A stretch of 64,000 nt of DNA from a bacterium (GTDB lineage Bacteria > Patescibacteriota > Minisyncoccia > JAHIHE01). The stretch is taken from contig JAUYBG010000006.1 in NCBI GenBank assembly GCA_030693205.1, forward strand, positions 4,015 through 68,014, given 5' to 3'. Within the stretch, counting starts at the first letter, position 1; each line of letters starts with the position of its first letter. Shown here one piece after another: positions 1 through 64,000 of this stretch. The notes beneath the pieces were generated by a model that was given only the letters and a program-made list of their open reading frames with translations, was not told where the DNA came from and ran no database searches. The translations under genes and the position numbers were made by a program.

Positions 1-1
1 T

Positions 2-3000
2 ATCACGATTATTCCGCCCAGTCCTACCCCGGTTTTAAACAACCCAAGCGCTTATTGTGAAAGTAATAAGTCAAAAATAGCGCTGGAATGGTCCCCTTCC
101 GACAACGCAATTTATTATACTCTTTATCGCAATGGCGCGGCGCTGATCAATTTGTCGAATACTTCTTATGTTGACGCCGGCGTGGAAAGCGGAATCAGTT
201 ACAATTATTTTGTGCGGGCGTATGGAAAAGCAGGAACAAGCACTTCAGCCAGCGATACCAAAAGCATTACGGCGGTAAGCTGTACTCCTCCGGTTGCGCC
301 AACTCTTACCTTAACCAAAAGTTGCAGTGTAAATATGCCTCAAGTCAATCTTTCATGGTCTGTAACCAGCGCCGAGAACATAGTTAATTATGAAATAAAG
401 CGAGGGTTGGCAGCCGGATCTTTGGCAACGAAAGCTATTGTCGACAAATCAGTTTATTCTAAAATTGATAATGATGGAATTAATCCATCCACCGCATATT
501 ATTATCAGATAATTGCCAATAGTGTTATCGGGGTTAATCCTTCTTTTTCTTCCGTCAAATCGATTACTACCGATTCGTGTTTGCCAACCACTCCGGCGGT
601 TACTTTGAGCACTTATTGCGAGAGTGGCAATGCAAAAGTAAAAGTTAGCTGGACATCGGATAAGGCAAATACGGATCATTTTGAAATTTTTAGGCAAGAT
701 CTTAATGGCGGAACTATACCGATTGCGACAGTTGCCCTTGGCGGTACAAGTTATTCGTGGGTGGACACAAATCCTACCGCCCAAACAACAGCGTATAGTT
801 ACAAGGTGGTTGCTGTCGGCCAGTTAAACACCAAAACATCCACTCAAGGATTTAAGCCGATCACAACTTATAACTGCGCTATTCCCAGCGGTTTTACTTT
901 AACTAATCCTCCAAATATTTTTTGCCAAGGTTCATATCCAAGATCTGGTCTGAATTGGTCGCCAAGCAGTAATTCCACGTCTTATGATCTTTTTCGCAAT
1001 CGTTTAAACGCCGATGATTCTGTCGCTGAAACTAATACTTTTATTAACGCAACTTCGCCATATTCGGATATAGGATTCGGTAACGCTTTGAATTTTAATG
1101 GAAGCAGTTCCGTTGATTTTGGATTGACAAGCATGCCGCTTACCGGAGATCTGACCATAGAATTTTGGGCAAATCCATCCAGTGTTTCTTCGCCTTCAAG
1201 GCAAAATCCGATTTGTAAATCTTATGGCGGCGAATTTTGTTTAACTATGGAAATAAGCGGACAGCTTAGCTATTACCATGGTTCAGCGGGCGGCAACAAT
1301 TCGCCATATATGAGTTTTAACACTCCGAATGTTTTTGAAAACAATAAGTGGGTTCATGTGGTTATAACCAGAAATAAAGCAACAAGAACGATGAAATCCT
1401 ACAAGAACGGAAGCCCTGCAAGCTCTGGTACTTGGACGAGCAGTTATGATCCTTCGGTGAGCACATACAATTTATTCGCAGGAGAGGGATATGTTAATAA
1501 TTTTAAAGGATTAATAGACGAGGTCAGGATTTATAACAGGGTTTTAAGCAATACGGAAGCGTTGGAGCATTATGGCGGAATTTATAGCAATGAAAGTAAC
1601 TTGATTGGGTTATGGCATTTTGATGAAGGAAGCGGTCAAACTGTTTCCAATAGTTTTAATAACAGCAATAATGGCGTCTTGGGAGCTAGCATTGCTGTTG
1701 ACCTCGAAGATCCTTCCTGGACAAGCAATGGTTTGCAAACCGGCAATAAATACAATTGGCAAGTCAGGGCAAATGGCCCGGGTGGAGTTGTTTTATCCAA
1801 TCTTACTTCTTCTACAGTAATACCTGTTTGCGAACCGACAAAATTAGGTTTGGAGGCAAATACTTTTTGCCAAGGAAGCGTAAAATCTTCCGTGAGATTA
1901 AAATGGTCTTACTCTATCAATACCGATAAGTATGAAATTTATCGCGACAGCGCATTGATCAAAACGGTTTATAAAGCGGATTCCGAATATTTATCCAGAA
2001 CATGGGATGATAATAATAATGGTTTAGGGCTTAATTCGGGAGTTTCATATTCTTATTATATTAAAGCTGTCGGTCCGACTGGTCTAACCAATCAAAGCAA
2101 TTTTAGATCAGTAAACGCTTTACTCTGTGTTCCTCCGGATACTATTTCCAGCCTGACAGCAACTCCTTCCTGTTCCGGTTCTTATCCGAGAGTAAATCTT
2201 AACTGGGCAGATATTGTGAATACTGATTATTACACGGTTTACAGAAACGGCAGTCCTTTAACGCCCAATGCGACAATTTCGTCTTTTACGGATACAACAG
2301 TGGCGGTTAATACTTATTATACCTATCAAGTAACCGCTTATGGCCCAGGCGGTCCAAGCGAGCCGTCTAATAATGCGATAATTGATCCCGCTGTATCGCT
2401 TAATAATAATTATTGCACGCCTTCCGTGCCTGTAATTACTTCAGTTAACGGAGCTTGTACATCTGGTATTCCTTATAATACGGTTAATTGGTCGGACGCA
2501 ACAACTTATAATACCCAACAATATAAAATTTACAGAAACACTGAAAATAATTTTAGCACGGCGACTCTGACAAGAACTATAGATAAAAGCACGGAACCGG
2601 CGTTATTTAATTCCCGGTCATGGCAAAACTCCGGCCTTTTGGATGATACCGTGTATTATTATTGGATCAAAGCGATTGGTCCGGTGGGCGGGCTGGAAAG
2701 CGCTGTGTCTGTAGTGGCCAGCCGAAGAACCAATATTTGCACTTTACCTTCTGCGCCAAGCATAAGCTTAAGCAACATTTGTTCCAGCTACAATGATCCT
2801 GTTACGGTTTTAAATTGGAATAAAACAGCCAATACTACGGATTATACCATTTATAAAAATACCGTTTTAATGAAGACGATCAATTCGAATAGCAACGGTT
2901 ATATTAAAAATTGGCTGATAATCGGAGGGTTTACATATTCTCACGCGGGGTCTACGCCTACTGCCGCGGAAATCAATACGGCTTTAGCCGCTGATTATTT

Positions 3001-4957
3001 GGGAGGAGAGACAAGTGTAAAGCCGAGAGCGGGAAAAATATATGGCGGGAAAACCTGGTTTGAATATAGCGTGCCGTCAAGCAATCTCACCGATTTTACT
3101 CTTACTTCCGCTCCGATGTCCGCCTTGACTCCAAAAACTTACGCGAGCGCTTATGCTTTTGCTTATTTCTATAGTCCGGTGGCGCAGTCGGCGCAATTAC
3201 GTATTGGCAGCGATGATGGCGTAAAAGCTTTTGTAAACGGAGCGTGGGTTTACACAAATGCAACGCAACGAGGCGCTTCTCCTGATCAGGATACTAAAAA
3301 TATTAATCTTATCGCGGGAATCAATACTTTATTGATAAAAGTCCAGCAAGGAACGAGCGGCTGGGGTTTGTACGCGCGTATTACGGATGCGAGCGGCAAT
3401 GATATTTTAAATAATATTACCGCCTGGGACTCGGCAGCCGCGACAGGCGTAAGCAAGGATTATAATGTCTCTTCGATCGGTCCCGGGGGAACAAGCATTC
3501 CCACATCCAACATGGCAAGTTCCGCTCCGCTGAATTGCAATCCCTTAACGCCGGAGGTGACTTTAACGTCCGGATGCGATGGCGCTAATACGCAAATGAC
3601 TGTTTCTTGGCTTGCCGATTCGAATACTTATTATTGGAATATTTATAAGAAACGCAGCACAGACGTGAGCTTTATATTATTAAATCCTCCGGGAAGTATT
3701 GCCAGTTCTTCCTATGTGGATATGAATGTGGCAAGCAACGTCAGTTATGATTATTTTGTCAGGGCTTTTGGCAGCGGTGGAATAACCCGAACTTCGGATA
3801 TACAGACTGCGCTTGTTTTAACTTGCTATAACGCACCGATAAAACCGGTAATTGCAACTGCGCCGCAATGCGCCGGAATGACTTCGAGAATAAATATAAT
3901 ATGGTCGCCATACGATAATACCAAAACACTTTCATTCAATGTTCTTCGCAAAGATATTACAGCGGGCGAATCGGGTTACGCTAATATTTTTGAAAATCTA
4001 TCGCCGTCTTCCATAACAGAATATTCCGATGGCAGTGTTATCACCGGACATACCTATTCATATAGAATTGAAGCGGTTGGGTCAGGCGTGGATAATCATG
4101 CAATTTCGGACATAACTCCCGCCGGTGAAGGCGAGGCAATTGATTGCCTAAATACTCCTCCTTTTGATCCCCCGACACTGAATCTTAATTTTTCTGCCTA
4201 TACTGTTGTAACTGGCGGTTCGGTCTCATTAAGGTGGACAGATACTCAAAATGAAACTAAATATAAAGTTTTCAGAAGGATTAAGGGCGAGACGGAATTT
4301 GCTTATCAAAAACAAAATGGCTGGCTGGATTATTTAAAAAGTATTTTTGGAAAAATATCCAATGCGGCTTATGATAATCCTGTTGTAATAATGCTTGCGG
4401 GCGTAGATTATGTCGATCCTCCGATTTCCGGTCTCGTTAATTATATTGATAATACGGTTAGCGAAAATAGAACATATGAGTATCAAATTTTAGCCATAAA
4501 TAATGCGGGCGGCGGCGATGCGGGCATAACTTATTCAAACATTATTTCTCCTGTTTATGTTCCGATCGCGCCGCCTGTCGCTTCCGTGGTTTCTTCCGCC
4601 GTTTTTGGTCCGGGGAAAACCAGGATTCATTGGGTGCGGCCAAACCCGACGCTGGGTAATGAATATACGAATGCCGGAAAACCCCCGTTGTATGAAGTTC
4701 AAAGATCATCCACTCGAGATTTTATTGCCGGCACTTTTTCCGTTCTCGGTACAATATGTTCGGATATTATCAATAATGGTCCGGCGCGCGCATGCGGAAC
4801 AGAAGTTCTTGATGCCGAATTAGAATATATTGACAATAATGCTTCCGTGGCGGAAAAATATTATCGAGTTATAACCGAAAATTACGGCGGAAGAGCGGCG
4901 TCCACGTCTATCGTCGGTTATTCTAATTTGAAATGGAAAGAAGTGATACCGAGATAA
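2..4957 (+). CDS. Giant secreted/surface protein, 5' partial (the frame is open back to the window start). It has at least 12 FN3/Ig-like ~95-aa modules plus a LamG (concanavalin-A-like lectin) domain and a PA14 domain.
   Basis: The 1601-aa ORF continues upstream without a stop. Repeated modules carry a conserved C...NW...Y.IYRN...YYY..A.G pattern. A LamG-like segment is LTGDLTIEFWANP...VDEVRIYNRVLS. A PA14-like segment is GGFTYSHAGS...LRIGSDDGVKAFVNGAWVY. A hairpin terminator follows at 5016-5048. Confidence 0.75.
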   Translation: MTIIPPSPTPVLNNPSAYCESNKSKIALEWSPSDNAIYYTLYRNGAALINLSNTSYVDAGVESGISYNYFVRAYGKAGTSTSASDTKSITAVSCTPPVAPTLTLTKSCSVNMPQVNLSWSVTSAENIVNYEIKRGLAAGSLATKAIVDKSVYSKIDNDGINPSTAYYYQIIANSVIGVNPSFSSVKSITTDSCLPTTPAVTLSTYCESGNAKVKVSWTSDKANTDHFEIFRQDLNGGTIPIATVALGGTSYSWVDTNPTAQTTAYSYKVVAVGQLNTKTSTQGFKPITTYNCAIPSGFTLTNPPNIFCQGSYPRSGLNWSPSSNSTSYDLFRNRLNADDSVAETNTFINATSPYSDIGFGNALNFNGSSSVDFGLTSMPLTGDLTIEFWANPSSVSSPSRQNPICKSYGGEFCLTMEISGQLSYYHGSAGGNNSPYMSFNTPNVFENNKWVHVVITRNKATRTMKSYKNGSPASSGTWTSSYDPSVSTYNLFAGEGYVNNFKGLIDEVRIYNRVLSNTEALEHYGGIYSNESNLIGLWHFDEGSGQTVSNSFNNSNNGVLGASIAVDLEDPSWTSNGLQTGNKYNWQVRANGPGGVVLSNLTSSTVIPVCEPTKLGLEANTFCQGSVKSSVRLKWSYSINTDKYEIYRDSALIKTVYKADSEYLSRTWDDNNNGLGLNSGVSYSYYIKAVGPTGLTNQSNFRSVNALLCVPPDTISSLTATPSCSGSYPRVNLNWADIVNTDYYTVYRNGSPLTPNATISSFTDTTVAVNTYYTYQVTAYGPGGPSEPSNNAIIDPAVSLNNNYCTPSVPVITSVNGACTSGIPYNTVNWSDATTYNTQQYKIYRNTENNFSTATLTRTIDKSTEPALFNSRSWQNSGLLDDTVYYYWIKAIGPVGGLESAVSVVASRRTNICTLPSAPSISLSNICSSYNDPVTVLNWNKTANTTDYTIYKNTVLMKTINSNSNGYIKNWLIIGGFTYSHAGSTPTAAEINTALAADYLGGETSVKPRAGKIYGGKTWFEYSVPSSNLTDFTLTSAPMSALTPKTYASAYAFAYFYSPVAQSAQLRIGSDDGVKAFVNGAWVYTNATQRGASPDQDTKNINLIAGINTLLIKVQQGTSGWGLYARITDASGNDILNNITAWDSAAATGVSKDYNVSSIGPGGTSIPTSNMASSAPLNCNPLTPEVTLTSGCDGANTQMTVSWLADSNTYYWNIYKKRSTDVSFILLNPPGSIASSSYVDMNVASNVSYDYFVRAFGSGGITRTSDIQTALVLTCYNAPIKPVIATAPQCAGMTSRINIIWSPYDNTKTLSFNVLRKDITAGESGYANIFENLSPSSITEYSDGSVITGHTYSYRIEAVGSGVDNHAISDITPAGEGEAIDCLNTPPFDPPTLNLNFSAYTVVTGGSVSLRWTDTQNETKYKVFRRIKGETEFAYQKQNGWLDYLKSIFGKISNAAYDNPVVIMLAGVDYVDPPISGLVNYIDNTVSENRTYEYQILAINNAGGGDAGITYSNIISPVYVPIAPPVASVVSSAVFGPGKTRIHWVRPNPTLGNEYTNAGKPPLYEVQRSSTRDFIAGTFSVLGTICSDIINNGPARACGTEVLDAELEYIDNNASVAEKYYRVITENYGGRAASTSIVGYSNLKWKEVIPR

Positions 4958-5015
4958 GAAAAAGCTGAAAGCTCGAAGCGGGGCATTGAAAAAAATATAA
5001 TAAAGAGTATAATTA

Positions 5016-5048
5016 AAACAGTAAGAAATTTACTGTTTTAATTTATTC
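5016..5048 (+). terminator. Rho-independent terminator after the giant surface-protein gene.
   Basis: 9-bp stem aaacagtaa/ttactgttt with a 5-nt loop, followed by a T-rich tract. Confidence 0.55.
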
Positions 5049-5050
5049 AT

Positions 5051-5341
5051 ATGAAATTAACCGGCTTAGAAGTGCAGCGTATCGCTGATTTAGCCAGGAT
5101 TGAGTTGACCGGCCGAGAAAAAGAAAAATATGCCGAAGAGCTTTCGGCGGTTTTAGGTTTTATTGAACAGCTGTCAAAAGTGAATACCGATAATGTTGTT
5201 CCGACCAGTCAGGTTACCGGTTTGGTTAATGTTGTCCGGGAAGATAAGACGGAGGATTGCAACGAAGACACTCGTAAACAGATCTTTAAGGCCGCGCCGC
5301 TGGCAGAAGGGGAATATTTTAAAGTTAAGGCGGTGTTATAG
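5051..5341 (+). CDS. gatC: Asp/Glu-tRNA(Asn/Gln) amidotransferase subunit C.
   Basis: 96 aa with the GatC signature (LARLEL..EE.EK.....IL..VE.L..V.T..V.PT). Confidence 0.8.
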   Translation: MKLTGLEVQRIADLARIELTGREKEKYAEELSAVLGFIEQLSKVNTDNVVPTSQVTGLVNVVREDKTEDCNEDTRKQIFKAAPLAEGEYFKVKAVL

Positions 5342-5352
5342 AAAATAAAATT

Positions 5353-5427
5353 GATTTATGAAATATGATTTAAGATTTATGAATAATTATAATTTTCCCG
5401 TAAATCGTAAATCGTAAATCGTAAATC
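5353..5427. repeat. Heptamer-built palindromic intergenic element, copy 1. The left arm gatttatgaaatatgatttaagatttatgaat is followed by a spacer and then a gtaaatc x4 tandem.
   Basis: The left arm is near-identical to the 34-bp arms at 12337 and 36621. The right arm is the reverse-complement heptamers (taaatcN) and can pair with the left arm. Confidence 0.7.
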
Positions 5428-5575
5428 TGAGCAATTCTTTTGCGGTTTCAATGTATTTATCCGAATTAATCCCCCACCCATGTAATAAAATAATTGGAAT
5501 ATTTCCATCGCCAATTTGTTTATAATTTACATTCAAATCGTCAATTTTAATTTGTTTTTCCTGCATATTTAACAT
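5387..5575 (-). pseudogene. N-terminal remnant of an alpha/beta-hydrolase. Its reading frame runs into the heptamer repeat element.
   Basis: Only 62 aa, with the alpha/beta-hydrolase N-terminal motif IPIILLHGWG. The C-terminal residues (DLRFT DLRFT) are translated from the gtaaatc tandem, so the rest of the gene is missing. Confidence 0.55.
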
Positions 5576-5579
5576 ACAT

Positions 5580-5987
5580 CTACTTTTTTCTCAACTTCGA
5601 CGACTTATATATTTCCGGATGAAAAGGGTTTAATTTAATTATTTGCGTCTTGACAAGGTCAAACGCAGTCAATTTTTCCTTTAACTCTTCAAGCATTACT
5701 TCCTGATCATATCCTAAACAAATCATATCTGGTTTGTATTTCTGAATCACTTTATATTTATCATCCAAATCTCCCAAAACTACCAAATCTGCTAATTTGC
5801 TTTCGGATATTGTTTTTTGCCTGGCAAGCTCATTATTTTTTAGCAACCCGCTTTTTACCTTAAAAACATTCTTGTCTCTGGCAACAATAATAATTAAAAA
5901 GTCTCCGTATTCTTTGGCCTGCCTCAAAAAATCCCTGTGACCCTCGTGGAATATATCAAATGTCCCAAACACCATTACTTTTTTCAT
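5580..5987 (-). CDS. Cytidylyltransferase-like nucleotidyltransferase (TagD / RfaE domain-II family).
   Basis: FGTFDIFHEGH is an HxGH nucleotidyltransferase motif. The ~135-aa size matches glycerol-3-phosphate cytidylyltransferase-like proteins. It overlaps the lysS start by 4 nt. Confidence 0.6.
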   Translation of the reverse strand: MKKVMVFGTFDIFHEGHRDFLRQAKEYGDFLIIIVARDKNVFKVKSGLLKNNELARQKTISESKLADLVVLGDLDDKYKVIQKYKPDMICLGYDQEVMLEELKEKLTAFDLVKTQIIKLNPFHPEIYKSSKLRKK

Positions 5988-7447
5988 TTCTTTATCTTAA
6001 TTTCTTTCGGTCGCATCAATGGAAATATCTGACATTCTTTAATCGGCTTATCCATTAAAAAAGAAAATAATCGTTCACTGAAGCCATGTCCGCAAGTCGG
6101 CGGCATACCGTATTCCAGCGCTTCAACAAAATCATAATCTGCCATTTGCGCTTCTTTGTCGCCGGCATCTCGAAGTTTTTGTTGATTTTCAAATCTTTCT
6201 CTTTGATCGACTGGATCATTAAGTTCGCTATACCCTTGGCCGACTTCCGAGCCAGCAATAATAAAATGGAATCTCTCGGTAATATTTGGATTGCTCGACA
6301 ATACTTTTGCTAATGGAGAAGTAAATTTTGGTTCATTAATCAATATAGCGGGTCCCCCGATATTTTTACGGCAATATTTCCATAACGCATCCACCATACG
6401 GACGCGATTATTTGCTTCTGATTTAATTTTCAATTCGTATAATTTTTCCTGTATTTTTTTATCATTATCTTGCCAAATATCTATGCCTGTTTCTTTTTTG
6501 ACAGTTTCGGTATAATCAATAATTGGCCAATCGGCGCCCAAATCAACATCAAATCCTCTAATTTTGAATCCAAGGGTGCCAAAAGTTTTTTGCGCCACAA
6601 AACGATAGCAATCACGTAAAAATTTATACATATCTTCAAAGTTTCCGTATGCCCAATATGCTTCGCATTGAGTATAGTCTTGAAGATGTTCGGTAGATAC
6701 TCCCTCGTTTCTAAAAATCCTGCCTATTTCAAATGTTTTTTCAAAGCCAGCCACCATCAAACGTTTTTGCCATAATTCGCCGGCAGAGATGCGTAAATAG
6801 ACATCCGTATCAAAAGCGCTATGATGGGTTACAAAAGGATTAGCGTCAGCACCGCCGGTTGTATTTTCTAAAACAGGAGTTTCTACCTCTAAAAATCCGC
6901 GCTGCAAATGAAATTCTCGAACAGCATTCCAAAATACAGACTTTTTTTTAATCATCTCTTTAATTTCCGGATTAAATAAAATATCTAAATATCTTTTTCT
7001 CAGTCTTTCTTCCTCGTCCTGAAGCCCATGCCATTTTTCCGGCAAAGGCAAAAGTGATTTTGCCAAAATCCTGCAATTGGAAACCAAAAGGGTTTTTTCG
7101 CCCTTTTTTGTCGTAAAAATTTTTCCCGTAGCCTCAATAAAATCACCGACATCAAAATATCCGATCAAGTCCCATTGCGACGGAATAAGATCGTCTTTCT
7201 TGAAATAAATTTGAAAACTGCCCGAATCATCAGCGATATTGGCAAATATGGATCCTCCGTGACCCCGAATCGCCATTAACCGGCCGGCAAGGATGATCTC
7301 GGCTGATTCCTTTTCAAGTTTTTCCGCGTTTAAAATTGCTTCATTTGTTTTATGAGATCTCGCGGTTTTAGCCGGATATGGATCAATCCCGGCTTCAGCT
7401 ATTTTTTTCATTTTTTCCAAACGTACGCCGCGAATTTTATTAATCAC
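5984..7447 (-). CDS. lysS: Lysyl-tRNA synthetase, class II.
   Basis: 487 aa with an N-terminal anticodon-binding OB region and class II motifs (FRNEG..., GGADANPF...). There is overall LysRS colinearity. Confidence 0.85.
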   Translation of the reverse strand: MINKIRGVRLEKMKKIAEAGIDPYPAKTARSHKTNEAILNAEKLEKESAEIILAGRLMAIRGHGGSIFANIADDSGSFQIYFKKDDLIPSQWDLIGYFDVGDFIEATGKIFTTKKGEKTLLVSNCRILAKSLLPLPEKWHGLQDEEERLRKRYLDILFNPEIKEMIKKKSVFWNAVREFHLQRGFLEVETPVLENTTGGADANPFVTHHSAFDTDVYLRISAGELWQKRLMVAGFEKTFEIGRIFRNEGVSTEHLQDYTQCEAYWAYGNFEDMYKFLRDCYRFVAQKTFGTLGFKIRGFDVDLGADWPIIDYTETVKKETGIDIWQDNDKKIQEKLYELKIKSEANNRVRMVDALWKYCRKNIGGPAILINEPKFTSPLAKVLSSNPNITERFHFIIAGSEVGQGYSELNDPVDQRERFENQQKLRDAGDKEAQMADYDFVEALEYGMPPTCGHGFSERLFSFLMDKPIKECQIFPLMRPKEIKIKK

Positions 7448-7452
7448 AATAT

Positions 7453-7911
7453 TTAAATTATTTTTATTATTTTATACATATTCATTCCTTTGGGAGTTTT
7501 TACGGCTACTTTATCGCCGATCTTCTTGCCCAAAAAAGCGGCGCCAAGAGGAGATTCATTGGAGATCTTGCCGATAACCGGATTTGATTCATTGCGTCCC
7601 ACAATTGTGAAATTATGGCTTCCAGTGCCATTTTCCGCCTCTATGGTGGAACCGATCTGCACCACTCCGATTTTCTTTGGCTCCTCGATAATTGACGATT
7701 CTTTTAACATTTTTTCTATTTCTCCAACTCTTATTTCAGATTCCGCTTTTGCGTCTTTGGCTGCGGAATACTCGGCATTTTCACTCAAATCTCCAAGCTC
7801 TTTTGCCTCATGAATACGCCGGGCAATTTCTTGTCTTTTGGTGGTTTTTAAATAATCCAGCTCTTCTTTTAATTTCTTGAAGCCTTCTTCGGTTAAATAG
7901 GTTTTCGCCAT
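7453..7911 (-). CDS. greA: Transcription elongation factor GreA.
   Basis: 152 aa. The N-terminal coiled-coil LTEEGFKKLKEELDYLK...GDLSENAEY is characteristic of GreA. Confidence 0.85.
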   Translation of the reverse strand: MAKTYLTEEGFKKLKEELDYLKTTKRQEIARRIHEAKELGDLSENAEYSAAKDAKAESEIRVGEIEKMLKESSIIEEPKKIGVVQIGSTIEAENGTGSHNFTIVGRNESNPVIGKISNESPLGAAFLGKKIGDKVAVKTPKGMNMYKIIKII

Positions 7912-8026
7912 ATAAATATAATTTTATTGATTAAACTATGGTTTAAAAAAAATAGCGCTCCCGGAAGCAATACATGCCTATATATTAGCTTATTCGCGAA
8001 TTCATGTCAAACCTCATATTTTTATG

Positions 8027-9952
8027 CTATTTATCCTCAAAATACCAGCTCAAAACATCTTTTGCGACCGGAACCGCGTTTATACCGCCTTCTCCTCCAC
8101 CTTCTATTAAAATCGTTAGAACAATTTCCGGATCATCATATGGAGCAAAAGCCGTAAACCACGCGTGAGTCTTACCCGCATTGCCATATTCAGCGGTGCC
8201 GGTTTTTCCGGCTACTTTTACTTTTACATCCCTAAGCGATCCGCCTGACCCGCTCACGACAACCTCCCGCATACCGTCGCGGATAATATTAATATATTTT
8301 TGTTCGGCAATATTATCGTTAATTATCTGAGGCGCGAATTCTTTTGTTACACTGCCATCCTCGCTTGAAATTATTTTATCAACCAAATAAGGCTTGTAAA
8401 GCGTTCCACTATTGGCAAATACCGATGTCCATAAAGCGACTTGAAGCGGCGTAGTCAGAAGATAGCCTTGTCCAATAGAAATATGGTAGGTATTGCCGAT
8501 GGTCCATGGTTCATTCTTGCCTATATTGGCCAGTTTCCACTCTTTGGTCGGCACAAGGCCATTGGATTCATTGGGCAGATCAATGCCAAGTTTTTTTCCT
8601 AAATTAAACTTCCAAAAATATTCATCTATTTTTTCCACGCCAAGTCCGTTAAAATTTCCAAATCCTCCGCCAACCGTATAAAAGAAAATGTCCGAAGATT
8701 GCGCCATTGCGGAAATGATATTCATTGGCCCCAAACCTGAACGATTCCAACCATAAAAATCTTGATTATAAGCAGTGATCACGCCGCGATCTTCGATGAT
8801 CGTATTTTTATTTATAATTCCTTCGGATAGCGCAGCCGTGCCCATTACCGGTTTTATGGTCGAGCCCGGCGGATAAGTGCCGGATATTGCGCGATCAAAC
8901 ATCGGACTGAGCGGATCCTGGAAAATAGCGCTTATTTTATTTTTATTCGCGGGGTCCGCAAAAATATTATTATCATACGCCGGCAAACTCACCAATGCCA
9001 AAATTTTTCCATTCCGGGGATCCATCGCGATCGCTGCCGCGGCGCCGTTATTCTTTTCTTTAATTTTTATTTTTTTGGACATCTCGGCTAAAGTATCCTG
9101 AAGTTTTTTTTGCAAGTTTCCGTCTAAAGAAAGAATTAAATTACCGCCAGTTTTGGTTTCGGTTTTATTTAAAGTGAAAATAACTCGCCCGTTGGCATCA
9201 ATTTCCAAACTTTCTTTTCCTTTTTCGCCGCGCAAATATTTTTCATAATAAGCCTCAAGGCCTCCTTTCCCGATAAAATCGGCTGTTTCATAAGAATCAT
9301 CCGAACTTAGATCTTTTTGATTGACGCGTCCCGTATAACCGATTATATTTGAAAAATATTTCGCGTCCGGATACTCCCGTATAGCATTATTTTTTATTTC
9401 AAAACCGGGTATTTTTTCACCCAAAGATTCAATCGCCATCGCGCTCGTAATATCCAAATTATCCAGTATAAGTTCTGCTTTATAAGACGTACGGTCAATT
9501 TTTTCTAAATTACCACTGATCTCAGCGGGATCTCTTTTGGTAATTTTCGCGATATTTTCTACGATTTGCTTTAATTCATTTGCGTCGCGAGTAACCTCTT
9601 TGGGAATTGCCACTAAATCAAAGATCGCTTTATTTTTAACTAAAAAATTTTTATTTTTATCATAAATAATTCCCCTGTCAGCGTGGAAAGTAACTTCTTT
9701 TAAACGGTTATTTTCGGCTAAAATAGCAAAATTATTCGCGTCAATAACCTGAAGCTTGAATGTCTGCAAACTTAATACTCCGATCAAAACAATAATAATA
9801 GATATCGTGAATTTTGAATAAACACTAACCCGCTCGTTGCTGCCTAATATTTTTTCACCGCTATTGTGAATAAAAGGAGTAGTCTCTTCAAACTCCAAGT
9901 CGCTTGAAGTTTTTTTCTTAAGACGATATTTTGATGTTCCGGGCAAAACCAT
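8027..9952 (-). CDS. mrdA: Penicillin-binding protein 2 (transpeptidase).
   Basis: 641 aa with an N-terminal TM helix. Transpeptidase motifs are STIKP (SxxK), SSD (SxN) and KTGT. It sits downstream of mreBCD. Confidence 0.8.
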   Translation of the reverse strand: MVLPGTSKYRLKKKTSSDLEFEETTPFIHNSGEKILGSNERVSVYSKFTISIIIVLIGVLSLQTFKLQVIDANNFAILAENNRLKEVTFHADRGIIYDKNKNFLVKNKAIFDLVAIPKEVTRDANELKQIVENIAKITKRDPAEISGNLEKIDRTSYKAELILDNLDITSAMAIESLGEKIPGFEIKNNAIREYPDAKYFSNIIGYTGRVNQKDLSSDDSYETADFIGKGGLEAYYEKYLRGEKGKESLEIDANGRVIFTLNKTETKTGGNLILSLDGNLQKKLQDTLAEMSKKIKIKEKNNGAAAAIAMDPRNGKILALVSLPAYDNNIFADPANKNKISAIFQDPLSPMFDRAISGTYPPGSTIKPVMGTAALSEGIINKNTIIEDRGVITAYNQDFYGWNRSGLGPMNIISAMAQSSDIFFYTVGGGFGNFNGLGVEKIDEYFWKFNLGKKLGIDLPNESNGLVPTKEWKLANIGKNEPWTIGNTYHISIGQGYLLTTPLQVALWTSVFANSGTLYKPYLVDKIISSEDGSVTKEFAPQIINDNIAEQKYINIIRDGMREVVVSGSGGSLRDVKVKVAGKTGTAEYGNAGKTHAWFTAFAPYDDPEIVLTILIEGGGEGGINAVPVAKDVLSWYFEDK

Positions 9953-10445
9953 AAATTTTACTGTTTTTATAATATTTTATAAGACGATATCCAAAAACAC
10001 TAAGCGCGAAATTAAACAATATCTCTCCTGCTAAATTAATATCCATCAATTTGAAAATTCCCGCGTAACCCGTCGAGGCTTTCAAAAAAACATTCGCGAT
10101 CCCCAATAAAAAGTAAAACGCGGAAAAAGTGATCAAGCTGTTCAGTAAAAAATCCGAAAACCTTCCCCCTTTCAGGACATTTTCTCTTAAATAAAAACTT
10201 AACGAGTACGCGCCCAAAGCGGCTAAAGAAGTTGAACCAAAACTTACCGAGCTGACCAGATCTATCGTTATTCCCCCGACTATCGTTAAAATTAACATTT
10301 TTTCAAACGATAAAAAATAACATAATAAAAACAAAACAACGAGCGATAAATTGGGTGCAAATAAAAAAAAATCAAATAACCGGATAAAGCTTGTCTGGAT
10401 AATTACGCTTAAAATTAAAATTAAAATAGCATATGTAAGCTTCAT
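9918..10445 (-). CDS. mreD: Rod shape-determining protein MreD (polytopic membrane protein).
   Basis: 175-aa hydrophobic protein immediately after mreC. It overlaps mrdA. Confidence 0.6.
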   Translation of the reverse strand: MKLTYAILILILSVIIQTSFIRLFDFFLFAPNLSLVVLFLLCYFLSFEKMLILTIVGGITIDLVSSVSFGSTSLAALGAYSLSFYLRENVLKGGRFSDFLLNSLITFSAFYFLLGIANVFLKASTGYAGIFKLMDINLAGEILFNFALSVFGYRLIKYYKNSKIYGFARNIKISS

Positions 10446-10450
10446 TGAAA

Positions 10451-11245
10451 TTAATTTAATAAAATAAAAACTTTTTCTATTTTTTTCATATCGGCTAATG
10501 GAGAAAGAATGACCTTTTGGAATGTTTTGTTCGGATATTTTTCAACTGAAACAATTTTTGCCAGTGGAAATGCGGCAATACTGCCGCTGACCGGCAAAGT
10601 AACCAAAATATCATCCGCGTTGACTTCGGCATCCTGCAAAACCATATCGAAATACAACCCGATATTTTGATCATTTTTTACCAAACCTTGAACCCGAGTA
10701 TTTTGATCGATCGCGCTAATAACGCTTCGCCTATCGGTAAACAAAAGAACCCCGGCGGTATTTGCCGAAACATTGATTATCCTGCCGATATAAAAACCGT
10801 TTTGATCGATTACCGCCATATCCTTGCCAATCCCCGCTTCACTGCCCAAATTTATCAGTAAATAATCTGAAAAATTATAAGGATCTTTTCCAATAATCGT
10901 ACCGTCAACAAAAGAATGCTCTTTAATTAAAGGGAGACTAAGAATATTTCTTAACGTTTTATTTTCATTATTTACTTCCTTCAGATCAGAAATTTGCTTA
11001 CGCAGCTTATTATTTTCATCCATTAACAGAACTTTATCGTCGTATGCATTTCTTATTTCAAAGATCAAACGCAAAGAATCTTTTACGGAAAAATTTATTT
11101 TTGAAATAATAATTTCGGGATAATAAAAAAAATAGGAAAGTTTATTTTTAAATGCCTCCAAATAATTTTTATTGTTTAAAAAAATAATTATCACAATAAA
11201 AAAAATAGCGGCAAAAAATTTGATATTACGTTTAATCGGCCTCAT
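10451..11245 (-). CDS. mreC: Rod shape-determining protein MreC.
   Basis: N-terminal TM helix, a coiled-coil (LKEVNNENKTLRNIL) and beta-rich C-terminal domains. It lies between mreB and mreD. Confidence 0.7.
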   Translation of the reverse strand: MRPIKRNIKFFAAIFFIVIIIFLNNKNYLEAFKNKLSYFFYYPEIIISKINFSVKDSLRLIFEIRNAYDDKVLLMDENNKLRKQISDLKEVNNENKTLRNILSLPLIKEHSFVDGTIIGKDPYNFSDYLLINLGSEAGIGKDMAVIDQNGFYIGRIINVSANTAGVLLFTDRRSVISAIDQNTRVQGLVKNDQNIGLYFDMVLQDAEVNADDILVTLPVSGSIAAFPLAKIVSVEKYPNKTFQKVILSPLADMKKIEKVFILLN

Positions 11246-11277
11246 TTTACATTATCTGTTAAAACAATGGCTTAATT

Positions 11278-12330
11278 CTACGTTGGCACTTTTTCATCTT
11301 CAATTGAAACCAGAACCTCTCGCAAAGTATCGATGTTTTCAATAATAATACCGGTTCCCCTTACAACTGCGGTTAGGGGATCGTCGGCTATCCGCACCGG
11401 CATCTGAATTTCCTGATTAATTAATTTATCAATGCCTCTTAAAAGGCTTCCTCCTCCGACCAGAATAATACCTTGCCCCATGATATCCGCCACCAGCTCC
11501 GGCGGGGTTTCTTCGATCGTATTTTTAATATTTGAAACGATTATTCGCACGGAACGATTGATCGCTTTTCTTATCTGCTCATCGCTCACAATAACTTCTT
11601 TTGGCAATCCGGTAACCAGATCGCGCCCCCTGATCGGAACCTTGATAGTTTCCCCAAGCGGCCAAGCGGAACCGGATAAAATTTTAATTTCTTCCGCGGT
11701 TTTTTCACCAACCAAAAGATTAAATTCGTCCCGCGCATATTGAACGATATCATCATTCATTTCATCTCCCGCTACCCTTAAACTCCTGGAGGTCACGATG
11801 CCGCCCAAAGAAATGACCGCAATCTCGGTAGTTCCGCCCCCCATATCAACGATCATATTTCCAATCGCCTCTTGTACGGGAAGCTTAACTCCGATCGCCG
11901 AAGCCATCGGCTCTTCAACTAAAAAAACTTCTTTGGCGCCCGCCGAAAGCGCTGCGTCTCGCACCGCTTTTTTTTCAACCTGAGTTACTCCGCAAGGAAT
12001 TCCAATTACGACCGTGGGACGCGAAATAAAAGAAAAAAATTTTTCTGACGCCTTGTCGATAAAATATTTCAACATTTGCTCCGTAACTTCGAAATCGGAA
12101 ATCACGCCATCTTTAAGAGGCCTGATCGCGGTAATATATCCGGGAGTCCGCCCGACCATTATTTTTGCCTCACTCCCGACAGCCAATACTTGATTGGTTT
12201 TTTTATTTATCGCGACAACCGATGGTTCATTGATAACAATTCCTTTGCCGCGGACATAAACCAAAGTATTGGCCGTACCCAAATCTATGCCAATATCTCG
12301 CGAAAAAAATTTAAAAAAATCTTTGAACAT
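11278..12330 (-). CDS. mreB: Actin-like rod shape-determining protein MreB.
   Basis: 350 aa. GIDLGTANTLVYV and the phosphate-1/2 and adenosine motifs of the MreB/actin ATPase fold are present. Confidence 0.9.
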   Translation of the reverse strand: MFKDFFKFFSRDIGIDLGTANTLVYVRGKGIVINEPSVVAINKKTNQVLAVGSEAKIMVGRTPGYITAIRPLKDGVISDFEVTEQMLKYFIDKASEKFFSFISRPTVVIGIPCGVTQVEKKAVRDAALSAGAKEVFLVEEPMASAIGVKLPVQEAIGNMIVDMGGGTTEIAVISLGGIVTSRSLRVAGDEMNDDIVQYARDEFNLLVGEKTAEEIKILSGSAWPLGETIKVPIRGRDLVTGLPKEVIVSDEQIRKAINRSVRIIVSNIKNTIEETPPELVADIMGQGIILVGGGSLLRGIDKLINQEIQMPVRIADDPLTAVVRGTGIIIENIDTLREVLVSIEDEKVPT

Positions 12331-12336
12331 ATCAGA

Positions 12337-12429
12337 ATGATTTATGAATTATGATTTAAGATTTATGAATTTAACGCTGATTTATTCTTAAATCATAAAT
12401 CGTATATCGTATATCGTATATCTTAAATC
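12337..12429. repeat. Heptamer-built palindromic element, copy 2. It fills the whole mreB-proS intergenic region and starts 7 nt upstream of the mreB ATG.
   Basis: The 34-bp arm atgatttatgaattatgatttaagatttatgaat is identical to the copy at 36621. The right arm ttaaatcataaatcgtatat x3 is partly its reverse complement. Confidence 0.75.
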
Positions 12430-12441
12430 TTTGCCTAAATA

Positions 12442-13683
12442 TCATTTATCTATCAATTTGACTGCTTCTTCCAAACTCATTAATTTCACTTCTTCTCTGC
12501 CTCTTTCTTTTACTTCAATCTTACCCTTATTTCTCTCGCTTACCACCAATCTAAGCGGAATTCCAATGAGATCGCTGTCTTTAAATTTCATTCCCGCCGA
12601 TAAATTTCGGTCATCAAATAATACCTCAATATCGGCTTTTTGTAAAGACGCGTAAATATTTTCCGCTTCTTTCTTTGCGTTTTTATCATCCGGGTTGATC
12701 AGGATAAGATGCACGCGGAAAGGCGCAATGCTAGAGGGCCAGATAATGCCATTTTTGTCATTGCATACTTCAACCACCGTTCCCATCAAGCGATCAAGTC
12801 CAATGCCATAGCAACCCATAATAACAGTCTTTTCTTTTCCATCCTGATCTTTAAAACGCAAATTGAACGGCGCGCTATATTTCGTGTTCAGCTTAAAAAT
12901 ATTTCCCACCTCGATCGCTTTTTTAATTTCAAATTCCTCGCTTTGGCATTCCGGACAAACCGGGTTTATGTCAGCCAATATTTCTTTGTTGATCGACAAG
13001 TGGCATTTTTTGCAGATATAAATAACATCTTCCCCGGCTTCCGTAATTGTCTGAAATTCATGCGAGTATTTCGAAAAAGTTCCGCCGCTTGCCAAGGTCA
13101 AATAAGTTTTTCCCTTAATTCCGACTCTCTCAAAAATTTTCCAATATGTATCTTTTATTTTTTCATAAAATTCATTCAAATCTTTTTCATCCGCGTGAAA
13201 TGAATACATATCCTTCATCAAAAACTGCCGGCCCCGCAAAATTCCGCTCTTTGCCCGTTTTTCATTGCGAAACTTGGCCTGAATCTGATAAACCGACACA
13301 GGCAGATCTTTGTAAGAAGAAATGGACTTTCCAAGCAAGGGCACAACCACTTCTTCATGAGTGGCTCCGAGAGCGTATTCTTTGCTGTCATCGCCCTTAA
13401 GCTTAAACAAAACATCCAGCTCGTCCCAGCGGCCGGTTATCTGCCAATTCGCTTTTGGCTGAAGCGCCGGCATCAAGATCTCCTGCCCGCCTACCGCGTT
13501 CATTTCCTCGCGAATTATATTTCCAATCTTATTTATAACTCGAAGCCCCAGAGGCAAGTGCATATATATGCCGGCGGCCAGCTTGTCAATAAAACCCGCT
13601 CTCGTCAAAAGCCGCGCGTTCAGGCTTTTTTCCTCGGCTGAAATATTTTTAGTTGTTTTGGTAAATAATTGTGATTGGCGCAT
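12442..13683 (-). CDS. proS: Prolyl-tRNA synthetase, bacterial type, short form lacking the INS editing domain and carrying a Zn-ribbon insert.
   Basis: The N-terminus aligns with bacterial ProRS (QLFTKT...RAGFI.KLAAGIY..LPLGLRV..K...IIREEM). The class II core and the anticodon-binding C-terminus are present. It is 413 aa, against about 570 aa for typical bacterial ProRS. Confidence 0.8.
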   Translation of the reverse strand: MRQSQLFTKTTKNISAEEKSLNARLLTRAGFIDKLAAGIYMHLPLGLRVINKIGNIIREEMNAVGGQEILMPALQPKANWQITGRWDELDVLFKLKGDDSKEYALGATHEEVVVPLLGKSISSYKDLPVSVYQIQAKFRNEKRAKSGILRGRQFLMKDMYSFHADEKDLNEFYEKIKDTYWKIFERVGIKGKTYLTLASGGTFSKYSHEFQTITEAGEDVIYICKKCHLSINKEILADINPVCPECQSEEFEIKKAIEVGNIFKLNTKYSAPFNLRFKDQDGKEKTVIMGCYGIGLDRLMGTVVEVCNDKNGIIWPSSIAPFRVHLILINPDDKNAKKEAENIYASLQKADIEVLFDDRNLSAGMKFKDSDLIGIPLRLVVSERNKGKIEVKERGREEVKLMSLEEAVKLIDK

Positions 13684-13705
13684 AAAATAATGCTAATTTA
13701 AAAAA

Positions 13706-14824
13706 TTATAAAAAACTGCTGATTTTTTGCCAAATATGATAAGTTCCAAAATCTTTATATGTCACCAGCGCCATCAATAAGAGCAAAATGGCCATCCCCG
13801 CAAAATGAAACTTTCCTTCCGTTTCGGCGCTGACCCGGCTGCCTTTGATTTTTTCGATCAAGAGAAATAATATTCTTCCGCCGTCAAGAGCCGGAAATGG
13901 CAAGGCGTTGATAATGGCCAAATTTACCGACAAAAGGCCCATAAATTGCAAAACATAAGAAAGACCAAGCTGTGTCGCCTGCCCGACCATAACCGCTATT
14001 CCGACAAGACCGGATAACTGACCTGAAGTTTTTCCCGTCGTAAATAATTCTTTAAGAAGAGTAAACAAGGTAATGATTATGTAAGTTCCGACATCCCAAG
14101 TTTTTTTAATTCCCTGCCAGATGGATTCATACCAATTATACGAGACGATGCTTACCTCGCCCAGCGAAACCCCCACCGCGCCTTGATCCGCTGGAGCATC
14201 TTTCCGCGCCATCGCTTTTAATTCAAGATTATTATCTCCGCGCTTAATATTAAAAATTATGTTTCCCCCAAGATTATCATTGATAAATCCCTGGACTTCC
14301 GCGATATTTTTGGGTTCAACCGTTTTATTGTTCTCTGCGGTTTTCAGCGACAAGATCATGTCTCCCGGATTGATTCCGGCGACTTGTGCCGGCGAGCCGG
14401 CAACTACTTCCATGATCATCACGGATAATCCTTTTACATTATTGGCTGTTCCTGTTTCGTGAATATACGGGAAACCCATATAAGCGACCATGCTAAAAAG
14501 AATAATTGCCAAAAGAATATTGGCTGTTACTCCCGCAGCTAATATCTGAAATCTCTGCCAAATGGTTTTTGAGGCAAAACTTCTGTTGTCATCTTTGCCA
14601 TCGCCGTTTTCACCGACAATATTCACAAAACCCCCGACAGGAATCAAATTTATTGAATATATTGTTTCTCCTTTTTTAACGCCAAAAATCCTCGGCGGAA
14701 AACCAAAGCCAAATTCTTTCACCTTTGCTCCAGCTCTTTTGGCCATGATAAAATGGCCAAGTTCATGAAAGAAAACTAAAATTCCCAAAGTAATTACAAA
14801 AACCAATATAGTTACAATTGTCAT
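13706..14824 (-). CDS. rseP: Site-2 protease / RseP family M50 zinc metalloprotease with a PDZ domain.
   Basis: HELGHFIMAK is an HExxH motif within a TM helix. A PDZ segment and the C-terminal LDGG motif are present. Confidence 0.8.
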   Translation of the reverse strand: MTIVTILVFVITLGILVFFHELGHFIMAKRAGAKVKEFGFGFPPRIFGVKKGETIYSINLIPVGGFVNIVGENGDGKDDNRSFASKTIWQRFQILAAGVTANILLAIILFSMVAYMGFPYIHETGTANNVKGLSVMIMEVVAGSPAQVAGINPGDMILSLKTAENNKTVEPKNIAEVQGFINDNLGGNIIFNIKRGDNNLELKAMARKDAPADQGAVGVSLGEVSIVSYNWYESIWQGIKKTWDVGTYIIITLFTLLKELFTTGKTSGQLSGLVGIAVMVGQATQLGLSYVLQFMGLLSVNLAIINALPFPALDGGRILFLLIEKIKGSRVSAETEGKFHFAGMAILLLLMALVTYKDFGTYHIWQKISSFL

Positions 14825-14853
14825 AAAATAAAATTAAATATTTATCGTTTTTT

Positions 14854-15408
14854 TTATATCGTCATTATCTGTTTTTCCTTCTTCTCGACGATATCCGCGA
14901 TTTGTTCATTGCAACCATCAACCGCTTTTTGAATCTCTTTATCCAGGCGGAATTTTTCATCCTCGCCGATCTCTTTGTTTTTTTCCTGAGTTTTTACGAT
15001 ATCCCTCTGCCCTTCCCTGAAAATTCTTACGGAAACTTTTGCTTTTTCCGCGCGCTGATGCATTGATTTTACCGTTTTTATTCTTTCTTCCTCATTAAGC
15101 GGAGGAAAAACCAACTTTAGAGTCACGCCATCGCTTACCGGATTTACTCCCAGGTTAGCCGCGGAAATTGCCGCCACTACGTCTTTCATATTTTCCTTAA
15201 CCCAAGGCTCAACGATGATCAGCCTGGCATCAGGAACCGTGATATTAGCGGCTTGCTTCAGGGGAACTTTTGTGCCATAATAATCAACTAAAATGTTTTC
15301 AACCAAAATCGCGGAAACATGCCCGGTTCTCATTGCCTTTACATCTTCATTGAATTTGCTTACGATCTTGCCTAACTCGCTTTTTACTTCGTTGATATTT
15401 ATACTCAT
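14854..15408 (-). CDS. frr: Ribosome recycling factor.
   Basis: 184 aa with full-length RRF similarity (VRTGRA..L.V.YYG...PL.Q.A.I.VPDAR). Confidence 0.85.
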   Translation of the reverse strand: MSININEVKSELGKIVSKFNEDVKAMRTGHVSAILVENILVDYYGTKVPLKQAANITVPDARLIIVEPWVKENMKDVVAAISAANLGVNPVSDGVTLKLVFPPLNEEERIKTVKSMHQRAEKAKVSVRIFREGQRDIVKTQEKNKEIGEDEKFRLDKEIQKAVDGCNEQIADIVEKKEKQIMTI

Positions 15409-15425
15409 TTTATTATTATAAAAAA

Positions 15426-16541
15426 TTAAAACATCTTTTTTTTCGCCGGAGGAGGAACCGTGCCGGCATAAATAACTTTTGAATTATTGGGATCGATCGT
15501 CAGCGCGGTGATAACTCTTATTGTAGGCAAATTGCGCACCAGCCAATTTGACTCCGCTCCGTTGTTCGTAAAATAAACCTGCGAATCGATCGTGTAATAA
15601 ATGCTTTTTGAATCTTTCTGGCTGACAACCAAAGAATTCATCGGTAAGATCGCTGACGGAGTAATGATATTAACTGTCGACCATTTTATGCCTCCGTCGC
15701 TGGATTTCAACATACCGTTCAAAAAACCAATATAGATTATGTTTGGATCTGCCGGATCCACCGCGATCACATTTATAGCGTTGTTATAAGCCGGTATCTT
15801 GGTTAAATTATCCTTGAGAGACTCCCAGTCGTTGCCTTTATTAACAGACTTGAACAAGCCCTCCGACACACTGGTGGCGTAAAGTATCCTGGTGTCTTTC
15901 GGACTAATTACGAAATTATTGATTATTGCCGTCAAGCGATTTAGCACTGTCCAGCTTCGCCCGTAATTGGCGCTCTGAAAAATTTGCCCCTTGGTGGTAG
16001 TGATATATACGATGCTGGTATCATAAGAATCGATTTCGATCCTATTCACTAATTCTCCGGCGGTTAACGTCACGTATACTTCCTGCCAAGTCAATCCTTC
16101 ATCCTCGCTTTTCATAATCCTTCCTTTGCCATAGTCGCTTACTCCGGCCAAATACATATTTTTTATATTCTTATGATCAATGGCAACATAGTAAACCGCG
16201 GCTTGAAGAGAAAGGCCTGTTCCATTATACGAATCCCAGCTCTCGCCGGCATCTTTTGTCTGATACAAACCATTGGCCGCACTGCCGGCATAAATAATAT
16301 TGCTATCATTCGGATTAATAGCGAAGCTTAAAAAATTTATTTCAGACAGGTCCGTTTTTACCTTGGCGTCTGCCGGAAGAATCAATTGCAATTTCCTTTC
16401 CCAGGTCAGACCCCCGTCGATAGATTTAAAAACCCCCGCATCTTTTGGCACGGCGCTGGACGAACACCCCGGAAATGCGGCTCCAAAAAATAAAAACGCG
16501 GCAATGGCTAAAAATATAAATTGCTTTTTATTTTTTATCAT
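15426..16541 (-). CDS. BNR/Asp-box repeat (Ycf48-like beta-propeller) lipoprotein.
   Basis: A lipobox (AAFPGC) follows the signal peptide. There are six S-x-D-x-G-x-(T/S)-W Asp-box repeats (SIDGGLTWE, TKDAGESWD, SEDEGLTWQ, SANYGRSWT, SVNKGNDWE, SSDGGIKWS). Confidence 0.7.
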   Translation of the reverse strand: MIKNKKQFIFLAIAAFLFFGAAFPGCSSSAVPKDAGVFKSIDGGLTWERKLQLILPADAKVKTDLSEINFLSFAINPNDSNIIYAGSAANGLYQTKDAGESWDSYNGTGLSLQAAVYYVAIDHKNIKNMYLAGVSDYGKGRIMKSEDEGLTWQEVYVTLTAGELVNRIEIDSYDTSIVYITTTKGQIFQSANYGRSWTVLNRLTAIINNFVISPKDTRILYATSVSEGLFKSVNKGNDWESLKDNLTKIPAYNNAINVIAVDPADPNIIYIGFLNGMLKSSDGGIKWSTVNIITPSAILPMNSLVVSQKDSKSIYYTIDSQVYFTNNGAESNWLVRNLPTIRVITALTIDPNNSKVIYAGTVPPPAKKKMF

Positions 16542-17530
16542 ATTTCTAAAGCTAAAATTTCAAGCGCCAGGCGCTTGTTAATATTAGAGCTATTAATTAA
16601 ATTTAATATTATAACTAAATTATTAATAAAATCCACCGTTTTTTTTAGTCCGCCTTCGGTTTGCATCGCGCCGTTCGCAACGCCTCCCGATAAATATTTC
16701 TCTAAAATTTTTTTCCTCAAGCATAACAGCCAAAACCTCAAAACATCGCTGATATTTTCCCCTTTCTCTTCATTCTTGGATAAATTTTCCAGAAAAATTA
16801 TTTTTTCCGATAAGTTCGATGCAAAAAAATTCCAAAAAATTTCTTCTTTCTTGTAATGATCCTCGATCTTTTGCTCGTTTTTTAAAAACTCTATCGCCAG
16901 TCCGGGTTTGCCGGAAGAAATTGCGCTGATAGTTTTTGCTTTTTGCACCGGCGCTTTGCGGCTAACAAGAAAATTTTCAATTGTTTCGTCTTTCAAAGGC
17001 CAAAAACGGATTACCTGAGTCCGGGAAATCAAGGTTTTTAGCAAAAATTTGCTGTCGTCCGCGACAAGAATAATAATAGAATTGCCTTTTGGCTCCTCAA
17101 GCGTTTTCAAAAAAGCATTTACCGCTTCAACTGTAAACTTATGCGCTTCGTTGATGATCGCGATCTTGTATTTTGAATTATAGGGAAAAAGGCTTAAATG
17201 ATGCTCGAGTACCCTGATCTCATCGATCGAAATTGATTTTTTTTCTTCCCCGTCCTTGTCTAATATCTTATTTTTTGACGAATTTATGAACAAAACATCC
17301 GGATCGGTCTCATTTTCAATTGTCAGGCATCTGGGACATACGCCGCAAGCATTCCCAAATGTGCCGTTTTGGCAAGACAGATTTTTTGCAAATTCTTTAG
17401 CCAGCAAAAATTTTCCTAAATTTTCCACGCCAATGAATAAATAGCTATGCGCGATCTTTTTATTTCTAAGCGCCGCTGACAAAAGTTTTTTGGCGTTCTC
17501 GTGCCCGGCAACATTTAAAAAACTGTCCAT
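16538..17530 (-). CDS. holB: DNA polymerase III delta-prime subunit (clamp loader, AAA+).
   Basis: HSYLF.G motif, a Walker-A-like GKF motif, and the Zn module C..C...C..C (CQNGTFGNACGVCPRC) typical of delta-prime/tau. Confidence 0.75.
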   Translation of the reverse strand: MDSFLNVAGHENAKKLLSAALRNKKIAHSYLFIGVENLGKFLLAKEFAKNLSCQNGTFGNACGVCPRCLTIENETDPDVLFINSSKNKILDKDGEEKKSISIDEIRVLEHHLSLFPYNSKYKIAIINEAHKFTVEAVNAFLKTLEEPKGNSIIILVADDSKFLLKTLISRTQVIRFWPLKDETIENFLVSRKAPVQKAKTISAISSGKPGLAIEFLKNEQKIEDHYKKEEIFWNFFASNLSEKIIFLENLSKNEEKGENISDVLRFWLLCLRKKILEKYLSGGVANGAMQTEGGLKKTVDFINNLVIILNLINSSNINKRLALEILALEI

Positions 17531-17590
17531 ATTGCATTATATAACCCTTAATATAGTTATGATAACACAACAAAAGACCGTTAGCAAGAA

Positions 17591-18730
17591 CTAAAAATCG
17601 CTTTTTTCTTGACCGATTATCTTCCGGACATAATCTTTAATTTCGGTTTCAAACCTTTCCCGCGAAAATTTTTCCGCATGGCGGACGATTATTTCCCGGT
17701 TATATTTTTTTTCATTTTCAACAAACCGAACGACTGCTTCGGCGATGAGCGGCGCCACCGAATGATCAAAAAAATCTCCGGTCACGCCCTCAATAATTGT
17801 TTCTTTAGCGCCTCCTTTTCGGAGCGCGATAACCGGCGTACCTTCGCTCATTGCTTCAACAGGCGCAATTCCAAAATCATCCTCTCCGGGAAAAATCAAC
17901 GCCCGGGCATTTTGATAATAACCCGGCAACTCATCCCTTTTGACAAAACCCAAAAATTTTATATTCTTTCCGGCAATGCTTTCCAAATACTCTTTCTGTT
18001 CTCCGTCTCCGATAATATACAGCGGCCAATCCAGCTTATTAAAAGCCTCAATCGCGTTATCGATCTTTTTATACGCGCTTAATCTTGAAACTATCAAAAA
18101 ATACGTGTCCTTCGAAGCTTTAGCGAAGGAGGAATCTTCGGATTTTAATGCTCTGAATTTATGCGTATCAACAGGCGGATAGATCACATCGGATTTCGCT
18201 CGATAAAACTTTGCGATCCTTTTTTGCGTTGCCAGAGAATTGGCAATAAAATAATCAACCCTGTCAGCCACTGATTTATCCCACATTCTTAAATAATGCA
18301 AGATCGGTATGACAAATAATTTTTTAATTGCCCCCAATTCGTTTTCCCTTAAATATTCAAAATACCAATCCCATAAAAATCTGGTTGGCGTATGGCAATA
18401 AGAAATATGGATCGTCTTGGGCTTGACAATTATCCCTTTGGCAAAAGAAGAAGACGATGAGATCACCAGATCAAAATCTTTCAGATCGATGGTTTCCGGC
18501 GCAATGCCCGCCAATGGCAAGATATATTTTTTATGCCGGCGCAAAAAATTCGGAAATTTTTGCAAAAATGAAGCTTTGATCTTCGCGTCGGGAAAATATT
18601 CCTTGACGATTTTTTCATCGTAAAGCAATGTATAAATCGGCGCGTCGGGCCAAATGCGATGAAAAGAAAGCAATACTTGCTCGGCGCCTCCCCAGTAAGT
18701 TAGAAAATCATGGACAATTGCTATTTTCAT
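17591..18730 (-). CDS. Glycosyltransferase family 4 (GT-B, group 1).
   Basis: The C-terminal EDDFGIAPVEAMSEGTPVIA (E-x7-E) motif is characteristic of GT4 enzymes. Confidence 0.75.
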   Translation of the reverse strand: MKIAIVHDFLTYWGGAEQVLLSFHRIWPDAPIYTLLYDEKIVKEYFPDAKIKASFLQKFPNFLRRHKKYILPLAGIAPETIDLKDFDLVISSSSSFAKGIIVKPKTIHISYCHTPTRFLWDWYFEYLRENELGAIKKLFVIPILHYLRMWDKSVADRVDYFIANSLATQKRIAKFYRAKSDVIYPPVDTHKFRALKSEDSSFAKASKDTYFLIVSRLSAYKKIDNAIEAFNKLDWPLYIIGDGEQKEYLESIAGKNIKFLGFVKRDELPGYYQNARALIFPGEDDFGIAPVEAMSEGTPVIALRKGGAKETIIEGVTGDFFDHSVAPLIAEAVVRFVENEKKYNREIIVRHAEKFSRERFETEIKDYVRKIIGQEKSDF

Positions 18731-18807
18731 AGATGAATTTATATGATATTATCTTTATTTATAGCATACTTTGGGAATAAAAAAAAGAGGAAATGTCAAT
18801 TTTCCCC

Positions 18808-19209
18808 TTACTCCAAAATTTTCCTGATCTCTTTGCTTGTGTGAGCAATTTTTATTTTTGTCCAGATATTGTATTTTGAGATATTGAAAGCAAGCAATGT
18901 GTCGGGATTTATTTCTCCAATAATTATATCCGAGATTTTTCCTTCAATAATCACACCTTCATGCATCTCATTGATCTGCTCATTGTAGAGAGATATGCTT
19001 ATTGAAAATAATTTTGCGATACGATCCGCTATTGAAAAAATAATTCTGGGTTCTGGCTCAAGTATGCTTTTTGCCTCCGTTGAAACAATCGGCAAGCCAG
19101 TACGATATAGCACTATTACCCACCCCGCTCCCAGGTCTTTTTTAAGCAAGATTATTTTTTCTTGAATTTCTTTGATTCTATCAACCGCTAATTTTTCTCT
19201 ATCTTTCAC
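18808..19209 (-). CDS. Hypothetical protein (possible roadblock/LC7-like fold). It flanks the island's left border.
   Basis: 133-aa ORF with no confidently recognisable motif. Confidence 0.3.
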   Translation of the reverse strand: MKDREKLAVDRIKEIQEKIILLKKDLGAGWVIVLYRTGLPIVSTEAKSILEPEPRIIFSIADRIAKLFSISISLYNEQINEMHEGVIIEGKISDIIIGEINPDTLLAFNISKYNIWTKIKIAHTSKEIRKILE

Positions 19210-19327
19210 TTTTTCACCTTCCTTTAAAGAGCTAAGTCAATATTAAGGTATTTAAAAATTTTGTCAATATATATTAAACTAATTTAAAAAATACAATTTT
19301 TATATACCACTATAATTCTATATAGAA

Positions 19328-19618
19328 TCAGATTCTATTTCCGCCGCCAATTCCGCCAAAACTCCTTCCGGTGTCGACGCAATCGGTTTCGCGCATTTTT
19401 CCATCAGAAGCAATCAATTTCAACTGTCGACAAATTGTCGATGGTTCAAATCCATCTTCTTCTTTAACTCTAATTTTCATTTTAAACCAATAATCATTTG
19501 GATCTACGCTGTCAGTCAATGCCTGAACAACATCTATGACCGAAAACCACCATTCATTATTATAGATTATTTTTCTAATTTTCTTACCTTTAAACAAAGC
19601 AATTTTTACAGTTTCCAT
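19328..19618 (-). pseudogene. BRO-N (phage antirepressor / DinD-like) N-terminal domain fragment. Its 3' end runs through the island's left direct repeat.
   Basis: The BRO-N signature is KIRKIIYNNEWWFSVIDVVQAL. It is only 96 aa, against about 250 aa for typical BRO/DinD proteins. An alternative frame over the repeat reads TPEGVLAEL, paralleling the C-terminus of the ORF at 29115. Confidence 0.55.
19348..19377. repeat. Left copy of the 25-bp perfect (29/30) direct repeat bounding the accessory island.
   Basis: caattccgccaaaactccttccggtGtcg at 19348-19377 versus caattccgccaaaactccttccggtAtcg at 29145-29174. Confidence 0.8.
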
Positions 19619-19635
19619 AATATTTATCTTATCCC

Positions 19636-19703
19636 TTGATTAAATCTTTGGAAAATTTTGCGGCGGGATTTTTAATATGAATTGATTTTTAGGATTTTTT
19701 GAA
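19636..19703. repeat. 68-bp direct repeat, copy A (its mate is at 20531-20598, about 88% identical). It lies upstream of the BRO-N start.
   Basis: ttgattaaatctttggaaaattttgcggcgggatttttaatatgaattgatttttaggattttttgaat versus the copy at 20531. Confidence 0.7.
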
Positions 19704-19729
19704 TTTCGAGAACAGTTCTCGGCAGGATT

Positions 19730-20447
19730 TCATTTTAAAAGCTGAGTTACTAGCGCCACCATCTGATCTTTTTCTTTCGGCTTGCTTTCGGCGATAAGAA
19801 TCGCCAAGGCCGTTAAAGCGTTGTCGTTGATTTTTCTTTCTCCGTTTTCCCGATACAAATAATCGTTTTTATCCAAAAAATAAACAAACATAAAAGAGCC
19901 GATGCGCTTGTTGCCATCGGAAAACGGATGGTCTTTCACGGTTAAATACAAAAGATGCGCCGCTTTTTCTTCGGTGCTGAAAATCAATCGCGCTCTGTAA
20001 TTCTTTGAATTTGCTTTTAGCTTCCAAAAGTCGTTTTTCATTTACAGCATAACCCTTAATCAAATAATCTTTAACTATCTTAGTCGCCCAAATTCTGAAT
20101 TGAGTAGCTCTTTCCGAATTTATGCGATAACCGACGGAAATAATTGCATCAAGATTATAAAACTGGGTTTTATAGATTTTTCCATCGGCGGCAGTATGTT
20201 CCAAAATGGAACTAACTGAATTTTTATTTAGCTCGGCAGTTTTAAAGATATTGCGGAGATGCTTGGTAATTGCCGGCCTTTGCGTGCCAAAAAGCAAAGC
20301 AATTTGAGATTGCGTTAACCAAATAGTTTCATTATCAAGTTTTACTTCAATTTGAATATCGCCGCCTTTGGGCTTATAGATGACAATTCCGCCTCTGTTG
20401 AATTGTTCGAGTTTTTTCTTTTTTAGCATAGTTTTTATGACTCGCAT
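19730..20447 (-). pseudogene. RhuM-family N-terminal domain fused to a Doc/Fic-type toxin domain. The gene is interrupted by a frameshift (ORFs 19869-20447 and 19730-20041 overlap in different frames).
   Basis: The N-terminal part aligns with the full-length RhuM at 28057-29061 (WLTQ..IA.LF...R..I..HL.NI, VGYR..S...TQFR.WAT). The C-terminal ORF carries the Doc-type motif HPFSDGNKRIG. The two frames overlap by about 170 nt. Confidence 0.55.
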
Positions 20448-20530
20448 TATCTTCCGTCTAATCTCTCTTCAATTTAAAATTTAATTCTCGCGAAAGATTC
20501 GCTTGAAAATTATCTCCGGCGATTTTGGGT

Positions 20531-20598
20531 TTGATTAGATCTTTGGAAAATTTTGGGTCCGGATTTTCAATATGAATTGATTTTAAAGATTTTTTAAA
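20531..20598. repeat. 68-bp direct repeat, copy B (mate of 19636-19703). It lies upstream of the RhuM/Doc gene.
   Basis: See copy A. Confidence 0.7.
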
Positions 20599-20660
20599 TC
20601 TTGTAAGCAATTCTCAAAAATATTAAAAAGCGCTTAGTGCCTCATTTCCACTTTATATTA

Positions 20661-23600
20661 TTAAGAAATAATTTTTATAATATCCTTAGTAACTAATTTT
20701 CTATCACGCTTTTCACTAATCCAATCGCTATATTTAACTCTGTAAAATACCCACCCTGCAGCTTCAAGTACACGCTGGCGTTCTTCGTCGCTTTCAATAT
20801 GAATACCGTACGCCTCGTCTATTTCGTCTTTGAAATGAGAAGGGCCATCGCACTCAACCGCAATACGCTTACCCGTATTTGTATTACTCACAACAAAATC
20901 AATCTTGAAACCGCAACTTTCAACTTGATTCTGAATTTTATAGCCGCGTTTTAGATTTGCACGCATAAGATTGAAAAATTCTTCCTCAAAATATGAATCA
21001 AATGGCTTGAGATCGGTTGAATAAAACGCAACTTCTCCATTTTCTTGCACATACTCAAGATATTTCTTGAGCCAGATTTTTTCTGGCATTTCTTGCGTAG
21101 ACAAACTAACGAAACAATGCACCTGTAATCTTGCGCGCGAAAAAGCGACATTAACTCTGCCTTTGTTTATATCGGCGCGTATATCTCCGCCCTCACCAGT
21201 TAGCGGAACATATTTGTTTTTTTGTTCAGGCGTCCTAATAACAAATGAATAAATTACAATATCTTTCTCGTCGCCTTGAATGCCCTCAATAATACTCACC
21301 TTGTAATTGTCGTCTTCTTCCTTAAAACCTTCCTTCTCAAAGAGATTGCGAATATAAGTCGCTTGAGCATTAAAGAAAGATAAAATGCCGATAGATTTAT
21401 CGCGATAGCGTTCGTCATCCCGCAACTCTTTGAATAGGTTTAATATCGCCTTTGCTTCAGCGATATTTACATTATCTGAAAATTCCTCGCTCCAATCTGA
21501 TTTTATTTCATGAACAAGCATTATGCGGTTTGTGTCTTTGTAGGTTAGATAATTACTATTGATTGAAATTAATTCTTTACCTTTAGGTTTATAAAAATAT
21601 TTATTACTAAAGCCAATCAATTCTACCGCAGAACGATAATGGTAATGTAAGGGTTTTTCCATAAAACCACGATTTTTTGCAATATCTAAAACGGACTGAA
21701 CGGCATCGCCTGTCGCTTTGATTTGTTTATCTACTGGTATTTTATATGTATGCGCGAGTTGATCAAAAAACTTATTTGATTTAAACATTATCGTACTATC
21801 GCGCATTTGCTCGCTATCGCCAACAAATAAAACTCTATTTGTGCGATACATAACCGGTAAAGTGTAAGCAACGTTGCATTGCGATGCTTCGTCTAAAATT
21901 ACGTAGTCAAAAATTCCGGCTTCAAGCGGAATAATACGGCTTGCGTCATCAAGTTCCATAATCCAAACGGGAATTAAATCCAAAATTGCATTAAAATTAT
22001 TTACATCTTTTCGGAGATTATCAAACGTCTTAAACGCTTTTTTTGATTTTCCGAAAGCTTTTGCTAACTTGTTAACTATTTGCCTAATTGTTATCCCTTC
22101 TTTCCATTTTTTAAGAATTCCTTCATTGATAATATTCTGGATATAAAGTCCAACGCGCTTAACCCGTTCCTGTTCGGTGTGCTTTAACGCAGAACCTATT
22201 TTATTAATACTGTCTGTTTTTGCCAATTTCTGTAATTCCGATTTAATTTCCTGTGTTCGTAAGATTTTATTTTTAATTTCTTCTAAATTGGCAATTGCGG
22301 TGTTGTCAATTTTTCTATCTAAAATTTCAAACTCATCATCAGAAACTCCGCAAGTACTCAATTTTTGTCGCAATTTTTCCTCGGCATTTTCCAAACATTG
22401 AATATTTTCATAGTAACAACAATGATTATAAAGACAATCGAGCGTTTTTGCTTGTTCATTCCGCGACATACTACTTATCAAAATTTTATCTATGTAATCG
22501 ATAATTTCTCGTGGCAATTTTTTTCGAACATTACCAAGCCGAAAATTGCGACTAACATTGTTAATCTTGCGAAAAAAGTTTGAATGTCGATCGTATCCAG
22601 TTTTCGCAACATCATCTCTTAATTTCCCTATGGCCTCGGCAAAATGTTCGCCATTTAGATTAAGGACAGAAAGAAGATGGTCAAGTTCTTTTTTTTCGTC
22701 GCTTCGCTCATATTTTCTGATAATTTTGCCGATTGTTTCTATCTCTGCTTTTGCATTTTTAATTTCTCGCCATTCGTCAGATGAAAAACTTCTTGCAAAA
22801 CATCCAAAATCAGAAATATCTATATCGTATTCTTTAAGTTGTAATAACTCTTGATGAAGTTGGTATATTTTTCTTTGAATAGTGATAATTTCATTAAGAG
22901 CTTCCCGATTTTTTTCTTTTTCCCCAACAATTTGATCAATTGCCGGAATTGATATGTTTTTTCCACTATATTCTACTAAATGCCTTCTTGCGTTAAATTT
23001 ATAACCAAGTTTTTCAATATGGGAACCGAGTGCACTTAATTGTGGCGCTATTCCATCTGCTTCGTCTTCTTCCCCAATTTGTGCTGAATTTGGATTGGGC
23101 AGATAGCCGAATAAATATTTTACATCAAGCTTTTTGAGTTTATCTTTTACAACTTTGAGAGCTTGCGCTTTTTGACTAACAAAAAGCACGCGATTGCCAG
23201 TAGCGGCAAGATGACAAAGTATATTTGAAATTGTTTCTGACTTACCGGTTCCAGGTGGCCCTTGAATAATCGCCCCTTTATTGCCAAGAATTGAAAGAGT
23301 GGAAAGTTGGTATTTGTCGTAGAGAAATGGAAAATATAAATCTTTTTCATGGGGAGTTTCACCCTCAACGTTTAACTCATCGTTTTGTGTCCAGCTCGTA
23401 AGTGCGGTTTTAGCAAGTTCTTCTTCTGTTAGCTGGGAGAGTTTGGCTAAATCTTCAGCAAGAAAATAATTCGCCTTTGGGCTTAAGGCAATTTTAATTT
23501 CTTCAAGCGAAAAAGATTTTTCATCAAAATTAGCGTTTTTAAGTCGTAATTGGGCTTTTATTTTGTGCCAAATTTCTTTAAAAATTAATAAATCAGTTAT

Positions 23601-24233
23601 GGGCAAAGAAAATTGCCCTTCAATTTCATATTTACCCATTTCTTCCAAAAGCTGAAAATATAAATCCTCGCCAAGTATTGGTTCCAACATTCCTATATTT
23701 ACTTGGACTTCTGGATCAACAAAATAAATAGAGTACTCTTTAGCGCCAGTTTTTTTGTTAAATTCTTGTTCTATTTTTACTGGCAATGAAAAAAGTGGAT
23801 AACGGTCAATTTTAGTTTTAACTGGTTTTTCTTCCACATTTTCCTCTTGTTCTTCTGATGAAATAATATCGCCATTGCTTTCAATGGGAATTTCAATTTC
23901 AAAATACCCAAAACTTAATATGATCTGCTTTGTGTATTGATCATTTTTATATTTGCTATAAATATCGTCTATTTTATTTGCCAGCTCTTTTTCCTTTTCG
24001 TACTCGTCCATTTCATCTTTGGGAACATCCTTTGGATCATATTTGTAAAAAGTTTTTAGATCAATCAATTCTGCGATTTTTTCATCCGTGTCTCCGTTCA
24101 ATAAACCAAGTAATCCAAAAAGTTCTGCTGGTAGAATAACAGAATATTTTTGCTGTGCCAATATCGTATGTGCTCGGGTTAATTTTATATAACCAAGACA
24201 ATACTTAATGAAATTTGAAAGGTTATTGTCCAT
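20661..24233 (-). CDS. SF1 (Upf1/DNA2-like, AAA_11/AAA_12) helicase with an N-terminal DUF4011-like region and a C-terminal DUF559-type PD-(D/E)xK endonuclease domain. Putative defence helicase-nuclease.
   Basis: LYFPF...IIQGPPGTGKSETISNI is a DUF4011-to-Walker-A junction. A long coiled-coil insert follows. Motif II is YVILDEASQ, and helicase C-terminal motifs are present. The last ~110 aa read KIDFVV...KRIAVECDGPSHF...AGW.FYR, the DUF559/Vsr-like nuclease signature. Confidence 0.75.
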   Translation of the reverse strand: MDNNLSNFIKYCLGYIKLTRAHTILAQQKYSVILPAELFGLLGLLNGDTDEKIAELIDLKTFYKYDPKDVPKDEMDEYEKEKELANKIDDIYSKYKNDQYTKQIILSFGYFEIEIPIESNGDIISSEEQEENVEEKPVKTKIDRYPLFSLPVKIEQEFNKKTGAKEYSIYFVDPEVQVNIGMLEPILGEDLYFQLLEEMGKYEIEGQFSLPITDLLIFKEIWHKIKAQLRLKNANFDEKSFSLEEIKIALSPKANYFLAEDLAKLSQLTEEELAKTALTSWTQNDELNVEGETPHEKDLYFPFLYDKYQLSTLSILGNKGAIIQGPPGTGKSETISNILCHLAATGNRVLFVSQKAQALKVVKDKLKKLDVKYLFGYLPNPNSAQIGEEDEADGIAPQLSALGSHIEKLGYKFNARRHLVEYSGKNISIPAIDQIVGEKEKNREALNEIITIQRKIYQLHQELLQLKEYDIDISDFGCFARSFSSDEWREIKNAKAEIETIGKIIRKYERSDEKKELDHLLSVLNLNGEHFAEAIGKLRDDVAKTGYDRHSNFFRKINNVSRNFRLGNVRKKLPREIIDYIDKILISSMSRNEQAKTLDCLYNHCCYYENIQCLENAEEKLRQKLSTCGVSDDEFEILDRKIDNTAIANLEEIKNKILRTQEIKSELQKLAKTDSINKIGSALKHTEQERVKRVGLYIQNIINEGILKKWKEGITIRQIVNKLAKAFGKSKKAFKTFDNLRKDVNNFNAILDLIPVWIMELDDASRIIPLEAGIFDYVILDEASQCNVAYTLPVMYRTNRVLFVGDSEQMRDSTIMFKSNKFFDQLAHTYKIPVDKQIKATGDAVQSVLDIAKNRGFMEKPLHYHYRSAVELIGFSNKYFYKPKGKELISINSNYLTYKDTNRIMLVHEIKSDWSEEFSDNVNIAEAKAILNLFKELRDDERYRDKSIGILSFFNAQATYIRNLFEKEGFKEEDDNYKVSIIEGIQGDEKDIVIYSFVIRTPEQKNKYVPLTGEGGDIRADINKGRVNVAFSRARLQVHCFVSLSTQEMPEKIWLKKYLEYVQENGEVAFYSTDLKPFDSYFEEEFFNLMRANLKRGYKIQNQVESCGFKIDFVVSNTNTGKRIAVECDGPSHFKDEIDEAYGIHIESDEERQRVLEAAGWVFYRVKYSDWISEKRDRKLVTKDIIKIIS

Positions 24234-24344
24234 AATATTACTTCTTTTTCCTTCTTAAGCTTTATTAATCGCAATCTTACCCCAATTTGGGCTTAAAATT
24301 AATGAAAAAACGGCTGAAGAGCAAAGTTACGGATTTTCTCGTAT

Positions 24345-24529
24345 TTTTCCACCAGCGCTTTAATTTTTTCTTTGGCTTGTTGTTGCGTAATTGTTTTCCT
24401 TAAACTAAACTTCTACATTATCTTACCCCAAAACCTCCATAAAATCAAATAAAAAAATCCGGCGAATTTAATATTTCACCGGCTTGTCTTTTGGCAAATA
24501 ATTCATTTCTTGCCTTTTTTCAAAATCTT
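24345..24529. repeat. ~185-bp direct repeat, copy 1 (about 98% identical to 27896-28082). It carries a TTGATT-N17-TAAGAT promoter pointing at the helicase gene, and it also encodes the C-terminus of the ATPase fragment.
   Basis: Alignment of 24345-24529 with 27896-28082 shows only about three mismatches. Confidence 0.85.
24410..24438 (-). promoter_or_regulatory. Sigma70-like promoter (TTGATT-17-TAAGAT) inside repeat copy 1, about 180 nt upstream of the helicase-nuclease ATG.
   Basis: Minus-strand read: TTGATTttatggaggttttggggTAAGAT. The same module sits upstream of the rhuM ATG (29090-29118), and with TATAAT upstream of murC. Confidence 0.5.
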
Positions 24530-24722
24530 GCCTTTGCACTACTTCGTTCATCTGTAAATATCTTTGGGCTGAAATTCTTTTTGTAGGACTATTTACCTGT
24601 TCAAGCTTTGACCCGAATCTGGTTTTACCAGCCCCGTTTGCACCAATAATTACCATATTTTTTTCAATTATTATAGTTTCTTGTTCGCTACTATTAGATT
24701 TTGGAATTTGAATATTTTTCAT
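24468..24722 (-). pseudogene. Truncated N-terminal fragment of an AAA_15/AAA_21-type ATPase (Walker A only).
   Basis: IIGANGAGKTRFGSKLEQ is a P-loop, followed by about 40 aa and then a stop. The last ~20 codons are read from the 185-bp repeat, in a different frame from the RhuM copy. A full ATPase would exceed 350 aa. Confidence 0.55.
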
Positions 24723-24867
24723 ATCTTTTTATTTTCTATAATCTTAATTTCCTCTTCTGTCAACCCATACAGCTCATAAACTTTTTGGTCAATTCTTTTT
24801 AAATTAATATTTTTAATTCGACACTCAATTTTTAAACATAATCTATTTTATACTATCATCCTAAATT

Positions 24868-25626
24868 TTATTTTGACAGTTTAATTAAAATTTTAATAAT
24901 TTCTATAATATCGTGGTTATGCCTCTTAGAACACATGGCAAAAATTTTCATTATGTCAAACAACACATCCGCATTATTTTTGTTTATTATATATTCTAGT
25001 ATATCACTATTTTTCGAAGAATGTCCTATCAAACCGGAATAATTGCTAAATGATTTAATTGGTATGCAAAAATATACCATCGGTTGAACACCCGTTGCAT
25101 ATTGTTGTTTTTGTATAGATACCTCTACTTGCGTATTGTCGGCCGTTTGAATCATAAAAAGAGTTGGCAGTTTTATACTTGTTTCTTCAAAATTCATTCC
25201 ATTAAGAACTATTTTTGAGTTATGTTCAATTGCAATTTTTTTGTCATCTATAAAATCATTATATTTTTTAATTTCCTCCAATAACTTAGTAATTTTTTCA
25301 ATTGATACCAAGCCAACTTGTATTCCATCATAAATAAGTTCGGAAAGTTCATAAAGATATTTTGTTTTGCCGTTAGCGCCGATAAAAGTTAATCGTTTTA
25401 ACCTTGTGTCTTTTTTGCCATTCACAACATCATTTACAACAGCATCGTAGCCGATTTGCCATTCAAGATATACACTCTCGTCAAAATTTCTTGTTCTAGC
25501 GGCAAAAGTATCGCCAAACTGCAAATTATTCTTTCTCGTCTTAAATCTAAATTTTCCAGAATTTGATGCGGGAATTTTTATAATTATTTCCTTATTTTTT
25601 GTAATATAATCCATATATATTTTCAA
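24868..25626 (-). CDS. Hypothetical 252-aa protein (ORF-A). A candidate restriction endonuclease or effector partner of the adjacent methyltransferases.
   Basis: No recognisable motif. It is co-directional with ORF-B with a 4-nt overlap, and divergent from the two MTase genes. Confidence 0.35.
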   Translation of the reverse strand: MKIYMDYITKNKEIIIKIPASNSGKFRFKTRKNNLQFGDTFAARTRNFDESVYLEWQIGYDAVVNDVVNGKKDTRLKRLTFIGANGKTKYLYELSELIYDGIQVGLVSIEKITKLLEEIKKYNDFIDDKKIAIEHNSKIVLNGMNFEETSIKLPTLFMIQTADNTQVEVSIQKQQYATGVQPMVYFCIPIKSFSNYSGLIGHSSKNSDILEYIINKNNADVLFDIMKIFAMCSKRHNHDIIEIIKILIKLSK

Positions 25627-25970
25627 TAATTAATTGCTTTATTTATTATTTTTTTAAATTCTTTTGTAATGTCCTTAACGGAATTGATTTTTATACTATA
25701 ATTTATTCCCGGATATTGCATATAGCTAGCACTAACAAAACCGGGCATGTTCGGTTTATCTTTTAGCGAAAAACCGACATCAAGCTGAATTCCTGATAGT
25801 GTTTTACCTCTATAATATATAACAAAAACCATTTTGTCTTCTATGAAATAGCTAACATAAATTGGAAAAACCCGATAATCTATACTGGGGCTGCTAAACA
25901 TAATAATTTGATGTAATTTATCAAAGACTAGCCATTTGTCGCCCATTTTTTTTCTTAAATCTTCCAACAT
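25623..25970 (-). CDS. Hypothetical 115-aa protein (ORF-B), translationally coupled to ORF-A.
   Basis: ATGA overlap with ORF-A. A TAAGAT -10-like box lies 12 nt upstream of its ATG. No known domain was recognised. Confidence 0.35.
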   Translation of the reverse strand: MLEDLRKKMGDKWLVFDKLHQIIMFSSPSIDYRVFPIYVSYFIEDKMVFVIYYRGKTLSGIQLDVGFSLKDKPNMPGFVSASYMQYPGINYSIKINSVKDITKEFKKIINKAINY

Positions 25971-26035
25971 ATAGTTATTTTATCTTAATCTTGCCTAAAA
26001 ATCTATTAAGCCATTTTCTCAATTGATTTTCTTAA

Positions 26036-26064
26036 TTGATTTTTTGCTTAATATTTGATATTAT
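26036..26064 (+). promoter_or_regulatory. Sigma70-like promoter TTGATT-17-TATTAT for the MTase operon, preceded by an 11-bp direct repeat (caattgatttt x2) that may be an operator.
   Basis: TTGATTttttgcttaatatttgaTATTAT lies 49 nt before the 26113 ATG. The direct repeats are at 26019-26030 and 26032-26043. Confidence 0.45.
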
Positions 26065-26112
26065 AAGTATAGAGCAGATTTTCATATTCTGCAATAATAG
26101 GGTAAAAATTTC

Positions 26113-26751
26113 ATGCAAAGTAATATTTTAAATACAATTCAAAACATTGATTGTTTGGAGGGATTTAAAATAATTCCCGACAGCTCAATTGATCTTATTT
26201 TAACAGACCCGCCCTATGGATTAAATAAAACTGGGATAAAAAATGACCACGACCTAAGTTTATTTTATTTGTCTTTGCCAGAAAGCCATAGAGTATTAAA
26301 AAATGATTCTTTTTATATCACTTTTTTTAGCACAAAATTTTTACCGGATATTTTCAAAAATAATCCTTTTCGGTATTTTTGGAATTTCATTTTATACTGT
26401 CCGAACGGAAGTGTAATGTCACCTATTGGTTTTACTAAATATATGTCCTGCGTTGTTTTTAAAAAAGGTAATCCTAAGTTGATCAAAAGAGGTAAAGATA
26501 TTTTTCTAGACACACCGGGCAGAATGATTGAACCAGATGAAGGATTCATAAACCACCCTACGCCAAAACCCAAAACATTCATAAAAGAATTACTAATGCT
26601 TTTTTCAAAAGAAAATGACATTATCCTTGATCCGTTTATTGGAAGCGGAAGTACGGCAGTCGCTTGTAAACAATTGAAAAGAAATTATATAGGTTTTGAA
26701 ATTAGCAATGATTATTGCAACTTAGCAAACGAGAGATTAAAAAAATTTTGA
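26113..26751 (+). CDS. DNA N6-adenine / N4-cytosine methyltransferase, beta-class (motif IV precedes motif I).
   Basis: DLILTDPPYG (motif IV, DPPY) appears near the N-terminus. LDPFIGSGSTAVAC (motif I, FxGxG) appears near the C-terminus. 212 aa. Confidence 0.8.
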   Translation: MQSNILNTIQNIDCLEGFKIIPDSSIDLILTDPPYGLNKTGIKNDHDLSLFYLSLPESHRVLKNDSFYITFFSTKFLPDIFKNNPFRYFWNFILYCPNGSVMSPIGFTKYMSCVVFKKGNPKLIKRGKDIFLDTPGRMIEPDEGFINHPTPKPKTFIKELLMLFSKENDIILDPFIGSGSTAVACKQLKRNYIGFEISNDYCNLANERLKKF

Positions 26752-26752
26752 T

Positions 26753-27883
26753 ATGAATAATAAACAAGAAATTTTAGGCCAATATTTTACCAAAATTGAA
26801 ATTGTCAGAAATTTGGTAGATTTAGTTTTATCAAACAAACATTATAAAAATAGCATTAAAATACTTGAACCTTCTTTCGGAACCGGAAATTTTATCAAAG
26901 CACTAAAAGAGAAGAATCTTTCCAATATTGAAGGCTGTGAAATTGACGAAGAGTTAACCAAAAATCCGTCAGATTTTTTTAATATGCCTTTTGAGAAAAA
27001 ATACGACTTAATCATCGGCAATCCGCCTTTTAGTAAATATAATTTAAAAGAAAGCTACTTTAATATAAACAAACATCTTAAATTTAACGCATTAGCTTCT
27101 GTTTATTTAACAAAAAATGAGCTAAGAAAAGATAAAGAAAAAATTGAGAACATTTTTTTGCTCAAAAGCTTAAAACATTTACAAGATAATAATTCATCTA
27201 TTGGTTTTGTCTTACCCATCTCATTTTTTATAAAAAATAGAAATAAATCCATAAAAAATGAATTATTAAAATATTTTTCTACCATTATCATTTATCAAAA
27301 CGATAAGGTTTGGTTCGATAAAAATATTCCCTGTTGTTTTGCTGTTTTTACCAATTCCGACAAACTAAAAAATAAAATTGTTTTAATATATGAAAATGGT
27401 AAAAAAAATAAAGAAGTATTTAGCATAAATAATATCCATGAAGAATTAATTCCCCAAGTTGTTTATCATAAAAACAATGGGTATATAAAAAATGACATAG
27501 GAACGCCTTTGTCGGAATTTTTTGAAACAAAAAAGATAAATATAAAAAAATCATACGAGGAAAATAATATTTCGGCAAAAAATATTCTTGAAAAAAATAT
27601 AATTCCAGAAAATAAACTCACTGAAAATTATAAAATTGCTGTCGTGAGAGTCGGAAATTCCAGTGTCGGAAAGTGTGGTTTGATAAACGAAAAAGAAGAT
27701 ATTTTAAATGATATGTTTTATATCTTTGATGTAAAAAATCAATATATTAAAAATAAACAAATAAAAGAAAATATCTGTCGTCAAATAAATAAAAATATTG
27801 ATTATTTTAGAAATATAACTTGCCGAGTTGGGAGTAAATCAATTAAAAAAGAGGATATTTATAATTTTAAAGTTAGCATTTAA
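26753..27883 (+). CDS. DNA N6-adenine methyltransferase, gamma-class (TaqI-like) with a C-terminal target-recognition region.
   Basis: QYFT near the N-terminus, ILEPSFGTGNF (motif I) and IIGNPPF (motif IV, NPPF) in gamma order. It starts 2 nt after the upstream MTase stop. Confidence 0.75.
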   Translation: MNNKQEILGQYFTKIEIVRNLVDLVLSNKHYKNSIKILEPSFGTGNFIKALKEKNLSNIEGCEIDEELTKNPSDFFNMPFEKKYDLIIGNPPFSKYNLKESYFNINKHLKFNALASVYLTKNELRKDKEKIENIFLLKSLKHLQDNNSSIGFVLPISFFIKNRNKSIKNELLKYFSTIIIYQNDKVWFDKNIPCCFAVFTNSDKLKNKIVLIYENGKKNKEVFSINNIHEELIPQVVYHKNNGYIKNDIGTPLSEFFETKKINIKKSYEENNISAKNILEKNIIPENKLTENYKIAVVRVGNSSVGKCGLINEKEDILNDMFYIFDVKNQYIKNKQIKENICRQINKNIDYFRNITCRVGSKSIKKEDIYNFKVSI

Positions 27884-27895
27884 AGCAACAATGCC

Positions 27896-28082
27896 CTTTT
27901 TCCACCAGCGCTTTAATTTTTTCTTTGGCTTGTTCTTGCATAATTGTTTTCCTTAAACTAAACTTCTACATTATCTTACCCCAAAACCTCCATAAAATCA
28001 AATAAAAAAAATCCGGCGAATTTAATATTTCACCGGCTTGTCTTTTGGCAAATAATTCATTTCTTGCCTTTTTTCAAAATCT
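27896..28082. repeat. ~185-bp direct repeat, copy 2. It overlaps the last 8 codons and 3' flank of rhuM, and contains a promoter module plus the start of a short ORF (MQEQAKEKIKALVEK...).
   Basis: See copy 1. Confidence 0.85.
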
Positions 28083-29061
28083 TTTTCACTTCCCTGTCAA
28101 AATCGGAAATATAATTTTTATCCCGCTCTTGACGATATTTTTCATATTCTTGCAAAGCTTTATCTTCCGCCTGTTTCGCGCTCACTGTGCCAGCCGAATG
28201 CAATAACTTTTTCTCTGAAATAGTCAAAAATTCATCCAATTTTGTAATCCAATCCCGCATTTTCATCAATCGACCAGAAGCGGCCTGCAATTCCGCAAAA
28301 TCAATATAGAGCGAAACGATCAGATTTAATTGATTTATTTCCGATTCGGTCAAATAATTTTTCGCAACGACAATATCGTCAGTGGTAATATAATTTCTTT
28401 TAAAACTTGTAAGCCCCATCAAAGGTTTTTTACTATCGACTCGCTGAGTGATAATTTCTGCTGCCGTATGTCCATGCACGGCAAAATGCATTTTATTTTG
28501 CACGGTAGCGAAAAATTTTTGCGTCAATTCGGCATCAATCTTATAATCGATGCTTGTCGCATAAATATCAGTCACTTTCTGATAAAACATCCGCTCACTA
28601 CTACGAATATCCCGCACGCGCTGCAATAACTCTTGAAAATAACGCGCCCTGCCACCTGCCTGTTTGAGCCGTTCGTCATCTATTGTAAAACCCTTAATTA
28701 AATATTCCCGCAATCTTTCTGTCGCCCATTGGCGAAACTGCGTTCCCTGTTCAGACCGTACACGATAGCCAACCGCCAAAATAACATCAAGATTATAATG
28801 TTTAACATCACGCGCAACTTCTCGCAAAGCTTCTTTCTGAACTATCCGGAAATTCCGGATAGTTGAATTTTCATCCAGTTCTCGTTCTAAATAAATATTT
28901 GCTAAATGTTCATTAACAGTGCGTATATCGACATTAAAAAGTTCCGCAATTAGTTTTTGCGTCAACCAAACATTTTCATCTTCAATTCTAACGCGAATTT
29001 TTTGCTCATCGCCAAAGGTTTGATAAATAACAATTTGCGGTTTTTTAATTTCCTTTTTCAT
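28057..29061 (-). CDS. rhuM: RhuM-family (virulence protein RhuM / Fic-Doc-associated) protein, full length.
   Basis: 334 aa. The N-terminal half is a paralogue of the 19869-20447 ORF. The conserved VGYRV.S..GTQFR.WAT region is present. Confidence 0.7.
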   Translation of the reverse strand: MKKEIKKPQIVIYQTFGDEQKIRVRIEDENVWLTQKLIAELFNVDIRTVNEHLANIYLERELDENSTIRNFRIVQKEALREVARDVKHYNLDVILAVGYRVRSEQGTQFRQWATERLREYLIKGFTIDDERLKQAGGRARYFQELLQRVRDIRSSERMFYQKVTDIYATSIDYKIDAELTQKFFATVQNKMHFAVHGHTAAEIITQRVDSKKPLMGLTSFKRNYITTDDIVVAKNYLTESEINQLNLIVSLYIDFAELQAASGRLMKMRDWITKLDEFLTISEKKLLHSAGTVSAKQAEDKALQEYEKYRQERDKNYISDFDREVKKILKKGKK

Positions 29062-29089
29062 AAAATTTTCTTAAACTAAACTCTATCTA

Positions 29090-29118
29090 ATCTTACCCCA
29101 AAACTCGCTTAAAATCAA
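29090..29118 (-). promoter_or_regulatory. Sigma70-like promoter TTGATT-17-TAAGAT, about 29 nt upstream of the rhuM ATG.
   Basis: Minus-strand read: TTGATTttaagcgagttttggggTAAGATtagatagagtttagtttaagaaaattttATG. Confidence 0.55.
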
Positions 29119-29519
29119 ACGAAATTAACATCGCCATCTTCCTGCAATTCCGCCAAAACTCCTTCCGGTATCGGAACCGCCTCTCGCAGTTTGGAAATTC
29201 CCGGATAACGCCAAGCGGTAATTACGACTCGCCTTTCATTGCTAACTCCATCTTGAGTTATTTTTTTATCCTGATACATCACCCAAATCTCCTGCGGATT
29301 TTTCTTGGAACCGGATTTTTTCATCACGGCAACAGTATCCGGCGCGATACCCTGTTCTTCGCGATCATGGCGCGACAAAACACTCTTTACTTTTGCGGCG
29401 GACAAGCCATAAAACATCATTTTTCTCGCAATATGACGCGTCCAAGCCAGATAGCGAGTGTTTTTAGGCATTTTAAACCCCCACACTTTTGTGTTTGCCG
29501 CGTTTATTTTATTCGCCAT
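29115..29519 (-). CDS. Hypothetical 134-aa protein. Its last 8 codons form the island's right direct repeat.
   Basis: ORF with no recognised domain. The C-terminus ...IPEGVLAELQEDG is encoded by the repeat caattccgccaaaactccttccggt. Confidence 0.4.
   Translation of the reverse strand: MANKINAANTKVWGFKMPKNTRYLAWTRHIARKMMFYGLSAAKVKSVLSRHDREEQGIAPDTVAVMKKSGSKKNPQEIWVMYQDKKITQDGVSNERRVVITAWRYPGISKLREAVPIPEGVLAELQEDGDVNFV
29145..29174. repeat. Right copy of the island-bounding direct repeat. It is also the 3' end of the ORF at 29115-29519.
   Basis: See the left copy. Confidence 0.8.
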
Positions 29520-29590
29520 AATATTTCAAACTTAATCCCTTATTTTCTCCGACACTTTGTACGATAAGTGTGGGGGTAAATTGCATGAAA

Positions 29591-30688
29591 TTATTCTATC
29601 AATATTTTTAACGTCTCCCTCGCGCATTTTTCCCAAGAAAATCTTTTGGTATTTTCGTAGCCGGCTTGAATAAGATCCTGACGCAATGCTTCGTCGCTTA
29701 GCACTTTTTCCAGAGCCATCGTAATTTCCCTAGAATTTTTCGGATCGACAAAAACCGCGCCCGCGCCCGCAACTTCCGGCAAGCAAGAAGTATTAGATGT
29801 GATAACCGGAACTCCAGCCGCTTGCGCTTCCAGCACCGGCAAACCAAATCCTTCATAAAACGACGGGAAAAGAAAAACCGAGGAATTTTTCAACAAATCA
29901 TTCTTTTCGCTTTCCGTCACATATCCTTTCAAAACAATATCCTTTTTAAATGCTGAGGCGTTTATTGCGCTGGCGATTTTTTCGAAACCAAAACCCGTCC
30001 CGCCGACCAAAATCAGTTTATTTGAAAATTGCAAATTTTTTTGCCTAAATTTATTATACGCTTCGATAATTCCCAAAATATTTTTCTTCATTTCGATCCG
30101 CCCGATATATACAATAGAACCCCTTTTATTATTTTCTGGATCTTGACTCATAATTTTTGGCTCCTGCCCTATCCCATGATAAACTACACTAATTTTTTGT
30201 ACATTTCCGCCATATAATTTCATTAGATCTTTCTTAGTATTCTCTGAAACCGCAATAATTCTCGCGGCAGTTTTGAGTGCGTATTTCGTTGACCATCGCA
30301 AATACAGACGATGCCAAAAAGGATAAAGCTCCGGAAAATATTCATATTCCAGCCCGTGAAGCGCGACAACTGATCTTTTCGGATGGATCAGGGGCAAAAT
30401 ATGCACCGGGATAAACAAAACATCAATCTTGGAATTCAACATCTCCCAGGCCAGTCTTATTTGCGTCCAGCCAAAAGGAAAAGACAAAAATTTAAGCTCA
30501 AAATTTTCCGGCAACGTTTGCAGTTCTTTTAAACGCCCGGACCTAAGCCGCGGATTCAGATATAAAATAAAGCGATGAGCCCGAGATTCCGGGATCACCG
30601 CCAAATGTTTAATAAGTTGAAAAACATATTCTTCCACTCCGGTGGGATTTTCTTTTAAAGCCGCGGAAGTATTAATGCCGATGATCAT
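29591..30688 (-). CDS. Glycosyltransferase family 4 (GT-B).
   Basis: EGFGLPVLEAQAAGVPVITS (E-x7-E) motif. 365 aa. Confidence 0.75.
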   Translation of the reverse strand: MIIGINTSAALKENPTGVEEYVFQLIKHLAVIPESRAHRFILYLNPRLRSGRLKELQTLPENFELKFLSFPFGWTQIRLAWEMLNSKIDVLFIPVHILPLIHPKRSVVALHGLEYEYFPELYPFWHRLYLRWSTKYALKTAARIIAVSENTKKDLMKLYGGNVQKISVVYHGIGQEPKIMSQDPENNKRGSIVYIGRIEMKKNILGIIEAYNKFRQKNLQFSNKLILVGGTGFGFEKIASAINASAFKKDIVLKGYVTESEKNDLLKNSSVFLFPSFYEGFGLPVLEAQAAGVPVITSNTSCLPEVAGAGAVFVDPKNSREITMALEKVLSDEALRQDLIQAGYENTKRFSWEKCARETLKILIE

Positions 30689-30691
30689 AAT

Positions 30692-31693
30692 TTACGATTT
30701 TATACTCCGTTTATAGGCATCCAGATTATCAAGCGCCACCCCTGTTCCTTTTGCCACGCAAAGCAACGGCTCTTCCGCGACACAGCAAGATACGCCCGTA
30801 ACGGTAGAAATTAAAATATCCAAGTTTTTCAACAATGCCCCGCCTCCCGACAATACCATGCCTTTGTCTATTATATCCGCCGCCAGTTCCGGAGGAGTAT
30901 CGGAAAGAACCAGTTTTATAACCTTGATGATCTCTCTTAATTCGTCGGAAATTGCTTCGGTTACTTCATTGGAATTAATTGCAATTGTTTTCGGAAGACC
31001 GCTGATCAGATCTCTTCCCTTAACTTCAAACTCGATGGGTTCTTTAACAGGAATGGCACTGCCGATCGTTATTTTAATTTCTTCGGCCGTTTGTTCGCCA
31101 ATCGCCAAATTATGTTTTTTCTTGACATAATCAGCAATAGACTGATCCAGTTTGTCTCCGCCGATTCTTACTGACGATGACGAAACAATGCCTCCCAGCG
31201 ATATCACGGCTACCTGGCTTGTGCCCCCGCCAATATCAATGATCATATTGCCGGAAGGAGTATTAATCGGTATTCCCGCGCCAATGGCCGCCAAAATCGG
31301 CTGTTTGACGATATAAGCGGCTTTTGCGCCCGCATTCATCGCCGCATCGATAACCGCGCGCCTTTCGGTGGAAGTAATTCCTGCCGGCACTCCCACCATT
31401 ACTTCCGGACGAAAAAACTGAATACGGCCGCAAGTCTTATTGATAAAATATCGGAGCATAGCTTCAATAATCCGATAATCAGCTATAACGCCATCTTTCA
31501 TGGGACGCGAAGCGATTATGGTTTCTGGGGTCTTTCCCAACATTTCCTTTGCTTTGCTTCCAACCGCCAAGATCTTATTATCATCTAAAGAAACCGCCAC
31601 TACTGTCGGTTCGTTTATCACAATGCCTTTTCTGGGAACAAAAACCAAAGTATTGGCCGTACCCAGATCAATGCCAATTTTTTTAATAAACAT
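30692..31693 (-). CDS. mreB: Second MreB-like actin-family ATPase (paralogue). The start was chosen at the internal Met that aligns with MreB N-termini; the ORF-track start at 31816 adds 41 poorly conserved residues.
   Basis: MFIKKIGIDLGTANTLVFV... followed by the full set of MreB motifs. It is a clear paralogue of the 11278-12330 gene but not identical. Confidence 0.8.
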   Translation of the reverse strand: MFIKKIGIDLGTANTLVFVPRKGIVINEPTVVAVSLDDNKILAVGSKAKEMLGKTPETIIASRPMKDGVIADYRIIEAMLRYFINKTCGRIQFFRPEVMVGVPAGITSTERRAVIDAAMNAGAKAAYIVKQPILAAIGAGIPINTPSGNMIIDIGGGTSQVAVISLGGIVSSSSVRIGGDKLDQSIADYVKKKHNLAIGEQTAEEIKITIGSAIPVKEPIEFEVKGRDLISGLPKTIAINSNEVTEAISDELREIIKVIKLVLSDTPPELAADIIDKGMVLSGGGALLKNLDILISTVTGVSCCVAEEPLLCVAKGTGVALDNLDAYKRSIKS

Positions 31694-31825
31694 AAATTTA
31701 CTTACAAAAACTTTCTTACTTTCTTTTAAAATCATAGCAGTAATCAAAAAGCAAGTCAACCTTAAAAGACTTTCAAAATAACTGAAATATGTTATAATGG
31801 CATAAACTGAACTCATTTAAAGTTT

Positions 31826-31902
31826 TGTCATGCTGAACTTGTTTCAGCATCTAAGGTAAGCTAAAAATTAGTAATAGATTCCGAAACAAGTTCGGGATGA
31901 CA
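31826..31902. repeat. Composite inverted repeat. The 28-bp arms tgtcatgctgaacttgtttcagcatcta and tagattccgaaacaagttcgggatgaca flank a 21-bp centre. Each arm carries an internal hairpin with an AAACAAGTT core.
   Basis: The arms are reverse complements at 23 of 28 positions. An equivalent arm pair occurs at 58071-58178. It sits in the divergent mreB2 / membrane-protein intergenic region. Confidence 0.7.
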
Positions 31903-32024
31903 CAAATGGCATATTTTGGCTTAAAATAATATTTATTGGGAAAAACTTAAAATAACTTAACTCATACTAACTAATATTGCCTGCCAGTATTTAAATAACC
32001 GCCAGTATGCTAAAATAATTTTCT

Positions 32025-33434
32025 ATGAAACTGATAACCAGAAGAATTCTTTTTTGTTTTTGCATTATTTTGTTCTTGATCAGCTCGCCGCTGGTTATCC
32101 TATACGCGTTTGGATTCCGCTATGACTTCGCGGAAAAAAAACTGATGCAAACGGGCATAATCTACTTAACACCCAATATTCAGGATAATATAAAGATCTT
32201 GATCAACGACAAAAAAGAGTCGGGCAAAATAAATATCAAAGGTATTTTTAAAAAAGACTTTGTGCTCTATAATTTGATGCCAAAAACCTACAACATCAAG
32301 ATCGACAAGGAAAATTACCATCGTTGGGAAAAAAATCTTGTCGTTTCGCCGGGACTTATTACCTACGCTCAGCCTTTATTATTGCCGTCCGATCCTAAAA
32401 ATAATTTGATATTCAGCGACACTGATATTGCTCTCTGGTCAATTTCCGACAAGTTTAAAAAAATATTTTATCTAAAAAGCAACGATGAAAAAACATCCGC
32501 CAATATCTATGATTTTTCAAAAAAAACATTGAGCACCTTTCCCGTTGACGCGCTTGGCGATCAATCAAAAAAATCAAGCATTGTTTCCGAAGGCTCAAGG
32601 ATCTTTTTTGCCCCTGACGGAAAAAAATTCGGCTTTATTCTGCCGGAAGAGAACAACAGAATTGTTCTATTGAATTCCGCTGAAAAAAGCATCTTGTCAA
32701 TTGCAGATTTTATTTCAAATAATAAAATCTTGGATGAGCGCTGGGATGATTCCAGCCGTTATTTCCTTTATTTAAACGATAAAGAAGAGCTTAATTTATA
32801 CGATACGACAAACGGAAAACCGAAAAAAATTCTCGAAAATATACTGGGCTTTGCCCTGAAAAACGAAAATATTTATTATCTGGATCGGAATAATCTTTTC
32901 TTTTACCGATCCTCGATCAATAATCCGCTTGAAAAACAACAGCTCTCTTACGTCCCTATGTCCATTGCTCAAAAAGCCCAAAGAATGGAAATATTGATCT
33001 CCGCTAAAAATACTTTGGCTGTAATTACCCCGGAAAAAAATCTTTTTATCGTTGATAAAAACGGCACCCCTCTCAATATTGGAAACGATATAGAAGCGGC
33101 TATATTTTCCAAAGACGGCGAAAATCTCGTTTTTAATTCCTCCAATGAAATTTTTACCTATACGCTAGGCGGCGGCCAAAAAAATCTTGTCACCCGCTTA
33201 TCTCAAAAGATCTCTAATGTCAGCTGGTATAGCGATTACGCTCATATTTGGTATTTGGCAAATCAAATTATAAAGAATATCGAACTGGACTCGCGGCCTA
33301 CTCCGAACATTATTGATTTTATCAATATTCCCAAAAACCCTGCCAATATCATCTATACTGATTCAAATAACATTTACTACGACCAGCTGGAAAATAACGC
33401 TTTATCGATTTATCAGGTTGAAATACAAAAATAA
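32025..33434 (+). CDS. Membrane-anchored hypothetical protein (N-terminal TM helix, PEGA-like beta segment, C-terminal beta-propeller-like region).
   Basis: A hydrophobic N-terminus, then a large soluble domain. No catalytic motif was seen. Confidence 0.35.
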   Translation: MKLITRRILFCFCIILFLISSPLVILYAFGFRYDFAEKKLMQTGIIYLTPNIQDNIKILINDKKESGKINIKGIFKKDFVLYNLMPKTYNIKIDKENYHRWEKNLVVSPGLITYAQPLLLPSDPKNNLIFSDTDIALWSISDKFKKIFYLKSNDEKTSANIYDFSKKTLSTFPVDALGDQSKKSSIVSEGSRIFFAPDGKKFGFILPEENNRIVLLNSAEKSILSIADFISNNKILDERWDDSSRYFLYLNDKEELNLYDTTNGKPKKILENILGFALKNENIYYLDRNNLFFYRSSINNPLEKQQLSYVPMSIAQKAQRMEILISAKNTLAVITPEKNLFIVDKNGTPLNIGNDIEAAIFSKDGENLVFNSSNEIFTYTLGGGQKNLVTRLSQKISNVSWYSDYAHIWYLANQIIKNIELDSRPTPNIIDFINIPKNPANIIYTDSNNIYYDQLENNALSIYQVEIQK

Positions 33435-33470
33435 AACCCCAGTCCAAGAAAACAAATAAACTTCAAACAT

Positions 33471-33500
33471 AAAAACACCCGCCATTTCGGCGAGTGTTTT
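33471..33500. terminator. Bidirectional hairpin terminator between the convergent 32025 gene and rpsI.
   Basis: aaaaacacccgcc-atttc-ggcgagtgtttt: a 9-bp stem with one mismatch, flanked by A- and T-tracts. Confidence 0.55.
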
Positions 33501-33522
33501 CGAACATACTGTAAAATAATCC

Positions 33523-34023
33523 TTAGCGTTTCTGCCACTGTGGTGCGCGACGGGCTTTCTTGAGACCCGGCTTCTTTCGCTCTTTCTTCCTGGCGTCCCT
33601 GGTCAAGTACCCGATTCGTTTTAGAGGTTTCTTAAAAATAGGATTCGCCTCAATAAGCGCCCGGGAAATGCCAAGCCGAATCGCTCCGGCCGAGGAAGGC
33701 ACTCCGCCGCCGCTGACAATACAACTGATCTTAAACCTGTTCTGCAAATGCAATAAATTGACCGGCGAGACAACAACTTCCTGCAATTTTTTTAAAGGAA
33801 AATATTTTTTGTATTCCATGCCGTTTATGGTCATCTCGAGCGTTGTCTCTTCGCTTTTTCTTTGCGGATACAGCCTCACCTGCGCGGTAGAAGTTTTTCT
33901 TCGGCCTATGCCTAAAAAATACTTTTCGCTCTTTTTGGCAATATCCGGCACTTCTGCTTTTTCCATCAAAGGTTTTTCTTTAATAACTTCTTTTTTTATA
34001 TGTTTTTTAATAGCTGTTTTCAT
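33523..34023 (-). CDS. rpsI: 30S ribosomal protein S9 (with an N-terminal extension of about 35 aa).
   Basis: YFLGIGRRKTSTAQVRL... and the C-terminal KKARRAPQWQKR match the S9 signature. Confidence 0.85.
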   Translation of the reverse strand: MKTAIKKHIKKEVIKEKPLMEKAEVPDIAKKSEKYFLGIGRRKTSTAQVRLYPQRKSEETTLEMTINGMEYKKYFPLKKLQEVVVSPVNLLHLQNRFKISCIVSGGGVPSSAGAIRLGISRALIEANPIFKKPLKRIGYLTRDARKKERKKPGLKKARRAPQWQKR

Positions 34024-34051
34024 TACGAGTAATATTAATATTTATATGAAT

Positions 34052-34519
34052 TTACTTTTTAATTTTATCGCCATAGGGATGCTTATCGCCTTTAAACATC
34101 TTCAGTCTTAATATTTTCTTATCCCGAAGCTTATTTTTTGCGATCATGCCCCACAACGCCGCTTTTAAAACCAATCCGGAATCTTTTTTAAATAAAGTTT
34201 TATATTTGGTTTCGCTTAATCCGCCCGGAAATCCTGAAAAATGAAAATAGTTCTTCTGATCAGCCTTAGCGCCGCTTACTTTCAAGCCATCAGTATTGAT
34301 TACAACCGCGTAATCACCCGCGTCAATATGCGGAGTAAATGTAGGCTTATGCTTACCCATTAATACTTTTGCTATTTTTGTCGCGAACCTTCCGAGATAT
34401 TGATCTTTTGCGTCAAATAAATACCATTCTCTCGCAATGCCGTCTTGCTCGTCTTGCTTTTTTTGTCCGGGTTTTTGCTCATTATCGCCAGCTAGCCCTG
34501 TAGAATTTTTTTTAACCAT
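34052..34519 (-). CDS. rplM: 50S ribosomal protein L13 (with an N-terminal extension).
   Basis: WYLFDAKDQYLGRFATKIAKVLMGKHKPTFTPHIDAGDYAVVIN matches L13. Confidence 0.85.
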   Translation of the reverse strand: MVKKNSTGLAGDNEQKPGQKKQDEQDGIAREWYLFDAKDQYLGRFATKIAKVLMGKHKPTFTPHIDAGDYAVVINTDGLKVSGAKADQKNYFHFSGFPGGLSETKYKTLFKKDSGLVLKAALWGMIAKNKLRDKKILRLKMFKGDKHPYGDKIKK

Positions 34520-34563
34520 ATTTATTTATTATATATAAAAGGGAAATATTATTCCAATAAAAC

Positions 34564-34914
34564 TTATTTCAGCAATTCAACGACAACTAATTCCGCTTTG
34601 TCGTGCTGGCGTCTGCCGATCTTAGTCAAACGAGTATAGCCGCCGTTCCTTGAAGCGTAACGAGGCGCTATTTCGGAGATCAGTTTTTTTACGAATAAAG
34701 CGGGGATAAATCTTAAAAGATATCTTTCGGCGGCCAGATCTTTTTTCTTAGCGCGCGTTATCAATCTTTCGACATGAGGAGCAAGCGCTCTTCCTTTGGC
34801 TTTTGTCGTAATAATTTTTTCAGCATCAATCAATGAGCCTGTTAAACTTTTTAACAAAGCTTTTCTTTGAGATGCGGATCGATCCAGTTTTTTTACCTTA
34901 TTTAAATGTCTCAT
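34564..34914 (-). CDS. rplQ: 50S ribosomal protein L17.
   Basis: MRHLNKVKKLDRSASQRKALL... and GGYTRLTKIGRR match L17. Confidence 0.85.
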   Translation of the reverse strand: MRHLNKVKKLDRSASQRKALLKSLTGSLIDAEKIITTKAKGRALAPHVERLITRAKKKDLAAERYLLRFIPALFVKKLISEIAPRYASRNGGYTRLTKIGRRQHDKAELVVVELLK

Positions 34915-34926
34915 AGCTCGTTTTTA

Positions 34927-35913
34927 TTATTGTTTTAAGACTAAACCCAATTTACCCAGTTCTTTTTTAATTTCTTTCACGCTAACCGCGCCCATTTTTG
35001 GCATTTCCAGAAGACTCGCTTCGGATTTCTTCGAAATAGCGCCGGCTGTTTTTAATTTATTTTCTTTCAGCGCCGCTATTGTTCTGGCGGAAAAATTCAT
35101 ACTCTCAACTGATTTCAATAAAACTGATTCGTCTTTTTGCGGCTCTTTTGCGACTTCTTTAACTTTTTTCTTTTCTTTTTCGGGTACTACCGCGTCAGAA
35201 ACAACGTCTTCTTTCTTGGCAATCTTGCCGCTGATCAACCTTATCGCCTCAAATTGCTTAATTAAAATTTCCGCGGACTGACTGAGAGCGTCTTCCGGAT
35301 CAATGCTTCCGTCCGTCTCAATTTCAAATATTATCTTATTATAATCGGTTCTCTGTCCGACACGGGCGTTTTCCACTTCATAACCAACTTTTCGAACGGG
35401 AGAAAAAATCGCGTCAATAGCAATCACACCGGTTTCTTTCTTGCCTTTTGCTTGCTGTTCGATGGTTAAATATCCCAACCCTTTTTCAACCGTTAATTCA
35501 ATGTTTAATTCTGCATTTTTATTGGTAAGAGTGGCGATCGGAGCGTTTTTATTTATAACTTCGATCTGGCTATTGGGCTTAATATCGGAAGCAACTACAC
35601 TGCGCTCCCCTTTGGCGGAAATAGTGACTTTTACCGGTTCATCGCCAAATAATTTAAACCTCAATTGCTTTAAATTCAAAATGATTTCTACTATATCTTC
35701 CTTGACGTGAGGCAATGTCGAAAATTCATGCGAAACATTTCTGATCTTAGCCGATGTCACAGCCGCGCCTTGCAAGCTGGAAAGCATAACTCTCCGCAAA
35801 GCATTCGCCAGGGTAACTCCATATCCGGGATAAATATCGTCTATTTCAAAAATTCCCAAGTTTCCCTCTTTTTTAATTAATTTTGGCGGTTTTGGTAATG
35901 TAATAATATTCAT
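34927..35913 (-). CDS. rpoA: DNA-directed RNA polymerase alpha subunit.
   Basis: N-terminal dimerisation domain (GYG.TLANALRRVMLSS) and a C-terminal alpha-CTD. It follows rpsD. Confidence 0.85.
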   Translation of the reverse strand: MNIITLPKPPKLIKKEGNLGIFEIDDIYPGYGVTLANALRRVMLSSLQGAAVTSAKIRNVSHEFSTLPHVKEDIVEIILNLKQLRFKLFGDEPVKVTISAKGERSVVASDIKPNSQIEVINKNAPIATLTNKNAELNIELTVEKGLGYLTIEQQAKGKKETGVIAIDAIFSPVRKVGYEVENARVGQRTDYNKIIFEIETDGSIDPEDALSQSAEILIKQFEAIRLISGKIAKKEDVVSDAVVPEKEKKKVKEVAKEPQKDESVLLKSVESMNFSARTIAALKENKLKTAGAISKKSEASLLEMPKMGAVSVKEIKKELGKLGLVLKQ

Positions 35914-35983
35914 TTTATTTTTTCCCCTCGCACTTTTCCGTTTAAAACGGAAAAGATCGGAGCGGTTAATAAATTAATAATAA

Positions 35984-36613
35984 TTATCGAGAATAAAACT
36001 CGATCACCGGCTTGATATCTGCAGAGAGCCCTGCTTCCAATAATGACGGCGCTGCCATTATCTTAACTTCCATTTTTTCAAGATTAAACGCCATCCAAGA
36101 AGGAGCCTTCTTCTGTTTCAAAGCCTCGGTAATATTTTTAAAATAATTCTTTTTCTTGCTTTTTTCCTGTATAGAAATTACATCTCCGATCTTTACCCGA
36201 TATGAAGGAATATTCACTTTTTTGCCGTTAACGTTAAAATGGTCGTGATTGACAAGCAAACGCGCTTCGCTTCTGGAAGAAGCCAAGCCTGAGCGATAAA
36301 CAATATTATCCAAACGAAACTCAAGCATATTAAGCAAGATTACCGCCGTATCGCCTTTTATGCCCACGGCTTCATTGAGATACTTGACAAATTGTCTTTC
36401 GAGCACTCCGTAAGTCTTTCGAACTTTTTGTTTTTCCCTTAGCTGAGAGCCGTATTCGGTCAACCTAACCCTGGCATTCTTTCCGAGATGTCCTGGCGGA
36501 TAAGCGCGCCTGGTTAAAGCGCATTTTACCGTATTGCAACGCTCGCCTTTTAGAAAAAGCTTATCGCCGACTCTCCGACATACCTTACATTTTGCTGAAT
36601 TATATACTGCCAT
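35984..36613 (-). CDS. rpsD: 30S ribosomal protein S4 (zinc-ribbon type).
   Basis: CKVCRRVGDKLFLKGERC...C Zn-ribbon and an S4 RNA-binding domain. Confidence 0.85.
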   Translation of the reverse strand: MAVYNSAKCKVCRRVGDKLFLKGERCNTVKCALTRRAYPPGHLGKNARVRLTEYGSQLREKQKVRKTYGVLERQFVKYLNEAVGIKGDTAVILLNMLEFRLDNIVYRSGLASSRSEARLLVNHDHFNVNGKKVNIPSYRVKIGDVISIQEKSKKKNYFKNITEALKQKKAPSWMAFNLEKMEVKIMAAPSLLEAGLSADIKPVIEFYSR

Positions 36614-36620
36614 ATTTGCT

Positions 36621-36717
36621 ATGATTTATGAATTATGATTTAAGATTTATGAATATAATTTTCTCCGTTTCTTCCAACATTTTCTTCGTAAATCATAAAT
36701 CGTAAATCTTAAATCAG
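36621..36717. repeat. Heptamer-built palindromic element, copy 3. It begins 8 nt upstream of the rpsD ATG and sits inside the ribosomal alpha operon between rpsK and rpsD.
   Basis: The 34-bp arm is identical to copy 2. The right arm cgtaaatcataaatcgtaaatcttaaatcag is its near reverse complement. Confidence 0.75.
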
Positions 36718-36778
36718 TTTTCTTTTAAATAATATCTATCTTAACCCAATGTTAAATATTTAAATAATTATATTAAAC

Positions 36779-37237
36779 TTATATGCGCCGCGGTTTGGGC
36801 GGACGGCATCCGTTGTGCGGCACAGGAGTCACATCTTTGATGGCATTGATCGTCAAGCCTTGCTGCGCCAAAGATCTTATCGCTGAGTCTCTTCCTGAAC
36901 CGATCCCTTTTACGAACACATTCACTTCTTTTAATCCCAGCTTCTTCACTTTTTCAACAACATTTTTTACGATCAGTGAAGCGGCGTAAGGAGTGGATTT
37001 CTTAGTGCCTTTAAAACCAATTGATCCCGCGCTGGACCAAGCTAAAACTCTACCGGTATCATCAGCCAAAGTAACAATTGTATTATTATAGGTAGACTGA
37101 ATATAAGCCTGGCCTTTGACAACCATCTTTTTCAAATTTTTTGCCGCTCCGGAAGATTTTACCGCCGCAACTTTGTTCTTTACATCTTCACTTTCCTGAG
37201 CCGATACTCCAATTGTTAATACGCGTTTTTTTCCCAT
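36779..37237 (-). CDS. rpsK: 30S ribosomal protein S11 (with an N-terminal extension).
   Basis: AYIQSTYNNTIVTLAD..G..L.WSSAG and the C-terminal GCRPPKPRR match S11. Confidence 0.85.
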   Translation of the reverse strand: MGKKRVLTIGVSAQESEDVKNKVAAVKSSGAAKNLKKMVVKGQAYIQSTYNNTIVTLADDTGRVLAWSSAGSIGFKGTKKSTPYAASLIVKNVVEKVKKLGLKEVNVFVKGIGSGRDSAIRSLAQQGLTINAIKDVTPVPHNGCRPPKPRRI

Positions 37238-37263
37238 AGAATAAAATTAAATTTCTGTTTAGA

Positions 37264-37653
37264 TTATGTCTTGTTTAATCCCTTGATTCTGCCGCTACCC
37301 GCAGTTCGGCGGACATTTCCGCGAACCGTCCGGGAGTTGGTTTTTGTTCTTTGACCGCGAACCGGCAAGTGTTTGGCGTGCCGAATTCCTCTGTAAGCGC
37401 CAACATCTTTTAATCTCTTTATATTGAACATGATCGCCCGGCGCAACTCTCCTTCTACCTTATATTCTTTTTCAATGATCTGCCTCAAACGATTGAGCTC
37501 TTCCGGGCTTAACTCGCTGGTTCTTTTATCTTTATCGACATTTGCCTGCAATAAAATCTTACAAGATAAAACGTGGCCTATTCCATAGATATAGGGCAAA
37601 GCAAATTCAATTTTTTTATTATCGGGTATTGTTACCCCAGCAAGTCGTGCCAT
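37264..37653 (-). CDS. rpsM: 30S ribosomal protein S13.
   Basis: MARLAGVTIP..K.I..AL..IYGIG and GIRH..HLPVRGQRTKTNSRT match S13. Confidence 0.85.
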   Translation of the reverse strand: MARLAGVTIPDNKKIEFALPYIYGIGHVLSCKILLQANVDKDKRTSELSPEELNRLRQIIEKEYKVEGELRRAIMFNIKRLKDVGAYRGIRHAKHLPVRGQRTKTNSRTVRGNVRRTAGSGRIKGLNKT

Positions 37654-37734
37654 AATTTTTTATTTCTAAGTTTCAATATTAAATGAAAATTTTTGAATTT
37701 TTATATTAATCGCGCTTTTAAATCCGTGCTCGGC

Positions 37735-37848
37735 TTATCCTTGTCTTTGCTTATGTTTCGGGTTAGTACAGATTACAAAAAGCACTCCTTTGCGCTTGAC
37801 AAATTTGCATTTCTCGCACCTTTTTTTAATTGATGGGGTTACTTTCAT
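37735..37848 (-). CDS. rpmJ: 50S ribosomal protein L36. Not in the supplied ORF track because it is under 60 aa.
   Basis: Manual translation gives [37 protein letters not shown] (37 aa) with a TAA stop. It sits between infA and rpsM, as in the canonical operon. Confidence 0.85.
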
Positions 37849-37862
37849 ATGTCTAATATTAT

Positions 37863-38075
37863 TTAAAATCTTCTTGTGATCCGCCCTTTAGTTTTATCAA
37901 ACGGACTCATTTCCACTAAAACCTTGTCACCGGCTGAAATTCTTATCGAATGCATCCTCATTTTTCCTGATAAATAGCCAATAATCTCATCCCCGTTTTC
38001 AAGTTTTATTTTAAAAGTTGCGCTGGGCAAAGCCTCTAAAATAGTACCCTCGGTTTGAATAACTTTTTTTTCCAT
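37863..38075 (-). CDS. infA: Translation initiation factor IF-1.
   Basis: 70 aa; [32 protein letters not shown]...GDKV.VE.SPFD..KGRIT matches IF-1. Confidence 0.85.
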
Positions 38076-38306
38076 ATTTCAATAAGATCAATGTAAATAC
38101 TTTAAAAAGCGCAATATAAATAAAATAAAATAAAAGTATCCTACGCCTATTGCTTAGCGTTGGTACTTTATTAAATAAATGCGCTAATTATATTAATTGT
38201 TTCCAAGTAAATTAGCTATCTAATACCACTGTTCCAAGTATATATTATATAATATATAATGTCAACTTTCTAAAAAATTATTCAAGATTACAACTTTTAT
38301 ATATTA

Positions 38307-39965
38307 TCATTCCCCGTGCGGAATGTCAAGGGTTATACTCACGTTCTTTTCTATGCTTGGTATTTTTTTGACCCAAAACGGCCACAAATTAACACTGACC
38401 TTGTTTATATCAGGATAGTTATTTTTAACATATTCCTCCAATTCTTCCTTGCTCTTTCCGACTATTTTTGCGCGCATCTCGCTTTCGTTGATCAAATTGA
38501 ACGCATTGGCATGCGATTGAGCGGATAATTTGATCGTATCCGAACCGATTATCAGGGCATCTCCATATTCTAATCCGTTATCAATAAGGACAAAATTTTT
38601 CTTTTCTTCGTTTATTTCTTTCAAAATGCTCTTGGCAATTTCTTTAACATCGTTTAAATTAAACAGGAAAGCGATCGCGGATATTTTCAAACTTGCTTTA
38701 AATTTATTCGCTGGCTGATCAATGCTAAGCGGGGAAATCAGCTCTCCGCTTTTTACGCTTATCGCCTGATCGATCATTGTCAGATCGGATGGTTTTTTAT
38801 CATTCAATTGGGAAACAATATCTTTTTTTGCCTCTTCTTCTAGGAAGTCTTTTGCTTTTTTAAAATCATCCGCGGATATTACCGTTGTAAACCCCGAAGC
38901 GCCTCCGGAAGTGGCCGTTACGGACTTCGCGTATATTTTAATATATTTCGCAGTGCCTTTAAATCCCGGAATAGTAAAATCAGCAGGTTCAATATTGTAA
39001 TCGGGACCGGATTCGGAAGCGACTATCGGCACATCGATCTTTCCCGGAACATCGCTGCCCGCTTCATCTCTAATAAATCCCGGCACTGTTACGCTGTCTG
39101 TTATTTTAAATATCTTGCCGTCAGTGGTAGAAAGCCTGGTGTTTTCCACCAATTTCTGGGGAAACGAAGACCATTCATTGTAAATGGTTACTGTACCGGT
39201 AGCATTGCTTGTTATCTGCTTTTTGCCTGTAGCTGTGAATTGTCCGTCCTTTTCAATATTAGCGGATATTACTGTCGCGGGAATTTTCTTATTTTCGATA
39301 TCCACTTCTTTGACGTTTCTATCGATTATAAAATCAAAACTTGTGTTGATCGGATTGGCTTTGGGAGTAATTACTATTTTTGCTGTCGGCAACAGAACAT
39401 ACCCCGCTACCCCCACCGCTATGATCACCATTATAATAAATGCTATAAAAATGTTTCTGCTTGTCCGGGGAACTTGAAATTTTACCGCCTCTTCTTCGAG
39501 TTTTTCAGTTTCATCGAATTCTTCAAATCTTTTTTCCATCTTAGGAGGCAACGGCTCCTCTAAGATTTCCGGCGCTTGTTTCCGGGGAAGTTCGCGTTGA
39601 TAAGATAAATCTACCGGACCCTTGCTCCAGACAATTGAATCAACCAGTCTTGGTTTATGCGTAAAACTATTGGCATTAACGGCGTATTTTGCTTTAGTTT
39701 CATCGCCACTGTCCTTTTTCTCGGCTACCTTTAGATTTATTCCGGAATTTTCAACTAATATTTTTACCGCTTCATCGACAGTGGAAACCGATATGCTCTT
39801 ATTGAGATTCTCGGCGATCTTCTTGAACATCTTTAGGTTTACAACGCTTAAAACAGGAACGGTTCTTGATAAAACCAATAAATTAATTTCTTTTTCCTGG
39901 CTCGACTTAATTTTTCCGGCAATGATATCAACAGTATCCTCATTGCTTAAATAAATTGTTTGCAT
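38307..39965 (-). CDS. Hypothetical 552-aa protein with a single internal TM helix (lineage-specific).
   Basis: Hydrophobic segment IFIAFIIMVIIAVGVAGYVLL in mid-protein. No recognised domains. Confidence 0.3.
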   Translation of the reverse strand: MQTIYLSNEDTVDIIAGKIKSSQEKEINLLVLSRTVPVLSVVNLKMFKKIAENLNKSISVSTVDEAVKILVENSGINLKVAEKKDSGDETKAKYAVNANSFTHKPRLVDSIVWSKGPVDLSYQRELPRKQAPEILEEPLPPKMEKRFEEFDETEKLEEEAVKFQVPRTSRNIFIAFIIMVIIAVGVAGYVLLPTAKIVITPKANPINTSFDFIIDRNVKEVDIENKKIPATVISANIEKDGQFTATGKKQITSNATGTVTIYNEWSSFPQKLVENTRLSTTDGKIFKITDSVTVPGFIRDEAGSDVPGKIDVPIVASESGPDYNIEPADFTIPGFKGTAKYIKIYAKSVTATSGGASGFTTVISADDFKKAKDFLEEEAKKDIVSQLNDKKPSDLTMIDQAISVKSGELISPLSIDQPANKFKASLKISAIAFLFNLNDVKEIAKSILKEINEEKKNFVLIDNGLEYGDALIIGSDTIKLSAQSHANAFNLINESEMRAKIVGKSKEELEEYVKNNYPDINKVSVNLWPFWVKKIPSIEKNVSITLDIPHGE

Positions 39966-39990
39966 AGCTCTATTATACTACAAAAATGAT

Positions 39991-41892
39991 TTATTCCAAA
40001 ATCGCCTTGATTCTCCGCACTCCCGCGGAGCTGGCTTCTTCTTTTTTTATTTTGAATTTGCCCAAAACTCCGGTATTGGCCGCGTGCGGACCGCCGCAGA
40101 TCTCGCGCGAGAATATGCCGGTTCTCTCGTCGCCGATCGTATAAACTTTTACCCGCTCGCCGTATTTGATTTCAAAAATACCCATTGCGCCAAGCCGTTT
40201 CGCGTCTTCCAGGCTCATTTCTTCTAAGCCGACAAGAAGATTTTTTTGTATTTGCTCATTCACAATATCTTCCACTTTTTTAATTTCTTCCTTAGTCATT
40301 TTTTCCGAATGCGAAAAATCAAAGCGCATTCTTTCGGCCGTGATATTGCTTCCGCGCTGATAAATATTCTCGCCCAAAACTTTTCTCAAAGCAGCGAGTA
40401 AAAGATGCGTCGCAGTATGATATTTGGCAGTTTGCTCGCTATGATCAGCCAAACCGCCTTTGAATTTTCCAGCCGAAGCGGTGCGGGAAAGACTCTGATG
40501 CTTTTTAAACTCTTCGTCAAATTCTTCTTTATTATACGTCATCTGATAGTGCGCCAATTCTTCTTTAACTAATTCCGGGGGGAAACCGTAGCTCTGGTAT
40601 AGGTCAAAAGCGTCTTTCCCCGGAATCATGCTGACAAAATCGGTATTATTATCCTTGAGAATTTTGGCGATTCCCGAGGTACAACTTTTTTCTTTTTTTG
40701 ATACATATTCTTTCAATTTTCTTAATCCCGTTTCCAAAGTTTTTTCAAATTTCTCTTCTTCGTTTTTTATTTCATCCAGCATCTTGTTTTTACTCTTTTT
40801 TAAATCCGAATAATTTTCTTTGTAAATATTGTTTACCGCTTCTGCCAATGGCGTAAGAAAGTTTGCTGGCATTTCCAGCGTTTTGCCATGCCTAATCGCC
40901 CTTCTTAATAATCTTCTTAAAATATACCCTCTTTCAACGTTTAACGGCACAACTCCGTCAGAGATCATAAATACCGAAGCACGAATATGGTCAGCGATTA
41001 TTCTGAACTCTTTTTTATAATCTTGATAATTTTTACCGGAAATCTCTCCAATTTTTCCAATAAGCGGAATAAACACATCAGTCTCATAAACATTGCTGTA
41101 TCCGTTCAAAATCGCCAGTGTCCGCTCCATTCCCATTCCTGTATCGACATTTTTCTGCGCCAGCGGCACGAACTTTCCTTCCGCGGTTTTGTTGTACTGC
41201 ATAAAAACATTATTCCAAATTTCCACATATCGGCCGCATTTGCAGCCGGGACGGCAATCATCTCCACTGGGACATTTTTCAAGATTAACCGGCTTTTCCA
41301 GATCAATAAAAATCTCCGTATCCGGCCCGCAAGGCCCGGTAATGCCTGCCGGTCCCCACCAATTATCTTCTTTGGGCAATGGAAAAATTCTCGCAGTTTT
41401 GGCGTTTTTGTCTTCCTTCGCGTAAACTTCAGCCTTTATCTTGAACTTTTCAAAACATTCCTGCCAAATTTTGATCGATTCATCGTCTCTTGGAGCGTCT
41501 TTATCCCCTTCGAAAACCGTGACTTTTATTCTTTTAGGATCGATCCCCAGCCATTTTTTATCAGTCAAAAATTCCCAGCTCCAGCGAATTGATTCGTCCT
41601 TAAAATAATCTCCCAGCGACCAATTTCCCAGCATCTCAAAAAAAGTATTGTGCGTGCTGTCGCCCACATCATCAATATCGCCCGTCCTGACGCATTTTTG
41701 CACATTCACGAGCCTCTTGCCTGCCGGATGATTTTCCCCCAGCAAATAAGGCACCAGCGGATGCATTCCCGCGGTGGTGAATAAAACAGTCGGATCGTTT
41801 TCCGGCACAAGCGAAGCTGAAGGTATTTCCACGTGCCCTTTGCTTTTGAAAAATTCTATATATTTTTTCCTTAAATCTTTTGAGGTGATCAT
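39991..41892 (-). CDS. alaS: Alanyl-tRNA synthetase, short form with catalytic and editing domains and no C-Ala/DHHA1 domain.
   Basis: The N-terminus FTTAGMHPLVPY...F.MLGNWS.GDYFK is the AlaRS core. The editing-domain HTATHLL...CGGPH motif is present. It is 633 aa against about 870 aa for typical bacteria. Confidence 0.85.
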   Translation of the reverse strand: MITSKDLRKKYIEFFKSKGHVEIPSASLVPENDPTVLFTTAGMHPLVPYLLGENHPAGKRLVNVQKCVRTGDIDDVGDSTHNTFFEMLGNWSLGDYFKDESIRWSWEFLTDKKWLGIDPKRIKVTVFEGDKDAPRDDESIKIWQECFEKFKIKAEVYAKEDKNAKTARIFPLPKEDNWWGPAGITGPCGPDTEIFIDLEKPVNLEKCPSGDDCRPGCKCGRYVEIWNNVFMQYNKTAEGKFVPLAQKNVDTGMGMERTLAILNGYSNVYETDVFIPLIGKIGEISGKNYQDYKKEFRIIADHIRASVFMISDGVVPLNVERGYILRRLLRRAIRHGKTLEMPANFLTPLAEAVNNIYKENYSDLKKSKNKMLDEIKNEEEKFEKTLETGLRKLKEYVSKKEKSCTSGIAKILKDNNTDFVSMIPGKDAFDLYQSYGFPPELVKEELAHYQMTYNKEEFDEEFKKHQSLSRTASAGKFKGGLADHSEQTAKYHTATHLLLAALRKVLGENIYQRGSNITAERMRFDFSHSEKMTKEEIKKVEDIVNEQIQKNLLVGLEEMSLEDAKRLGAMGIFEIKYGERVKVYTIGDERTGIFSREICGGPHAANTGVLGKFKIKKEEASSAGVRRIKAILE

Positions 41893-42161
41893 TTTTTTGC
41901 TATATATGCTCTTTTTTGCCGCATTGCATTTTGATTTAGATCGAATTCTTCTGTTTTTAAAACTTTCAACCGCGTCTCTGCCGCTTCAAGAGCCATTTTA
42001 GCCCTTGAAAAATCTTGCTGAAATTTCCTGATCTGAATGTTCAAGTTTAAAATTTCATTCCTTACCCGGCGCAAACCCTCATCGGTTTGCTGCAAGTCTA
42101 TCTGCATCCTAAGCTTTGAGCTTAAAGCTTCGTCTTTATCATCAATAATGTCATCATTCAT
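41889..42161 (-). CDS. Small coiled-coil protein; its 3' end overlaps the alaS start by 4 nt.
   Basis: 90 aa, predicted all-helical with heptad periodicity. Function unknown. Confidence 0.3.
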   Translation of the reverse strand: MNDDIIDDKDEALSSKLRMQIDLQQTDEGLRRVRNEILNLNIQIRKFQQDFSRAKMALEAAETRLKVLKTEEFDLNQNAMRQKRAYIAKK

Positions 42162-42228
42162 AAGTATATTTTATGCAAAATTATGTAGATTATTACCATT
42201 ATATCTTTTTTCTTAAAAACTAACAAGT

Positions 42229-44256
42229 TTAGTTTACTTTATAAATTTTTATATCGCCTTCCTGAAAAACCACTGGATAATTTTCTGTAAAAAATTGCTC
42301 GTTAAAATTCGGCATAGATCTTTCGGCAGCGCCGATAAAAATATAACTAACGGAGTACTTTTTTAACAAATCTTTCGTGCCGGCTGAACCGCGATAAATT
42401 TCCATAATATCTTTTTCCCGCGCCTGATATTTGATCCCGTGCGACCAAAGCCAGCCGGGATACCCCATCACGACAGGCCTGCCGGCCAAAGAATTCACCG
42501 GATTTAAATGAGAAGTGCCGGTTAAAATTATATCATTTGATAAAGTATTATTTATAATCCATTCCGCCGCCTTTTGCTCTTTAGCGCCAAAAATCTCGTA
42601 AAACGGCGGTCCGGCGAATGAAGATCGCGAAAAGGTATCAATTAAGCCGACAAAAATCATAAAAAATGTCAAAATAACTGCAATAAGTTTGTTAAACTTA
42701 AATTTCCATTGCTCAAAAAAATAAACAATGATTACGCTTCCCAACAAATAAAAATAACCAAAGATCTTACCGTTATCATAATCCCACGGCTGGAATTTTA
42801 TTGTATTTACAACAATAAAAATAAAAAACCCGCTAAAGATCAGCCCGAACACAGAATCTTTTTTCCGCCAAAGATCATTTTTTTTGTAAATAAAATAAAT
42901 TATTGCGGCGATCAAAAGCGGAAAAAACAAACCGAAATTTTCCCACAAATAAGAAATCCAGGCGCCTACCGGTGAACCGCCTGCCGGATTATACTGTATA
43001 GAGCCGATTCCTCCCGACTCACTCATCCATCCTAGTCGAAAAGTTAAAAAATTCACTCCAGAAGAAAAATCAAGAATAAAAAAATATGATATCAGAAACC
43101 CAATTATTGTGCCGGTTAAAATCGTATTAAATAAATTTTTCGCCAAAGATTTTTCGCGAATAAAAATTTTCCAAACATAAAAACCAAAAACAATAAGCAA
43201 AATCGCGATAAAACTATGCATGTGAATTAAAGGCAGAAATCCGATCAAAAGTCCAATGAAATAAAAATATTTTTTATGTCCATTTTTAAGCGCCTCACTC
43301 AAAACATATAAAATCATCGCACCTGCCGCAAAGCCAAAAAAGAATGATCTTTGGTGCGTAAGAAACATGGTCGTAAAACTTGACCAAATATTATTTTGCG
43401 CCGGAAAAACCGCATTATAAAAAACCACGATCGGATACGGAAGATGCAAAATATAATTAATTATCCCTCCAATACTGCTTTTTTCCCAAAGCAAGCTATC
43501 TTGAAAAATTTTTATAAATTCCGCTCCCGAACCAAGAAACATAATCAAAAAAGCCAAGATCCGCATCGCGACAGTTTTAATAAACGCGGAAATAAATTTA
43601 TAAATAAAGAAAAAGCCCGTAAAAAACAAAATGTACGAAGGTAAATTAAAAGATAAAATATAATTGCCGCTTAAAACATAAAAAACGCCGCTCAAAAGAT
43701 TAATTAAAAAAGCGTAAACAAGCTTACTGCCTAAATAAATCGGTTCCTCAAGCGCAAATGGATTGTTATGGATAAAATAGCTAACCTCGGCCATATGAAA
43801 CGGTATATCTCCGTATCCCGCAAACGCAACTTTATAAGCACCATCCTGGTAAACTATTGTTTTGGAAAATATATCAAAGAAAAATAATAGAAATAATAGA
43901 AAAAAAATTATTTCCGGCCAAGAAATTTCTTTTAGCTTTCCAATCAAAAAACTCGTATTTAATTCTTTGGAACTTATCGCGCTTTTTAGTTTTTTAAAAT
44001 TTATAAATCCGAAATATACGCTATAAATCCCGCCTAACGCCATAAAGATCCATACAGCGGTGGCGAAATTACCGGTTAAAATGCTTGCGAATAAAATAAA
44101 ATATCCCATCACTACCAGCCCAACAACAAAAGCCATTGGTAAAATTTCAATTTTTTTTGCTTTATCCGCAAGAAAAAAAATACCAATCGAATAACCGGTT
44201 ATAAATACTATAATTAAAGCGATAAAAATAAAAAACATAAACAAAAAATTACTCAA
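42229..44256 (-). CDS. Polytopic membrane protein, likely a GT-C family glycosyltransferase (PMT/ArnT/YfhO-like) with a C-terminal soluble domain.
   Basis: More than 12 predicted TM helices over about 520 aa, then a soluble C-terminal domain of about 150 aa. This is the general architecture of GT-C enzymes. There is no motif-level proof. Confidence 0.35.
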   Translation of the reverse strand: MSNFLFMFFIFIALIIVFITGYSIGIFFLADKAKKIEILPMAFVVGLVVMGYFILFASILTGNFATAVWIFMALGGIYSVYFGFINFKKLKSAISSKELNTSFLIGKLKEISWPEIIFFLLFLLFFFDIFSKTIVYQDGAYKVAFAGYGDIPFHMAEVSYFIHNNPFALEEPIYLGSKLVYAFLINLLSGVFYVLSGNYILSFNLPSYILFFTGFFFIYKFISAFIKTVAMRILAFLIMFLGSGAEFIKIFQDSLLWEKSSIGGIINYILHLPYPIVVFYNAVFPAQNNIWSSFTTMFLTHQRSFFFGFAAGAMILYVLSEALKNGHKKYFYFIGLLIGFLPLIHMHSFIAILLIVFGFYVWKIFIREKSLAKNLFNTILTGTIIGFLISYFFILDFSSGVNFLTFRLGWMSESGGIGSIQYNPAGGSPVGAWISYLWENFGLFFPLLIAAIIYFIYKKNDLWRKKDSVFGLIFSGFFIFIVVNTIKFQPWDYDNGKIFGYFYLLGSVIIVYFFEQWKFKFNKLIAVILTFFMIFVGLIDTFSRSSFAGPPFYEIFGAKEQKAAEWIINNTLSNDIILTGTSHLNPVNSLAGRPVVMGYPGWLWSHGIKYQAREKDIMEIYRGSAGTKDLLKKYSVSYIFIGAAERSMPNFNEQFFTENYPVVFQEGDIKIYKVN

Positions 44257-44330
44257 AATATTTTATTAACGATGCCCCCATTAGATTTTAAAGCGCATTT
44301 TGGCGATTCAACGCTGAAAAAAACTACAAA

Positions 44331-45470
44331 TTACAAACTAATTATTCCGCCACCCAGCGCTTCTTCTCCTTTATAAAAAACCACCGACTGTCCGGACGTC
44401 ATAGCACGCTGAGGAACAGCGAACTTCACTTCATACTTCCCCTTTTCTAGCGGCTTCACTATTGCCTCTTCCAGCTTATGCCTATAGCGAATTGTCGCTT
44501 GGCATTTTGCCGAGCTCGAAGGCATTTTACCGCTTATCCAGTTGACGCTTTCGGCTATCAAATCTTTCCGATACAGCAATTTATCCTCGGTATCAGAAGT
44601 TACGATAAGCTCGTGCGTTTTATAATCCATCTTTACCGCATAATACGGCTTTCCCCCGCCAATACCCAAACCATGCCGCTGGCCGACAGTAAAAAGCGGC
44701 AAACCCGAATGTGTTCCGAGAACTTTTCCGGCGGTATCGATAATCTTTCCCGGAGTCAAATCAAGATATTCGCTAATAAATCTTCTTACATCGTTGTCCG
44801 ATATAAAACATATTTCCTGGCTCTCGGGCCGATTCCACACAGGAAGATCAAGTTTCTTCGCCATTTTCCTAACATCGGTTTTTAAATGATCGCCAATGGG
44901 AAATAAATACTTGGCCAATTGCGCTTGCGTTAGATTATACAAGAAATAACTCTGGTCTTTGTTCCTGTCCTTCGCCTTAAGTAATTTATAAACTGGAATT
45001 TGGTTTTTGTTTGGGATTTGGGATTTGGGATTTGGGATTTCCCGCTTTATGCGCGCATAGTGCCCTGTCGCCACGGCATCCGCGCCAAAACTTTCCGCTT
45101 TTTCCAGCAAAAGCTTGAATTTTATTTCCTTATTGCAAACCACGCAAGGATTGGGCGTAGCGCCTTTTTTTAATTCGCTTAAAAAATGATCAACCACCGC
45201 TTTTTTAAATTCTTCGGCAACATTCAGCGTGTAAAACGGAATACCGATTTTTTCGCATACCCCGCGCGCCATTTTTTCCGCTTCCAGCGAACAGCAGCGA
45301 TTTACAAATTCATCCAGTTTTTGCCCGTCTTTCGGCGTTTCAAACCAAAAATGCATAAATACTCCCATAACGTCATAACCCTGCTTTGCGAGCAGGGCGG
45401 CAGCCACGGAACTATCCACGCCGCCGCTCATCGCGACGGCAATTTTAATTTTTTTCTTAGTTAAATTCAT
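44331..45470 (-). CDS. mnmA: tRNA-specific 2-thiouridylase MnmA. The start was chosen at MNLTKKK; the ORF track extends to 45548.
   Basis: IAVAMSGGVDSSVAA is the PP-loop SGGxDS motif. The catalytic-cysteine regions are present and the C-terminus is KDQSYFLY. It contains an in-frame heptamer-encoded insertion (see repeat at 45003). Confidence 0.85.
   Translation of the reverse strand: MNLTKKKIKIAVAMSGGVDSSVAAALLAKQGYDVMGVFMHFWFETPKDGQKLDEFVNRCCSLEAEKMARGVCEKIGIPFYTLNVAEEFKKAVVDHFLSELKKGATPNPCVVCNKEIKFKLLLEKAESFGADAVATGHYARIKREIPNPKSQIPNKNQIPVYKLLKAKDRNKDQSYFLYNLTQAQLAKYLFPIGDHLKTDVRKMAKKLDLPVWNRPESQEICFISDNDVRRFISEYLDLTPGKIIDTAGKVLGTHSGLPLFTVGQRHGLGIGGGKPYYAVKMDYKTHELIVTSDTEDKLLYRKDLIAESVNWISGKMPSSSAKCQATIRYRHKLEEAIVKPLEKGKYEVKFAVPQRAMTSGQSVVFYKGEEALGGGIISL
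45003..45043. repeat. Degenerate tandem heptamer (gggattt x4, with decayed flanks) inside the mnmA coding sequence. It encodes an in-frame IPNPKSQIPNKNQIP insertion.
   Basis: tttgggatttgggatttgggatttgggattt. The peptide EIPNPKSQIPNKNQIP sits between the conserved HYAR and KDQSYFLY blocks of MnmA. Confidence 0.7.
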
Positions 45471-45477
45471 TTTTTTA

Positions 45478-45747
45478 TTACTTCTTCCAATATTCGTCCG
45501 CTTCTTTCTCAAGCTTTTCCAAGCGCGTATAATAATCAGAAAACTCATTAAGATGAGCGAGAGCGATCTTGCCAGTTATGATCGGGTCGTCGTCCGTAAC
45601 ATTTGTTTTTGGATCCACTAATCCATGCTCAAGCTCGACGTCGAGTCCCATTCGAAACTGCTCAACATTATATTTATCCCATTTAATACCAAAGCTTTCA
45701 CCAATGGTTTTTGCTTCCTCGGTTGTAAAATGTTTGTTATCTGGCAT
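45478..45747 (-). CDS. Hypothetical small protein with an ELEHG motif. The internal Met start was chosen to avoid overlap with the next gene.
   Basis: MPDNKHFTTEEAK...FRMGLDVELEHG...ALAHL..F.DYY. The domain was not assigned. Confidence 0.4.
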   Translation of the reverse strand: MPDNKHFTTEEAKTIGESFGIKWDKYNVEQFRMGLDVELEHGLVDPKTNVTDDDPIITGKIALAHLNEFSDYYTRLEKLEKEADEYWKK

Positions 45748-45754
45748 ATTATAA

Positions 45755-46021
45755 TTATTTATTTTTTTCAAAACTATAGCCGCATTTTTCGGGCGTGATC
45801 CATTCTTGCTTGGTGCGCGGATATTTTCGGCACTGTAAAAACCGATATTTCCAGATCGCGCAATAACTTTTTCCTTTCCCGTCAAAACGCAAAAAAAGAC
45901 ATTTCACCGGCAACTGGCAACACGCGCCGCAATTAGCGCATTCACCCCGCCGATTTTCCGCCACCGAAAAAAAAGACATTATCGACCGATACAGTTTGCT
46001 CTTAAAATTATTTTGCATCAT
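45755..46021 (-). CDS. YkgJ/UPF0153-family putative Fe-S or zinc cluster protein.
   Basis: The ECANCGACCQ (CxxCxxCC) cluster motif is typical of the YkgJ family. Confidence 0.55.
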   Translation of the reverse strand: MMQNNFKSKLYRSIMSFFSVAENRRGECANCGACCQLPVKCLFLRFDGKGKSYCAIWKYRFLQCRKYPRTKQEWITPEKCGYSFEKNK

Positions 46022-46076
46022 AAACCAATAAAATTTAAATCACTAAGATTAACGTAATACTACTTCCGGGTTTTAT

Positions 46077-46526
46077 TTAAAACTTCTCTTTCCCTCTTTT
46101 CCCTTTCCTAAATTCATTTTTAAGCCACGCCAACGGCGAAAGTCCTTTTATTTTTTTCCAAATCAGCGCTGCCCGATGCTTTCTCGAAATAAAACCTTTT
46201 TTCTGGCTTTCTATGTTCATTTCAAGCTTATCGCGCACCTCATCGATCGCTTGATATAAATCTTCCGCCTGCGCTTCCGCTCTGATAAGATGCTTGGGAA
46301 AAGTTAAAGTTGCCATAGCGATAAAAATCTTCCCGCTTTTGTGATGATGCGTCAAAACACCGACTTCCACATCAGCAATTGATACCGAATGGCTGCTGCT
46401 TTCTTCTTTTTCCCCGGTAGAACCGCCCAAAATGGAGAATTTTTCCAATCCGCCGATTTTGTTATTAATGTAATCTTTTATTGTCTCGGTTAATTCTAAA
46501 TTCTTGCCTCTGATGGTAATGCGCAT
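46077..46526 (-). CDS. hpf: Ribosome hibernation promoting factor (RaiA/HPF family).
   Basis: MRITIRGKNLELTETIKDYI... and the beta-alpha-beta-beta-beta-alpha fold signature of sigma54-modulation protein/HPF. Confidence 0.8.
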   Translation of the reverse strand: MRITIRGKNLELTETIKDYINNKIGGLEKFSILGGSTGEKEESSSHSVSIADVEVGVLTHHHKSGKIFIAMATLTFPKHLIRAEAQAEDLYQAIDEVRDKLEMNIESQKKGFISRKHRAALIWKKIKGLSPLAWLKNEFRKGKRGKEKF

Positions 46527-46565
46527 ATTTTCAGGTTAAAAATTAAAGATTAAAAGTGTAAAATT

Positions 46566-47522
46566 TTAGAACCCCACATATTGTATTTCCTCCTCAAGCT
46601 GTATGCCAAAATTAACACGAATTTTCTGTTTAATCAAGCTTATCAGCATTATTACGTCTTCGGCTTTAGCCCCGCCAGTATTAATAATAAAATTCCCATG
46701 CTCCTTGGAAACCATTGCTCCGCCGATTTTTTTGCCCAGCAAGCCATATTCTTCAATCAACCACCCTGCCGGTATTTTTTCTATTGCTTTAAATTCTTCC
46801 AATTCAGGATATCGTTCAGTTAATTTCTCGAAAACTCTTTGATTTTCCTTTATTAGCGGATTTTTAAACACGCTACCGGCGCTTGGACCGGCAGGATGCC
46901 TTCCTTGCCGTTTCGCAACATATTCTTTTATTATTTTTTCACTCTCCAGTTTATCGCCTTTTTTCAGTTTTAAAACCGCGCTTAAAATAATATATTTTTT
47001 TTCTTTGAACGCACTGCTGCGATAATCAAACTTGCATTCCTCTCCGGCCAAAACCTCTTCCTTCAAATTATCAGAATTAAGGACTTTTACGCTTTTCACA
47101 AATTCACCAATCGAATGATTAAACGCCCCGGCATTACCATAGATCGCTCCGCCAATTGTTCCCGGAATCCCTATCAAACACTCCAGCCCGATTAATTCAT
47201 TTTTAACGGTTTCATTCACTATTTTTCCCAAAGGAACTCCGCTCTCGCAAATAACTTCTTCAGCTTGTATCTTATGATCGGTATTTTGCAGTTTGATCAC
47301 CAATCCGTCAAACCCTTTATCTGAGACCAAAATATTGCTTCCACTTCCTATTACATAATAAGGTAGTTTTAATCCTTTGGCAAATTGCATCGCTTGTTTG
47401 ATTTCCAAGGCGGTTTTTGCCGCATAAAAATATTTTGCCGGTCCGCCGATCTTAAAAGTGGTATATGGCGCCAGTGGAATATTTTCTTGAACATTTTTTA
47501 ATAAATTTTTAATAACAGTCAT
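46566..47522 (-). CDS. murB: UDP-N-acetylenolpyruvoylglucosamine reductase. The start was chosen at MTVIKNLL; the ORF track extends to 47597.
   Basis: LAPYTTFKIGGPAKYF is the FAD-binding N-terminus. GSGSNILVSD and a C-terminal substrate domain are present. Confidence 0.8.
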   Translation of the reverse strand: MTVIKNLLKNVQENIPLAPYTTFKIGGPAKYFYAAKTALEIKQAMQFAKGLKLPYYVIGSGSNILVSDKGFDGLVIKLQNTDHKIQAEEVICESGVPLGKIVNETVKNELIGLECLIGIPGTIGGAIYGNAGAFNHSIGEFVKSVKVLNSDNLKEEVLAGEECKFDYRSSAFKEKKYIILSAVLKLKKGDKLESEKIIKEYVAKRQGRHPAGPSAGSVFKNPLIKENQRVFEKLTERYPELEEFKAIEKIPAGWLIEEYGLLGKKIGGAMVSKEHGNFIINTGGAKAEDVIMLISLIKQKIRVNFGIQLEEEIQYVGF

Positions 47523-47583
47523 GGTCTGTTTCTTTACTTTTAAAATTATCTCACAATTGTAATAAAGTTTCAATAAAACAGTA

Positions 47584-49362
47584 TTATTCTCCCTCAACTT
47601 CTCCCAAGCTCTGCAAACTGAATAATCTATAATACAAACCCCGCTTTTTGATCAGGGCGCTATGTTTGCCTGATTCGACGATCCTTCCTTTGTCCAGCAC
47701 TAATATCTTATCCGCGTGCTGAATCGTACTCAAGCGGTGCGCGATAACAAAAGTGGTCCTGCCTTTGATCAATTTTTTAAGCGCTCTTTGCACCAGTAGC
47801 TCGCTTTTGGAATCCAGCGCCGAAGTCGCCTCGTCTAAGATCAATATCTTCGGATTTTTCAAGATCGCGCGGGCGATCGCCACTCTTTGCTTTTGTCCGG
47901 TGGATAATTTTACCCCTCTTTCTCCGACTTGCTGCGCGAGCTTATCGGGAAAATTATTTATGAACTCATCCGCGTGCGCCGCTTCGGCCGCCCGCCATAT
48001 TTCCGCGTCCGTCGCATCAAGTTTTCCGTAAATAATATTATTTTTCAGCGTATCGTTGAACAAGCTGATCTCCTGCGGCACAATGGCGATCTGGCTCCGC
48101 AAACTTTTTAAATCCAGATCTTGAACATCTGTTCCGTCAAGCATTATTTTCCCGCTGGCAGGAATATTGTAGCGCGAGATCAGATCCACCAATGTCGATT
48201 TCCCGACCCCGCTTTCACCGACCAAAGCGATCACTTGACCCGGCCTGGCTTTAAAATTTATATCTTCCAGCACCGGATTTCCTTTATTATAATTAAAATC
48301 CACGTCTTTAAATTCTATTTGGCCTTTGATCTTATTCAAAACTATCGCTCCTGATTTTTCATATGGTTCCAGGGGCTCATTAAATAATTTTAAAGCTTTT
48401 TTAACGACGCCTACCGAGCGCTTGAACCGTTCAAGATTTTGTGAAATTCGCCGCAAAGGATTAAAAATCAAGCTGCTGTACCCGATAACCGTAACTATCT
48501 CACCGATTGAAATCAAGCTGCGGTCTTTTAATAAAATCAAAACCCCGAATAATAAAATAGTGGTAATGCTAATAATGACCTGCTGATAAGAATCAAGCGC
48601 GCTCCACGCGTTAATAAAATCTTTATACCTCGCGTAGCTGGTATTTAAAGATTTTTTCGCTTTTTCGGTTTCGTATTTTTCATTCACATTCGTTTTTACA
48701 ACTTGAATATTGGCGATGGAATCATGCATAATCGCATCCCCTTCTTCATAAGAGCTGATCATCTTAAGCAGCGCGCCGCTAATGCTATTGATTCTGCTCA
48801 AAGTGATCCAAAGGTAAAAAACAATGGCCAGTCCCAAAAATAAAGCGATCCTCCATTCTATATTTAATATCACCAAATACACCAAAACGACTGTCAAAAG
48901 ATCGGAGCCAAAAACAAAAACTATATCCGTAATGATTGACTCCAAAAAATCGGATGCTCTTATGTATTTTGAAGCGAGTTTTCCCGTCTTTTGAGTTTTA
49001 TGAAAACTTAACCTCAAACGCATCACATAACTGTTCAGGTCGGCGATCAGATCAACCGCGCATTTTACGCTGATTTTTCCCCCTTCGCGCACCACATACC
49101 GATGAGCCCAGTCTTTAATAAAGCTTAAAACCAGCCAAATAAACAAAATCAGGGCAAAAACCGATATCCCTTCACCGTTGATGATCAAATCAATGATTTT
49201 TCCATAAATATAAGGAACAGCGGCTTCGATGGCGGAAGCAAAAAATGCCACGCAAAAAATGATATAAACCTCGCGCTTATATTTCGCTAAAAACCTCCAA
49301 ACGATTTTCAAATCATCAGCGAACTCCATAAAAAAATATTTTTTATTTTTTAACCAATTCAT
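47584..49362 (-). CDS. ABC transporter, fused permease/ATPase (MsbA/lipid-exporter type), embedded in the mur cluster.
   Basis: Six TM helices, then GESGVGKST (Walker A), LSTGQKQR (signature) and ILILDEATSALD (Walker B). Confidence 0.8.
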   Translation of the reverse strand: MNWLKNKKYFFMEFADDLKIVWRFLAKYKREVYIIFCVAFFASAIEAAVPYIYGKIIDLIINGEGISVFALILFIWLVLSFIKDWAHRYVVREGGKISVKCAVDLIADLNSYVMRLRLSFHKTQKTGKLASKYIRASDFLESIITDIVFVFGSDLLTVVLVYLVILNIEWRIALFLGLAIVFYLWITLSRINSISGALLKMISSYEEGDAIMHDSIANIQVVKTNVNEKYETEKAKKSLNTSYARYKDFINAWSALDSYQQVIISITTILLFGVLILLKDRSLISIGEIVTVIGYSSLIFNPLRRISQNLERFKRSVGVVKKALKLFNEPLEPYEKSGAIVLNKIKGQIEFKDVDFNYNKGNPVLEDINFKARPGQVIALVGESGVGKSTLVDLISRYNIPASGKIMLDGTDVQDLDLKSLRSQIAIVPQEISLFNDTLKNNIIYGKLDATDAEIWRAAEAAHADEFINNFPDKLAQQVGERGVKLSTGQKQRVAIARAILKNPKILILDEATSALDSKSELLVQRALKKLIKGRTTFVIAHRLSTIQHADKILVLDKGRIVESGKHSALIKKRGLYYRLFSLQSLGEVEGE

Positions 49363-50917
49363 CCGCCACCTTATAAATATCTCCCGCGCCCATGATCAAT
49401 AAAACATCACCGGGTTTGATTTTTTCATCGATCAATTTTCGAACTTCATCCAAATTTTTGGCATAAAAAATAGAATCGGATTGCAAAAAAACATTATTAT
49501 TGTCATTGCGAGCCCCGCTTGTCGGGGCGTGGCAATCTCTCAACTTGTTTGATAATCTGGCATTAGCCAGAGATTGCTTCGTCGCTTCGCTCCTCGCAAT
49601 GACAGCTTTTATATCTTCCGCCAGTCTTTGCGAGCTCACATTTTGATCTTTTTTTTCTTCTCTTCCTGCAACATCGAAAATTTTCGCCAAAACCAAAACA
49701 TTCGCGCTGTCAAAACTCTTCAAAAAATCATCGTAGAGCATTTTCGTCCGATTATGCTGGTGCGGCTGAAAAACCGCGACAATTCTTCGTTCGGGATAAA
49801 ATTCCCGTGCCGCTTCAATCGTCGACCTCACCGCTGTCGGATGATGCGCGTAATCGGAAATTACCGTTGCGCCGCGATATTCGCCTTTTATCTCAAATCT
49901 CCGCCAAATTCCGCCAAAATCAGCTAAGGATTTTTTTATTTTTTCCGCATCAATTTTCAAATGCAAGCCTGTTGCTATTGCGGCTAACGCGTTATAAACA
50001 TTGAATTTCCCGGGAAGTTTAATCACAAACTCGCCCAAATCTTTATCTCTATAATTTACTTTGAATTTTGTTTTCCCGTTCTCGGTTTTAAAATCATACC
50101 CCCTTACATCATTATTCTCGCCGAGACCAAATTGTATAATTTTCAGCTTTGCATTCGGACTTTTAACTTTTAACTTTAAACTTTCAACTTGCTTGTCGTC
50201 TCCATTCAAAATCAAAACTCCATTATCCGGCAAATGTCCAATAAATTCCTCAAAGGCGCTTCTGAAGTCTGCAATATCTTTATAGTAATCCGTATGGTCA
50301 AGCTCGATATTATTCAAAACGATAATTTTCGGATAATATTCCAAAAAATCACGCTTGTATTCGCAAGCTTCCGCAATAAAATAATGTTCACTGTTTATCG
50401 AGTTGCCAATTCTCAAATTTCCATCAAATTCCGGCACTTTACTCCCTACCACGACACTCGGATCCAATCCGCCGCCTGCCAAAACAAGGCCAACCATTGA
50501 AGTCACAGTTGACTTGCCATGCGTTCCGCAAACAGCAACACCAAATTTATCATTCAATAAAAACCCCAAAGCTTCCGGATAGCTCATAAGAGGTATCCTG
50601 TTTTCTTTAGAGGCTATCATTTCAACATTATCGTAAGCTATCGCAGGCGTATAAATAGCCAGATCCGCGTCCTTCGGCACATTTTCTTTTTTTTGGCCGA
50701 TAAAAATTTTTGCTCCCATTTTTTCTAGCTTTGCCGTAATATCGGATTCACCCAGATCTGAACCGCTAACCTTCTTGCCTTGCGCAAGCATAAGCTTGGA
50801 TATCGCAGAAATGCCAATTCCGCCAATTCCAATAAAATGAATTTTTTTTATTTTATCAAAATCTATTTTTTTCAACCCGTTAAAAATTCCCATATTTATG
50901 CTATCGTTTATTGCCAA
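49343..50917 (-). CDS. murC: UDP-N-acetylmuramate--L-alanine ligase. It contains a 34-codon in-frame palindromic insertion.
   Basis: GIGGIGISAIS (N-terminal Rossmann) and GTHGKSTVTSM (Mur ligase P-loop). The C-terminal domain is interrupted by ARSEATKQSLANARLSNKLRDCHAPTSGARNDNN. Confidence 0.85.
   Translation of the reverse strand: MAINDSINMGIFNGLKKIDFDKIKKIHFIGIGGIGISAISKLMLAQGKKVSGSDLGESDITAKLEKMGAKIFIGQKKENVPKDADLAIYTPAIAYDNVEMIASKENRIPLMSYPEALGFLLNDKFGVAVCGTHGKSTVTSMVGLVLAGGGLDPSVVVGSKVPEFDGNLRIGNSINSEHYFIAEACEYKRDFLEYYPKIIVLNNIELDHTDYYKDIADFRSAFEEFIGHLPDNGVLILNGDDKQVESLKLKVKSPNAKLKIIQFGLGENNDVRGYDFKTENGKTKFKVNYRDKDLGEFVIKLPGKFNVYNALAAIATGLHLKIDAEKIKKSLADFGGIWRRFEIKGEYRGATVISDYAHHPTAVRSTIEAAREFYPERRIVAVFQPHQHNRTKMLYDDFLKSFDSANVLVLAKIFDVAGREEKKDQNVSSQRLAEDIKAVIARSEATKQSLANARLSNKLRDCHAPTSGARNDNNNVFLQSDSIFYAKNLDEVRKLIDEKIKPGDVLLIMGAGDIYKVADELVKK
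49504..49605. repeat. 102-bp palindromic element inserted in-frame within murC. It has 11-bp terminal inverted repeats gtcattgcgag/ctcgcaatgac and nested hairpins.
   Basis: TIR at 49504-49514 versus 49595-49605. Inner palindromes are ccccgcttgtcgggg, and gcaatctct...agagattgc. The length is 102 bp, 34 codons with no stop. The core ctcaacttgtttga resembles the AAACAAGTT motif of the intergenic elements. Confidence 0.7.
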
Positions 50918-50979
50918 ACCGCATTAAAAATAATTTGCATATTTCTAGCGGGTTAAATATTTTTATCATTGCTTATTAA

Positions 50980-51008
50980 ATTATACCCCAAAACAAGTTT
51001 AAAATCAA
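50980..51008 (-). promoter_or_regulatory. Near-consensus sigma70 promoter TTGATT-17-TATAAT for murC.
   Basis: Minus-strand read: TTGATTttaaacttgttttggggTATAAT, about 60 nt upstream of the murC ATG. The spacer ends in the same TTTTGGGG seen in the island promoters. Confidence 0.55.
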
Positions 51009-51011
51009 AAT

Positions 51012-51040
51012 AAAAAGAGCCGGCTTACAGCGCTCTTTTT
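51012..51040 (-). terminator. Hairpin terminator after murG.
   Basis: Minus-strand aaaaagagc-gctgtaagccg-gctcttttt, i.e. a stem plus a U-tract. Confidence 0.45.
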
Positions 51041-51049
51041 ATTAAAAAT

Positions 51050-52156
51050 CTATTTTCCCAGTCTTATAATCTCCTCAGCGATCAATTGCGCCGCATCGAG
51101 CGACATTAATTGCCTGGCGGCGCGAATCATCTGAACTTGCTTTGATTTATTGTCCAATATTCCAAAAATAGCGTCATAAAGCATATTGGGCGTCAGGTTA
51201 GTTTCATCCAGCAACAACGCCGCGCCTTTGCTGCTGTAATAATAAGCGTTTTTTAATTGATGGGCGCCGGCAGAATTCGGAAGAGGAACTAAAACCACCG
51301 GCTTATTCAAATTGATTATTTCCGAAATATTATTTGCTCCGGCCCTGCTGACGACCAGGTCGCTTATGGCATAAGCATCCTTAAGATTGTCTAATAAAAA
51401 AGGATAAGGATGATAATCTTCAATGTTTGTCAGGCCAAAATCGGAAATTGTTTTTTTTACATCTTCATAATTATCAATCCCGCATACATGTATGACCTGA
51501 GCCTTCGTAACGATCTTAACTAGCGCCTCCAGCACTATATTATTAATTTTTTGCGCTCCTTGGCTTCCCCCTAATATCAAAAGCGTGGGTAAATCTCTTT
51601 TCAAGCCAAATTCTTCTATTGCCCGCTCTTTATCGCCCTGAAAAATCTCCTGGCGAACCGGATTGCCCGTAAGAATTATTTTCTTCCTGCTAAAATAATT
51701 TCCCGCCTCGGCAAAAGAAACCGCGATCCTGTTGGCCAATTTTCCTTCAATGGTATTTGCCAATCCCGCCACCGAATCAGATTCATGAATAATTATCGGG
51801 ATGCGGAAAAACCAGGCCGCTAGCACGACTGGAAAAGACGCATATCCGCCTTTTGAAAATACCACATCGGGCATAAACGAATAGACTTGGAAAAAAGCCT
51901 GAATTGCGCCAATCGGCAAGTTTATCAAATCAATAATATTATCAATTGACCAATATCTGCGCAGTTTATACGCCTTAATGGTCTTAATCGGGATACCGGA
52001 AATAGCGATAACTTCATTAAACGGACTATCACTGCCTATAAACAGAAAATTTGGTATTTCGTGAAGCGTACTTAATATTTCTTTTACTTTTGCGGCTACT
52101 GCGATAATAGGCATAATATGCCCTCCTGTTCCGCCGCCGGTAAATAATACTCTCAT
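51050..52156 (-). CDS. murG: UDP-N-acetylglucosamine--N-acetylmuramyl-(pentapeptide) pyrophosphoryl-undecaprenol GlcNAc transferase.
   Basis: MRVLFTGGGTGGHIMP is the GT28 N-terminal G-loop. There is a C-terminal UDP-GlcNAc binding region. Confidence 0.85.
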   Translation of the reverse strand: MRVLFTGGGTGGHIMPIIAVAAKVKEILSTLHEIPNFLFIGSDSPFNEVIAISGIPIKTIKAYKLRRYWSIDNIIDLINLPIGAIQAFFQVYSFMPDVVFSKGGYASFPVVLAAWFFRIPIIIHESDSVAGLANTIEGKLANRIAVSFAEAGNYFSRKKIILTGNPVRQEIFQGDKERAIEEFGLKRDLPTLLILGGSQGAQKINNIVLEALVKIVTKAQVIHVCGIDNYEDVKKTISDFGLTNIEDYHPYPFLLDNLKDAYAISDLVVSRAGANNISEIINLNKPVVLVPLPNSAGAHQLKNAYYYSSKGAALLLDETNLTPNMLYDAIFGILDNKSKQVQMIRAARQLMSLDAAQLIAEEIIRLGK

Positions 52157-52250
52157 GGTAATAAGATAGTTAACATGCTTCTTTAACTACGAACAAGCAG
52201 AAAGCTTATCTCTAAAACTCTCTGCTTTTTTTGGGAATTTATTAGTTATT

Positions 52251-52607
52251 CTATTTCTTCTTGCTCGTTTTAATTTTTTTAGCCGCACGAGAAATATTTT
52301 TCCAATGTGATTTCATTTCTTCCGCAAACGTTGATAGTTCGGCCGCGCTAATATCTTTTGCGGCTTCATATTTTGGCTTAACTTCATCAATAATTTGATT
52401 GTACTTTTCCTCCGTCAAATCCTGGACTTTCTGGACTTTTTCAGCGGTTTCTTTTTGCATTTCCGCCATCCAGCTTTTAATTTTTTTTGCGGCTTTTTTC
52501 CTGTCTTTAGGCGAAGTTAAAAGATAAGCTGCTAGGGCTGCACCGGCTACTAATCCGGCTCCGACTAAAATTTTCTTTGTGTTGTCGCTATTTTGCGTCT
52601 TTACCAT
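52251..52607 (-). CDS. YtxH-like small membrane-anchored helical protein.
   Basis: N-terminal TM helix (GAGLVAGAALAAYLL), then a charged helical region. 118 aa. Confidence 0.45.
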   Translation of the reverse strand: MVKTQNSDNTKKILVGAGLVAGAALAAYLLTSPKDRKKAAKKIKSWMAEMQKETAEKVQKVQDLTEEKYNQIIDEVKPKYEAAKDISAAELSTFAEEMKSHWKNISRAAKKIKTSKKK

Positions 52608-52624
52608 ATTTTTAATTTAATTAA

Positions 52625-52867
52625 TTATTTTTTTAAAAACTTGCCGACACCTTTAACAATTCCTTTTATTATTTTTCCGCTTGTAAGAGTCAGGTCATTC
52701 TCGAGCACTGTCAGTTTTTCTTCCAAACTGCCTTCGAGAGATTTCACTCGTTTTATAATAATAACCGCGTCCTGCAAAAAAATTATCGCGTAATATAAAA
52801 CCATGCTTAGTTCAACGGCTAATATAAGCAACAAAACCGCAATAAATAATAAAAGAAAATCTTGCAT
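52625..52867 (-). CDS. Small membrane protein (DUF948/YtxH-like).
   Basis: 80 aa with an N-terminal TM helix and a charged helix. Confidence 0.35.
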   Translation of the reverse strand: MQDFLLLFIAVLLLILAVELSMVLYYAIIFLQDAVIIIKRVKSLEGSLEEKLTVLENDLTLTSGKIIKGIVKGVGKFLKK

Positions 52868-52959
52868 ACGGCGCTAATAACGGTTAAATAAATACTTTAT
52901 AATTATACCGCATTTCTAAAATTAGTAAAGCCCTTAATTATTAGTCCGCTATTTCTTTC

Positions 52960-53166
52960 CTAGATCCCTATCCCCCTAGCCCAGCCGAAGATGTTCTCGA
53001 ATTGGTTGATGATCATCTGGATGATGGATTGGCGTTTGACCGGCGAGAGGACCGTGTAGTCGGAGGAGATGATGGTGTTGCCGAACTTGTCAGTGGAAGC
53101 GACGCGGAAGCGGTAGACGGTGCCGGGTTTGAATTGGGTAAGGACCACGATGTGGTTCGTGCCCAA
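52960..53166 (-). pseudogene. High-GC gene fragment encoding the C-terminal strands of an FN3/Ig-like domain, embedded in the low-GC dcw region.
   Basis: About 52% GC over about 200 bp, against a background near 35%. Codon choice is ggc/acc/gtc/cgc/ttc-rich. The peptide is ...TQFKPGTVYRFRVASTDKFGNTIISSDYTV... with no start codon and no N-terminal part. Confidence 0.5.
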
Positions 53167-53289
53167 ACCTAAAAATTTACATTTTTTCTTTCTTTTTTAA
53201 TTATACTACTTTTTCAGAATTATGCCAAGCATCACTTTATAGTTTTAGCTATCTCTTTTGAAAAATATTTTCCATATAAGATTTTATGT

Positions 53290-54399
53290 TTAATGAGATT
53301 TTCTTGGAGTATGGCTTGAAACATTCAATATTATCCCAACCCCGAACAAAGCAGTTGCTAGCGCAGACCCGCCATAGCTGATAAAAGGCATAGGAACTCC
53401 CGTCATCGGTATAAATTGCGTAATCGCGGCAATATTCATAAAAAACTGAATAACAAGAATAAAAGTAATTCCGGAAACCAATAATTTCCCAAAATTATCC
53501 GGCGCGTTCTTGGCTATGATAAAACACCGCCAAACAAATATTAAAAATAAAATGATCAACGCCAAAAGTCCCGCGAAACCCAGCTCTTCTCCGGTAATAG
53601 CAAAAATAGAATCGCCGAAAGGCTCGGGCAAATAATTATATTTTTGCCGGCTCTGTCCCAAACCCAGGCCGAATAATCCGCCTGAACCTATGGCAATTAC
53701 CGCTTGATTGATCTGATAGCCGGTATTCAACAAATCCGCCTTCGGATCCAAAAAAGTCACAAAACGTTGCAATCGATAAGGTTCAGTTTTAATAAAAACC
53801 GCCAAAGCGGAAATCCCCAAAATTATTAACGAAAAAACGTGAATTATTTTTGCTCCGGAAACATAATAAAGTGCCAGGGCGGACAGCGTAACAATGCCAA
53901 GCATTCCCAGGTTCGGCTGAGCAATAATAAGAACGCTTAAAATCGCTACGATGGCCAAAAATGGAAAAAGCGTCGCTTTGATATCGTTTATCTTGCTGCC
54001 TTTTTTATCAAGCCATGCCGCCAAATAAATAATAAAAAACATCTTAACAAACTCAGACGGCTGAAGCGTATAGGAACCAATAGTGATCCATCTTGCCGCT
54101 CCGCCATGATAAAAGCCCAGAGACGGGATAAGAACAACAACTAAACCAATAACGCTAACAACAAAAAGAATTGGGGATAATTTTATCCACCGGCGATAAT
54201 AAAATTTTAAAGCGAAAAGAAAAAAAATAATTCCCGGAATAATTCCGTAAATAAGCTGATGCTTGGCGTAGTAATAGCGATCGCCAAATTCCTGAAACCC
54301 TTTAATGACGCTAGCGCTGGCCACCATTATCAAACCAAACAGCAATAAAAGCAATACTGTTCCGATTAAAACGTAGTCTGGCCTGTAAGATTTAATCAT
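53290..54399 (-). CDS. ftsW: SEDS-family peptidoglycan glycosyltransferase (FtsW by dcw context).
   Basis: Ten TM helices. GSGGLFGLGLGQS..K..YLPE..DSIFA is the SEDS signature. Its position between murD and murG supports the FtsW call. Confidence 0.8.
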   Translation of the reverse strand: MIKSYRPDYVLIGTVLLLLLFGLIMVASASVIKGFQEFGDRYYYAKHQLIYGIIPGIIFFLFALKFYYRRWIKLSPILFVVSVIGLVVVLIPSLGFYHGGAARWITIGSYTLQPSEFVKMFFIIYLAAWLDKKGSKINDIKATLFPFLAIVAILSVLIIAQPNLGMLGIVTLSALALYYVSGAKIIHVFSLIILGISALAVFIKTEPYRLQRFVTFLDPKADLLNTGYQINQAVIAIGSGGLFGLGLGQSRQKYNYLPEPFGDSIFAITGEELGFAGLLALIILFLIFVWRCFIIAKNAPDNFGKLLVSGITFILVIQFFMNIAAITQFIPMTGVPMPFISYGGSALATALFGVGIILNVSSHTPRKSH

Positions 54400-55820
54400 A
54401 AAACAGTCAGCTTTAATTTATCATAGACTTCCCGAATAATTAATTCGGCATCCGCCGTAAGATGATAATCAGCTGAAACAAACGACCCCGTAGATTCAAC
54501 TCGAGCCGCTTCGCTTTCCGGTTTTATCTTTCTCCCCTTTGCCGCCGCCAGAACAATAAGCTCATTTGGCGATTTTAAATCAAGAACAGAATACCCTGGC
54601 CGCAAAAAATTCAACTTGTCATTTTCAAGACAATAAACTCCTGCTTTTAATTCGCTGCTTGGAGCACACACCATTTTTTCTTTATTCCTTAAAACCAGCT
54701 GTGAACCGGAAATGGCTAAAACATTCTTGTTGGATAGATCTTTGGCTCTGGGATCAACATCATATTTTTCTCCTAAAAATTCAAGAAAATGCAAAGCGAT
54801 CATGGGAATTGCTAAATTTTTAATTTCCAGTTTTGTGTAAAAAGGTATGGAAGCGACAAATCGCGGATTGATCTCGATTAAATAAACATCTTCGTTTTTT
54901 TCGCTTATGATAAAATCCAAGCCAAAAATCCCTTTATATCCTTTTCCTTTAAGATACATCCCTATTTTTTTACCAATTCCGTTCATTTCATCCAGTGCCT
55001 TGGCTGAAACAGAAAGGACTCCCCAATCGTTTCCGCAAGTTGTGCCGAGATTATTCGTGCATAATTCTTCGCCGGTAATCTGATAGCACGGCTTACCCAC
55101 ATAAGCCCCCGATGAAGTAACACAAGCATTAACCGTTGCAGGAATGCCGCGAATAAACTTCGAAACTTTTACCATAAAAGATTTTTTGCCGGACGGATTG
55201 CGAAAAAAAGTATCCATTAACCTGCCGTAGTCATCTTTGCTTCTGATAAAAAAAGTGGAACTGCCGGCATAACCGCTTTTAAGCTGAATGACGAAATAAT
55301 CGTAATATTTTTTCAACTCCCAATAACTGATGCGCCCGAAATCTATCGTTTCCGCGTCGGGAGTTCTTATGTGCAAACTTTTGGCGATAAACAAGAAATT
55401 GAACTTATCCTCGATCTCTTTCGACAAAACTGTCGTGTTGTTCAAAAATTTCCAATTATTTTCCAAAGCGATCTTTTCGGCCGCCAGTGACGGCTTGAAT
55501 ACGACCACTGCCGCTTGCACGCCCGGCGGAGTGTTTTCCTTTATATATTTTTTAACCGATTCTTGGCCCAGCAATATCGCGGAACTCCTAAGGATCACGT
55601 TCTTCTTGCCAAATTCTTTTTCCAGACAAAAAATTTTTGCGCCCGCCTTTTCCAGATAGTCCACTTCGTCATCATAATCAATGCAAATAATGTGGTAGTT
55701 GGGAATAATATTCTCCAAACCTATGCCTCTGTCAACAACGTTTGAAACATAAAAAATCGGAGTTTTTGAACCCTCAAAAATCTTTTTTATGTCAGCTAAA
55801 TTGTTTATTGTATATGCCAT
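54396..55820 (-). CDS. ATP-grasp family carboxylate-amine ligase of unknown specificity, translationally coupled to ftsW.
   Basis: GLDFIISEKNEDVYLIEINPRF is the ATP-grasp Mg/ATP motif. It is 474 aa with a 4-nt overlap with the ftsW start. Confidence 0.6.
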   Translation of the reverse strand: MAYTINNLADIKKIFEGSKTPIFYVSNVVDRGIGLENIIPNYHIICIDYDDEVDYLEKAGAKIFCLEKEFGKKNVILRSSAILLGQESVKKYIKENTPPGVQAAVVVFKPSLAAEKIALENNWKFLNNTTVLSKEIEDKFNFLFIAKSLHIRTPDAETIDFGRISYWELKKYYDYFVIQLKSGYAGSSTFFIRSKDDYGRLMDTFFRNPSGKKSFMVKVSKFIRGIPATVNACVTSSGAYVGKPCYQITGEELCTNNLGTTCGNDWGVLSVSAKALDEMNGIGKKIGMYLKGKGYKGIFGLDFIISEKNEDVYLIEINPRFVASIPFYTKLEIKNLAIPMIALHFLEFLGEKYDVDPRAKDLSNKNVLAISGSQLVLRNKEKMVCAPSSELKAGVYCLENDKLNFLRPGYSVLDLKSPNELIVLAAAKGRKIKPESEAARVESTGSFVSADYHLTADAELIIREVYDKLKLTVL

Positions 55821-55919
55821 ATATTAAATTATATGAATATTGATATTCTATCATTTTTTTAGGAAAAAAACAAAAAATGCGCGAAAACTAAAATTAACCT
55901 GCAAATTAAAAAAGCGGCC

Positions 55920-56381
55920 CTAAAAGAAAATTTTTAACGCGCCCAAAGTAACTCCCAGCACCAAAAATCCAGCGATAATAATTCCCGCGCTGATTAAAGC
56001 CAGCGCCCGACAAAAAGGAATTCCGAAAAGAAACGCGATTATCGCGGCTGTCCATGCGCCAGTCATAGGCAGCGGAATCGCCACAAACATAACTAAAGCC
56101 AAACTGCCCCAATTCTCGTGTTTTTTATAATAATTCTTTCTCGTTTTCAAAAGAACTTTCCATAAAAACCGCTTTAAAAAAGGCAAACGCCTCGTTAAAA
56201 TTTTTACCGCAGGACATAAAAAGCGAATAAGCAGCACCGCAATGGCGATATTGCCTGATATTGACCAAAACAGCGCGTTCGCCGGCGACATTTTATACAC
56301 GCCAATAGCCAGCGGTATAGCCGCGCGCAGTTCGCCTATCGGCGTCATTGCTGTTAAAAATGTAGCTAACTCCTGATTCAT
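55920..56381 (-). CDS. Small integral membrane protein (COG2426-like).
   Basis: 153 aa with four predicted TM helices. Confidence 0.35.
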   Translation of the reverse strand: MNQELATFLTAMTPIGELRAAIPLAIGVYKMSPANALFWSISGNIAIAVLLIRFLCPAVKILTRRLPFLKRFLWKVLLKTRKNYYKKHENWGSLALVMFVAIPLPMTGAWTAAIIAFLFGIPFCRALALISAGIIIAGFLVLGVTLGALKIFF

Positions 56382-56484
56382 AAAATAAAATATTAATGAT
56401 CAAGTTGCGAAATGAATTGCATTATACTATCGAATAATAATTATGCGGTCATGGAATTACTTTAAATAAGTCTAAATTTTAAAT

Positions 56485-57564
56485 TTAGACTTTAAAATTA
56501 AACTCCAGCCTTTTAAATACTTCTTCAACTTCATCTATATTCTCCGCTCTAAAAATATTCCTGCTTTCAATATCCTCTATTTTACCATTTGTTTTCTTTC
56601 CTGTCAGCAACACTACGACTTTCTTGCCTTTCACTTTTTCTCTAAGTTTTATCGCGCCGGCAAAACCGGCCGCGCTTTCATAGCCTGTTTCAATATTATT
56701 TTTTTCTAAAATTTTACTTGCTTCCGTAATATCGACATCAGCCACTACCGCTCCTCCGCCGGCGGAATTTTTAATCACCATCAAAATATTTACTAATTTT
56801 TCTTCCGGAATATTTTTTGCCACGATCCCGCGCGCCAAACTTTCATTTCCGCCTATAAATTTTTTGTCAAAATGCCCGGCGATCGGATGAACTTTGGCGG
56901 TCTGCACCACGTATATGGCAGGAATTTTTTTAATCTCTCCGGATTGCGCCAAATCATCAAAGGCTTCAGCAATAGCAATTACCGTGCTGGCGCTGGAAGT
57001 AGGAATAAAAATCGCATCAATCTCGCCGCAGTGTTCAAAAATCTCAAAAGCGATTGATTTTAATCCGTAATAAGATTTTTCATCCGCGCCTGGCCGGAGA
57101 TTCCTGATTTTAAACTTTTTAGAAGCCAGATCCGCCAAAGTGAGCGCGTGTTTGGAAATTATTATTTTTGCGCCGCACCCCGCCATTTTAATTAATTTTT
57201 CTTTATCGATCTTGGGCGAAACAAATATAAAAAGTTTTATGCCGGCTAGCTGGCAATAAGCCGCAGCGGATACTGCCGCGTTGCCGGAAGAAGAAATGAT
57301 CAATACTTTTTCTCCGTTCTCTTTGGCGCGTGAAACTTGATAAGCAAGCAATCTGTCTTTGTGTGAACCATTGGGATTAAGATCTTCACGCTTAAAAATC
57401 AGCTCTTTAAAACCTAGCTCTTTGGCAATATTCGGCATACTGATCTCCGGCGTATTTCCCTCATTCAAAGTCAGCCGATTTTCTTTTTTGATCATCGGAT
57501 AAAAACCAGCGTAACGCCAGACATTTTTTAACTCAGAATTAATTTTTGATCGAAAAATTGACAT
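56485..57564 (-). CDS. thrC: PLP-dependent fold-type II enzyme, threonine synthase-like.
   Basis: VWRYAGFYP...LNEGNTP is the ThrC N-terminal motif. LNPNGSHKDR carries the PLP lysine. There is a glycine-rich loop SSGNAAVS. Confidence 0.55.
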   Translation of the reverse strand: MSIFRSKINSELKNVWRYAGFYPMIKKENRLTLNEGNTPEISMPNIAKELGFKELIFKREDLNPNGSHKDRLLAYQVSRAKENGEKVLIISSSGNAAVSAAAYCQLAGIKLFIFVSPKIDKEKLIKMAGCGAKIIISKHALTLADLASKKFKIRNLRPGADEKSYYGLKSIAFEIFEHCGEIDAIFIPTSSASTVIAIAEAFDDLAQSGEIKKIPAIYVVQTAKVHPIAGHFDKKFIGGNESLARGIVAKNIPEEKLVNILMVIKNSAGGGAVVADVDITEASKILEKNNIETGYESAAGFAGAIKLREKVKGKKVVVLLTGKKTNGKIEDIESRNIFRAENIDEVEEVFKRLEFNFKV

Positions 57565-57608
57565 TTTAAAATTTTATGTTAAAGTTAAAGAAAAATAGGA
57601 GGTAAAAA

Positions 57609-57821
57609 ATGGGTGACTTAATCGATCTTTTAAAAATGTTTTCCGCGCCGACTATTGTTCCGGTATTGATAATGTTAGCGCTTGTAAAGATCCATATTGC
57701 ACTTTTTGGCACAGCTGCACTTTTTAATCCGCTATCGCAAGTAATCATTGTCATAATTGCTTGTATAGCAATATTAACAGTTTGGAAATACATGTTAAAA
57801 GATGTAGATATGAGCTTATAG
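57609..57821 (+). CDS. Small hydrophobic membrane protein (70 aa).
   Basis: A strong RBS (aggagg, 8 nt upstream), two predicted TM helices, and a hairpin terminator after it. The overlapping minus-strand ORF 57566-57793 was rejected. Confidence 0.5.
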   Translation: MGDLIDLLKMFSAPTIVPVLIMLALVKIHIALFGTAALFNPLSQVIIVIIACIAILTVWKYMLKDVDMSL

Positions 57822-57848
57822 GACTCGCTTGGGTCCTTTTTTTATTTG
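57819..57848 (+). terminator. Rho-independent terminator.
   Basis: aggac-tcgcttgg-gtcct followed by tttttttatttg. Confidence 0.55.
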
Positions 57849-57909
57849 ACTCAAAAGCTGATTTTAGATATTATAATACTAGAATTTTAACATTTTAACA
57901 TGTAAATAT

Positions 57910-58065
57910 ATGTCTTCACAATGCGATGTTTGTAAAAAAGATATTTTAGCCGATGATTTTCCTAATATCACCATCGGAGATGTTATCAGCTGCCCTCACT
58001 GCGGGTGCGAACTGGAAGTGATAAGCATCGAACCTCTGGAAGTGCAAGCGCTGGAAGAAAAATGA
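57910..58065 (+). CDS. 51-aa zinc-ribbon protein (CxxC...CxxCGCELEV) resembling LysW/ArgW amino-group carrier proteins. Not in the ORF track because it is under 60 aa.
   Basis: Manual translation: MSSQCDVCKKDILADDFPNITIGDVISCPHCGCELEVISIEPLEVQALEEK. The CPxCGxELEV...PL spacing is LysW-like, but the terminal EDWGE is absent. Confidence 0.4.
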   Translation: MSSQCDVCKKDILADDFPNITIGDVISCPHCGCELEVISIEPLEVQALEEK

Positions 58066-58070
58066 CCTTT

Positions 58071-58178
58071 GGTCATCCCGAATTTATTTCGGGATCTTTA
58101 ATGCTTGTTTCTATTTTCATAGATTCTATTGTGCAATATAGTAGTTCCTATAGATCCTGAAACAAGTTCAGGATGACA
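58071..58178. repeat. Second composite inverted repeat of the AAACAAGTT family. Arms ggtcatcccgaatttatttcgggatctt and tagatcctgaaacaagttcaggatgaca flank a 52-bp centre.
   Basis: The second arm is 26/28 identical to the reverse complement of 31826-31853. Both arms end in TGTCAT/ATGACA-like termini. It overlaps the murD 3' end. Confidence 0.65.
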
Positions 58179-59667
58179 GATTAAACTTTTCCACAATTAA
58201 ATTCCTTATCGGTTTTTTAAGAATATCAATGTACCTCGCTTGAAAATGCGCCGAGGCAGGCGAAATTAATACAATATCGCCTGTTTTTATTTGCTCTTTT
58301 AATAGATCCAGCGCCTCTAAAAAATCATTATATTCAAAAAGTTTCATTTTTTGACATTCGGCGTTTATAATTTGGTTTTTAATAATATCACTTCCTGTTC
58401 CCGGCAATAAAATCAAGATATCCACCTTGCCGACAATCTCTTCCGTCATCCCTGCATAATCCATCCCTTTATCGTCCCCGCCCATAATTAAAATCATTCT
58501 TGACTCTTGGCTCTTGATCCTTAACTCATTCAGCGCTTTTATCGCCACGATCGTAGAATCAGGGTTGGTAGAAGCCAGATCATCATAAAATTTTACCCCA
58601 TTATATTCACCGATAAATTCGATTCGATGCGGAAGGCCTTGAAAATCCTGAATTGTTTTTTTTATTTCTTCCGGCTCCGCGCCCGCCAAAGAACCAACCA
58701 ATGCTGCGGCTAAAACATTCTCTATATTATGTTCACCTAGAAGCTTAATATCCCTCAAATCGCAAATCTCTTTTTTATCACTTTTAATTTTTACAAAAAT
58801 TTTTCCGTTTTCCACGCAAGCTCCGCTTTTAACTTCACTTTTTCTGCTGAAGAAAAAAACTTTTATGCCTCGCGTAATCAATTCTTCGCCAATTTTTTTT
58901 GTAATTTCATTATCATAATTCAAGACTGCGACATTATCTTTTTTCGTATATTGAAAAAGGCTTTTTTTAACCGCAATGTATTTCTCAAAGCTGCCATGCT
59001 CATCAATATGATCAGGCGAAATATTGGTAATTATTCCGATATCAGGGCTTCTGCCCAAATCAATCGTTAGCTGGCGATTGCTTGTTTCCAATACTAAAAT
59101 ATTGTCTTTCCCCATTTTTGAAACCTTATCCGGCTCTTGCGCGCTTCGCCGGTCATTGCCCGCCAAATACACATTTTTCTTTTTGCCGGATTTTAATAAA
59201 ATTTCATAGATCAACCGCGAGGTAGTGCCCTTGCCTTTTGTGCCGGTAACAGAAATTATTTTTCCCTTAGCCATCTCAAAATATAATTTAGTCAGACTAG
59301 AAAATTCAATGCTTTTTTTCTTCGCATCTTCGAGTCCGGGGAAATTGGGTTTGTACAAATACCAAGATGACGGCACAAAAACAATATCCGCGCTATCCAC
59401 ACCTTCAAGATATTTATCCTTAAGTTTTAATTTTATCGGCAATTGTAAAAAATTTTCAAACGCTTTAATTTTTTCTTTTCCTTTCAGCCACAAATGCGTC
59501 TTAAAAAAATTATTTTTAAATTCTTCCTGATCCCGAGAAAAATCATGCGCCGTAATGCTTTTAATCCCGTTTTTAATGAAAAATTCCAAAACCGCGCTTC
59601 CTTCCGTTCCCGAAACGCCGACAATATGAATATTCTTGGTTTTAATTTTTTCTAAAAATTTATTCAC
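58168..59667 (-). CDS. murD: Mur ligase, most likely UDP-N-acetylmuramoylalanine--D-glutamate ligase.
   Basis: N-terminal Rossmann IHIVGVSGTEGSAV. The P-loop is ISVTGTKGKGTTSRL and the Mur ligase central and C-terminal domains are present. The position upstream of ftsW supports MurD. Confidence 0.65.
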   Translation of the reverse strand: MNKFLEKIKTKNIHIVGVSGTEGSAVLEFFIKNGIKSITAHDFSRDQEEFKNNFFKTHLWLKGKEKIKAFENFLQLPIKLKLKDKYLEGVDSADIVFVPSSWYLYKPNFPGLEDAKKKSIEFSSLTKLYFEMAKGKIISVTGTKGKGTTSRLIYEILLKSGKKKNVYLAGNDRRSAQEPDKVSKMGKDNILVLETSNRQLTIDLGRSPDIGIITNISPDHIDEHGSFEKYIAVKKSLFQYTKKDNVAVLNYDNEITKKIGEELITRGIKVFFFSRKSEVKSGACVENGKIFVKIKSDKKEICDLRDIKLLGEHNIENVLAAALVGSLAGAEPEEIKKTIQDFQGLPHRIEFIGEYNGVKFYDDLASTNPDSTIVAIKALNELRIKSQESRMILIMGGDDKGMDYAGMTEEIVGKVDILILLPGTGSDIIKNQIINAECQKMKLFEYNDFLEALDLLKEQIKTGDIVLISPASAHFQARYIDILKKPIRNLIVEKFNLSS

Positions 59668-59686
59668 GTTTTTTCTTTAAAAGATT

Positions 59687-60223
59687 TTATGCAATAAAAC
59701 TTCCGATCGCTTTGGCAATATCCTCGCCATTCTTATCCACTGCTATTTTAAACCATACCGTATAATTTCCGGAATTTTCTGAAATATCTTTTTTTAATTC
59801 GTCGAAATTGATCCATTTCCAGTCATCAGCCTCTTCCGGATTAATGCGCGGCTCGCCATCGAATCTTCCAATAAAAACATGATCAAATTCATGTTCCCAA
59901 AGCCCATGATCAAGCTTTGCCTTATAAATAAAACTAAAAATTTCTTTCATCTCGCAATCAAAGCCCATTTCTTCCTGAAGCCGCCGATGCACTGCCTCTT
60001 CAAATCTCTCTCCGCTTCCCGGGTGACTGCAACACGTATTGGTCCAAAGCCCGCCGGAATGGTATTTTGATCTGGCGCGTTGCTGCAACATCAATTCTCC
60101 TTTGGAATTAAAAATAAAAATTGAAAATGCGCGATGAAGCTTTCCTTCCTGGTGCACTTTTAATTTTTCTCCCAAACCTATCTCTTTATCGTTTTTGTCG
60201 ACAAGTATGATTTTTTCTTCCAT
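59687..60223 (-). CDS. idi: Isopentenyl-diphosphate delta-isomerase, type 1 (Nudix fold).
   Basis: HRAFSIFIFNSKGELMLQQRA..K.HSGGLWTNTCCSHP matches the IDI-1 active-site Cys/Glu region. Confidence 0.8.
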   Translation of the reverse strand: MEEKIILVDKNDKEIGLGEKLKVHQEGKLHRAFSIFIFNSKGELMLQQRARSKYHSGGLWTNTCCSHPGSGERFEEAVHRRLQEEMGFDCEMKEIFSFIYKAKLDHGLWEHEFDHVFIGRFDGEPRINPEEADDWKWINFDELKKDISENSGNYTVWFKIAVDKNGEDIAKAIGSFIA

Positions 60224-60249
60224 AATATTTTATTTATCGGAATCGCGTT

Positions 60250-60966
60250 TCACAACAATGCTACATCGTTGATTATCAGATCAAAATCATAACCTAAATA
60301 TTCAGCCGCACTGCGACAGTATGTCATTCGACCAGTAAATATTTCAAAATACTCGATTATGGGCACAAATTTCGTATCGATCTTAATGGTTAAAATTATT
60401 TTTTTCTTATCTTTGCTGACTTTTAAATGCGCTTCCGTGGTGGCGTAATTGACCCTATCATGAATGTCTTCCTTGATCTCGTCCAAATTTTTGGAAAAAA
60501 CTCTTTTTCTCGACACGTCGGATTTATCGGCCAGAACGACAATCGCTGAAATAATATTGGTAAAACGCATTTCTTCTTTGTCATGATTGGCAATCGCCTG
60601 CATTACCCGCGTTAAATCCTCCGGAGAAAGATCGGTGGAAAAAAACTGACTGAATAAAAGCGCCCCCCAATAATGATGGCTCGTTCTTCCGACAAAATTT
60701 CCAATATCATGGCAATAGCCGGCGATGGCGGCAAGCTCCATATCTTTTAATCCTAATCCCATATCTTGGGCAATATTGCGGGCTCGATCGGAAACCAACG
60801 TCGCGTGCCGCAAGCCGTGCTCGGTATACGAAAGCGCCTTTAAAGAAGCTTCTGACTGCTTGATAAATTCCAAAACCATCGGATGGCTTTTGATTTTTGC
60901 CAACAAATTAAAATTCGCTAAATTATTTTCCGGCCTATCCGATCCTAAATTTATTTTTTTTATCAT
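60250..60966 (-). CDS. HD-domain phosphohydrolase.
   Basis: H...HD motif (GLRHATLVS...GYCHDIGN). Confidence 0.65.
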   Translation of the reverse strand: MIKKINLGSDRPENNLANFNLLAKIKSHPMVLEFIKQSEASLKALSYTEHGLRHATLVSDRARNIAQDMGLGLKDMELAAIAGYCHDIGNFVGRTSHHYWGALLFSQFFSTDLSPEDLTRVMQAIANHDKEEMRFTNIISAIVVLADKSDVSRKRVFSKNLDEIKEDIHDRVNYATTEAHLKVSKDKKKIILTIKIDTKFVPIIEYFEIFTGRMTYCRSAAEYLGYDFDLIINDVALL

Positions 60967-60991
60967 TTTTGTTCCTTTCTTATTATTGAAT

Positions 60992-61990
60992 TTATTTTTT
61001 AATTAAAACCTGTTTAATTATTCTTCGGACAGAAATCAAATTATAAAACTTTAAAATATCGGGCAAATCTTCGATCGCGACTCCTCCGATTTCCCGCCGG
61101 GCATTTAGAATTAAAATGCTGTTAGAAGTCTGGCGTTTGGCTTTTGGCGTTTTGAATTTTTCCACAACTATGCCGATGTGCGCAACTTTTGTCGCCTTGC
61201 GGCGCAAAAACACCAGATCGCCGAAGTGCGCCGCGCTCAGCTCGATTTTTTCGCCGCAAAGCGCTTGATCGCTGGAATGTCGCGGCAAAAGAATTCCAAA
61301 AATATCCGAATAAAATTTCTGCGTCAATCCCGAGCAGTCAATGCTTTGTCCGGTCATACCTCCCAATAAATACTGAGCATTCAAATATTTTTCCAAAAAA
61401 CGAAGGAACTTGCTCTGAATATTTTTTGCCAAACGCTTTCTGACCACCTCGCCCGCCCTTACCCTTTTTGTTTTTATCCATTCTTTCTTTATTATTTCCC
61501 ACTTGCTAAGTGCTATCCGGGAAGAATCCACCCAGCCGATCGTCAGATCGCGAGTTTGCGCCAGATACCAAATACCTTCTTTGAGTAATATTCTCACAAA
61601 ATCACCTTTCATCGCCTGGCTAGCCAACCCGCCTAGACTCGATTTATTCGAGGCTGGTGATTCTCCGGTTGTATTTTTTTTATCTGACAATTTTACCCGC
61701 ATATCGGCAACATCGGCCGTAATTATACCCCATCCGATTTCCAAATCATCTTTCGGATCGCTTAAAACCCTGATGCTGTTCTTAACTCTATTGTTTTTTA
61801 TGATTTCTTTTACGGTTACAAAAACTTCATTTTTCTGTTTCTCTGACAAAACCGCGCCCTCGAGAATAATAAAATCGTTAAAACTTTTTACTTTTACGTC
61901 AAAAAATACCGCGCCGTACTTTTTTTTATAGCGTGACTTAATATTTTTTATTTTTTTTTCCACCGATGATATCAAGATGCTTTTTATCAT
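60992..61990 (-). CDS. NlpC/P60 (C40) family cell-wall peptidase with N-terminal SH3-like domains.
   Basis: Catalytic triad context SIDCSGL...H.GDLVFL...HIGIV. Confidence 0.75.
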   Translation of the reverse strand: MIKSILISSVEKKIKNIKSRYKKKYGAVFFDVKVKSFNDFIILEGAVLSEKQKNEVFVTVKEIIKNNRVKNSIRVLSDPKDDLEIGWGIITADVADMRVKLSDKKNTTGESPASNKSSLGGLASQAMKGDFVRILLKEGIWYLAQTRDLTIGWVDSSRIALSKWEIIKKEWIKTKRVRAGEVVRKRLAKNIQSKFLRFLEKYLNAQYLLGGMTGQSIDCSGLTQKFYSDIFGILLPRHSSDQALCGEKIELSAAHFGDLVFLRRKATKVAHIGIVVEKFKTPKAKRQTSNSILILNARREIGGVAIEDLPDILKFYNLISVRRIIKQVLIKK

Positions 61991-62012
61991 TTTTTGTTTC
62001 TTAAATTAAAAA

Positions 62013-63071
62013 CTACCTTGCCACTGTCGCAATGATCAATCCTACCGCCGCGGCCATTCCGGAAATTATCCAAAATCGCATCGTTACTTTTGTTTCAGGC
62101 CAGCCCAAAGCTTCAAAATGATGATGGATCGGCGTACTCAAGAATATTTTCCTGCCCCAATATTTTTTTGAGATCGTCTGAATAATTACCGACCCGGACT
62201 CGATCACCAAAATGATCGCGATGATCGGCAATATAAAAACCGTATCAGTAAGCATTGCGATTATTCCGAGAGTTGTTCCCAGCGCCATCGAACCGGTATC
62301 GGTCATAAAAAACATCGCCGGATAAATATTATACCAGACAAAAGCAAGCAGCGTGCCCAAGATCGCCGCGATAAAAATAGTCAGTTCGATATTCCCTTGC
62401 ATAAAAGCGATCATCGCATAAGCGCCGAATGATGTCAAAGCTACGCCTCCGGCCAAACCATCAAGCCCGTCAGTTTCATTTAGAGAAAAAGATGTCGCTA
62501 CCACTACCAAAATAAAAAGCGGAATATACCATAAACCCAAATACACCTCGCCCAATCCGGGAATACTGATCGCGTTCCATTCAAGCTTATAGTAAAGCCA
62601 CCATGCTCCGCCGACAGCAACCAGCGTATAAAGCAATAGCCTGATCTTCACGCTTAACCCTCCGCCATTCGGACCGATCTTAAAAATATTCAGAATATCG
62701 TCAAGCGCCCCGATAATTCCGGCGATAACCATTGCGCCGATCGGAAGCCATGTCTTCTCACGGCTTAAAAAATTCAATCGATCGAATATTGAGTCCGAAA
62801 AAATATGCGCTAAAAAAGCAAAACCTAGGGCGAGCGCCAAGACCGGCACCCAGATTATCAGACCGCCCATTGTCGGAGTGCCTGTTTTTTTTTGATGAAG
62901 CGCGGTAAAAACCGGCGTATTGCCCTCGGCGCGAATACTTTTGCCTAATTTATGGCGAATTAAAAACCTGATAAATGCCGGCGTGATCGCCCAAGCGGCA
63001 ATAAACGCAATTATAAAAACGATTAAAACTCCGATTATTTCTCGCGAATAAAACATAAGTTTAATTTTCAA
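62013..63071 (-). CDS. mraY: Phospho-N-acetylmuramoyl-pentapeptide transferase.
   Basis: Ten TM helices. LNETDGLDGLAGG and TPTMGGLIIW are MraY motifs. Confidence 0.85.
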   Translation of the reverse strand: MKIKLMFYSREIIGVLIVFIIAFIAAWAITPAFIRFLIRHKLGKSIRAEGNTPVFTALHQKKTGTPTMGGLIIWVPVLALALGFAFLAHIFSDSIFDRLNFLSREKTWLPIGAMVIAGIIGALDDILNIFKIGPNGGGLSVKIRLLLYTLVAVGGAWWLYYKLEWNAISIPGLGEVYLGLWYIPLFILVVVATSFSLNETDGLDGLAGGVALTSFGAYAMIAFMQGNIELTIFIAAILGTLLAFVWYNIYPAMFFMTDTGSMALGTTLGIIAMLTDTVFILPIIAIILVIESGSVIIQTISKKYWGRKIFLSTPIHHHFEALGWPETKVTMRFWIISGMAAAVGLIIATVAR

Positions 63072-63084
63072 TTTTTAATTATTT

Positions 63085-63960
63085 TTATTTCCATTCATAA
63101 GAATCCCAGATCCATTTTACCAATTTTTCCATTTCCGAGAATCTGCCATTAGCGCCGATCACCACAGCCACTATTCGATGCTGACGCGTTGAATCTTCGA
63201 CTACCAAAAGCAAGCTCTCTCCCGCCTCATCCGTATATCCTGTTTTTCCGCCGATTATTCCGGGCAAATTCCCCAAAAGTTTATTGGTATTTTTTATAAA
63301 ATGATCGTTCTTGCCGTCAGCTGATCTTATATTTATCTTATCAATTATGGTTATGCTAAAAATTTCCGGATAGTCATTGAGAAGGCCTCTTGATAACGTC
63401 ACGACATCTTTCGCCGTAGAATAATTATCTCTTTCATCAACGCCATCAGGATTGGTAAAATGAGTGCCGGTCAATCCCTCTTTTTCCGCGAAATTATTCA
63501 TTAATCCGACGAAGTAACGGATTCCTTGCTCTTTTGAATTATTTTTTTTCGTAATATCTTCCGCGATCGCGCGGGCGGCGCCATTGCTTGAAGCGATAAG
63601 CATTATTTTTAAAAGATCGCCGACTTTTATTTTTTCGCCAATTAATAAATAACCGCTGTCTCCTTCAGCCCCAAGCGCTGTTTTGCTTATCTCCACGATC
63701 TCACTAAAATTATAATTCCCTGCCTTAATTATCAAATTAGAATTCTCGGTTTTAATAAAATCCAGCATAGCGCTGGCCGTCGCAAGCTTGGTAAGGCTGG
63801 CGATCTTAACTTTTTGCTCCGCGTCTTTTTCATAAAGCGTCTGGCCGCTAAAATCATCAACCGCCAAAACCGATTTGGCATTAATTAAAATATCATTTTT
63901 CCCCTCTTTTCTAACCGGCACTAAAATTTTCTCAAACGGCAAAACATAATTTTGACGCAA
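63085..63960 (-). CDS. dacA: D-alanyl-D-alanine carboxypeptidase (class-A low-MW PBP, S11 family).
   Basis: SLTK (SxxK), SSN (SxN) and KTGYT (KTG) motifs are in the correct order and spacing. Confidence 0.75.
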   Translation of the reverse strand: MRQNYVLPFEKILVPVRKEGKNDILINAKSVLAVDDFSGQTLYEKDAEQKVKIASLTKLATASAMLDFIKTENSNLIIKAGNYNFSEIVEISKTALGAEGDSGYLLIGEKIKVGDLLKIMLIASSNGAARAIAEDITKKNNSKEQGIRYFVGLMNNFAEKEGLTGTHFTNPDGVDERDNYSTAKDVVTLSRGLLNDYPEIFSITIIDKINIRSADGKNDHFIKNTNKLLGNLPGIIGGKTGYTDEAGESLLLVVEDSTRQHRIVAVVIGANGRFSEMEKLVKWIWDSYEWK

Positions 63961-64000
63961 AAAAAATGTATTTTTCCCGGTTTCCGGCCATTTTGGCGCA

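Follow-up and report, generated by a model that had tools for sequence, protein, structure and literature searches.

Inverted arrays of the seven-base unit GATTTAN form predicted hairpins between genes of a small Patescibacteria genome

What is the repeated sequence that sits between genes at three places in a 64-kb stretch of DNA (64,000 nt, hereafter the window) from a small Patescibacteria genome: a mobile element, a regulatory RNA, or a spacer shaped by its own repetition? The 34-mer ATGATTTATGAATTATGATTTAAGATTTATGAAT was found exactly at 12337–12370 and 36621–36654, an identity already reported in the first-pass annotation, and with 2 mismatches (32/34) at 5351–5384, which corrects the earlier start of 5353 and identity of 30/33. 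The chance expectation for such matches is zero. In all three copies the arm is followed by a variable spacer (15, 17 or 33 nt) and then by inverted heptamers, as previously described, and the sequence of the three copies bears out a genuine multi-copy, palindrome-forming repeat. The three loci are hairpin-forming inverted arrays of the 7-base unit GATTTAN, placed between genes. The start-proximal 34-nt arm is the only part that they have in common; spacers and partner arms are unrelated.

Copies 2 and 3 lie in presumably transcribed intercistronic spacers beside start codons (array coordinates are on the plus strand; mreB, rpsD, rpsK and gatC were assigned by Pfam). The adjacency to ATGs claimed earlier holds, with distances of 6 and 7 nt instead of 7–8 nt. 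In copy 2, the conserved arm (12337–12370) ends 6 nt upstream of the mreB ATG (12330–12328, minus strand; gene 11278–12330), and after a spacer at 12371–12387 the inverted arm TTAAATC ATAAATC (GTATATC)x3 TTAAATC (12388–12429) lies 12 nt from the stop codon of a class II aminoacyl-tRNA synthetase gene (12442–13683, minus strand). The match of this inverted arm to the 34-mer is limited to a 13-bp helix. In copy 3, the arm (36621–36654) stands 7 nt upstream of the rpsD ATG (36613–36611, minus strand; gene 35984–36613), followed by a spacer at 36655–36687 and the inverted arm GTAAATC ATAAATC GTAAATC TTAAATC (36688–36715). Here 63 nt separate the array from the stop codon of rpsK (36779–37237, minus strand), and this AT-rich remainder (36716–36778) is within 133 nt that are present in the window and absent in relatives L131 and L134. 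Assemblies from short reads end within the arm.

Copy 1 follows gatC (5051–5341, plus strand), its arm of GATTTAN-type heptamers (5351–5384) beginning 9 nt past the stop codon. The loop (5385–5399) differs from those of the other copies, and the inverted arm is a perfect (GTAAATC)x4 tandem (5400–5427), which on the minus strand translates as ...RFTIYDLRFT and closes a truncated alpha/beta-hydrolase ORF (5387–5575, minus strand) that enters the repeat and stops in the loop. The truncation, claimed from the sequence at the outset, is real by homology: relative L137 has, at the syntenic position, an intact Abhydrolase_1 gene of 281 aa, and the ORF aligns with its N-terminal end (25/38 identical, E 3e-21). 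About 40 of the 281 codons, all N-terminal, are kept, and over two-thirds of the gene is therefore missing. A two-unit proto-array (30689–30702, plus-strand coordinates; sense strand AAAATCG TAAATT) spans the stop codon of an mreB paralogue and abuts the ATG of a glycosyltransferase gene (29591–30688), so the heptamer unit resembles a native TAA-stop/ATG junction.

Scanning with the pattern GATTTAHGATTTAH-N10-40-DTAAATCDTAAATC gave more than 120 genome loci among the matches listed, where an arithmetic estimate of the chance expectation is 0.02–2. By record titles, the matches listed comprise ~55 from Bacteroidota, 16 from Verrucomicrobiota, 13 from Patescibacteria, 12 from Chloroflexota, 7 from Planctomycetota, and others. 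The GATTT core of the unit is conserved across phyla, and the polarity is always 5'-(GATTTAN)n-loop-(NTAAATC)n-3'. Extra unascertained pairs were 10 forward and 0 reverse, and the reverse-polarity pattern had 0 matches in the viral collection and 0 in the 141 loci examined. A phage contig (L128/L129) carries 7–8 copies between structural genes, one hairpin following the major head gene, with the sense strand folding better in 5/7 elements; a Planktothrix plasmid carries ~27 GTAAATC units, the last one 2 nt before an ATG. Truly lone arrays are few, and 5/5 are sense-strand NTAAATC; this orientation and the more stable sense strand in the phage both count against a neutral spacer. Four metagenome contigs, from other loci or organisms, contain the exact 33-nt arm; in two of them (one fusA locus, two samples) it is on its own, 5 nt upstream of the ATG and after an inserted toxin-antitoxin-like pair. 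Parabacteroides and an E. coli plasmid have arrays 2–3 mismatches off this 33-mer, so identity across organisms can arise from a small unit alphabet.

Across the family, the typical element occupies the interval between one gene's stop codon and the following start codon, and both codons are often overlapped. Distances to the stop codon cluster at −2 to +4 nt (58/123), starts lie within −3 to +10 nt in 58/121, and the residual spacer is 18 nt against a background of 56 nt (p=0.003); elements nearer to the stop outnumber those nearer to the start by 61:22. The gene contexts (86 tandem, 15 convergent, 12 divergent) show the same mix as the background. The folding energy of real elements, −0.365 kcal/mol/nt, is lower than the −0.273 of left/right chimeras (p=3e-17), showing that in most family loci each arm is matched to its own partner. 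Comparison of related genomes shows that the number and the type of units shift quickly. Orthologous loci (L102/L104 and L072/L111) differ by whole units; L131 and L134 have an rpsK-rpsD spacer of 31–32 nt, that of L132 contains an octamer palindrome, and that of L133 a heptamer palindrome of another type; and the synthetase-mreB spacer of L135, in DNA that is 88% identical, holds a GTATTAA-type palindrome. At these sites, close relatives have either no element or palindromes made of other units, 7 or 8 nt long, which indicates fast turnover.

We favor, with moderate confidence, a repeat spacer, near-neutral in this genome, that slippage and gene conversion have reshaped and that is transcribed between cistrons as a stem-loop rich in A and U. 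With similar confidence, we regard the three loci as members of a widespread set of palindromes that lie between genes and consist of tandem 7-nt units, an A/T-rich counterpart of the cyanobacterial short tandemly repeated repetitive (STRR) hairpins and the inverted Xanthomonas GGGAATC repeats. Arrays would lengthen and shorten as the unit slips during replication, and the inverted arm would originate, and have its complementarity kept up, by intrastrand template switching at the hairpin. The 34-nt arm may recently have been copied among the heptamer leaders of this genome by ectopic gene conversion, overwriting older arms and leaving weaker hairpins, and a rearrangement at one array may have deleted most of the hydrolase gene. 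Co-transcribed with its operon, the element would form an A/U-rich stem-loop with its base beside the downstream start codon. We propose that it is tolerated there because the hosts translate without Shine-Dalgarno (SD) sites and an A/T-rich arm is acceptable as a leader. Any effect would fall on the operon mRNA, through 3' protection, through processing, or by linking initiation at the downstream cistron to termination at the upstream one, and would not run through a dedicated operator.

Neutral slippage alone fails to account for the same unit and polarity recurring in about ten phyla. It also leaves the exact array ends at stop and start codons unexplained, though such boundaries could be imposed by purifying selection on the coding DNA. 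The lone exact arm before fusA likewise speaks against it and resembles a functional leader or mobile module.

A functional cis-acting RNA, in which the stem-loop links the upstream stop to the downstream start, is an unlikely alternative. Either a ribosome ending at the stem base would melt the stem and expose the A/U-rich NUAAAUC leader for SD-less translational coupling, or the long stem would be an RNase III or exonuclease-blocking site setting relative cistron levels. Arrays that abut or overlap stop and start codons, fixed polarity and arms matched within loci all fit, as do the phage hairpins after the head gene and between other structural genes with their stabler sense strand, the sense NTAAATC lone arrays and the arm alone before fusA. 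The hosts are SD-poor, and SD is almost never found at element-adjacent starts (SD-like motifs in the wider family, 6/97 versus 194/811). In the window almost no gene has an SD site, so the suggestion that the element replaced one is not meaningful and has been dropped. Like roles have been proposed for STRR hairpins, as summarised in PMC2670836, and for TAACTGA repeats (PMC4679880). Against such an RNA, folding over the 86 tandem loci shows no asymmetry (sense versus antisense, 37 versus 39), convergent and divergent spacers are occupied at background frequency, close relatives lack the element or carry unrelated ones at the same genes, the copy 3 stem begins 63 nt past the stop codon, and no Rfam family matched the element. 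The arms of the window copies are predicted to pair, as first proposed, but weakly: energies for the gene-sense strand range from −16 to −21 kcal/mol, with z of −1.9 to −4.3, and the antisense (plus) strand folds better because of G-U pairs. In the family-wide comparison the window copies fall at the 94th–98th percentile, among the least stable. The first-pass idea of a shared translational operator for highly expressed genes is not upheld, the family having neither a gene-arrangement bias nor a sense-strand folding advantage; it is further weakened by the relatives' different or missing palindromes and by the feeble window hairpins. The element also fails the test for an intrinsic terminator.

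Somewhat more doubtful is a non-autonomous MITE or foldback-type element whose terminal inverted repeats are heptamer transposase-binding arrays, mobilised in trans and partly spread between phyla by phage. Terminal inverted repeats would give the fixed polarity, and the multiple copies, identical 33/34-mers at unrelated loci and in other contigs, the gene truncated at copy 1, presence/absence polymorphism of sites, the density in a phage (a possible vector) and one unit in many phyla are all in keeping with mobility. Eukaryotic foldback transposons have long inverted arms of short tandem subrepeats, and bacterial MITEs, too, are small non-coding elements in intergenic DNA. The window copies, however, share a single arm, show no visible target-site duplication and have no autonomous partner, and no ORF of the 64-kb window was found to encode a transposase, RAYT or integrase domain. 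The arm is also found alone, and, given the near-matching arrays in Parabacteroides and on the E. coli plasmid, its identity across organisms can stem from the small unit alphabet. Nor is the filled rpsK-rpsD site an empty site plus element, because part of the arm is already in L131, where the start-proximal ~23 nt of the copy 3 arm are orthologous to the 32-nt rpsD leader. A classical MITE, with its clean insertion, is not supported on these grounds. REP, BIME and REPIN sequences, mobilised by RAYT (TnpA-REP), resemble the window elements as short intergenic palindromic multi-copy repeats, often in operons, and REPINs form long hairpins from inverted doublets. REPs are single G+C-rich imperfect palindromes of 20–40 nt with a GTAG or CGTC head and a co-occurring RAYT gene, whereas the window elements have A/T-rich tandem-heptamer arms, neither the head nor the G+C-rich stem, and no Y1 transposase in the window; the REP-like selfish element suggested earlier is therefore unsupported.

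It is improbable that the 34-mer is a portable promoter, with a −10-like CATAAT or CATAAA on the gene strand giving short-leader or leaderless mreB, rpsD and fusA transcripts. These motifs do stand 17 nt and 10 nt before the ATG, the lone arm precedes fusA, after the inserted gene pair, and other window genes have TATAAT 5–6 nt before the ATG, which suggests leaderless mRNAs. A consensus scan, however, found no sigma-70-type promoter in the elements (the consensus of this lineage may differ), a −35 element is missing, copy 1 points at the end of gatC rather than a gene start, and the family overall hugs stop codons. Least probable of all is a DNA-level array bound, as duplex or cruciform, by a conserved dimeric nucleoid, replication or repair factor, since the fixed half-site polarity, the conserved GATTT core, the lack of RNA strand asymmetry and the indifference to gene arrangement are set against no known candidate protein, a unit type wholly changed between close relatives and a 7-bp period out of phase with the DNA helix.

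Returning to the repeat spacer, the nearest described systems are STRR hairpins, Xanthomonas inverted heptamers and the start-proximal TAACTGA repeats, none with proven function. Repeated stem-loops between consecutive genes are also known from phage T7 (intercistronic RNase III hairpins of early mRNA) and T4-type promoter-stem-loop (PeSL) cassettes; these recall L128/L129 but are not made of tandem heptamers. Classic STRR units are CCCCAGT, TTGGTCA and CAACAGT, which differ from GATTTAN, and STRRs are described in filamentous cyanobacteria only; the GTAAATC array of the Planktothrix plasmid is a point in common. According to PMC2670836, STRRs are 7-bp repeats that can fold into a hairpin separating two genes of an operon, as between hupS and hupL, with transcript stability or translational coupling proposed and function unknown. 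TAACTGA direct heptamers of marine Beggiatoaceae, Cyanobacteria and some Bacteroidetes (MacGregor 2015, PMC4679880) are one-orientation arrays ending a few nt before RBS-less start codons, with S4, fusA and other translation genes among the sites and a patchy, unexplained phyletic distribution. They differ in being almost all direct (one inverted case), in their unit and in not hugging stop codons. The Xanthomonas GGGAATC and Nostoc GGGGA(T/C)T repeats (Rehm et al. 2015, PMC4692102) share tandem 7-nt units lying nearer the upstream than the downstream ORF, are about 90% intergenic, often form two arrays in fixed convergent orientation with a possible stem-loop, vary in length and sequence among close species and are transcribed, with no function found. 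Unlike these, GATTTAN arrays are A/T-rich with no possible G-quadruplex, extend to the start codon and not just to the stop codon, are spread over about ten phyla and a phage instead of a single genus, and show no depletion between divergent genes.

In this genome the effect of the element is probably close to neutral. An RNA-level role in coupling, stability or processing, of the kind proposed for cyanobacterial analogues (PMC2670836), is possible on this analysis. The class itself is little studied and widespread across bacterial phyla and a phage, and is not private to the genome of the window.

Three heptamer-array elements were located in the window, at 5351-5427, 12337-12429 and 36621-36715 (copies 1, 2 and 3), and all three lay between called genes. 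Their conserved left half, or arm, was a 34-mer, ATGATTTATGAATTATGATTTAAGATTTATGAAT, which was exact at 12337 and 36621, as the first-pass annotation had recorded, and carried two mismatches at 5351; the chance expectation for such copies is none. Read in one register on the + strand, the arm consists of GATTTAT, GAATTAT, GATTTAA, GATTTAT and GAAT. The right halves consist of like units read on the - strand, namely (GTAAATC)x4 in copy 1 (5400-5427), TTAAATC ATAAATC (GTATATC)x3 TTAAATC in copy 2 (12388-12429) and GTAAATC ATAAATC GTAAATC TTAAATC in copy 3 (36688-36715). TRF returned a period of 7 at all six arms. The earlier description of a variable spacer followed by reverse-complement heptamers was confirmed, with mutually unrelated spacers of 15, 17 and 33 nt, and the partner arms differed as well, leaving the 34-nt arm as the sole common sequence. 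Two exact copies and one near-exact copy of the arm within 64 kb, each joined to an unrelated partner, indicate that the arm alone has been copied within this genome. Logan short-read contigs of the same organism start within the arm at both mreB and rpsD, as is typical where a repeat is dispersed.

Neighboring genes were identified by Pfam as gatC (5051-5341, +) at copy 1, mreB (11278-12330, -) and a class II aminoacyl-tRNA synthetase gene (12442-13683, -) at copy 2, and rpsD (35984-36613, -) and rpsK (36779-37237, -) at copy 3. The arm adjoins the mreB and rpsD starts as first observed, at 6 and 7 nt from the respective ATG rather than 7-8 nt. The long imperfect hairpin originally proposed was also predicted on the gene strand, with modest energies of −16.4, −16.1 and −20.7 kcal/mol. 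These values place the window copies at the weakest end (94th-98th percentile of stability) of a wider family of intergenic palindromes, (GATTTAN)n-loop-(NTAAATC)n, found in other genomes and in phage, and are weaker than the mean of chimeras joining the left half of one locus to the right half of another. The window copies are therefore atypical members of the family. Their + strand had a more stable predicted fold than the gene strand because T-G becomes U-G there; this was not accepted as evidence for an antisense RNA, as the 86 tandem family loci showed no asymmetry between sense and antisense RNA stability (37 vs. 39 loci).

At copy 1, an ORF at 5387-5575 (-) runs through (GATTTAC)4, which is read as ...RFTIYDLRFTGKL followed by a stop. 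Over its first 38 residues this ORF shared 66% identity (E 3e-21) with the N-terminal end of a 281-aa Abhydrolase_1 gene in a relative, where the intact gene lies after the same cytidylyltransferase gene as in the window. Since the match is to an intact syntenic gene, the reported truncation of an alpha/beta-hydrolase gene is real, and the loss, at an estimated ~85% of the gene, exceeds the two-thirds first proposed.

The suggestion that the elements replace a Shine-Dalgarno (SD) sequence proved moot. In the 45 nt upstream of every called window gene, leaders were A/T-rich and almost none contained a GGAGG-like sequence. The organism thus initiates translation without an SD site, and the elements displace no ribosome-binding site. 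Across the family, 6 of 97 element-adjacent starts had an SD-like tetramer, compared with 194 of 811 for the remaining genes at those loci (p = 1e-5); as this 24% background is near chance, the family hosts are SD-poor. In several window genes, including those at 38307-39965 and 16538-17530, TATAAT stood 5-6 nt upstream of the ATG, a hint that this Patescibacteria lineage makes leaderless mRNAs.

Relatives within Patescibacteria, identified by their S4 and MreB homologues, were compared at the same sites. The rpsK-rpsD spacer was 32 nt in the relative with 93% S4 identity, L131 (cat, TAAATCA TAATTCT TAAATCT, aatttaat, ATG), 241 nt with a heptamer palindrome of another unit (AATCCCA.../GATTTGT...) in L133 (85%), 213 nt with an octamer palindrome (GYTAAAAT) ending ...aaaatgaattt ATG in L132 (80%), and 31 nt without an element in L134 (67%). 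When aligned (alignment A2), the window spacer equaled that of L131 plus 133 nt placed directly after the stop codon, and the last ~23 nt of the 34-mer were orthologous to the L131 leader, a pattern unlike that left by a simple transposon insertion. Palindromes of the octamer already noted in L132 (GYTAAAAT/ATTTTARC) also occupied the rpoA-rplQ spacers of L131 and L132 and the rplQ-rplM spacer of L131, ending 6-8 nt before the ATG (...gaattt ATG; rplQ-rplM, ...gaatttgt ATG); in all, these ribosomal-protein operon spacers held them at 3105-3221 and 3573-3693 of L131 and at 724-936 and 2690-2856 of L132. A two-unit trace of the octamer, gttaaaatgttaaaat, was seen in the window spacer at 57794-58167.

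Between the synthetase gene and mreB, a relative sharing 87.6% DNA identity with the window over 10.6 kb (L135) carried a 90-nt palindrome that is built from GTATTAA/AATACNN units and pairs well (−25.5 kcal/mol), another (L136) carried TTAGAAT-type arrays, and (TGACTAA)x7 preceded mreC in L138. Elsewhere in the family, orthologous loci differed in unit number or sequence (L102 vs. L104; L072 vs. L111). Because the same sites hold different palindromes or none in relatives, these spacers are hot spots of rapid turnover in which short-unit palindromes arise, are homogenized and are replaced.

The window held several other repeats. Within mnmA (44331-45548, -), which encodes a tRNA 2-thiouridylase, a perfect (TTTGGGA)x4.4 array at 45010-45040 stands in frame; the coding strand reads (AATCCCA)n and encodes ...EIPNPKSQIPNK..., so that a GATTTGG-type heptamer array lies in a conserved enzyme, possibly as a slippage or frameshift site. 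A separate palindromic repeat, TGTCATGCTGAACTTGTTTCAGCATCTA / TAGATTCCGAAACAAGTTCGGGATGACA, forms a strong hairpin at 31823-31905, in a divergent spacer adjoining the second mreB-like gene, with another copy near 58.1 kb (58151-58178), and looks like a separate REP-like family. The two MreB/Mbl paralogues (30692-31816 and 11278-12330) share an 84-nt stretch with 81% identity (12211-12294 vs. 31595-31678). A further family, TCTACATTATCTTACCCCAAAAC...AAAATCAAA, had four copies (24412-24454, 27965-28007, 29082-29124 and 50972-51014), including a 114-nt duplicate with 98% identity (24344-24457 vs. 27897-28010) flanking a low-GC island. This island (~19.3-29.1 kb; GC 0.28 at 24-28 kb) contains defence-type genes, comprising a 1190-aa helicase with REase_MTES_1575/DUF559 nuclease domains, an R.Pab1-like restriction enzyme, an N6/N4 DNA methylase and two RhuM-family genes. 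In L135 the flanks are joined differently, so that the island interrupts a housekeeping region conserved in other respects. An 85-nt direct repeat (19636-19720 and 20531-20615; 84% identical) occupies two spacers upstream of small ORFs beside a truncated RhuM-like gene.

To define the family, 185,579 species genomes were scanned for GATTTAHGATTTAH-N(10-40)-DTAAATCDTAAATC, and at least 120 loci matched in this forward orientation, where simple arithmetic predicts 0.02 chance matches in DNA of uniform composition and about 2 at 70% A+T throughout. By record title, and approximately, the matches listed comprised ~55 loci in Bacteroidota (including complete Parabacteroides chromosomes, Bacteroides intestinalis and Flavobacterium), ~16 in Verrucomicrobiota, ~13 in Patescibacteria, ~12 in Chloroflexota, ~7 in Planctomycetota, ~4 in Desulfobacterota/"Deltaproteobacteria", ~3 in Nitrospirota, ~2 in Acidobacteriota, a few in Proteobacteria (Alpha or unclassified) and singletons in other groups. 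Among the matches listed, no locus was labeled Bacillota or Gammaproteobacteria, and Actinomycetota was represented by one short MAG contig only.

A BLAST search of plasmids showed that a Planktothrix agardhii plasmid carries an array within a DISARM operon, in the order drmA, GATTTGG GATTTAC GATTGAC..., a 67-nt spacer, ~27 GTAAATC units, "cc" and the ATG of a DUF1998 gene. On this plasmid (p1), WP_254032729.1 ('hypothetical protein', 1410-1604 of the extracted locus, L141) is the opposite-strand translation of the (GTAAATC)n array and almost certainly a spurious gene call. The E. coli IncI-type conjugative plasmid pSTEC1012_2 (CP061271.1) has (ATGATTT)4 ATGAATT ATG, two mismatches from the 33-nt form of the window arm (33-mer), directly 3' of a phage-integrase-family gene (2503-2535 of L140). 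In the viral collection four contigs matched, two of which, IMGVR_UViG_3300032163_001985 (L128) and IMGVR_UViG_3300036766_000602 (L129), represent one phage. Elements fill six spacers in 8.7 kb of L128, and seven were counted over 14 kb of L129. All of them separate structural genes (major head protein, protease, adaptor), and hardly any spacer of this module lacks a long GATTTAN palindrome. These palindromes were near-perfect (−35 to −82 kcal/mol), with a GGAGG site and then an ATG after each one. The sense strand was more stable in 5 of 7 elements, too few to weigh. The palindromes continue past the heptamers into shared non-repeat sequence (gtcttgaacc...ggttcagac).

Four metagenome contigs matched the 33-mer. 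In two of them (L125 and L126) the arm stood alone, without an inverted partner, 5 nt before the fusA ATG, and was preceded by rpsG and by a toxin-antitoxin-like pair inserted there. In L123, three direct arm copies and further inverted arrays occupied a 330-nt spacer, and the arm ended 12 nt short of the ATG of a GH101-family gene. Homologues of this gene come from Verrucomicrobia and Planctomycetota, and the contig is PVC-like. As at mreB and rpsD, SD was absent at fusA in L125 and at the GH101 gene. Identity of the 33-mer across phyla was rejected as proof of horizontal transfer, as arrays 2-3 mismatches away occur in Parabacteroides, in another Patescibacteria genome and on the E. coli IncI plasmid. 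With so small a unit alphabet, identical strings can recur independently, and the cross-organism identity is weaker evidence than it appears.

For anatomy, 125 elements in at least 120 loci outside the window were analyzed with gene calls from a simple longest-ORF caller, and all were intergenic. Their placement was clearly non-random. Measured from the upstream stop, the distance to the element peaked at −2, where the stop is T|GA or T|AA and shares two bases with the first unit, and 58 of 123 stops fell within −2 to +4 nt. At the other end, the start codon overlapped the last unit (...ATAA|ATG) in 19 of 121 cases and lay within −3 to +10 nt in 58. Excluding the element, the residual spacer had a median of 18 nt vs. 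56 nt for ordinary tandem spacers (p = 0.003), and 61 of 83 elements were nearer the stop than the start (p = 2e-5). Polarity was fixed, as 10 further inverted pairs in the same loci were all (GATTTAN)n...(NTAAATC)n with none reversed, and the reverse pattern had no match in the 141 loci examined or in 2.9 million viral contigs (vs. 4 forward). In the outer units GATTT was constant and the last two positions varied (GATTTAT, GATTTAC, GATTTAA, GATTGTA, GATTTTG and others). In-register complementarity of the outer units gave a weak signal because the arms differ in length, and a chimera folding test was used in its place; real elements folded at −0.365 kcal/mol/nt vs. −0.273 for chimeras (p = 3e-17), which supports matching of the two arms. 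A first count of lone-array orientation was excluded because it was contaminated by outer parts of palindromes, and a strict recount left 5 tandem cases of truly lone arrays. A 5' arm without stop codons was also considered and dropped, as only GATTTAC units have this property.

In kind, the family belongs with the known STRR-type repeats, with head-to-tail 7-nt units (at least two per array), dispersed non-coding spacers, fixed inverted pairing able to form a stem-loop, and unit number or sequence that varies between related genomes at the same locus. [quoted passage not shown] TAACTGA repeats, patchy in Beggiatoaceae, Cyanobacteria and Bacteroidetes, end ~1 nt before starts without a ribosome-binding site, including those of S4 and fusA (MacGregor, PMC4679880). 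They share with the window arm a one-orientation array ending a few nt before an SD-less start, but the unit differs, so this is a resemblance of layout and not membership. A literature search for GATTTAC/GTAAATC arrays as a text string found no relevant paper, and the unit, breadth, fixed polarity and codon-to-codon packing appear undescribed in the literature searched. The observed repeat is real and of a known, functionally unexplained kind, and the first interpretation is right in part.

We infer a largely passive origin, to which we give about an even chance, from the observed anatomy, distribution, turnover and arm matching. Slippage would alter unit number, and hairpin-templated switching would both produce the inverted arm and preserve it. 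Conversion between heptamer leaders may, in this genome, have spread the 34-mer and degraded the hairpins, and a rearrangement at one array may have deleted most of the hydrolase gene. Co-transcription of the element is very probable, and the base of its stem adjoins the start codon; the A/U-rich leader is compatible with initiation in SD-poor hosts, and the element would be tolerated for that reason. The observations that fit this passive model least are the fixed polarity, the phage case and the recurrence of a single unit in different phyla.

A real RNA function in coupling, processing or stability is unlikely but credible. The 7-bp STRR hairpins that separate hupS from hupL in cyanobacteria have been suggested to act in transcript stability or translational coupling (PMC2670836). 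In the window elements, a consensus scan found no intrinsic terminator (short G+C-rich stem and U run), and Rfam 15, which includes ribosomal-protein leaders, had no window match at gathering score, with chance-level hits only in the elements (E > 0.5).

A foldback or MITE-like mobile element, the family first suggested alongside REP, is decidedly improbable. A MITE is conserved as a whole element and here only the arm is common, and the window copies fold no better than chimeras. No flanking direct repeat or target-site duplication was seen at copies 1-3, and the 133 extra nt adjoin a pre-existing heptamer leader, so that the L131 spacer is not the filled site minus the element. REP and REPIN sequences are 20-40-nt G+C-rich imperfect palindromes with a conserved GTAG or CGTC head, in genomes that carry a RAYT (Y1 transposase) gene. 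The window arms are A/T-rich heptamer arrays without such a head or a G+C-rich stem, a single arm is not self-complementary, and the suggested search for a mobilizing enzyme found no Y1_Tnp, RAYT, integrase or other transposase domain among ORFs of the 64-kb window (Pfam). A portable promoter is very improbable: no sigma-70 consensus was found in the window elements by consensus scan, and the gene context of the family elements (86 tandem, 15 convergent, 12 divergent) followed the mix of all spacers in the same loci (553/117/117), with no promoter-like or terminator-like bias. A DNA-binding array is given the least credence of all.

Heptamer repeats are over-represented in bacterial intergenic DNA, and their function has been unexplained since STRRs were described. 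Here one A/T-rich unit has a single fixed polarity and is wedged exactly between stop and start codons. On a bolder and quite doubtful proposal, the GATTTAN palindrome would be a conserved functional device of SD-poor bacteria and phages, in which the stem-loop joins a stop to the next start and presents an (NUAAAUC)n leader that the ribosome or another universal factor reads for termination-coupled, SD-independent initiation or controlled mRNA processing; if true, this would explain the recurrence of one 7-nt unit and orientation in about ten phyla. Such repeats also interrupt short-read assemblies, give rise to spurious ORFs (…IYDLRFT…) and can cut genes short, which is relevant to the annotation of streamlined uncultured genomes. 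With the GATTTAN unit present in many phyla, including tractable gut Bacteroidales, and in a phage, the family offers a concrete system for studying whether such hairpins affect translational coupling or mRNA fate where no SD site is in use.

Follow-up and report, generated by a model that had tools for sequence, protein, structure and literature searches.

A 25-nt direct repeat at the edges of a defence island in a Patescibacteria genome: homology-assisted illegitimate recombination as a possible origin

Introduction

How does a block of defence genes come to lie between two copies of a perfect direct repeat when no integrase accompanies it? Edge repeats at gene 3' ends are routinely taken as att sites and as proof of site-specific integration. 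We examined this question in a 64-kb stretch of DNA (hereafter the window) from an uncultivated Patescibacteria genome, in which an initial annotation had described a 9.8-kb accessory block, either decayed or mobilised in trans, that had integrated at a small gene's 3' terminus. Integrase-free elements flanked by att sites and derived from ICEs or IMEs are known from streptococci as CIMEs. The features of the locus are collected in Table 1.

Table 1. Features of the locus, in window coordinates, from the left to the right flanking glycosyltransferase gene.
Feature	Position	Strand	Remarks
GT4 glycosyltransferase	17591–18730	-	left core flank
ORF18808, 133 aa	18808–19209	-	outside the repeat-bounded block; accessory gene of the same hotspot
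Left 25-nt copy (19348–19372) with native tail and stop	19318–19372	-	AAEIESDSI-stop, stop codon at 19318–19320; displaced 3' end of the recipient small gene
BRO-N / PDC-S13 gene	19373–19618	-	truncated after codon 83 (..DCVDT), fused to the repeat
RhuM-N + Fic/Doc gene (PDC-S23)	19730–20447	-	pseudogene; frameshift giving two overlapping ORFs
SF1 helicase (AAA_11/AAA_12) with C-terminal MTES_1575/DUF559 nuclease, 1190 aa	20661–24233	-	intact
Inner direct repeat, copy A	24344–24528	-	last 27 nt of RhuM, terminator-like hairpin (24482–24459), promoter-like motif, start of dead gene
ABC ATPase remnant, AriA/PtuA/GajA-type, 84 aa	24468–24722	-	N-terminal ~65 residues; fused to RhuM 3' end
Type II R-M block	24868–27883	mixed	lowest GC in the window (0.23–0.31)
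R.PabI-like REase	24868–25626	-	
Unknown ORF, 115 aa	25623–25970	-	
N4/N6 MTase	26113–26751	+	
Second MTase	26753–27883	+	
Inner direct repeat, copy B	27897–28082	-	genuine 3' end of intact RhuM, terminator, promoter-like motif, first 17 codons of dead gene
RhuM-family gene (PDC-S05)	28057–29061	-	intact; Pfam 1.9e-111, PADLOC 2.7e-140
Promoter-like motif	29090–29126		precedes intact RhuM gene; overlaps small-gene stop codon
Last 9 codons of small gene, QEDGDVNFV-stop	29115–29144	-	"loaded-locus" tail allele
Right 25-nt copy	29145–29169	-	final conserved codons (PEGVLAEL) of intact small gene
Small conserved gene, 134 aa	29115–29519	-	intact; Patescibacteria-wide family
GT4 glycosyltransferase	29591–30688	-	right core flank; MreB beyond

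Results

A block of defence genes beside a small conserved gene

The GC content falls from about 0.40–0.45 in the flanks to 0.23–0.39 within the block. Matches to Pfam and PADLOC confirmed that the content is accessory and, furthermore, that all of the cargo is defence-related, comprising RhuM/PDC-S05, an R.PabI-like type II restriction-modification (R-M) system and an SF1 helicase-nuclease, together with three genes in decay. One of two ORFs previously listed as unknown is in fact the R.PabI-like restriction enzyme. The profile matches of the helicase-nuclease relate it to PDC-S37, Hhe and ProA, all three below their family cut-offs, and make it a candidate for a role in defence. The Pfam Bro-N and PADLOC PDC-S13 matches of the truncated BRO-N gene cover residues 2–84 of a 286-position profile, and the PADLOC models AriAB, PtuA and GajA match the ATPase remnant at N-terminal profile positions only. 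Relatives of RhuM on viral contigs were at most 65% identical.

The promoter-like motif TTGATTTTA..GGGGTAAGAT was considered as a possible cassette recombination site and rejected, a copy of it also preceding a Mur ligase gene, thus a housekeeping one, at 50980; an ordinary promoter of this lineage is the best interpretation.

The small gene in which the right edge lies belongs to a family for which we collected 137 homologues, typically of 121–125 aa. It had no match in Pfam or NCBIfam, and its AF2 model, although confident (pLDDT 82.7), had no fold match in the PDB. The family alignment (A3) exhibits a conserved ..PIPEGxLxEL motif followed by a hypervariable tail.

Each copy of the edge repeat lies in a 3' end of the small gene

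The window contains two exact copies of the 25-mer CAATTCCGCCAAAACTCCTTCCGGT and no more, one at each edge of the block. It had no further match in the window at up to 3 mismatches and did not occur in any of 100 dinucleotide-preserving shuffles, so that the exact repeat reported to bracket the block stands and a dispersed or chance repeat was rejected. With flanks included, the copies agree at 29 of 30 positions with a spacing of 9797 nt; the extra CGA in this longer match is BRO-N sequence (GTC GAC).

The left copy lies within the tail of the truncated BRO-N ORF, in another frame than that of PEGVLAEL. Read in the latter frame, it gives PEGVLAELAAEIESDSI followed by a stop codon, with a tail identical to that of P0001 from the relative L002. 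This copy, initially noted as a short duplicate, is the displaced native end of the small gene. The palindrome next to it, also noted initially, was rejected as a feature of the island. It is native, being also present in L002, where the site is empty, and encodes the ..ESDSI-stop region. The 25-nt stretch itself is conserved among close relatives (24/25 in both L179 and L182), and the 25/25 identity of two alleles is therefore unremarkable.

That the structure could be an artefact of assembly, or again a chance or dispersed repeat, is scarcely credible. Logan contigs from the same sequencing run (SRR13727537) do break inside the island, at its internal repeats. However, three independent contigs of that run (L001, L090 and L091) span both outer junctions with 100% identity to the window, which shows that these junctions are not the product of a single assembler. 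The number of copies, two in the window with none expected by chance, and the continuation of the left copy into a native tail of the L002 type also speak against this explanation.

An empty site and a defence hotspot in relatives

The arrangement predicted for an empty site, with a single 25-nt core, was found in L002, in the order glycosyltransferase, small gene, ORF18808 homologue, glycosyltransferase. Positions 1671–2703 of this relative match positions 19376–18344 of the window at 95%. As had been proposed, the block has inserted into the small conserved gene at its 3' end. We considered whether the asymmetry in identity of the L002 flanks (95% on the left, 85–87% on the right) could reveal a donor-derived right flank; we rejected this idea, the right glycosyltransferase being more diverged than the left one in every relative.

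The synteny MreB, glycosyltransferase, small gene, variable interval, glycosyltransferase, holB was recovered in L002–L010 and in L182. The variable interval is empty in L003 and in L004–L010, three lineages in all being empty at this position. In other close relatives, the genes found directly after the small gene are HsdM (type I R-M) and KilA-N in L179, a type III Mod in both L180 and L181, and Schlafen-AlbA2, NYN and others in L182. Because close relatives carry different cargo there, the stretch that separates the small gene from the left glycosyltransferase is a defence hotspot of this Patescibacteria lineage. Its position is fixed, its differing cargo is enriched in defence genes and no hallmark mobile-element genes are present, as in core defence hotspots. 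The island of L182 lies wholly within its contig, reaches the left glycosyltransferase and contains no repeat of at least 12 nt, indicating that the turnover of cargo at this site does not generally leave att-like repeats.

The initial annotation had counted ORF18808 among the housekeeping surroundings. This gene is itself accessory: it is shared by the window and L002 (95% aa identity), and L003, L004–L010 and L182 lack it in the interval from the small gene to the left glycosyltransferase. Two further loci, L011 and L012, looked occupied and were discarded, having merely a different housekeeping synteny.

In the window, the tail QEDGDVNFV of the small gene aligns with those of L179–L182 and not with those of L002, L003 and L004. 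Alignments with the loaded relatives cover the tail and what follows it (to window position 29122 or 29088), whereas those with empty relatives end at the core (29146–29161); this tail is thus a natural allele tied to loaded loci. No relative examined carried RhuM after the small gene, and exact matches to the RhuM, helicase and BRO proteins were limited to the source sample.

Search for a recombinase and for other signs of a mobile element

The block had been described as devoid of any recombinase, and this was borne out: none of the island ORFs of at least 80 aa had a recombinase domain, nor was a recombinase found among about 45 ORFs tested in the 64-kb window, and the intergenic gaps of the island are too short for a recombinase remnant. 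No transposase was present in the island or window ORFs examined. Between the ends of the island we found no inverted repeat longer than 8 nt (the best match being 8 nt), and there is no dyad symmetry in the 25-nt core. Cumulative GC skew follows a monotonic course over the whole window, implying that no terminus lies within it.

These observations bear first on two classes of element that could account for the lack of a cis-encoded integrase, a Xer-dependent IMEX with dif-like sites, whose length (28 nt) is close to that of our repeat (25–29 nt), and a transposon producing a long target-site duplication. We consider both very improbable. The core lies inside a coding sequence, without the symmetry of a dif site and with no terminus in the window, and the transposon lacks its terminal inverted repeats and its transposase. 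The absence of dif-like structure and of inverted repeats effectively refutes these models.

A more serious alternative, albeit one that we judge unlikely, is a decayed or trans-mobilised island similar to CIMEs. By means of a tyrosine integrase, the element would have entered the 3' terminus of the small gene site-specifically, the attP site supplying the replacement end, so that the 25-nt repeats would be attL and attR. The integrase would since have been lost or would be encoded elsewhere in the genome. The perfect edge repeats, the restoration of the ORF with an element-borne tail, the displacement of the native end and the empty site in L002 are all in keeping with this scenario. Gene loss is also plausible in an island with three broken genes, and our recombinase search was confined to 64 kb of the genome. 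Against it stand the lack of a recombinase in both island and window, and the repeat-free island of L182. In addition, the 25-mer was absent from the viral contigs of IMG/VR and repeats were seen at none of the other occupied sites; the searches for the 25-mer and for a cognate element covered representative collections only. A repeated small-gene 3' end was likewise found in none of about 170 family loci (80 from genomes, 80 from metagenomes, and others), which are mostly distant relatives with a different synteny and have little bearing on this core.

The left edge cuts a coding sequence at a probable microhomology

Full-length BRO-N homologues continue with TEG[IV]FRIIQSIPSPKAEPFKRW past the point of truncation, and the homologue DNA GATACGGAGGGTGTTTT matches GATACCGGAAGGAGTTTT of the small gene precisely at the cut. 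The cut thus falls at the very point where the codons missing from BRO-N (TEGVF) are similar to PEGVL of the small gene, and we interpret the left junction as a microhomology joint. The exact match is limited to ACCG, within a patchy 15/18 match. When the 19-mer of the small gene at the junction was compared with the full-length homologue L183, the best match was at the cut codon (rank 1 of 444 positions), and the best local alignment of the whole BRO-N homologue with the small gene also fell at the junction in both sequences. The raw score of this local alignment (13) is no higher than with shuffled sequence, the position alone being telling, and the lost part of BRO-N was deduced from a homologue with 79% protein identity, that is from a proxy sequence.

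For a CIME-like island, the left "arm" would consist of a truncated coding sequence entering the core, and the similarity between BRO-N and the small gene at this very place would be left as a coincidence. The circular form would not restore BRO-N either, since its joint would read ..CVDTGRSFGGIAGRWRC followed by a stop instead of the conserved TEGIFRIIQ...

A second, nested repeat has the same anatomy

A direct repeat of 186 nt is nested within the block, its two copies differing by 2 substitutions and one 1-nt indel. In copy A, the last 27 nt of RhuM are fused to the truncated ATPase; the dead gene that begins in copy B is cut by the R-M block. The anatomy of this inner repeat is that of the outer one: a gene that has been truncated continues into the 3' end of the gene upstream of it. 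Site-specific integration would require a second, different system to produce it.

The "classic signature of site-specific integration" initially attributed to the locus is therefore not supported: the left junction consists of BRO-N coding sequence, instead of an att arm, cut where it would have resembled the small gene, a 186-nt repeat is nested in the island, the island of the relative L182 has no repeat, the 25-mer is absent from viral contigs, no comparable repeat was found at the other loci and the palindrome is native.

Homology-facilitated illegitimate recombination as the preferred explanation

We lean, with slightly better than even confidence, toward an entry of the 9.8-kb block into the defence hotspot by homology-facilitated illegitimate recombination (HFIR), in which homologous recombination at one end is combined with a joint at 3–10 bp of microhomology at the other (PMC3240628). 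The donor DNA would have come from a related strain with an already loaded hotspot, probably by natural transformation. Its layout would have been the small gene with the tail QEDGDVNFV, the promoter, RhuM, more cargo, the helicase-nuclease, RhuM-Fic and a full BRO-N, a haplotype that was found in no collection searched. At one end, homologous recombination would have taken place in the conserved small gene or in the right-hand flank, in line with the presence of the donor-type tail and leader in L179–L182. At the other end, an illegitimate joint would have formed at the patchy microhomology between D-T-E-G-V-F of BRO-N and I-P-E-G-V-L of the recipient small gene, a joint that we identified by means of the proxy sequence for the lost part. 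The last 55 nt of the recipient small gene (core plus AAEIESDSI-stop) would have survived at the left edge. On balance, the two copies of the 25-nt repeat would then be alleles of a single conserved gene end, one from the donor and one from the recipient. The illegitimate joint would delimit the repeat on one side, and the onset of the hypervariable tails on the other. A similar event, earlier or later, may have brought the R-M block into the island and produced the 186-nt repeat.

A variant of HFIR that differs in the order of events is an insertion of the Campbell type, in which a pre-formed circle would have integrated by a RecA-dependent single crossover within the 25-nt homology, the microhomology event being the circularisation joint. 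We regard it as less probable still than the CIME-like scenario. Twenty-five nt is at the lower limit for a RecA-dependent crossover (minimal processing segments), and two rare events would be required versus one for linear HFIR. The inner repeat of 186 nt would nonetheless be long enough for efficient recombination, and recircularised fragments are known to produce duplications of the homologous segment through a single crossover (PMC3240628). Linear HFIR yields the same product as a fragment that first recircularises and then integrates by a single crossover, and the two are indistinguishable here.

Discussion

The locus resembles several known systems without being identical to any of them. 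The cDHS1 and cDHS2 hotspots of Pseudomonas aeruginosa, for which an exchange via the conserved flanks by homologous recombination has been proposed (Johnson et al. 2023, PMC10250203), similarly occupy a fixed position between core genes, differ in their defence cargo among relatives, are low in GC and lack hallmark mobile-element genes. Here, in contrast, one edge is scarred by a 25-nt repeat, a truncated gene and what is left of the recipient gene end. The host, moreover, is a Patescibacterium that has not been cultivated, and the C-terminal tail of the anchor gene was swapped along with the cargo. The HFIR products described in Acinetobacter, S. pneumoniae and P. stutzeri (PMC3240628) share with our locus one homologous and one microhomology junction, with foreign DNA beside the anchor and no requirement for a recombinase. 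Unlike in these laboratory events, which typically involve about 1 kb, the insert is 9.8 kb and the process is deduced from its product; moreover, the donor would have brought its own allele of the anchor-gene end, generating the att-like repeat.

The likeness to CIMEs resides in the edge direct repeats, the insertion at a gene 3' end, the preserved ORF and the lack of a cis integrase. The locus departs from them in that our searches yielded no element combining a cognate integrase with this core, the left "arm" is coding sequence, truncated and joined by microhomology, and the nested repeat differs from the outer one in both length and sequence. The comparison with tyrosine-integrase islands in the 3' ends of tRNA or protein genes leads to a similar picture. 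The length and position of the repeat, the element-borne gene end and the empty site are alike, whereas integrase, att arms, recombination directionality factor and recurrence of the core at other islands are all lacking here. The locus suggests that an att-like signature can arise without an integrase, given a donor allele of the anchor gene and a microhomology at the far end.

We document a hotspot with rapid cargo turnover in an uncultivated Patescibacterium, comprising type I, II and III R-M systems, RhuM, a helicase-nuclease and Schlafen/NYN genes. The com genes are reported to be conserved across the CPR, of which a Saccharibacterium has been shown to undergo natural transformation (PMC10633639); neither com genes nor recA lie in the 64-kb window itself. 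Patescibacteria have few recognised mobile elements and a conserved competence machinery, and this locus provides a testable example of how they may acquire immunity genes. One could go further and propose, as a speculation that we think unlikely in this strong form, that in this lineage the small gene provides, with its final conserved codons, a dedicated recombination anchor at which defence cassettes are exchanged without an integrase. A cassette would carry its own alternative C-terminal tail for the anchor gene and its terminator-promoter leader. Its acquisition would depend on transformation, followed by recombination that is homologous or homology-assisted, with att-like repeats as occasional by-products. 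If general, such anchor-cassette exchange would be the main route by which the streamlined, mobile-element-poor genomes of the CPR build and renew their immune loci.

The defence island and its repeat boundaries

The ORFs were annotated with Pfam, PADLOC and NCBIfam searches, and the block between the two copies of the 25-nt repeat is a defence island, partly intact and partly decayed (see table). Its SF1 helicase-nuclease is kin to PDC-S37, Hhe and ProA, yet far under the cut-offs of those families. GC content was 0.39-0.45 in the flanks, ~0.33 in the helicase gene and 0.23-0.31 in the restriction-modification (R-M) block; the R.PabI-like enzyme and the two methyltransferases share this 23-31% GC block, which of all parts of the island looks the most recently acquired. 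The 85-nt repeat, 84% identical, forms the 5' leaders of the BRO-N fragment and the RhuM-Fic pseudogene and may be a regulatory region shared by these DNA-binding-domain defence genes.

The remainder of the window carries ribosomal, cell-wall and tRNA-synthetase genes. The initial annotation described all surrounding genes as housekeeping, which does not hold for ORF18808; this gene was present only in the window and in L002 among the compared loci. Because it is missing from the related loci L182, L003 and L004-L010, it is itself accessory and belongs to this hotspot. No recombinase domain was found in any island ORF, as initially noted, or in ~45 ORFs tested window-wide.

Features of the window
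Feature	Position	Strand	Match or detail
Large ORF	152-4957	+	1601 aa
GT4 glycosyltransferase (left flank)	17591-18730	-	
ORF18808, unknown	18808-19209	-	133 aa; no family match
BRO-N fragment	19328-19618	-	PDC-S13, positions 2-86 only of 286-position profile
25-nt repeat	19348-19372; 29145-29169		
85-nt direct repeat	19636-19720; 20531-20615		
RhuM-N + Fic/Doc, frameshift-split	19730-20447	-	PDC-S23
SF1 helicase, C-terminal MTES_1575/DUF559 nuclease	20661-24233	-	intact, 1190 aa
Promoter-like motif	24274-24310; 24420-24456; 27973-28009; 29090-29126; 50980-51016	-	TTGATTTTA-N6/7-GTTTTGGGGTAAGAT
186-nt direct repeat (copies A; B)	24344-24528; 27897-28082		
AriA/PtuA/GajA-type ATPase	24468-24722	-	84-aa N-terminal remnant
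R.PabI-like restriction enzyme	24868-25626	-	Pfam RE_R_Pab1, 6.6e-23
Unknown	25623-25970	-	115 aa
Two type II methyltransferases	26113-26751; 26753-27883	+	
RhuM	28057-29061	-	intact; PDC-S05, 2.7e-140
Small gene	29115-29519	-	134 aa
GT4 glycosyltransferase (right flank)	29591-30688	-	
MreB	30692-31816	-	
Large ORFs	32025-33434 (+); 38307-39965 (-); 42229-44256 (-)		469, 552 and 675 aa; no Pfam match
Dispersed intergenic repeat	5351-5429; 12337-12424; 36621-36724		TTATGAATTATGATTTAAGATTTATGAAT, then AAATCGTAAATCGTAAATCG-type short tandem units
28-nt inverted pair	31826-31853; 58151-58178		93% complementary; hairpin-like arms (ATGCTGAAC..GTTTCAGCAT)

The perfect direct repeat reported around the block was confirmed: the 25-mer CAATTCCGCCAAAACTCCTTCCGGT occurs twice, 9797 nt apart, with no additional copy in the window at up to three mismatches and zero matches in 100 dinucleotide-preserving shuffles. 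Both outer junctions are spanned by Logan contigs (L001, L090 and L091, run SRR13727537) that match the window at 100% identity and are interrupted only at the island's internal repeats. The insertion is real. Identity reaches 29/30 once the flanks are added, the extra CGA being BRO-N sequence (GTC GAC). The core shows no dyad symmetry, and inverted repeats at the island ends do not exceed 8 nt.

Other repeated elements were observed in the window. The copies of the dispersed intergenic repeat, at most 97% identical, adjoin housekeeping genes at three loci, and the arms of the inverted pair lie just upstream of MreB and at a Mur ligase gene end. The promoter-like motif (five matches vs ~1 expected) precedes genes of the island as well as one housekeeping gene, for a Mur ligase. 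It scores under the threshold of a generic sigma-70 scan and probably represents the promoter consensus of this lineage.

The empty site and the hotspot in relatives

The right copy encodes PEGVLAEL in the small gene, whose family is widespread in Patescibacteria (137 protein clusters; 227 representative-genome and 535 metagenome loci matched). In the alignment, members share a conserved ..AWRYPGxSKP.E.IPIPEGxLxEL, after which comes an acidic, hypervariable tail. The family matched nothing in Pfam or NCBIfam; the confident AF2 model (pLDDT 82.7; two helices and an antiparallel sheet) had no PDB match at E<0.04.

In the PEGVLAEL frame, the left copy and the sequence following it read PEGVLAELAAEIESDSI and a stop, a C-terminus identical to that of P0001, the closest homologue of the small gene. 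The 2703-nt contig encoding P0001, L002, has the order glycosyltransferase, small gene, ORF18808 homologue, glycosyltransferase; its positions 1246-1698 align to window 29598-29146 and 1671-2703 to 19376-18344, the two matches overlapping on one core copy. The predicted empty site with a single core thus exists, and insertion into the 3' end of a gene was a correct description. The native end of the small gene, displaced, is the left copy; the gene's current tail, QEDGDVNFV and stop, arrived with the insert. The palindrome abutting the left repeat, initially listed with the island, is native since L002 carries it too.

In four close relatives (L179-L182), whose small gene is 77-88% identical to that of the window, differing genes directly follow it: a type I HsdM and a KilA-N gene in L179, a type III Mod in L180, a partial ORF without Pfam match but with the same N-terminal sequence as this Mod in L181, and in L182 two unknowns, a Schlafen-AlbA2 protein, an NYN nuclease and a fragment, then directly the left glycosyltransferase. 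L182 contains no repeats of at least 12 nt. The 86-aa ORF adjoining its left glycosyltransferase (4891-5151, MKFKFSQNLDYQKDAIDAIVGIFD..; no family match) may be a gene fragment, in which case decayed genes occur in this island too. In L003 and L004-L010 the small gene stands alone between the two glycosyltransferases.

Among the loaded loci (window, L179-L182), the tails can be aligned with one another at the DNA level, through window 29122 or 29088, and alignments of empty loci with the window end at the core (29146-29161); the acidic tail appears to co-vary with the loaded state of the downstream hotspot. A ~60-90-nt leader follows the small-gene stop codon in L179, L181 and L182, with a terminator-like hairpin evident in the last two; its window counterpart sits after RhuM, within the 186-nt repeat.

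Origin of the island

In full-length BRO-N homologues (140-165 aa) the sequence goes on as ..DGKMRETDC[AV][DN]TEG[IV]FRIIQSIPSPKAEPFKRW.., and that of the window ends after ..CVDT, followed by the core. The lost codons T-E-G-V-F are similar to P-E-G-V-L of the small gene; at the DNA level, the cut reads GATACGGAGGGTGTTTT in the full-length homologue L183, our proxy for the lost sequence, vs GATACCGGAAGGAGTTTT in the small gene. The 19-mer of the small-gene junction was compared with every position of the L183 gene (462 nt); of 444 positions, nt 244, the window's cut codon, matched best. The best local alignment between the whole genes also falls at the junction in both. Its score does not exceed that obtained with shuffled sequence, so the evidence lies only in the coinciding positions.

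The inner junction has the anatomy of the left outer one: the gene upstream of the insert contributes its 3' end, to which a truncated defence gene is joined. The copies of the 186-nt repeat (two substitutions and one 1-nt indel) enclose the R-M block and the ATPase remnant; copy B holds the true RhuM 3' end, a terminator, a promoter and 17 codons of a dead gene, and copy A has the same final 27 nt of RhuM joined to the truncated ATPase.

The empty site, the hotspot, the nested repeat and the BRO-N junction fit homology-facilitated illegitimate recombination, which we lean towards as the origin of the island. DNA of a relative with a loaded hotspot would have entered by homologous recombination, either in the conserved small gene or in the right flank, and its far end, inside BRO-N, would have joined the recipient small gene at the microhomology, 55 nt before the stop. 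The left copy would be the surviving recipient gene end and the right copy would come from the donor's complete allele; the repeat would measure 25 nt, the distance from the illegitimate joint to where the tails start to differ. Identity at 25/25 between two alleles is unremarkable, the core being already 24/25 identical in L179 and L182. Integration of a recircularised fragment by a single crossover, which duplicates the homologous segment (PMC3240628), would yield the same product; we hold it to be improbable.

Site-specific integration, as initially proposed, is probably not the mechanism. An integrase-dependent island, decayed or mobilised in trans, would account equally well for the repeat, the restored ORF and the empty site, and the recombinase search covered 64 kb of the genome. 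However, it leaves the similarity between BRO-N and the small gene at the cut as coincidence and would require another site-specific system to explain the 186-nt repeat. In addition, the core is absent from IMG/VR, no cognate element sharing it was found, no other repeat-flanked occupant was seen, and the L182 island is bounded otherwise. We thus consider this origin unlikely, if somewhat less so than the single crossover.

Across CPR, the competence (com) genes are conserved, and in a Saccharibacterium natural transformation has been shown to depend on comEC (PMC10633639). Integrase-free core defence hotspots of P. aeruginosa are thought to be exchanged via conserved flanks (PMC10250203). The locus adds a new example, from an uncultivated Patescibacterium, to phenomena already known, namely core defence hotspots and homology-assisted illegitimate acquisition, and cautions that direct repeats need not be att sites.

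Follow-up and report, generated by a model that had tools for sequence, protein, structure and literature searches.

The gene under study lies at 20661–24233 on the minus strand of a 64,000-nucleotide stretch of DNA, hereafter denoted the window, where it forms an intact and complete open reading frame of 1190 aa with an ATG start and a stop codon at 20661–20663 (ORF list). The identical NCBI entry, 'AAA domain-containing protein [bacterium]', derives from a 138.6-kb MAG contig. The protein begins with a family-specific N-terminal domain (aa 1–310; 23304–24233; this and all following parts on the minus strand), an alpha/beta region with long beta-hairpins that terminates in an invariant P-x-E-x-x-L-x-F-P-F-x-Y-D motif; the translation carries EKDLYFPFLYDKYQL at aa ~297–311. 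The first part of the helicase RecA1 domain follows (aa 311–400; 23034–23303; Pfam AAA_11/AAA_19/AAA_30) and includes motif Ia, with the Walker A sequence GPPGTGKS at aa 325–332 (nt 23238–23261). A variable insert of ~340 aa (aa ~401–740; 22014–23033), the least conserved part of the whole protein, separates helicase motifs Ia and II; its Pro+Gly content is low, at 5.3%. The second part of RecA1, together with RecA2 (aa 741–1045; 21099–22013; Pfam AAA_12, hhalign and PDB sequence matches), contains DEASQ (motif II; aa 781–785, nt 21879–21893), VGDSEQ (804–809), GIQGDEKD (984–991) and VNVAFSRAR (1027–1035). A Vsr/DUF559-type PD-(D/E)xK nuclease (aa 1072–1176; 20706–21020), with D1112, E1127, D1129 and H1133 as candidate catalytic residues, forms the C-terminal module; the translation carries GFKIDFVV...KRIAVECDGPSHF...GWVFYRVKYSDW at aa 1108–1171, and only 14 residues follow the domain. 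The motifs quoted in the first-pass annotation (the LYFPF region, GPPGTGKS, DEASQ and the KIDFVV block) are all present in the translation.

Searches against Pfam support the assignment, made in that annotation, of a Upf1-like SF1 helicase carrying a DUF559/Vsr-type PD-(D/E)xK nuclease at its C-terminus. The helicase is matched by AAA_11 (6.9e-14) and AAA_12 (4.7e-22), and motifs I, Ia, II, III, V and VI, which with these two domains characterise Upf1-like SF1B enzymes, are all found. PDB sequence matches are to Upf1/Nam7 for aa 313–372, and to Sen1 and IGHMBP2 for the second part of RecA1 and RecA2. The nuclease is matched by the MTES_1575 REase family (PF18741; 2e-17, 63.5 bits against a gathering score of 38.2) and by DUF559 (PF04480; 24.0 bits against 20.6), with RAP slightly under its cut-off (23.3 against 24.2 bits). 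Both a Vsr-like alpha/beta fold and conserved acidic active-site residues are present in this domain, and a nuclease fold is detected at the C-terminus; the top fold matches are DUF559, I-Bth0305I and Vsr, and RNA-binding RAP domains were matched too. In an alignment of 30 homologues (57–87% identity), D1112, E1127, D1129 and H1133 are invariant, as are G325, P326, P327 and G328 of the Walker A motif and motif II and the other motif residues of aa 741–1045, whilst K331 and S332 are kept in at least 90%; mean column identity in the homologue alignment is 64%. Membership of the superfamily suggests that the helicase translocates 5′→3′ in an ATP-dependent manner.

The N-terminal domain of ~310 aa was found in 69 clusters among 1.84 billion representatives, all within this family of ~1190-aa proteins. 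A DUF4011-like N-terminus had been proposed; Pfam DUF4011 (PF13195) gives no match to the window protein at E≤1 and is present in 0 of 120 listed homologues, against 118 of 120 listed relatives of the PADLOC family PDC-S37. Profile–profile comparison with the PDC-S37 N-terminus, with the helicase excluded, yields a weak, collinear and non-significant likeness over aa 143–184 (E 0.13), and no similarity was detected for aa 1–142. Neither does the RecA1 insert resemble the equivalent insert of PDC-S37 by hhalign (E 0.47). The insert had been described as a long coiled coil; a variable insert of the reported kind exists, but a crude Fourier test for heptad periodicity gave no sustained signal, and the coiled-coil identity is unsupported. 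The insert is probably helical. DUF3320 (PF11784) gives no Pfam match to the window protein.

Repeats lie upstream of the gene. A 186-nt module (24344–24529, minus strand; repeats D1/D3, 98% and 88% identity), duplicated at 27897–28083, contains a hairpin plus T-run terminator-like site at 24459–24482 and a dead ORF start. Within it, a 43-nt unit at 24412–24454, ~180 nt upstream of the gene, carries a TTGATT-17-TAAGAT box; the repeat reported at this distance as promoter-bearing is real, and its box is promoter-like by sequence. A diverged proximal copy of this promoter-like repeat (63%; repeat family D2; 24266–24308, minus strand) is situated 33–75 nt upstream of the ATG and carries TTGGGGTAAGAT at 24274–24285. 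A motif search recovered four exact copies, all in the island described below, against 0.35 expected. The box agrees with the sigma-70 consensus at 8/12 positions and was missed by a promoter scan; this copy may act as the promoter of the gene.

The gene lies in a defence island, as had been proposed: known defence genes and a drop in GC content (32.6%, against 38.4–38.7% in the flanks) coincide in a variable region. The island contains REase_II/R.Pab1 (PabI-type, type II RM) with two MTase_II genes, RhuM (PDC-S05), a RhuM-Fic gene with a frameshift (PDC-S23), part of a Bro-N gene (PDC-S13) and a fragment of an AriA/PtuA-like ATPase; repeats and pseudogenes are abundant. No integrase, recombinase or tRNA boundary was seen in the window island, and a search for a sister strain lacking the island, using exact matches of the flanking MreB and HolB, recovered the same genome alone.

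More than 120 full-length homologues were found, at 55–91% identity, which places the gene well beyond a chance reading frame. A scan of 185,579 species genomes gave 53 loci, a lower bound since two peptide patterns were used, in Patescibacteria, Omnitrophota, Nitrospirae, TM6, Chlamydiia and others. The branching of the helicase tree departs from taxonomy, and bins assigned to different phyla share 65–80% identity. The gene neighbourhood differs in nearly every genome and the chromosomal position is not conserved; the nearest two neighbours per side at ~46 non-redundant loci (145 proteins) represent 124 Pfam families, and the family thus occupies variable rather than uniformly core contexts. 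A large serine recombinase (Resolvase + Recombinase + Zn ribbon, 495–546 aa) is encoded near the gene in 12 non-redundant loci, within a fetched flank reaching up to 6–10 kb, and tyrosine integrases in two further loci. The gene is accessory, horizontally moving and island-borne. Neighbours in other genomes include Cas4-like nucleases, SoFic, AriA/OLD and MazF, and, counting against a defence role, about half are ordinary housekeeping genes (enolase, RecA, EF-Tu, FtsH etc.); across the family as a whole, the placement among defence genes is a qualitative observation. All-against-all clustering of neighbours at 60 loci revealed no universally conserved partner gene, in keeping with the single-gene character first suggested, and a partial association only, with Cas4-like nucleases. 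A PDDEXK_1 or DUF2779 (+RNase_H_2) gene lies directly 3′, co-directional and with a gap of 1–86 nt, at 10 of ~48 non-redundant loci, which are scattered across the whole helicase tree; some loci are close to recA/recX or a dinB-type polymerase. A phage origin of the gene was considered and rejected: IMG/VR yielded no relatives of the window protein, and the 50,697 phage records of INPHARED just two weak, partial matches.

The arrangement of the protein had been put forward as a possibly uncharacterised variant, by comparison with Nhi, Mokosh type II and Hna. That set omitted the best HMM matches, namely Hhe, PDC-S37 and ProA, and the argument for novelty fails because these share the helicase-then-MTES_1575 order and the nuclease family. 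The best PADLOC match is PDC-S37 (7.2e-75, 250.7 bits; aligned best at positions 640–1330 of the profile), and Hhe (PDLC02194) is matched over aa 739–1175 (3.8e-37, 125 bits). Amongst NCBIfam models, ProA (NF058533) scores best (1.2e-69, 235.1 bits against an equivalog cut-off of 1500 bits), and Hhe (NF042953) is matched over aa 748–1176 only (3.5e-49, 167.2 bits against 2000). Scores of 167–250 bits against cut-offs of 1500–2000 place the window protein, as judged from profiles, outside the Hhe, PDC-S37 and ProA families, of which it is a shorter, distinct relative with an arrangement that is itself already known.

Hhe ('DUF4011 domain-containing anti-phage protein Hhe') is likewise a single polypeptide, with an AAA_11/AAA_12 helicase, interrupted between motifs Ia and II by a long insert, followed by an MTES_1575/Vsr-type nuclease. 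Its HMM similarity to the window protein spans helicase domain 2 and the nuclease (aa 739–1176); unlike Hhe, with profiles of ~1800–1900 positions, the 1190-aa window protein has neither Pfam DUF4011 nor a DUF3320/wHTH tail, and its first ~140 residues and insert are unrelated to those of Hhe. According to a preprint, Hhe is a single-gene anti-phage system with helicase and Vsr domains, experimentally validated in 2020, reported to act against lambda, T3, T7 and PhiV-1, and inactivated by mutation of the nuclease site (bioRxiv 10.1101/2022.06.16.496414); one preprint also raises a possible tie to NAD+/adenine metabolism. The architecture of SF1 helicase, Vsr REase (MTES_1575) and wHTH had been described in 2013 (PMC3710099), and, with this precedent and the validation in 2020, the window protein founds no new category.

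PDC-S37 proteins (DUF4011-AAA_11-AAA_12-MTES_1575-DUF3320, ~1550–1600 aa; for example WP_065871658 from a Vibrio parahaemolyticus plasmid) have the domain order and nuclease catalytic residues of the window protein, with a pairwise identity of 28%. Alignment by hhalign covers helicase domain 2 and the nuclease (aa 751–1174; probability 100%, E 6.8e-48) and aa 143–369 (probability 99.3%). The Vibrio member scores 1952 bits over positions 1–1544 of the 1550-position profile, whereas the window protein scores 251, over the C-terminal part only; its family lacks the N-terminal half of DUF4011 (ELLD..RN.LL) and the DUF3320 tail of ~220 aa. ProA shows the same domain order, with window aa 444–1177 aligned to positions 995–1694 of a 1903-position profile that is longer by ~550 positions at its N-terminal end and by ~200 at its C-terminal end. 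Within the collection of literature that was searched, no paper on PDC-S37 or ProA was found. Further afield, WP_242760565, a 1576-aa 'AAA domain-containing protein' of Acinetobacter plasmids which adjoins brxL and is BREX-linked, combines helicase and MTES_1575 and, like the window protein, lacks DUF4011 and DUF3320. The two share a YPL..P..E hairpin and an ELYFP..Y.K.Q motif ahead of Walker A, and 27–30% identity over aa 137–366 and 754–1189; WP_242760565 differs in ~250 extra N-terminal residues, a longer insert and the lack of a counterpart of aa 1–136, and was missed by the N-terminal-domain profile of the window family. Mokosh, Nhi and Hna have Upf1-like/COG1112 helicase cores with other effector domains or orders: the Mokosh MkoA/MkoC profiles match the window helicase alone (aa 322–1046; 1e-22 to 1e-25, 75–88 bits), with the Mokosh-specific regions unmatched, and neither the Nhi nor the Hna PADLOC profiles match at E≤1. 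The Vsr/DUF559 endonucleases (E. coli Vsr, 1cw0; NGO0050, 3hrl; I-Bth0305I, 3r3p) are 13–24% identical to the window nuclease and are small, stand-alone or intron-borne, in contrast to the one here, which forms the C-terminal module of a helicase protein.

On this analysis the protein is an ATP-dependent helicase-nuclease that stands alone and belongs to the same kind as Hhe, PDC-S37 and ProA, and it is reasonably probable that it serves in single-gene defence against phage or mobile DNA in its Patescibacteria (CPR) host. Sensing or regulation would fall to the N-terminal domain peculiar to the family and to the variable RecA1 insert; the Upf1-like SF1B motor would load on nucleic acid that is foreign or aberrant and translocate 5′→3′ with ATP, and the C-terminal Vsr/DUF559-type PD-(D/E)xK domain would cut the nucleic acid being tracked. 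The data show the identities of the domains, the conservation of the catalytic residues, the homology to defence families and the accessory, mobile and island-borne nature of the gene; we infer the anti-phage role, a DNA rather than an RNA substrate, the polarity and the manner in which self is spared. As scores fall far below the Hhe and ProA cut-offs, function is here transferred across families and not within one. If the protein does act in defence, a well-conserved and horizontally spreading Hhe-like protein would be a second widespread innate system in CPR bacteria, whose genomes are tiny and whose known defences are mostly reported to be RM systems. Its members also amount to a version of Hhe/PDC-S37 minimised by nature (1190 aa against 1550–1900, without the wHTH tail), and this small size could ease study of infection sensing and nuclease control in the Hhe-type class.

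Alternatively, the gene could be cargo of an integrative mobile element or serve to maintain it, acting in replication, recombination, competitor exclusion or addiction and not in host phage defence. The recombinases and integrases at 12 and two loci, the mismatch between helicase tree and taxonomy, the high identity across phyla, the low-GC, repeat- and pseudogene-rich surroundings of the window copy and a nuclease fold in common with the homing endonuclease I-Bth0305I are all consistent with such a role. Three quarters of the loci, however, have no recombinase in the fetched flank, the window island shows no integrase, recombinase or tRNA boundary, and no replication-initiator or transfer genes recur beside the gene, so that we regard a pure element function as rather unlikely. 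As defence genes are typical cargo of such elements, this explanation overlaps with the defence reading and does not exclude it. An SF1B helicase joined to a PD-(D/E)xK nuclease is the recipe of Dna2 too. A Dna2- or AddAB-like housekeeping enzyme of repair or recombination in reduced-genome bacteria, acting on DNA ends or flaps and possibly with an adjoining Cas4/RecB-like protein, would fit that domain combination, the PDDEXK_1/DUF2779 gene at 10 of ~48 loci, the proximity of recA/recX or dinB-type genes and the very high conservation (64% mean column identity). We judge it improbable: the family is rare and patchy (at least 53 loci in 185,579 species genomes) with no conserved chromosomal position, the window gene sits among RM and RhuM genes in a low-GC island and not in a repair operon, and the nearest characterised relatives are defence proteins.

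The nature of the substrate bears on a further alternative, in which a Upf1/Sen1-like RNA helicase with a RAP-like endoribonuclease would degrade phage transcripts or R-loops. The best solved relatives of the motor are indeed RNA or RNA/DNA helicases (Sen1, Upf1/Nam7, IGHMBP2), and the RAP score is near its cut-off; nonetheless, the top fold matches and the above-threshold Pfam matches are DNA endonucleases (DUF559, I-Bth0305I, Vsr, MTES_1575 REase), the invariant acidic D...ExD arrangement is typical of metal-dependent DNA cleavage, and the literature regards Hhe, the validated relative, as a DNA nuclease system (bioRxiv 10.1101/2022.06.16.496414), making an RNA target highly unlikely. Two general observations temper the choice of DNA as substrate: the nuclease fold also matches RAP domains, and RNA is a frequent substrate of Upf1-like helicases.

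Within the preferred reading of a defence helicase-nuclease, a more elaborate and rather doubtful proposal is that the ~1190-aa proteins form a distinct family, largely of ultra-small or host-dependent uncultured bacteria, in which the N-terminal domain would be a new infection sensor. Ancestrally, the gene would have been paired with that of the Cas4-like/DUF2779 PD-(D/E)xK nuclease in a two-gene cassette, a helicase-dual-nuclease system mechanistically unlike Hhe, of which the window copy would be a 'solo' derivative. The lineages named for such a family are Patescibacteria, TM6/Babeliales, Omnitrophota, Chlamydiia and others.

The helicase gene is a single long ORF in the ORF list of the window (20661..24233 (-); ATG start; 1190 aa), and its translation contains every motif quoted in the first-pass annotation: EKDLYFPFLYDKYQL directly before the Walker A sequence GPPGTGKS (aa 325–332), DEASQ at aa 781–785, and the C-terminus GFKIDFVV..KRIAVECDGPSHF..GWVFYRVKYSDW. 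A 100% identical protein is on record ('AAA domain-containing protein [bacterium]', from a 138.6-kb MAG contig), and a homologue search returned more than 120 full-length relatives (1170–1200 aa; 55–91% identity), the named ones all from Patescibacteria/CPR bins (Buchanan-, Magasanik-, Gottesman-, Moranii- and Paceibacterota); the ORF is thus a real, conserved gene, and a chance reading frame is ruled out.

Four domains pass threshold in a Pfam search of the protein. AAA_11 (aa 315–518; 6.9e-14) and AAA_12 (aa 860–1038; 4.7e-22), together with Sen1, IGHMBP2 and Upf1/Nam7 as the nearest solved proteins in a PDB sequence comparison, bear out its assignment as an Upf1-like helicase, of the SF1B type. 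The predicted C-terminal DUF559-type nuclease was likewise recovered, both as MTES_1575, a Vsr-type REase family (aa 1082–1176; 2e-17; 63.5 bits, gathering score 38.2), and as DUF559 (aa 1072–1172; 24.0 bits, gathering score 20.6). Across 30 aligned family members, the invariant positions of the helicase are the Walker A glycines and proline, D781/E782/S784/Q785, G805/D806/Q809, G984–D988 and R1026/R1033, with K331 and S332 kept in at least 90% of members; the invariant nuclease residues are D1112, E1127, D1129, H1133, R1152, Q1153, W1161 and R1165, all common to the PDC-S37 family except H1133, which is offset by one position there. Given these domains and conserved motif and active site residues, both modules are confirmed, and each appears catalytically competent.

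Among the PADLOC and NCBIfam models, those of longer helicase–nuclease defence families match best, all of them partially and only over the end of the insert, helicase domain 2 and the nuclease. In PADLOC, where neither model has a cut-off, Hhe matches aa 739–1175 (3.8e-37; 125 bits) and the candidate PDC-S37 matches aa 452–1178 (7.2e-75) with 250.7 bits, whereas a true PDC-S37 member, a Vibrio plasmid protein with the order DUF4011–AAA_11–AAA_12–MTES_1575–DUF3320, scores 1952 bits. The NCBIfam models ProA (aa 444–1177; 1.2e-69) and Hhe (aa 748–1176; 3.5e-49) give 235.1 and 167.2 bits against cut-offs of 1500 and 2000, respectively. Alignment of the window family (the protein and its full-length relatives of similar length) with the PDC-S37 family by hhalign has a probability of 100% (E 6.8e-48; 33% identity) over aa 751–1174. 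When tested for membership of Hhe, PDC-S37 and ProA, the window protein was found to share with them only the common helicase–nuclease module, and, as judged from these comparisons, it belongs to a separate, shorter family.

The first-pass annotation also regarded a helicase followed by a C-terminal DUF559 nuclease as a possibly undescribed arrangement. This premise fails because an architecture of SF1 helicase, Vsr-REase (MTES_1575) and wHTH (DUF3320) was described in 2013 (PMC3710099), and Hhe, a system encoded by one gene and combining helicase and Vsr nuclease domains, is reportedly active against lambda, T3, T7 and PhiV-1 and loses activity in the nuclease-site mutant E1731A (bioRxiv 10.1101/2022.06.16.496414). 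Phage genes have also been mapped that either trigger Hhe or counteract it (bioRxiv 10.1101/2024.10.10.617714). What is new is a compact, CPR-centred relative of Hhe, PDC-S37 and ProA, with a private N-terminal domain and no wHTH tail.

A further relative, of 1576 aa, is encoded directly after brxL of the BREX-1 operon on Acinetobacter plasmids (L061:4233-8963, a locus from plasmid pACI of Acinetobacter sp. LUNF3, NZ_CP093969.1). Like the window protein it is without DUF4011 and DUF3320, an ELYFP..Y.K.Q motif is common to both, and it may be an uncharacterised BREX accessory. Sequences closely similar to the query's C-terminal part were found on many Acinetobacter plasmids.

The N-terminus, initially described as DUF4011-like, has no Pfam DUF4011 match even at E<=1. 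None of the 120 listed homologues has PF13195 or PF11784 (DUF3320) among its precomputed domains; of the 120 relatives listed for a true PDC-S37 protein, nearly all have both. In profile–profile comparison, aa 143–369, which include the Walker A region, are collinear with positions 148–363 of the PDC-S37 family (probability 99.3%), residues 1–142 have no match in that family, and the N-terminal 310 aa alone reach only E 0.13, over aa 142–184 (the 'PLFSLPVKIE...YSIYFVD' hairpin) in the same register. A profile of aa 1–312 retrieved only 69 proteins from 1.84 billion cluster representatives, in all of which the domain is N-terminal in a protein of 1150–1450 aa or lies on a fragment of one. On the basis of these searches the N-terminal domain is private to the family, and at most its second half would derive from the DUF4011 region. 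Motifs Ia and II are separated by an insert of ~340 aa (aa ~401–740), previously read as a long coiled coil, which is the least conserved stretch of the 30-member alignment; it contains few Pro and Gly, sustained heptad periodicity was not found in it, and profile–profile comparison detected no relation to the PDC-S37 insert.

The gene lies inside a ~10.7-kb segment (~18.8–29.5 kb) between two GT4 glycosyltransferase genes, with the core genes holB, frr, rseP, a class II aminoacyl-tRNA synthetase gene and mreB around it; the GC content of this island is 32.6%, compared with 38.4–38.7% in the flanks. The island carries a gene for a PabI-type restriction enzyme (24868-25626 (-); RE_R_Pab1 6.6e-23; PADLOC REase_II), two genes for type II methyltransferases that lie side by side and divergent from it (26113-26751 and 26753-27883 (+)), and an intact RhuM gene (28057-29061; PDC-S05). 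PabI enzymes are unusual restriction enzymes of the DNA-glycosylase type, and the presence of a homologue in CPR could merit attention. Three decayed defence-type genes indicate that the island is turning over: a frameshifted RhuM–Fic gene directly downstream of the helicase gene (19730-20447 (-); PDC-S23), a Bro-N fragment (19328-19618 (-); PDC-S13) and an 84-aa N-terminal fragment of an AriA/PtuA-like ATPase (24468-24722 (-)). Separately, an ORF of 1601 aa is located at the window start (152-4957 (+)).

A pattern-plus-tblastn scan of one genome for each of 185,579 species found 53 loci, a lower bound as only two peptide patterns were used, all in MAGs and at 39 to 87% identity to the window protein. 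Most are from Patescibacteria; the remaining bin labels are Omnitrophota, Nitrospirae/Thermodesulfovibrionales, TM6/Babeliales, Chlamydiia, Planctomycetales, Ignavibacteriae, Firestonebacteria, Verrucomicrobia, Bdellovibrionales and Gammaproteobacteria. The branching of a neighbour-joining tree built from 50 helicases is at odds with taxonomy, which suggests horizontal transfer, with the proviso that bin labels can be wrong. Near-identical copies occur in Omnitrophota and Uhrbacteria bins (L018/L019), and a Bdellovibrionales copy is sister to a Moraniibacteriota copy (L015/L044), reflecting either recent inter-phylum transfer or mis-binning. No family member was found in IMG/VR viral contigs, and 50,697 phage records gave two weak partial matches only.

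All-against-all clustering of neighbouring ORFs at 60 loci revealed no universal partner gene. At ~46 non-redundant loci, the two nearest neighbours per side (145 proteins) represent 124 Pfam families, including enolase, RecA and EF-Tu as well as MazF, OLD/AriA, SoFic and integrases, so a uniform core context is not what surrounds the gene. At 12 non-redundant loci, about a quarter, a large serine recombinase lies inside the fetched flank (up to 6–10 kb), which suggests carriage on integrative elements; examples of 495–546 aa are L001:5401-7023, L005:14258-15898, L007:6147-7634, L010:111-1646, L015:858-2402, L020:7049-8593, L025:1123-2622, L038:4079-5716, L056:131-1633, and L057:3211-4788 and 11062-12642. 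A gene for a Cas4-like PDDEXK_1 or DUF2779(+RNase_H_2) protein follows directly downstream, co-directionally and with a gap of 1–86 nt, at 10 of ~48 non-redundant loci (L001:13602-15068, L005:11546-12379, L007:11900-12679, L014:9527-11074, L020:3996-5471, L023:9589-11076, L037:9928-10884, L057:9522-10421, L058:3754-7320 and L013:3371-4858). These loci are spread across the whole helicase tree, the deepest branch and near neighbours of the window protein included, and the pair may be an ancestral two-gene cassette; the partner gene is absent in the window.

The intact motor and nuclease, the homology of helicase domain 2 and nuclease to three defence families, the accessory and horizontally moving distribution, the defence or mobile neighbourhoods and the absence from phages lead us to favour, with some reserve, a role as a stand-alone defence helicase–nuclease. 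The first-pass observation is largely borne out, and the gene, in an island with RM and RhuM genes, keeps its interest as a defence candidate, but its arrangement is not novel. In such a role the private N-terminal domain and variable insert might serve in sensing or gating, the SF1B motor would move along foreign nucleic acid in the 5'->3' direction, and cleavage of the tracked nucleic acid would fall to the Vsr-type domain.

A part in the life of an integrative element is unlikely, and overlaps with carriage as defence cargo. Housekeeping repair of the Dna2/AddAB kind, performed together with the Cas4-like neighbour, we regard as quite improbable, the gene being rare and its surroundings showing no synteny. 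Resemblances to the RAP domain and to Upf1/Sen1 would fit RNA as the target, which we nonetheless consider very improbable. It is doubtful, if conceivable, that the family represents a distinct helicase–dual-nuclease cassette whose sensor domain would be new and which would be characteristic of host-dependent bacteria of ultra-small size.

The promoter-bearing repeat noted 180 nt upstream of the helicase gene is real as a repeat: a 186-nt module at 24344-24529 recurs as a direct repeat at 27897-28083, with identities of 98% and 88% for the two parts. In it, the final 27 nt of a RhuM gene are joined to a terminator (hairpin with T-run), a TTGATT-17-TAAGAT box, a ribosome-binding site and the opening codons of an ORF (MQEQAKEKIKALVEK...), whose start codon carries a mutation in the copy that lies upstream of the helicase gene. 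The box is promoter-like, matching only 8/12 consensus positions, and its promoter activity is a prediction. The core TTGGGGTAAGAT has four exact copies in the window (0.35 expected), all on the minus strand, inside the island and within a TTGATT-like/17-nt/TAAGAT box (24274-24285, 24420-24431, 27973-27984 and 29090-29101 (-)); two lie upstream of genes, namely RhuM and the helicase gene, the latter 41–52 nt before the ATG. This repeated element may represent a promoter cassette that is mobile or specific to the island. Since the 84-aa ATPase fragment enters the 186-nt repeat out of frame, it was probably truncated by recombination there. The two 186-nt copies flank the entire RM block (ATPase fragment, R.Pab1-like REase, a 115-aa ORF and two MTase genes). 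A second intergenic repeat family (85 nt; 84% identity) has copies just downstream of the helicase gene (20531-20615) and of the RhuM–Fic pseudogene (19636-19720).
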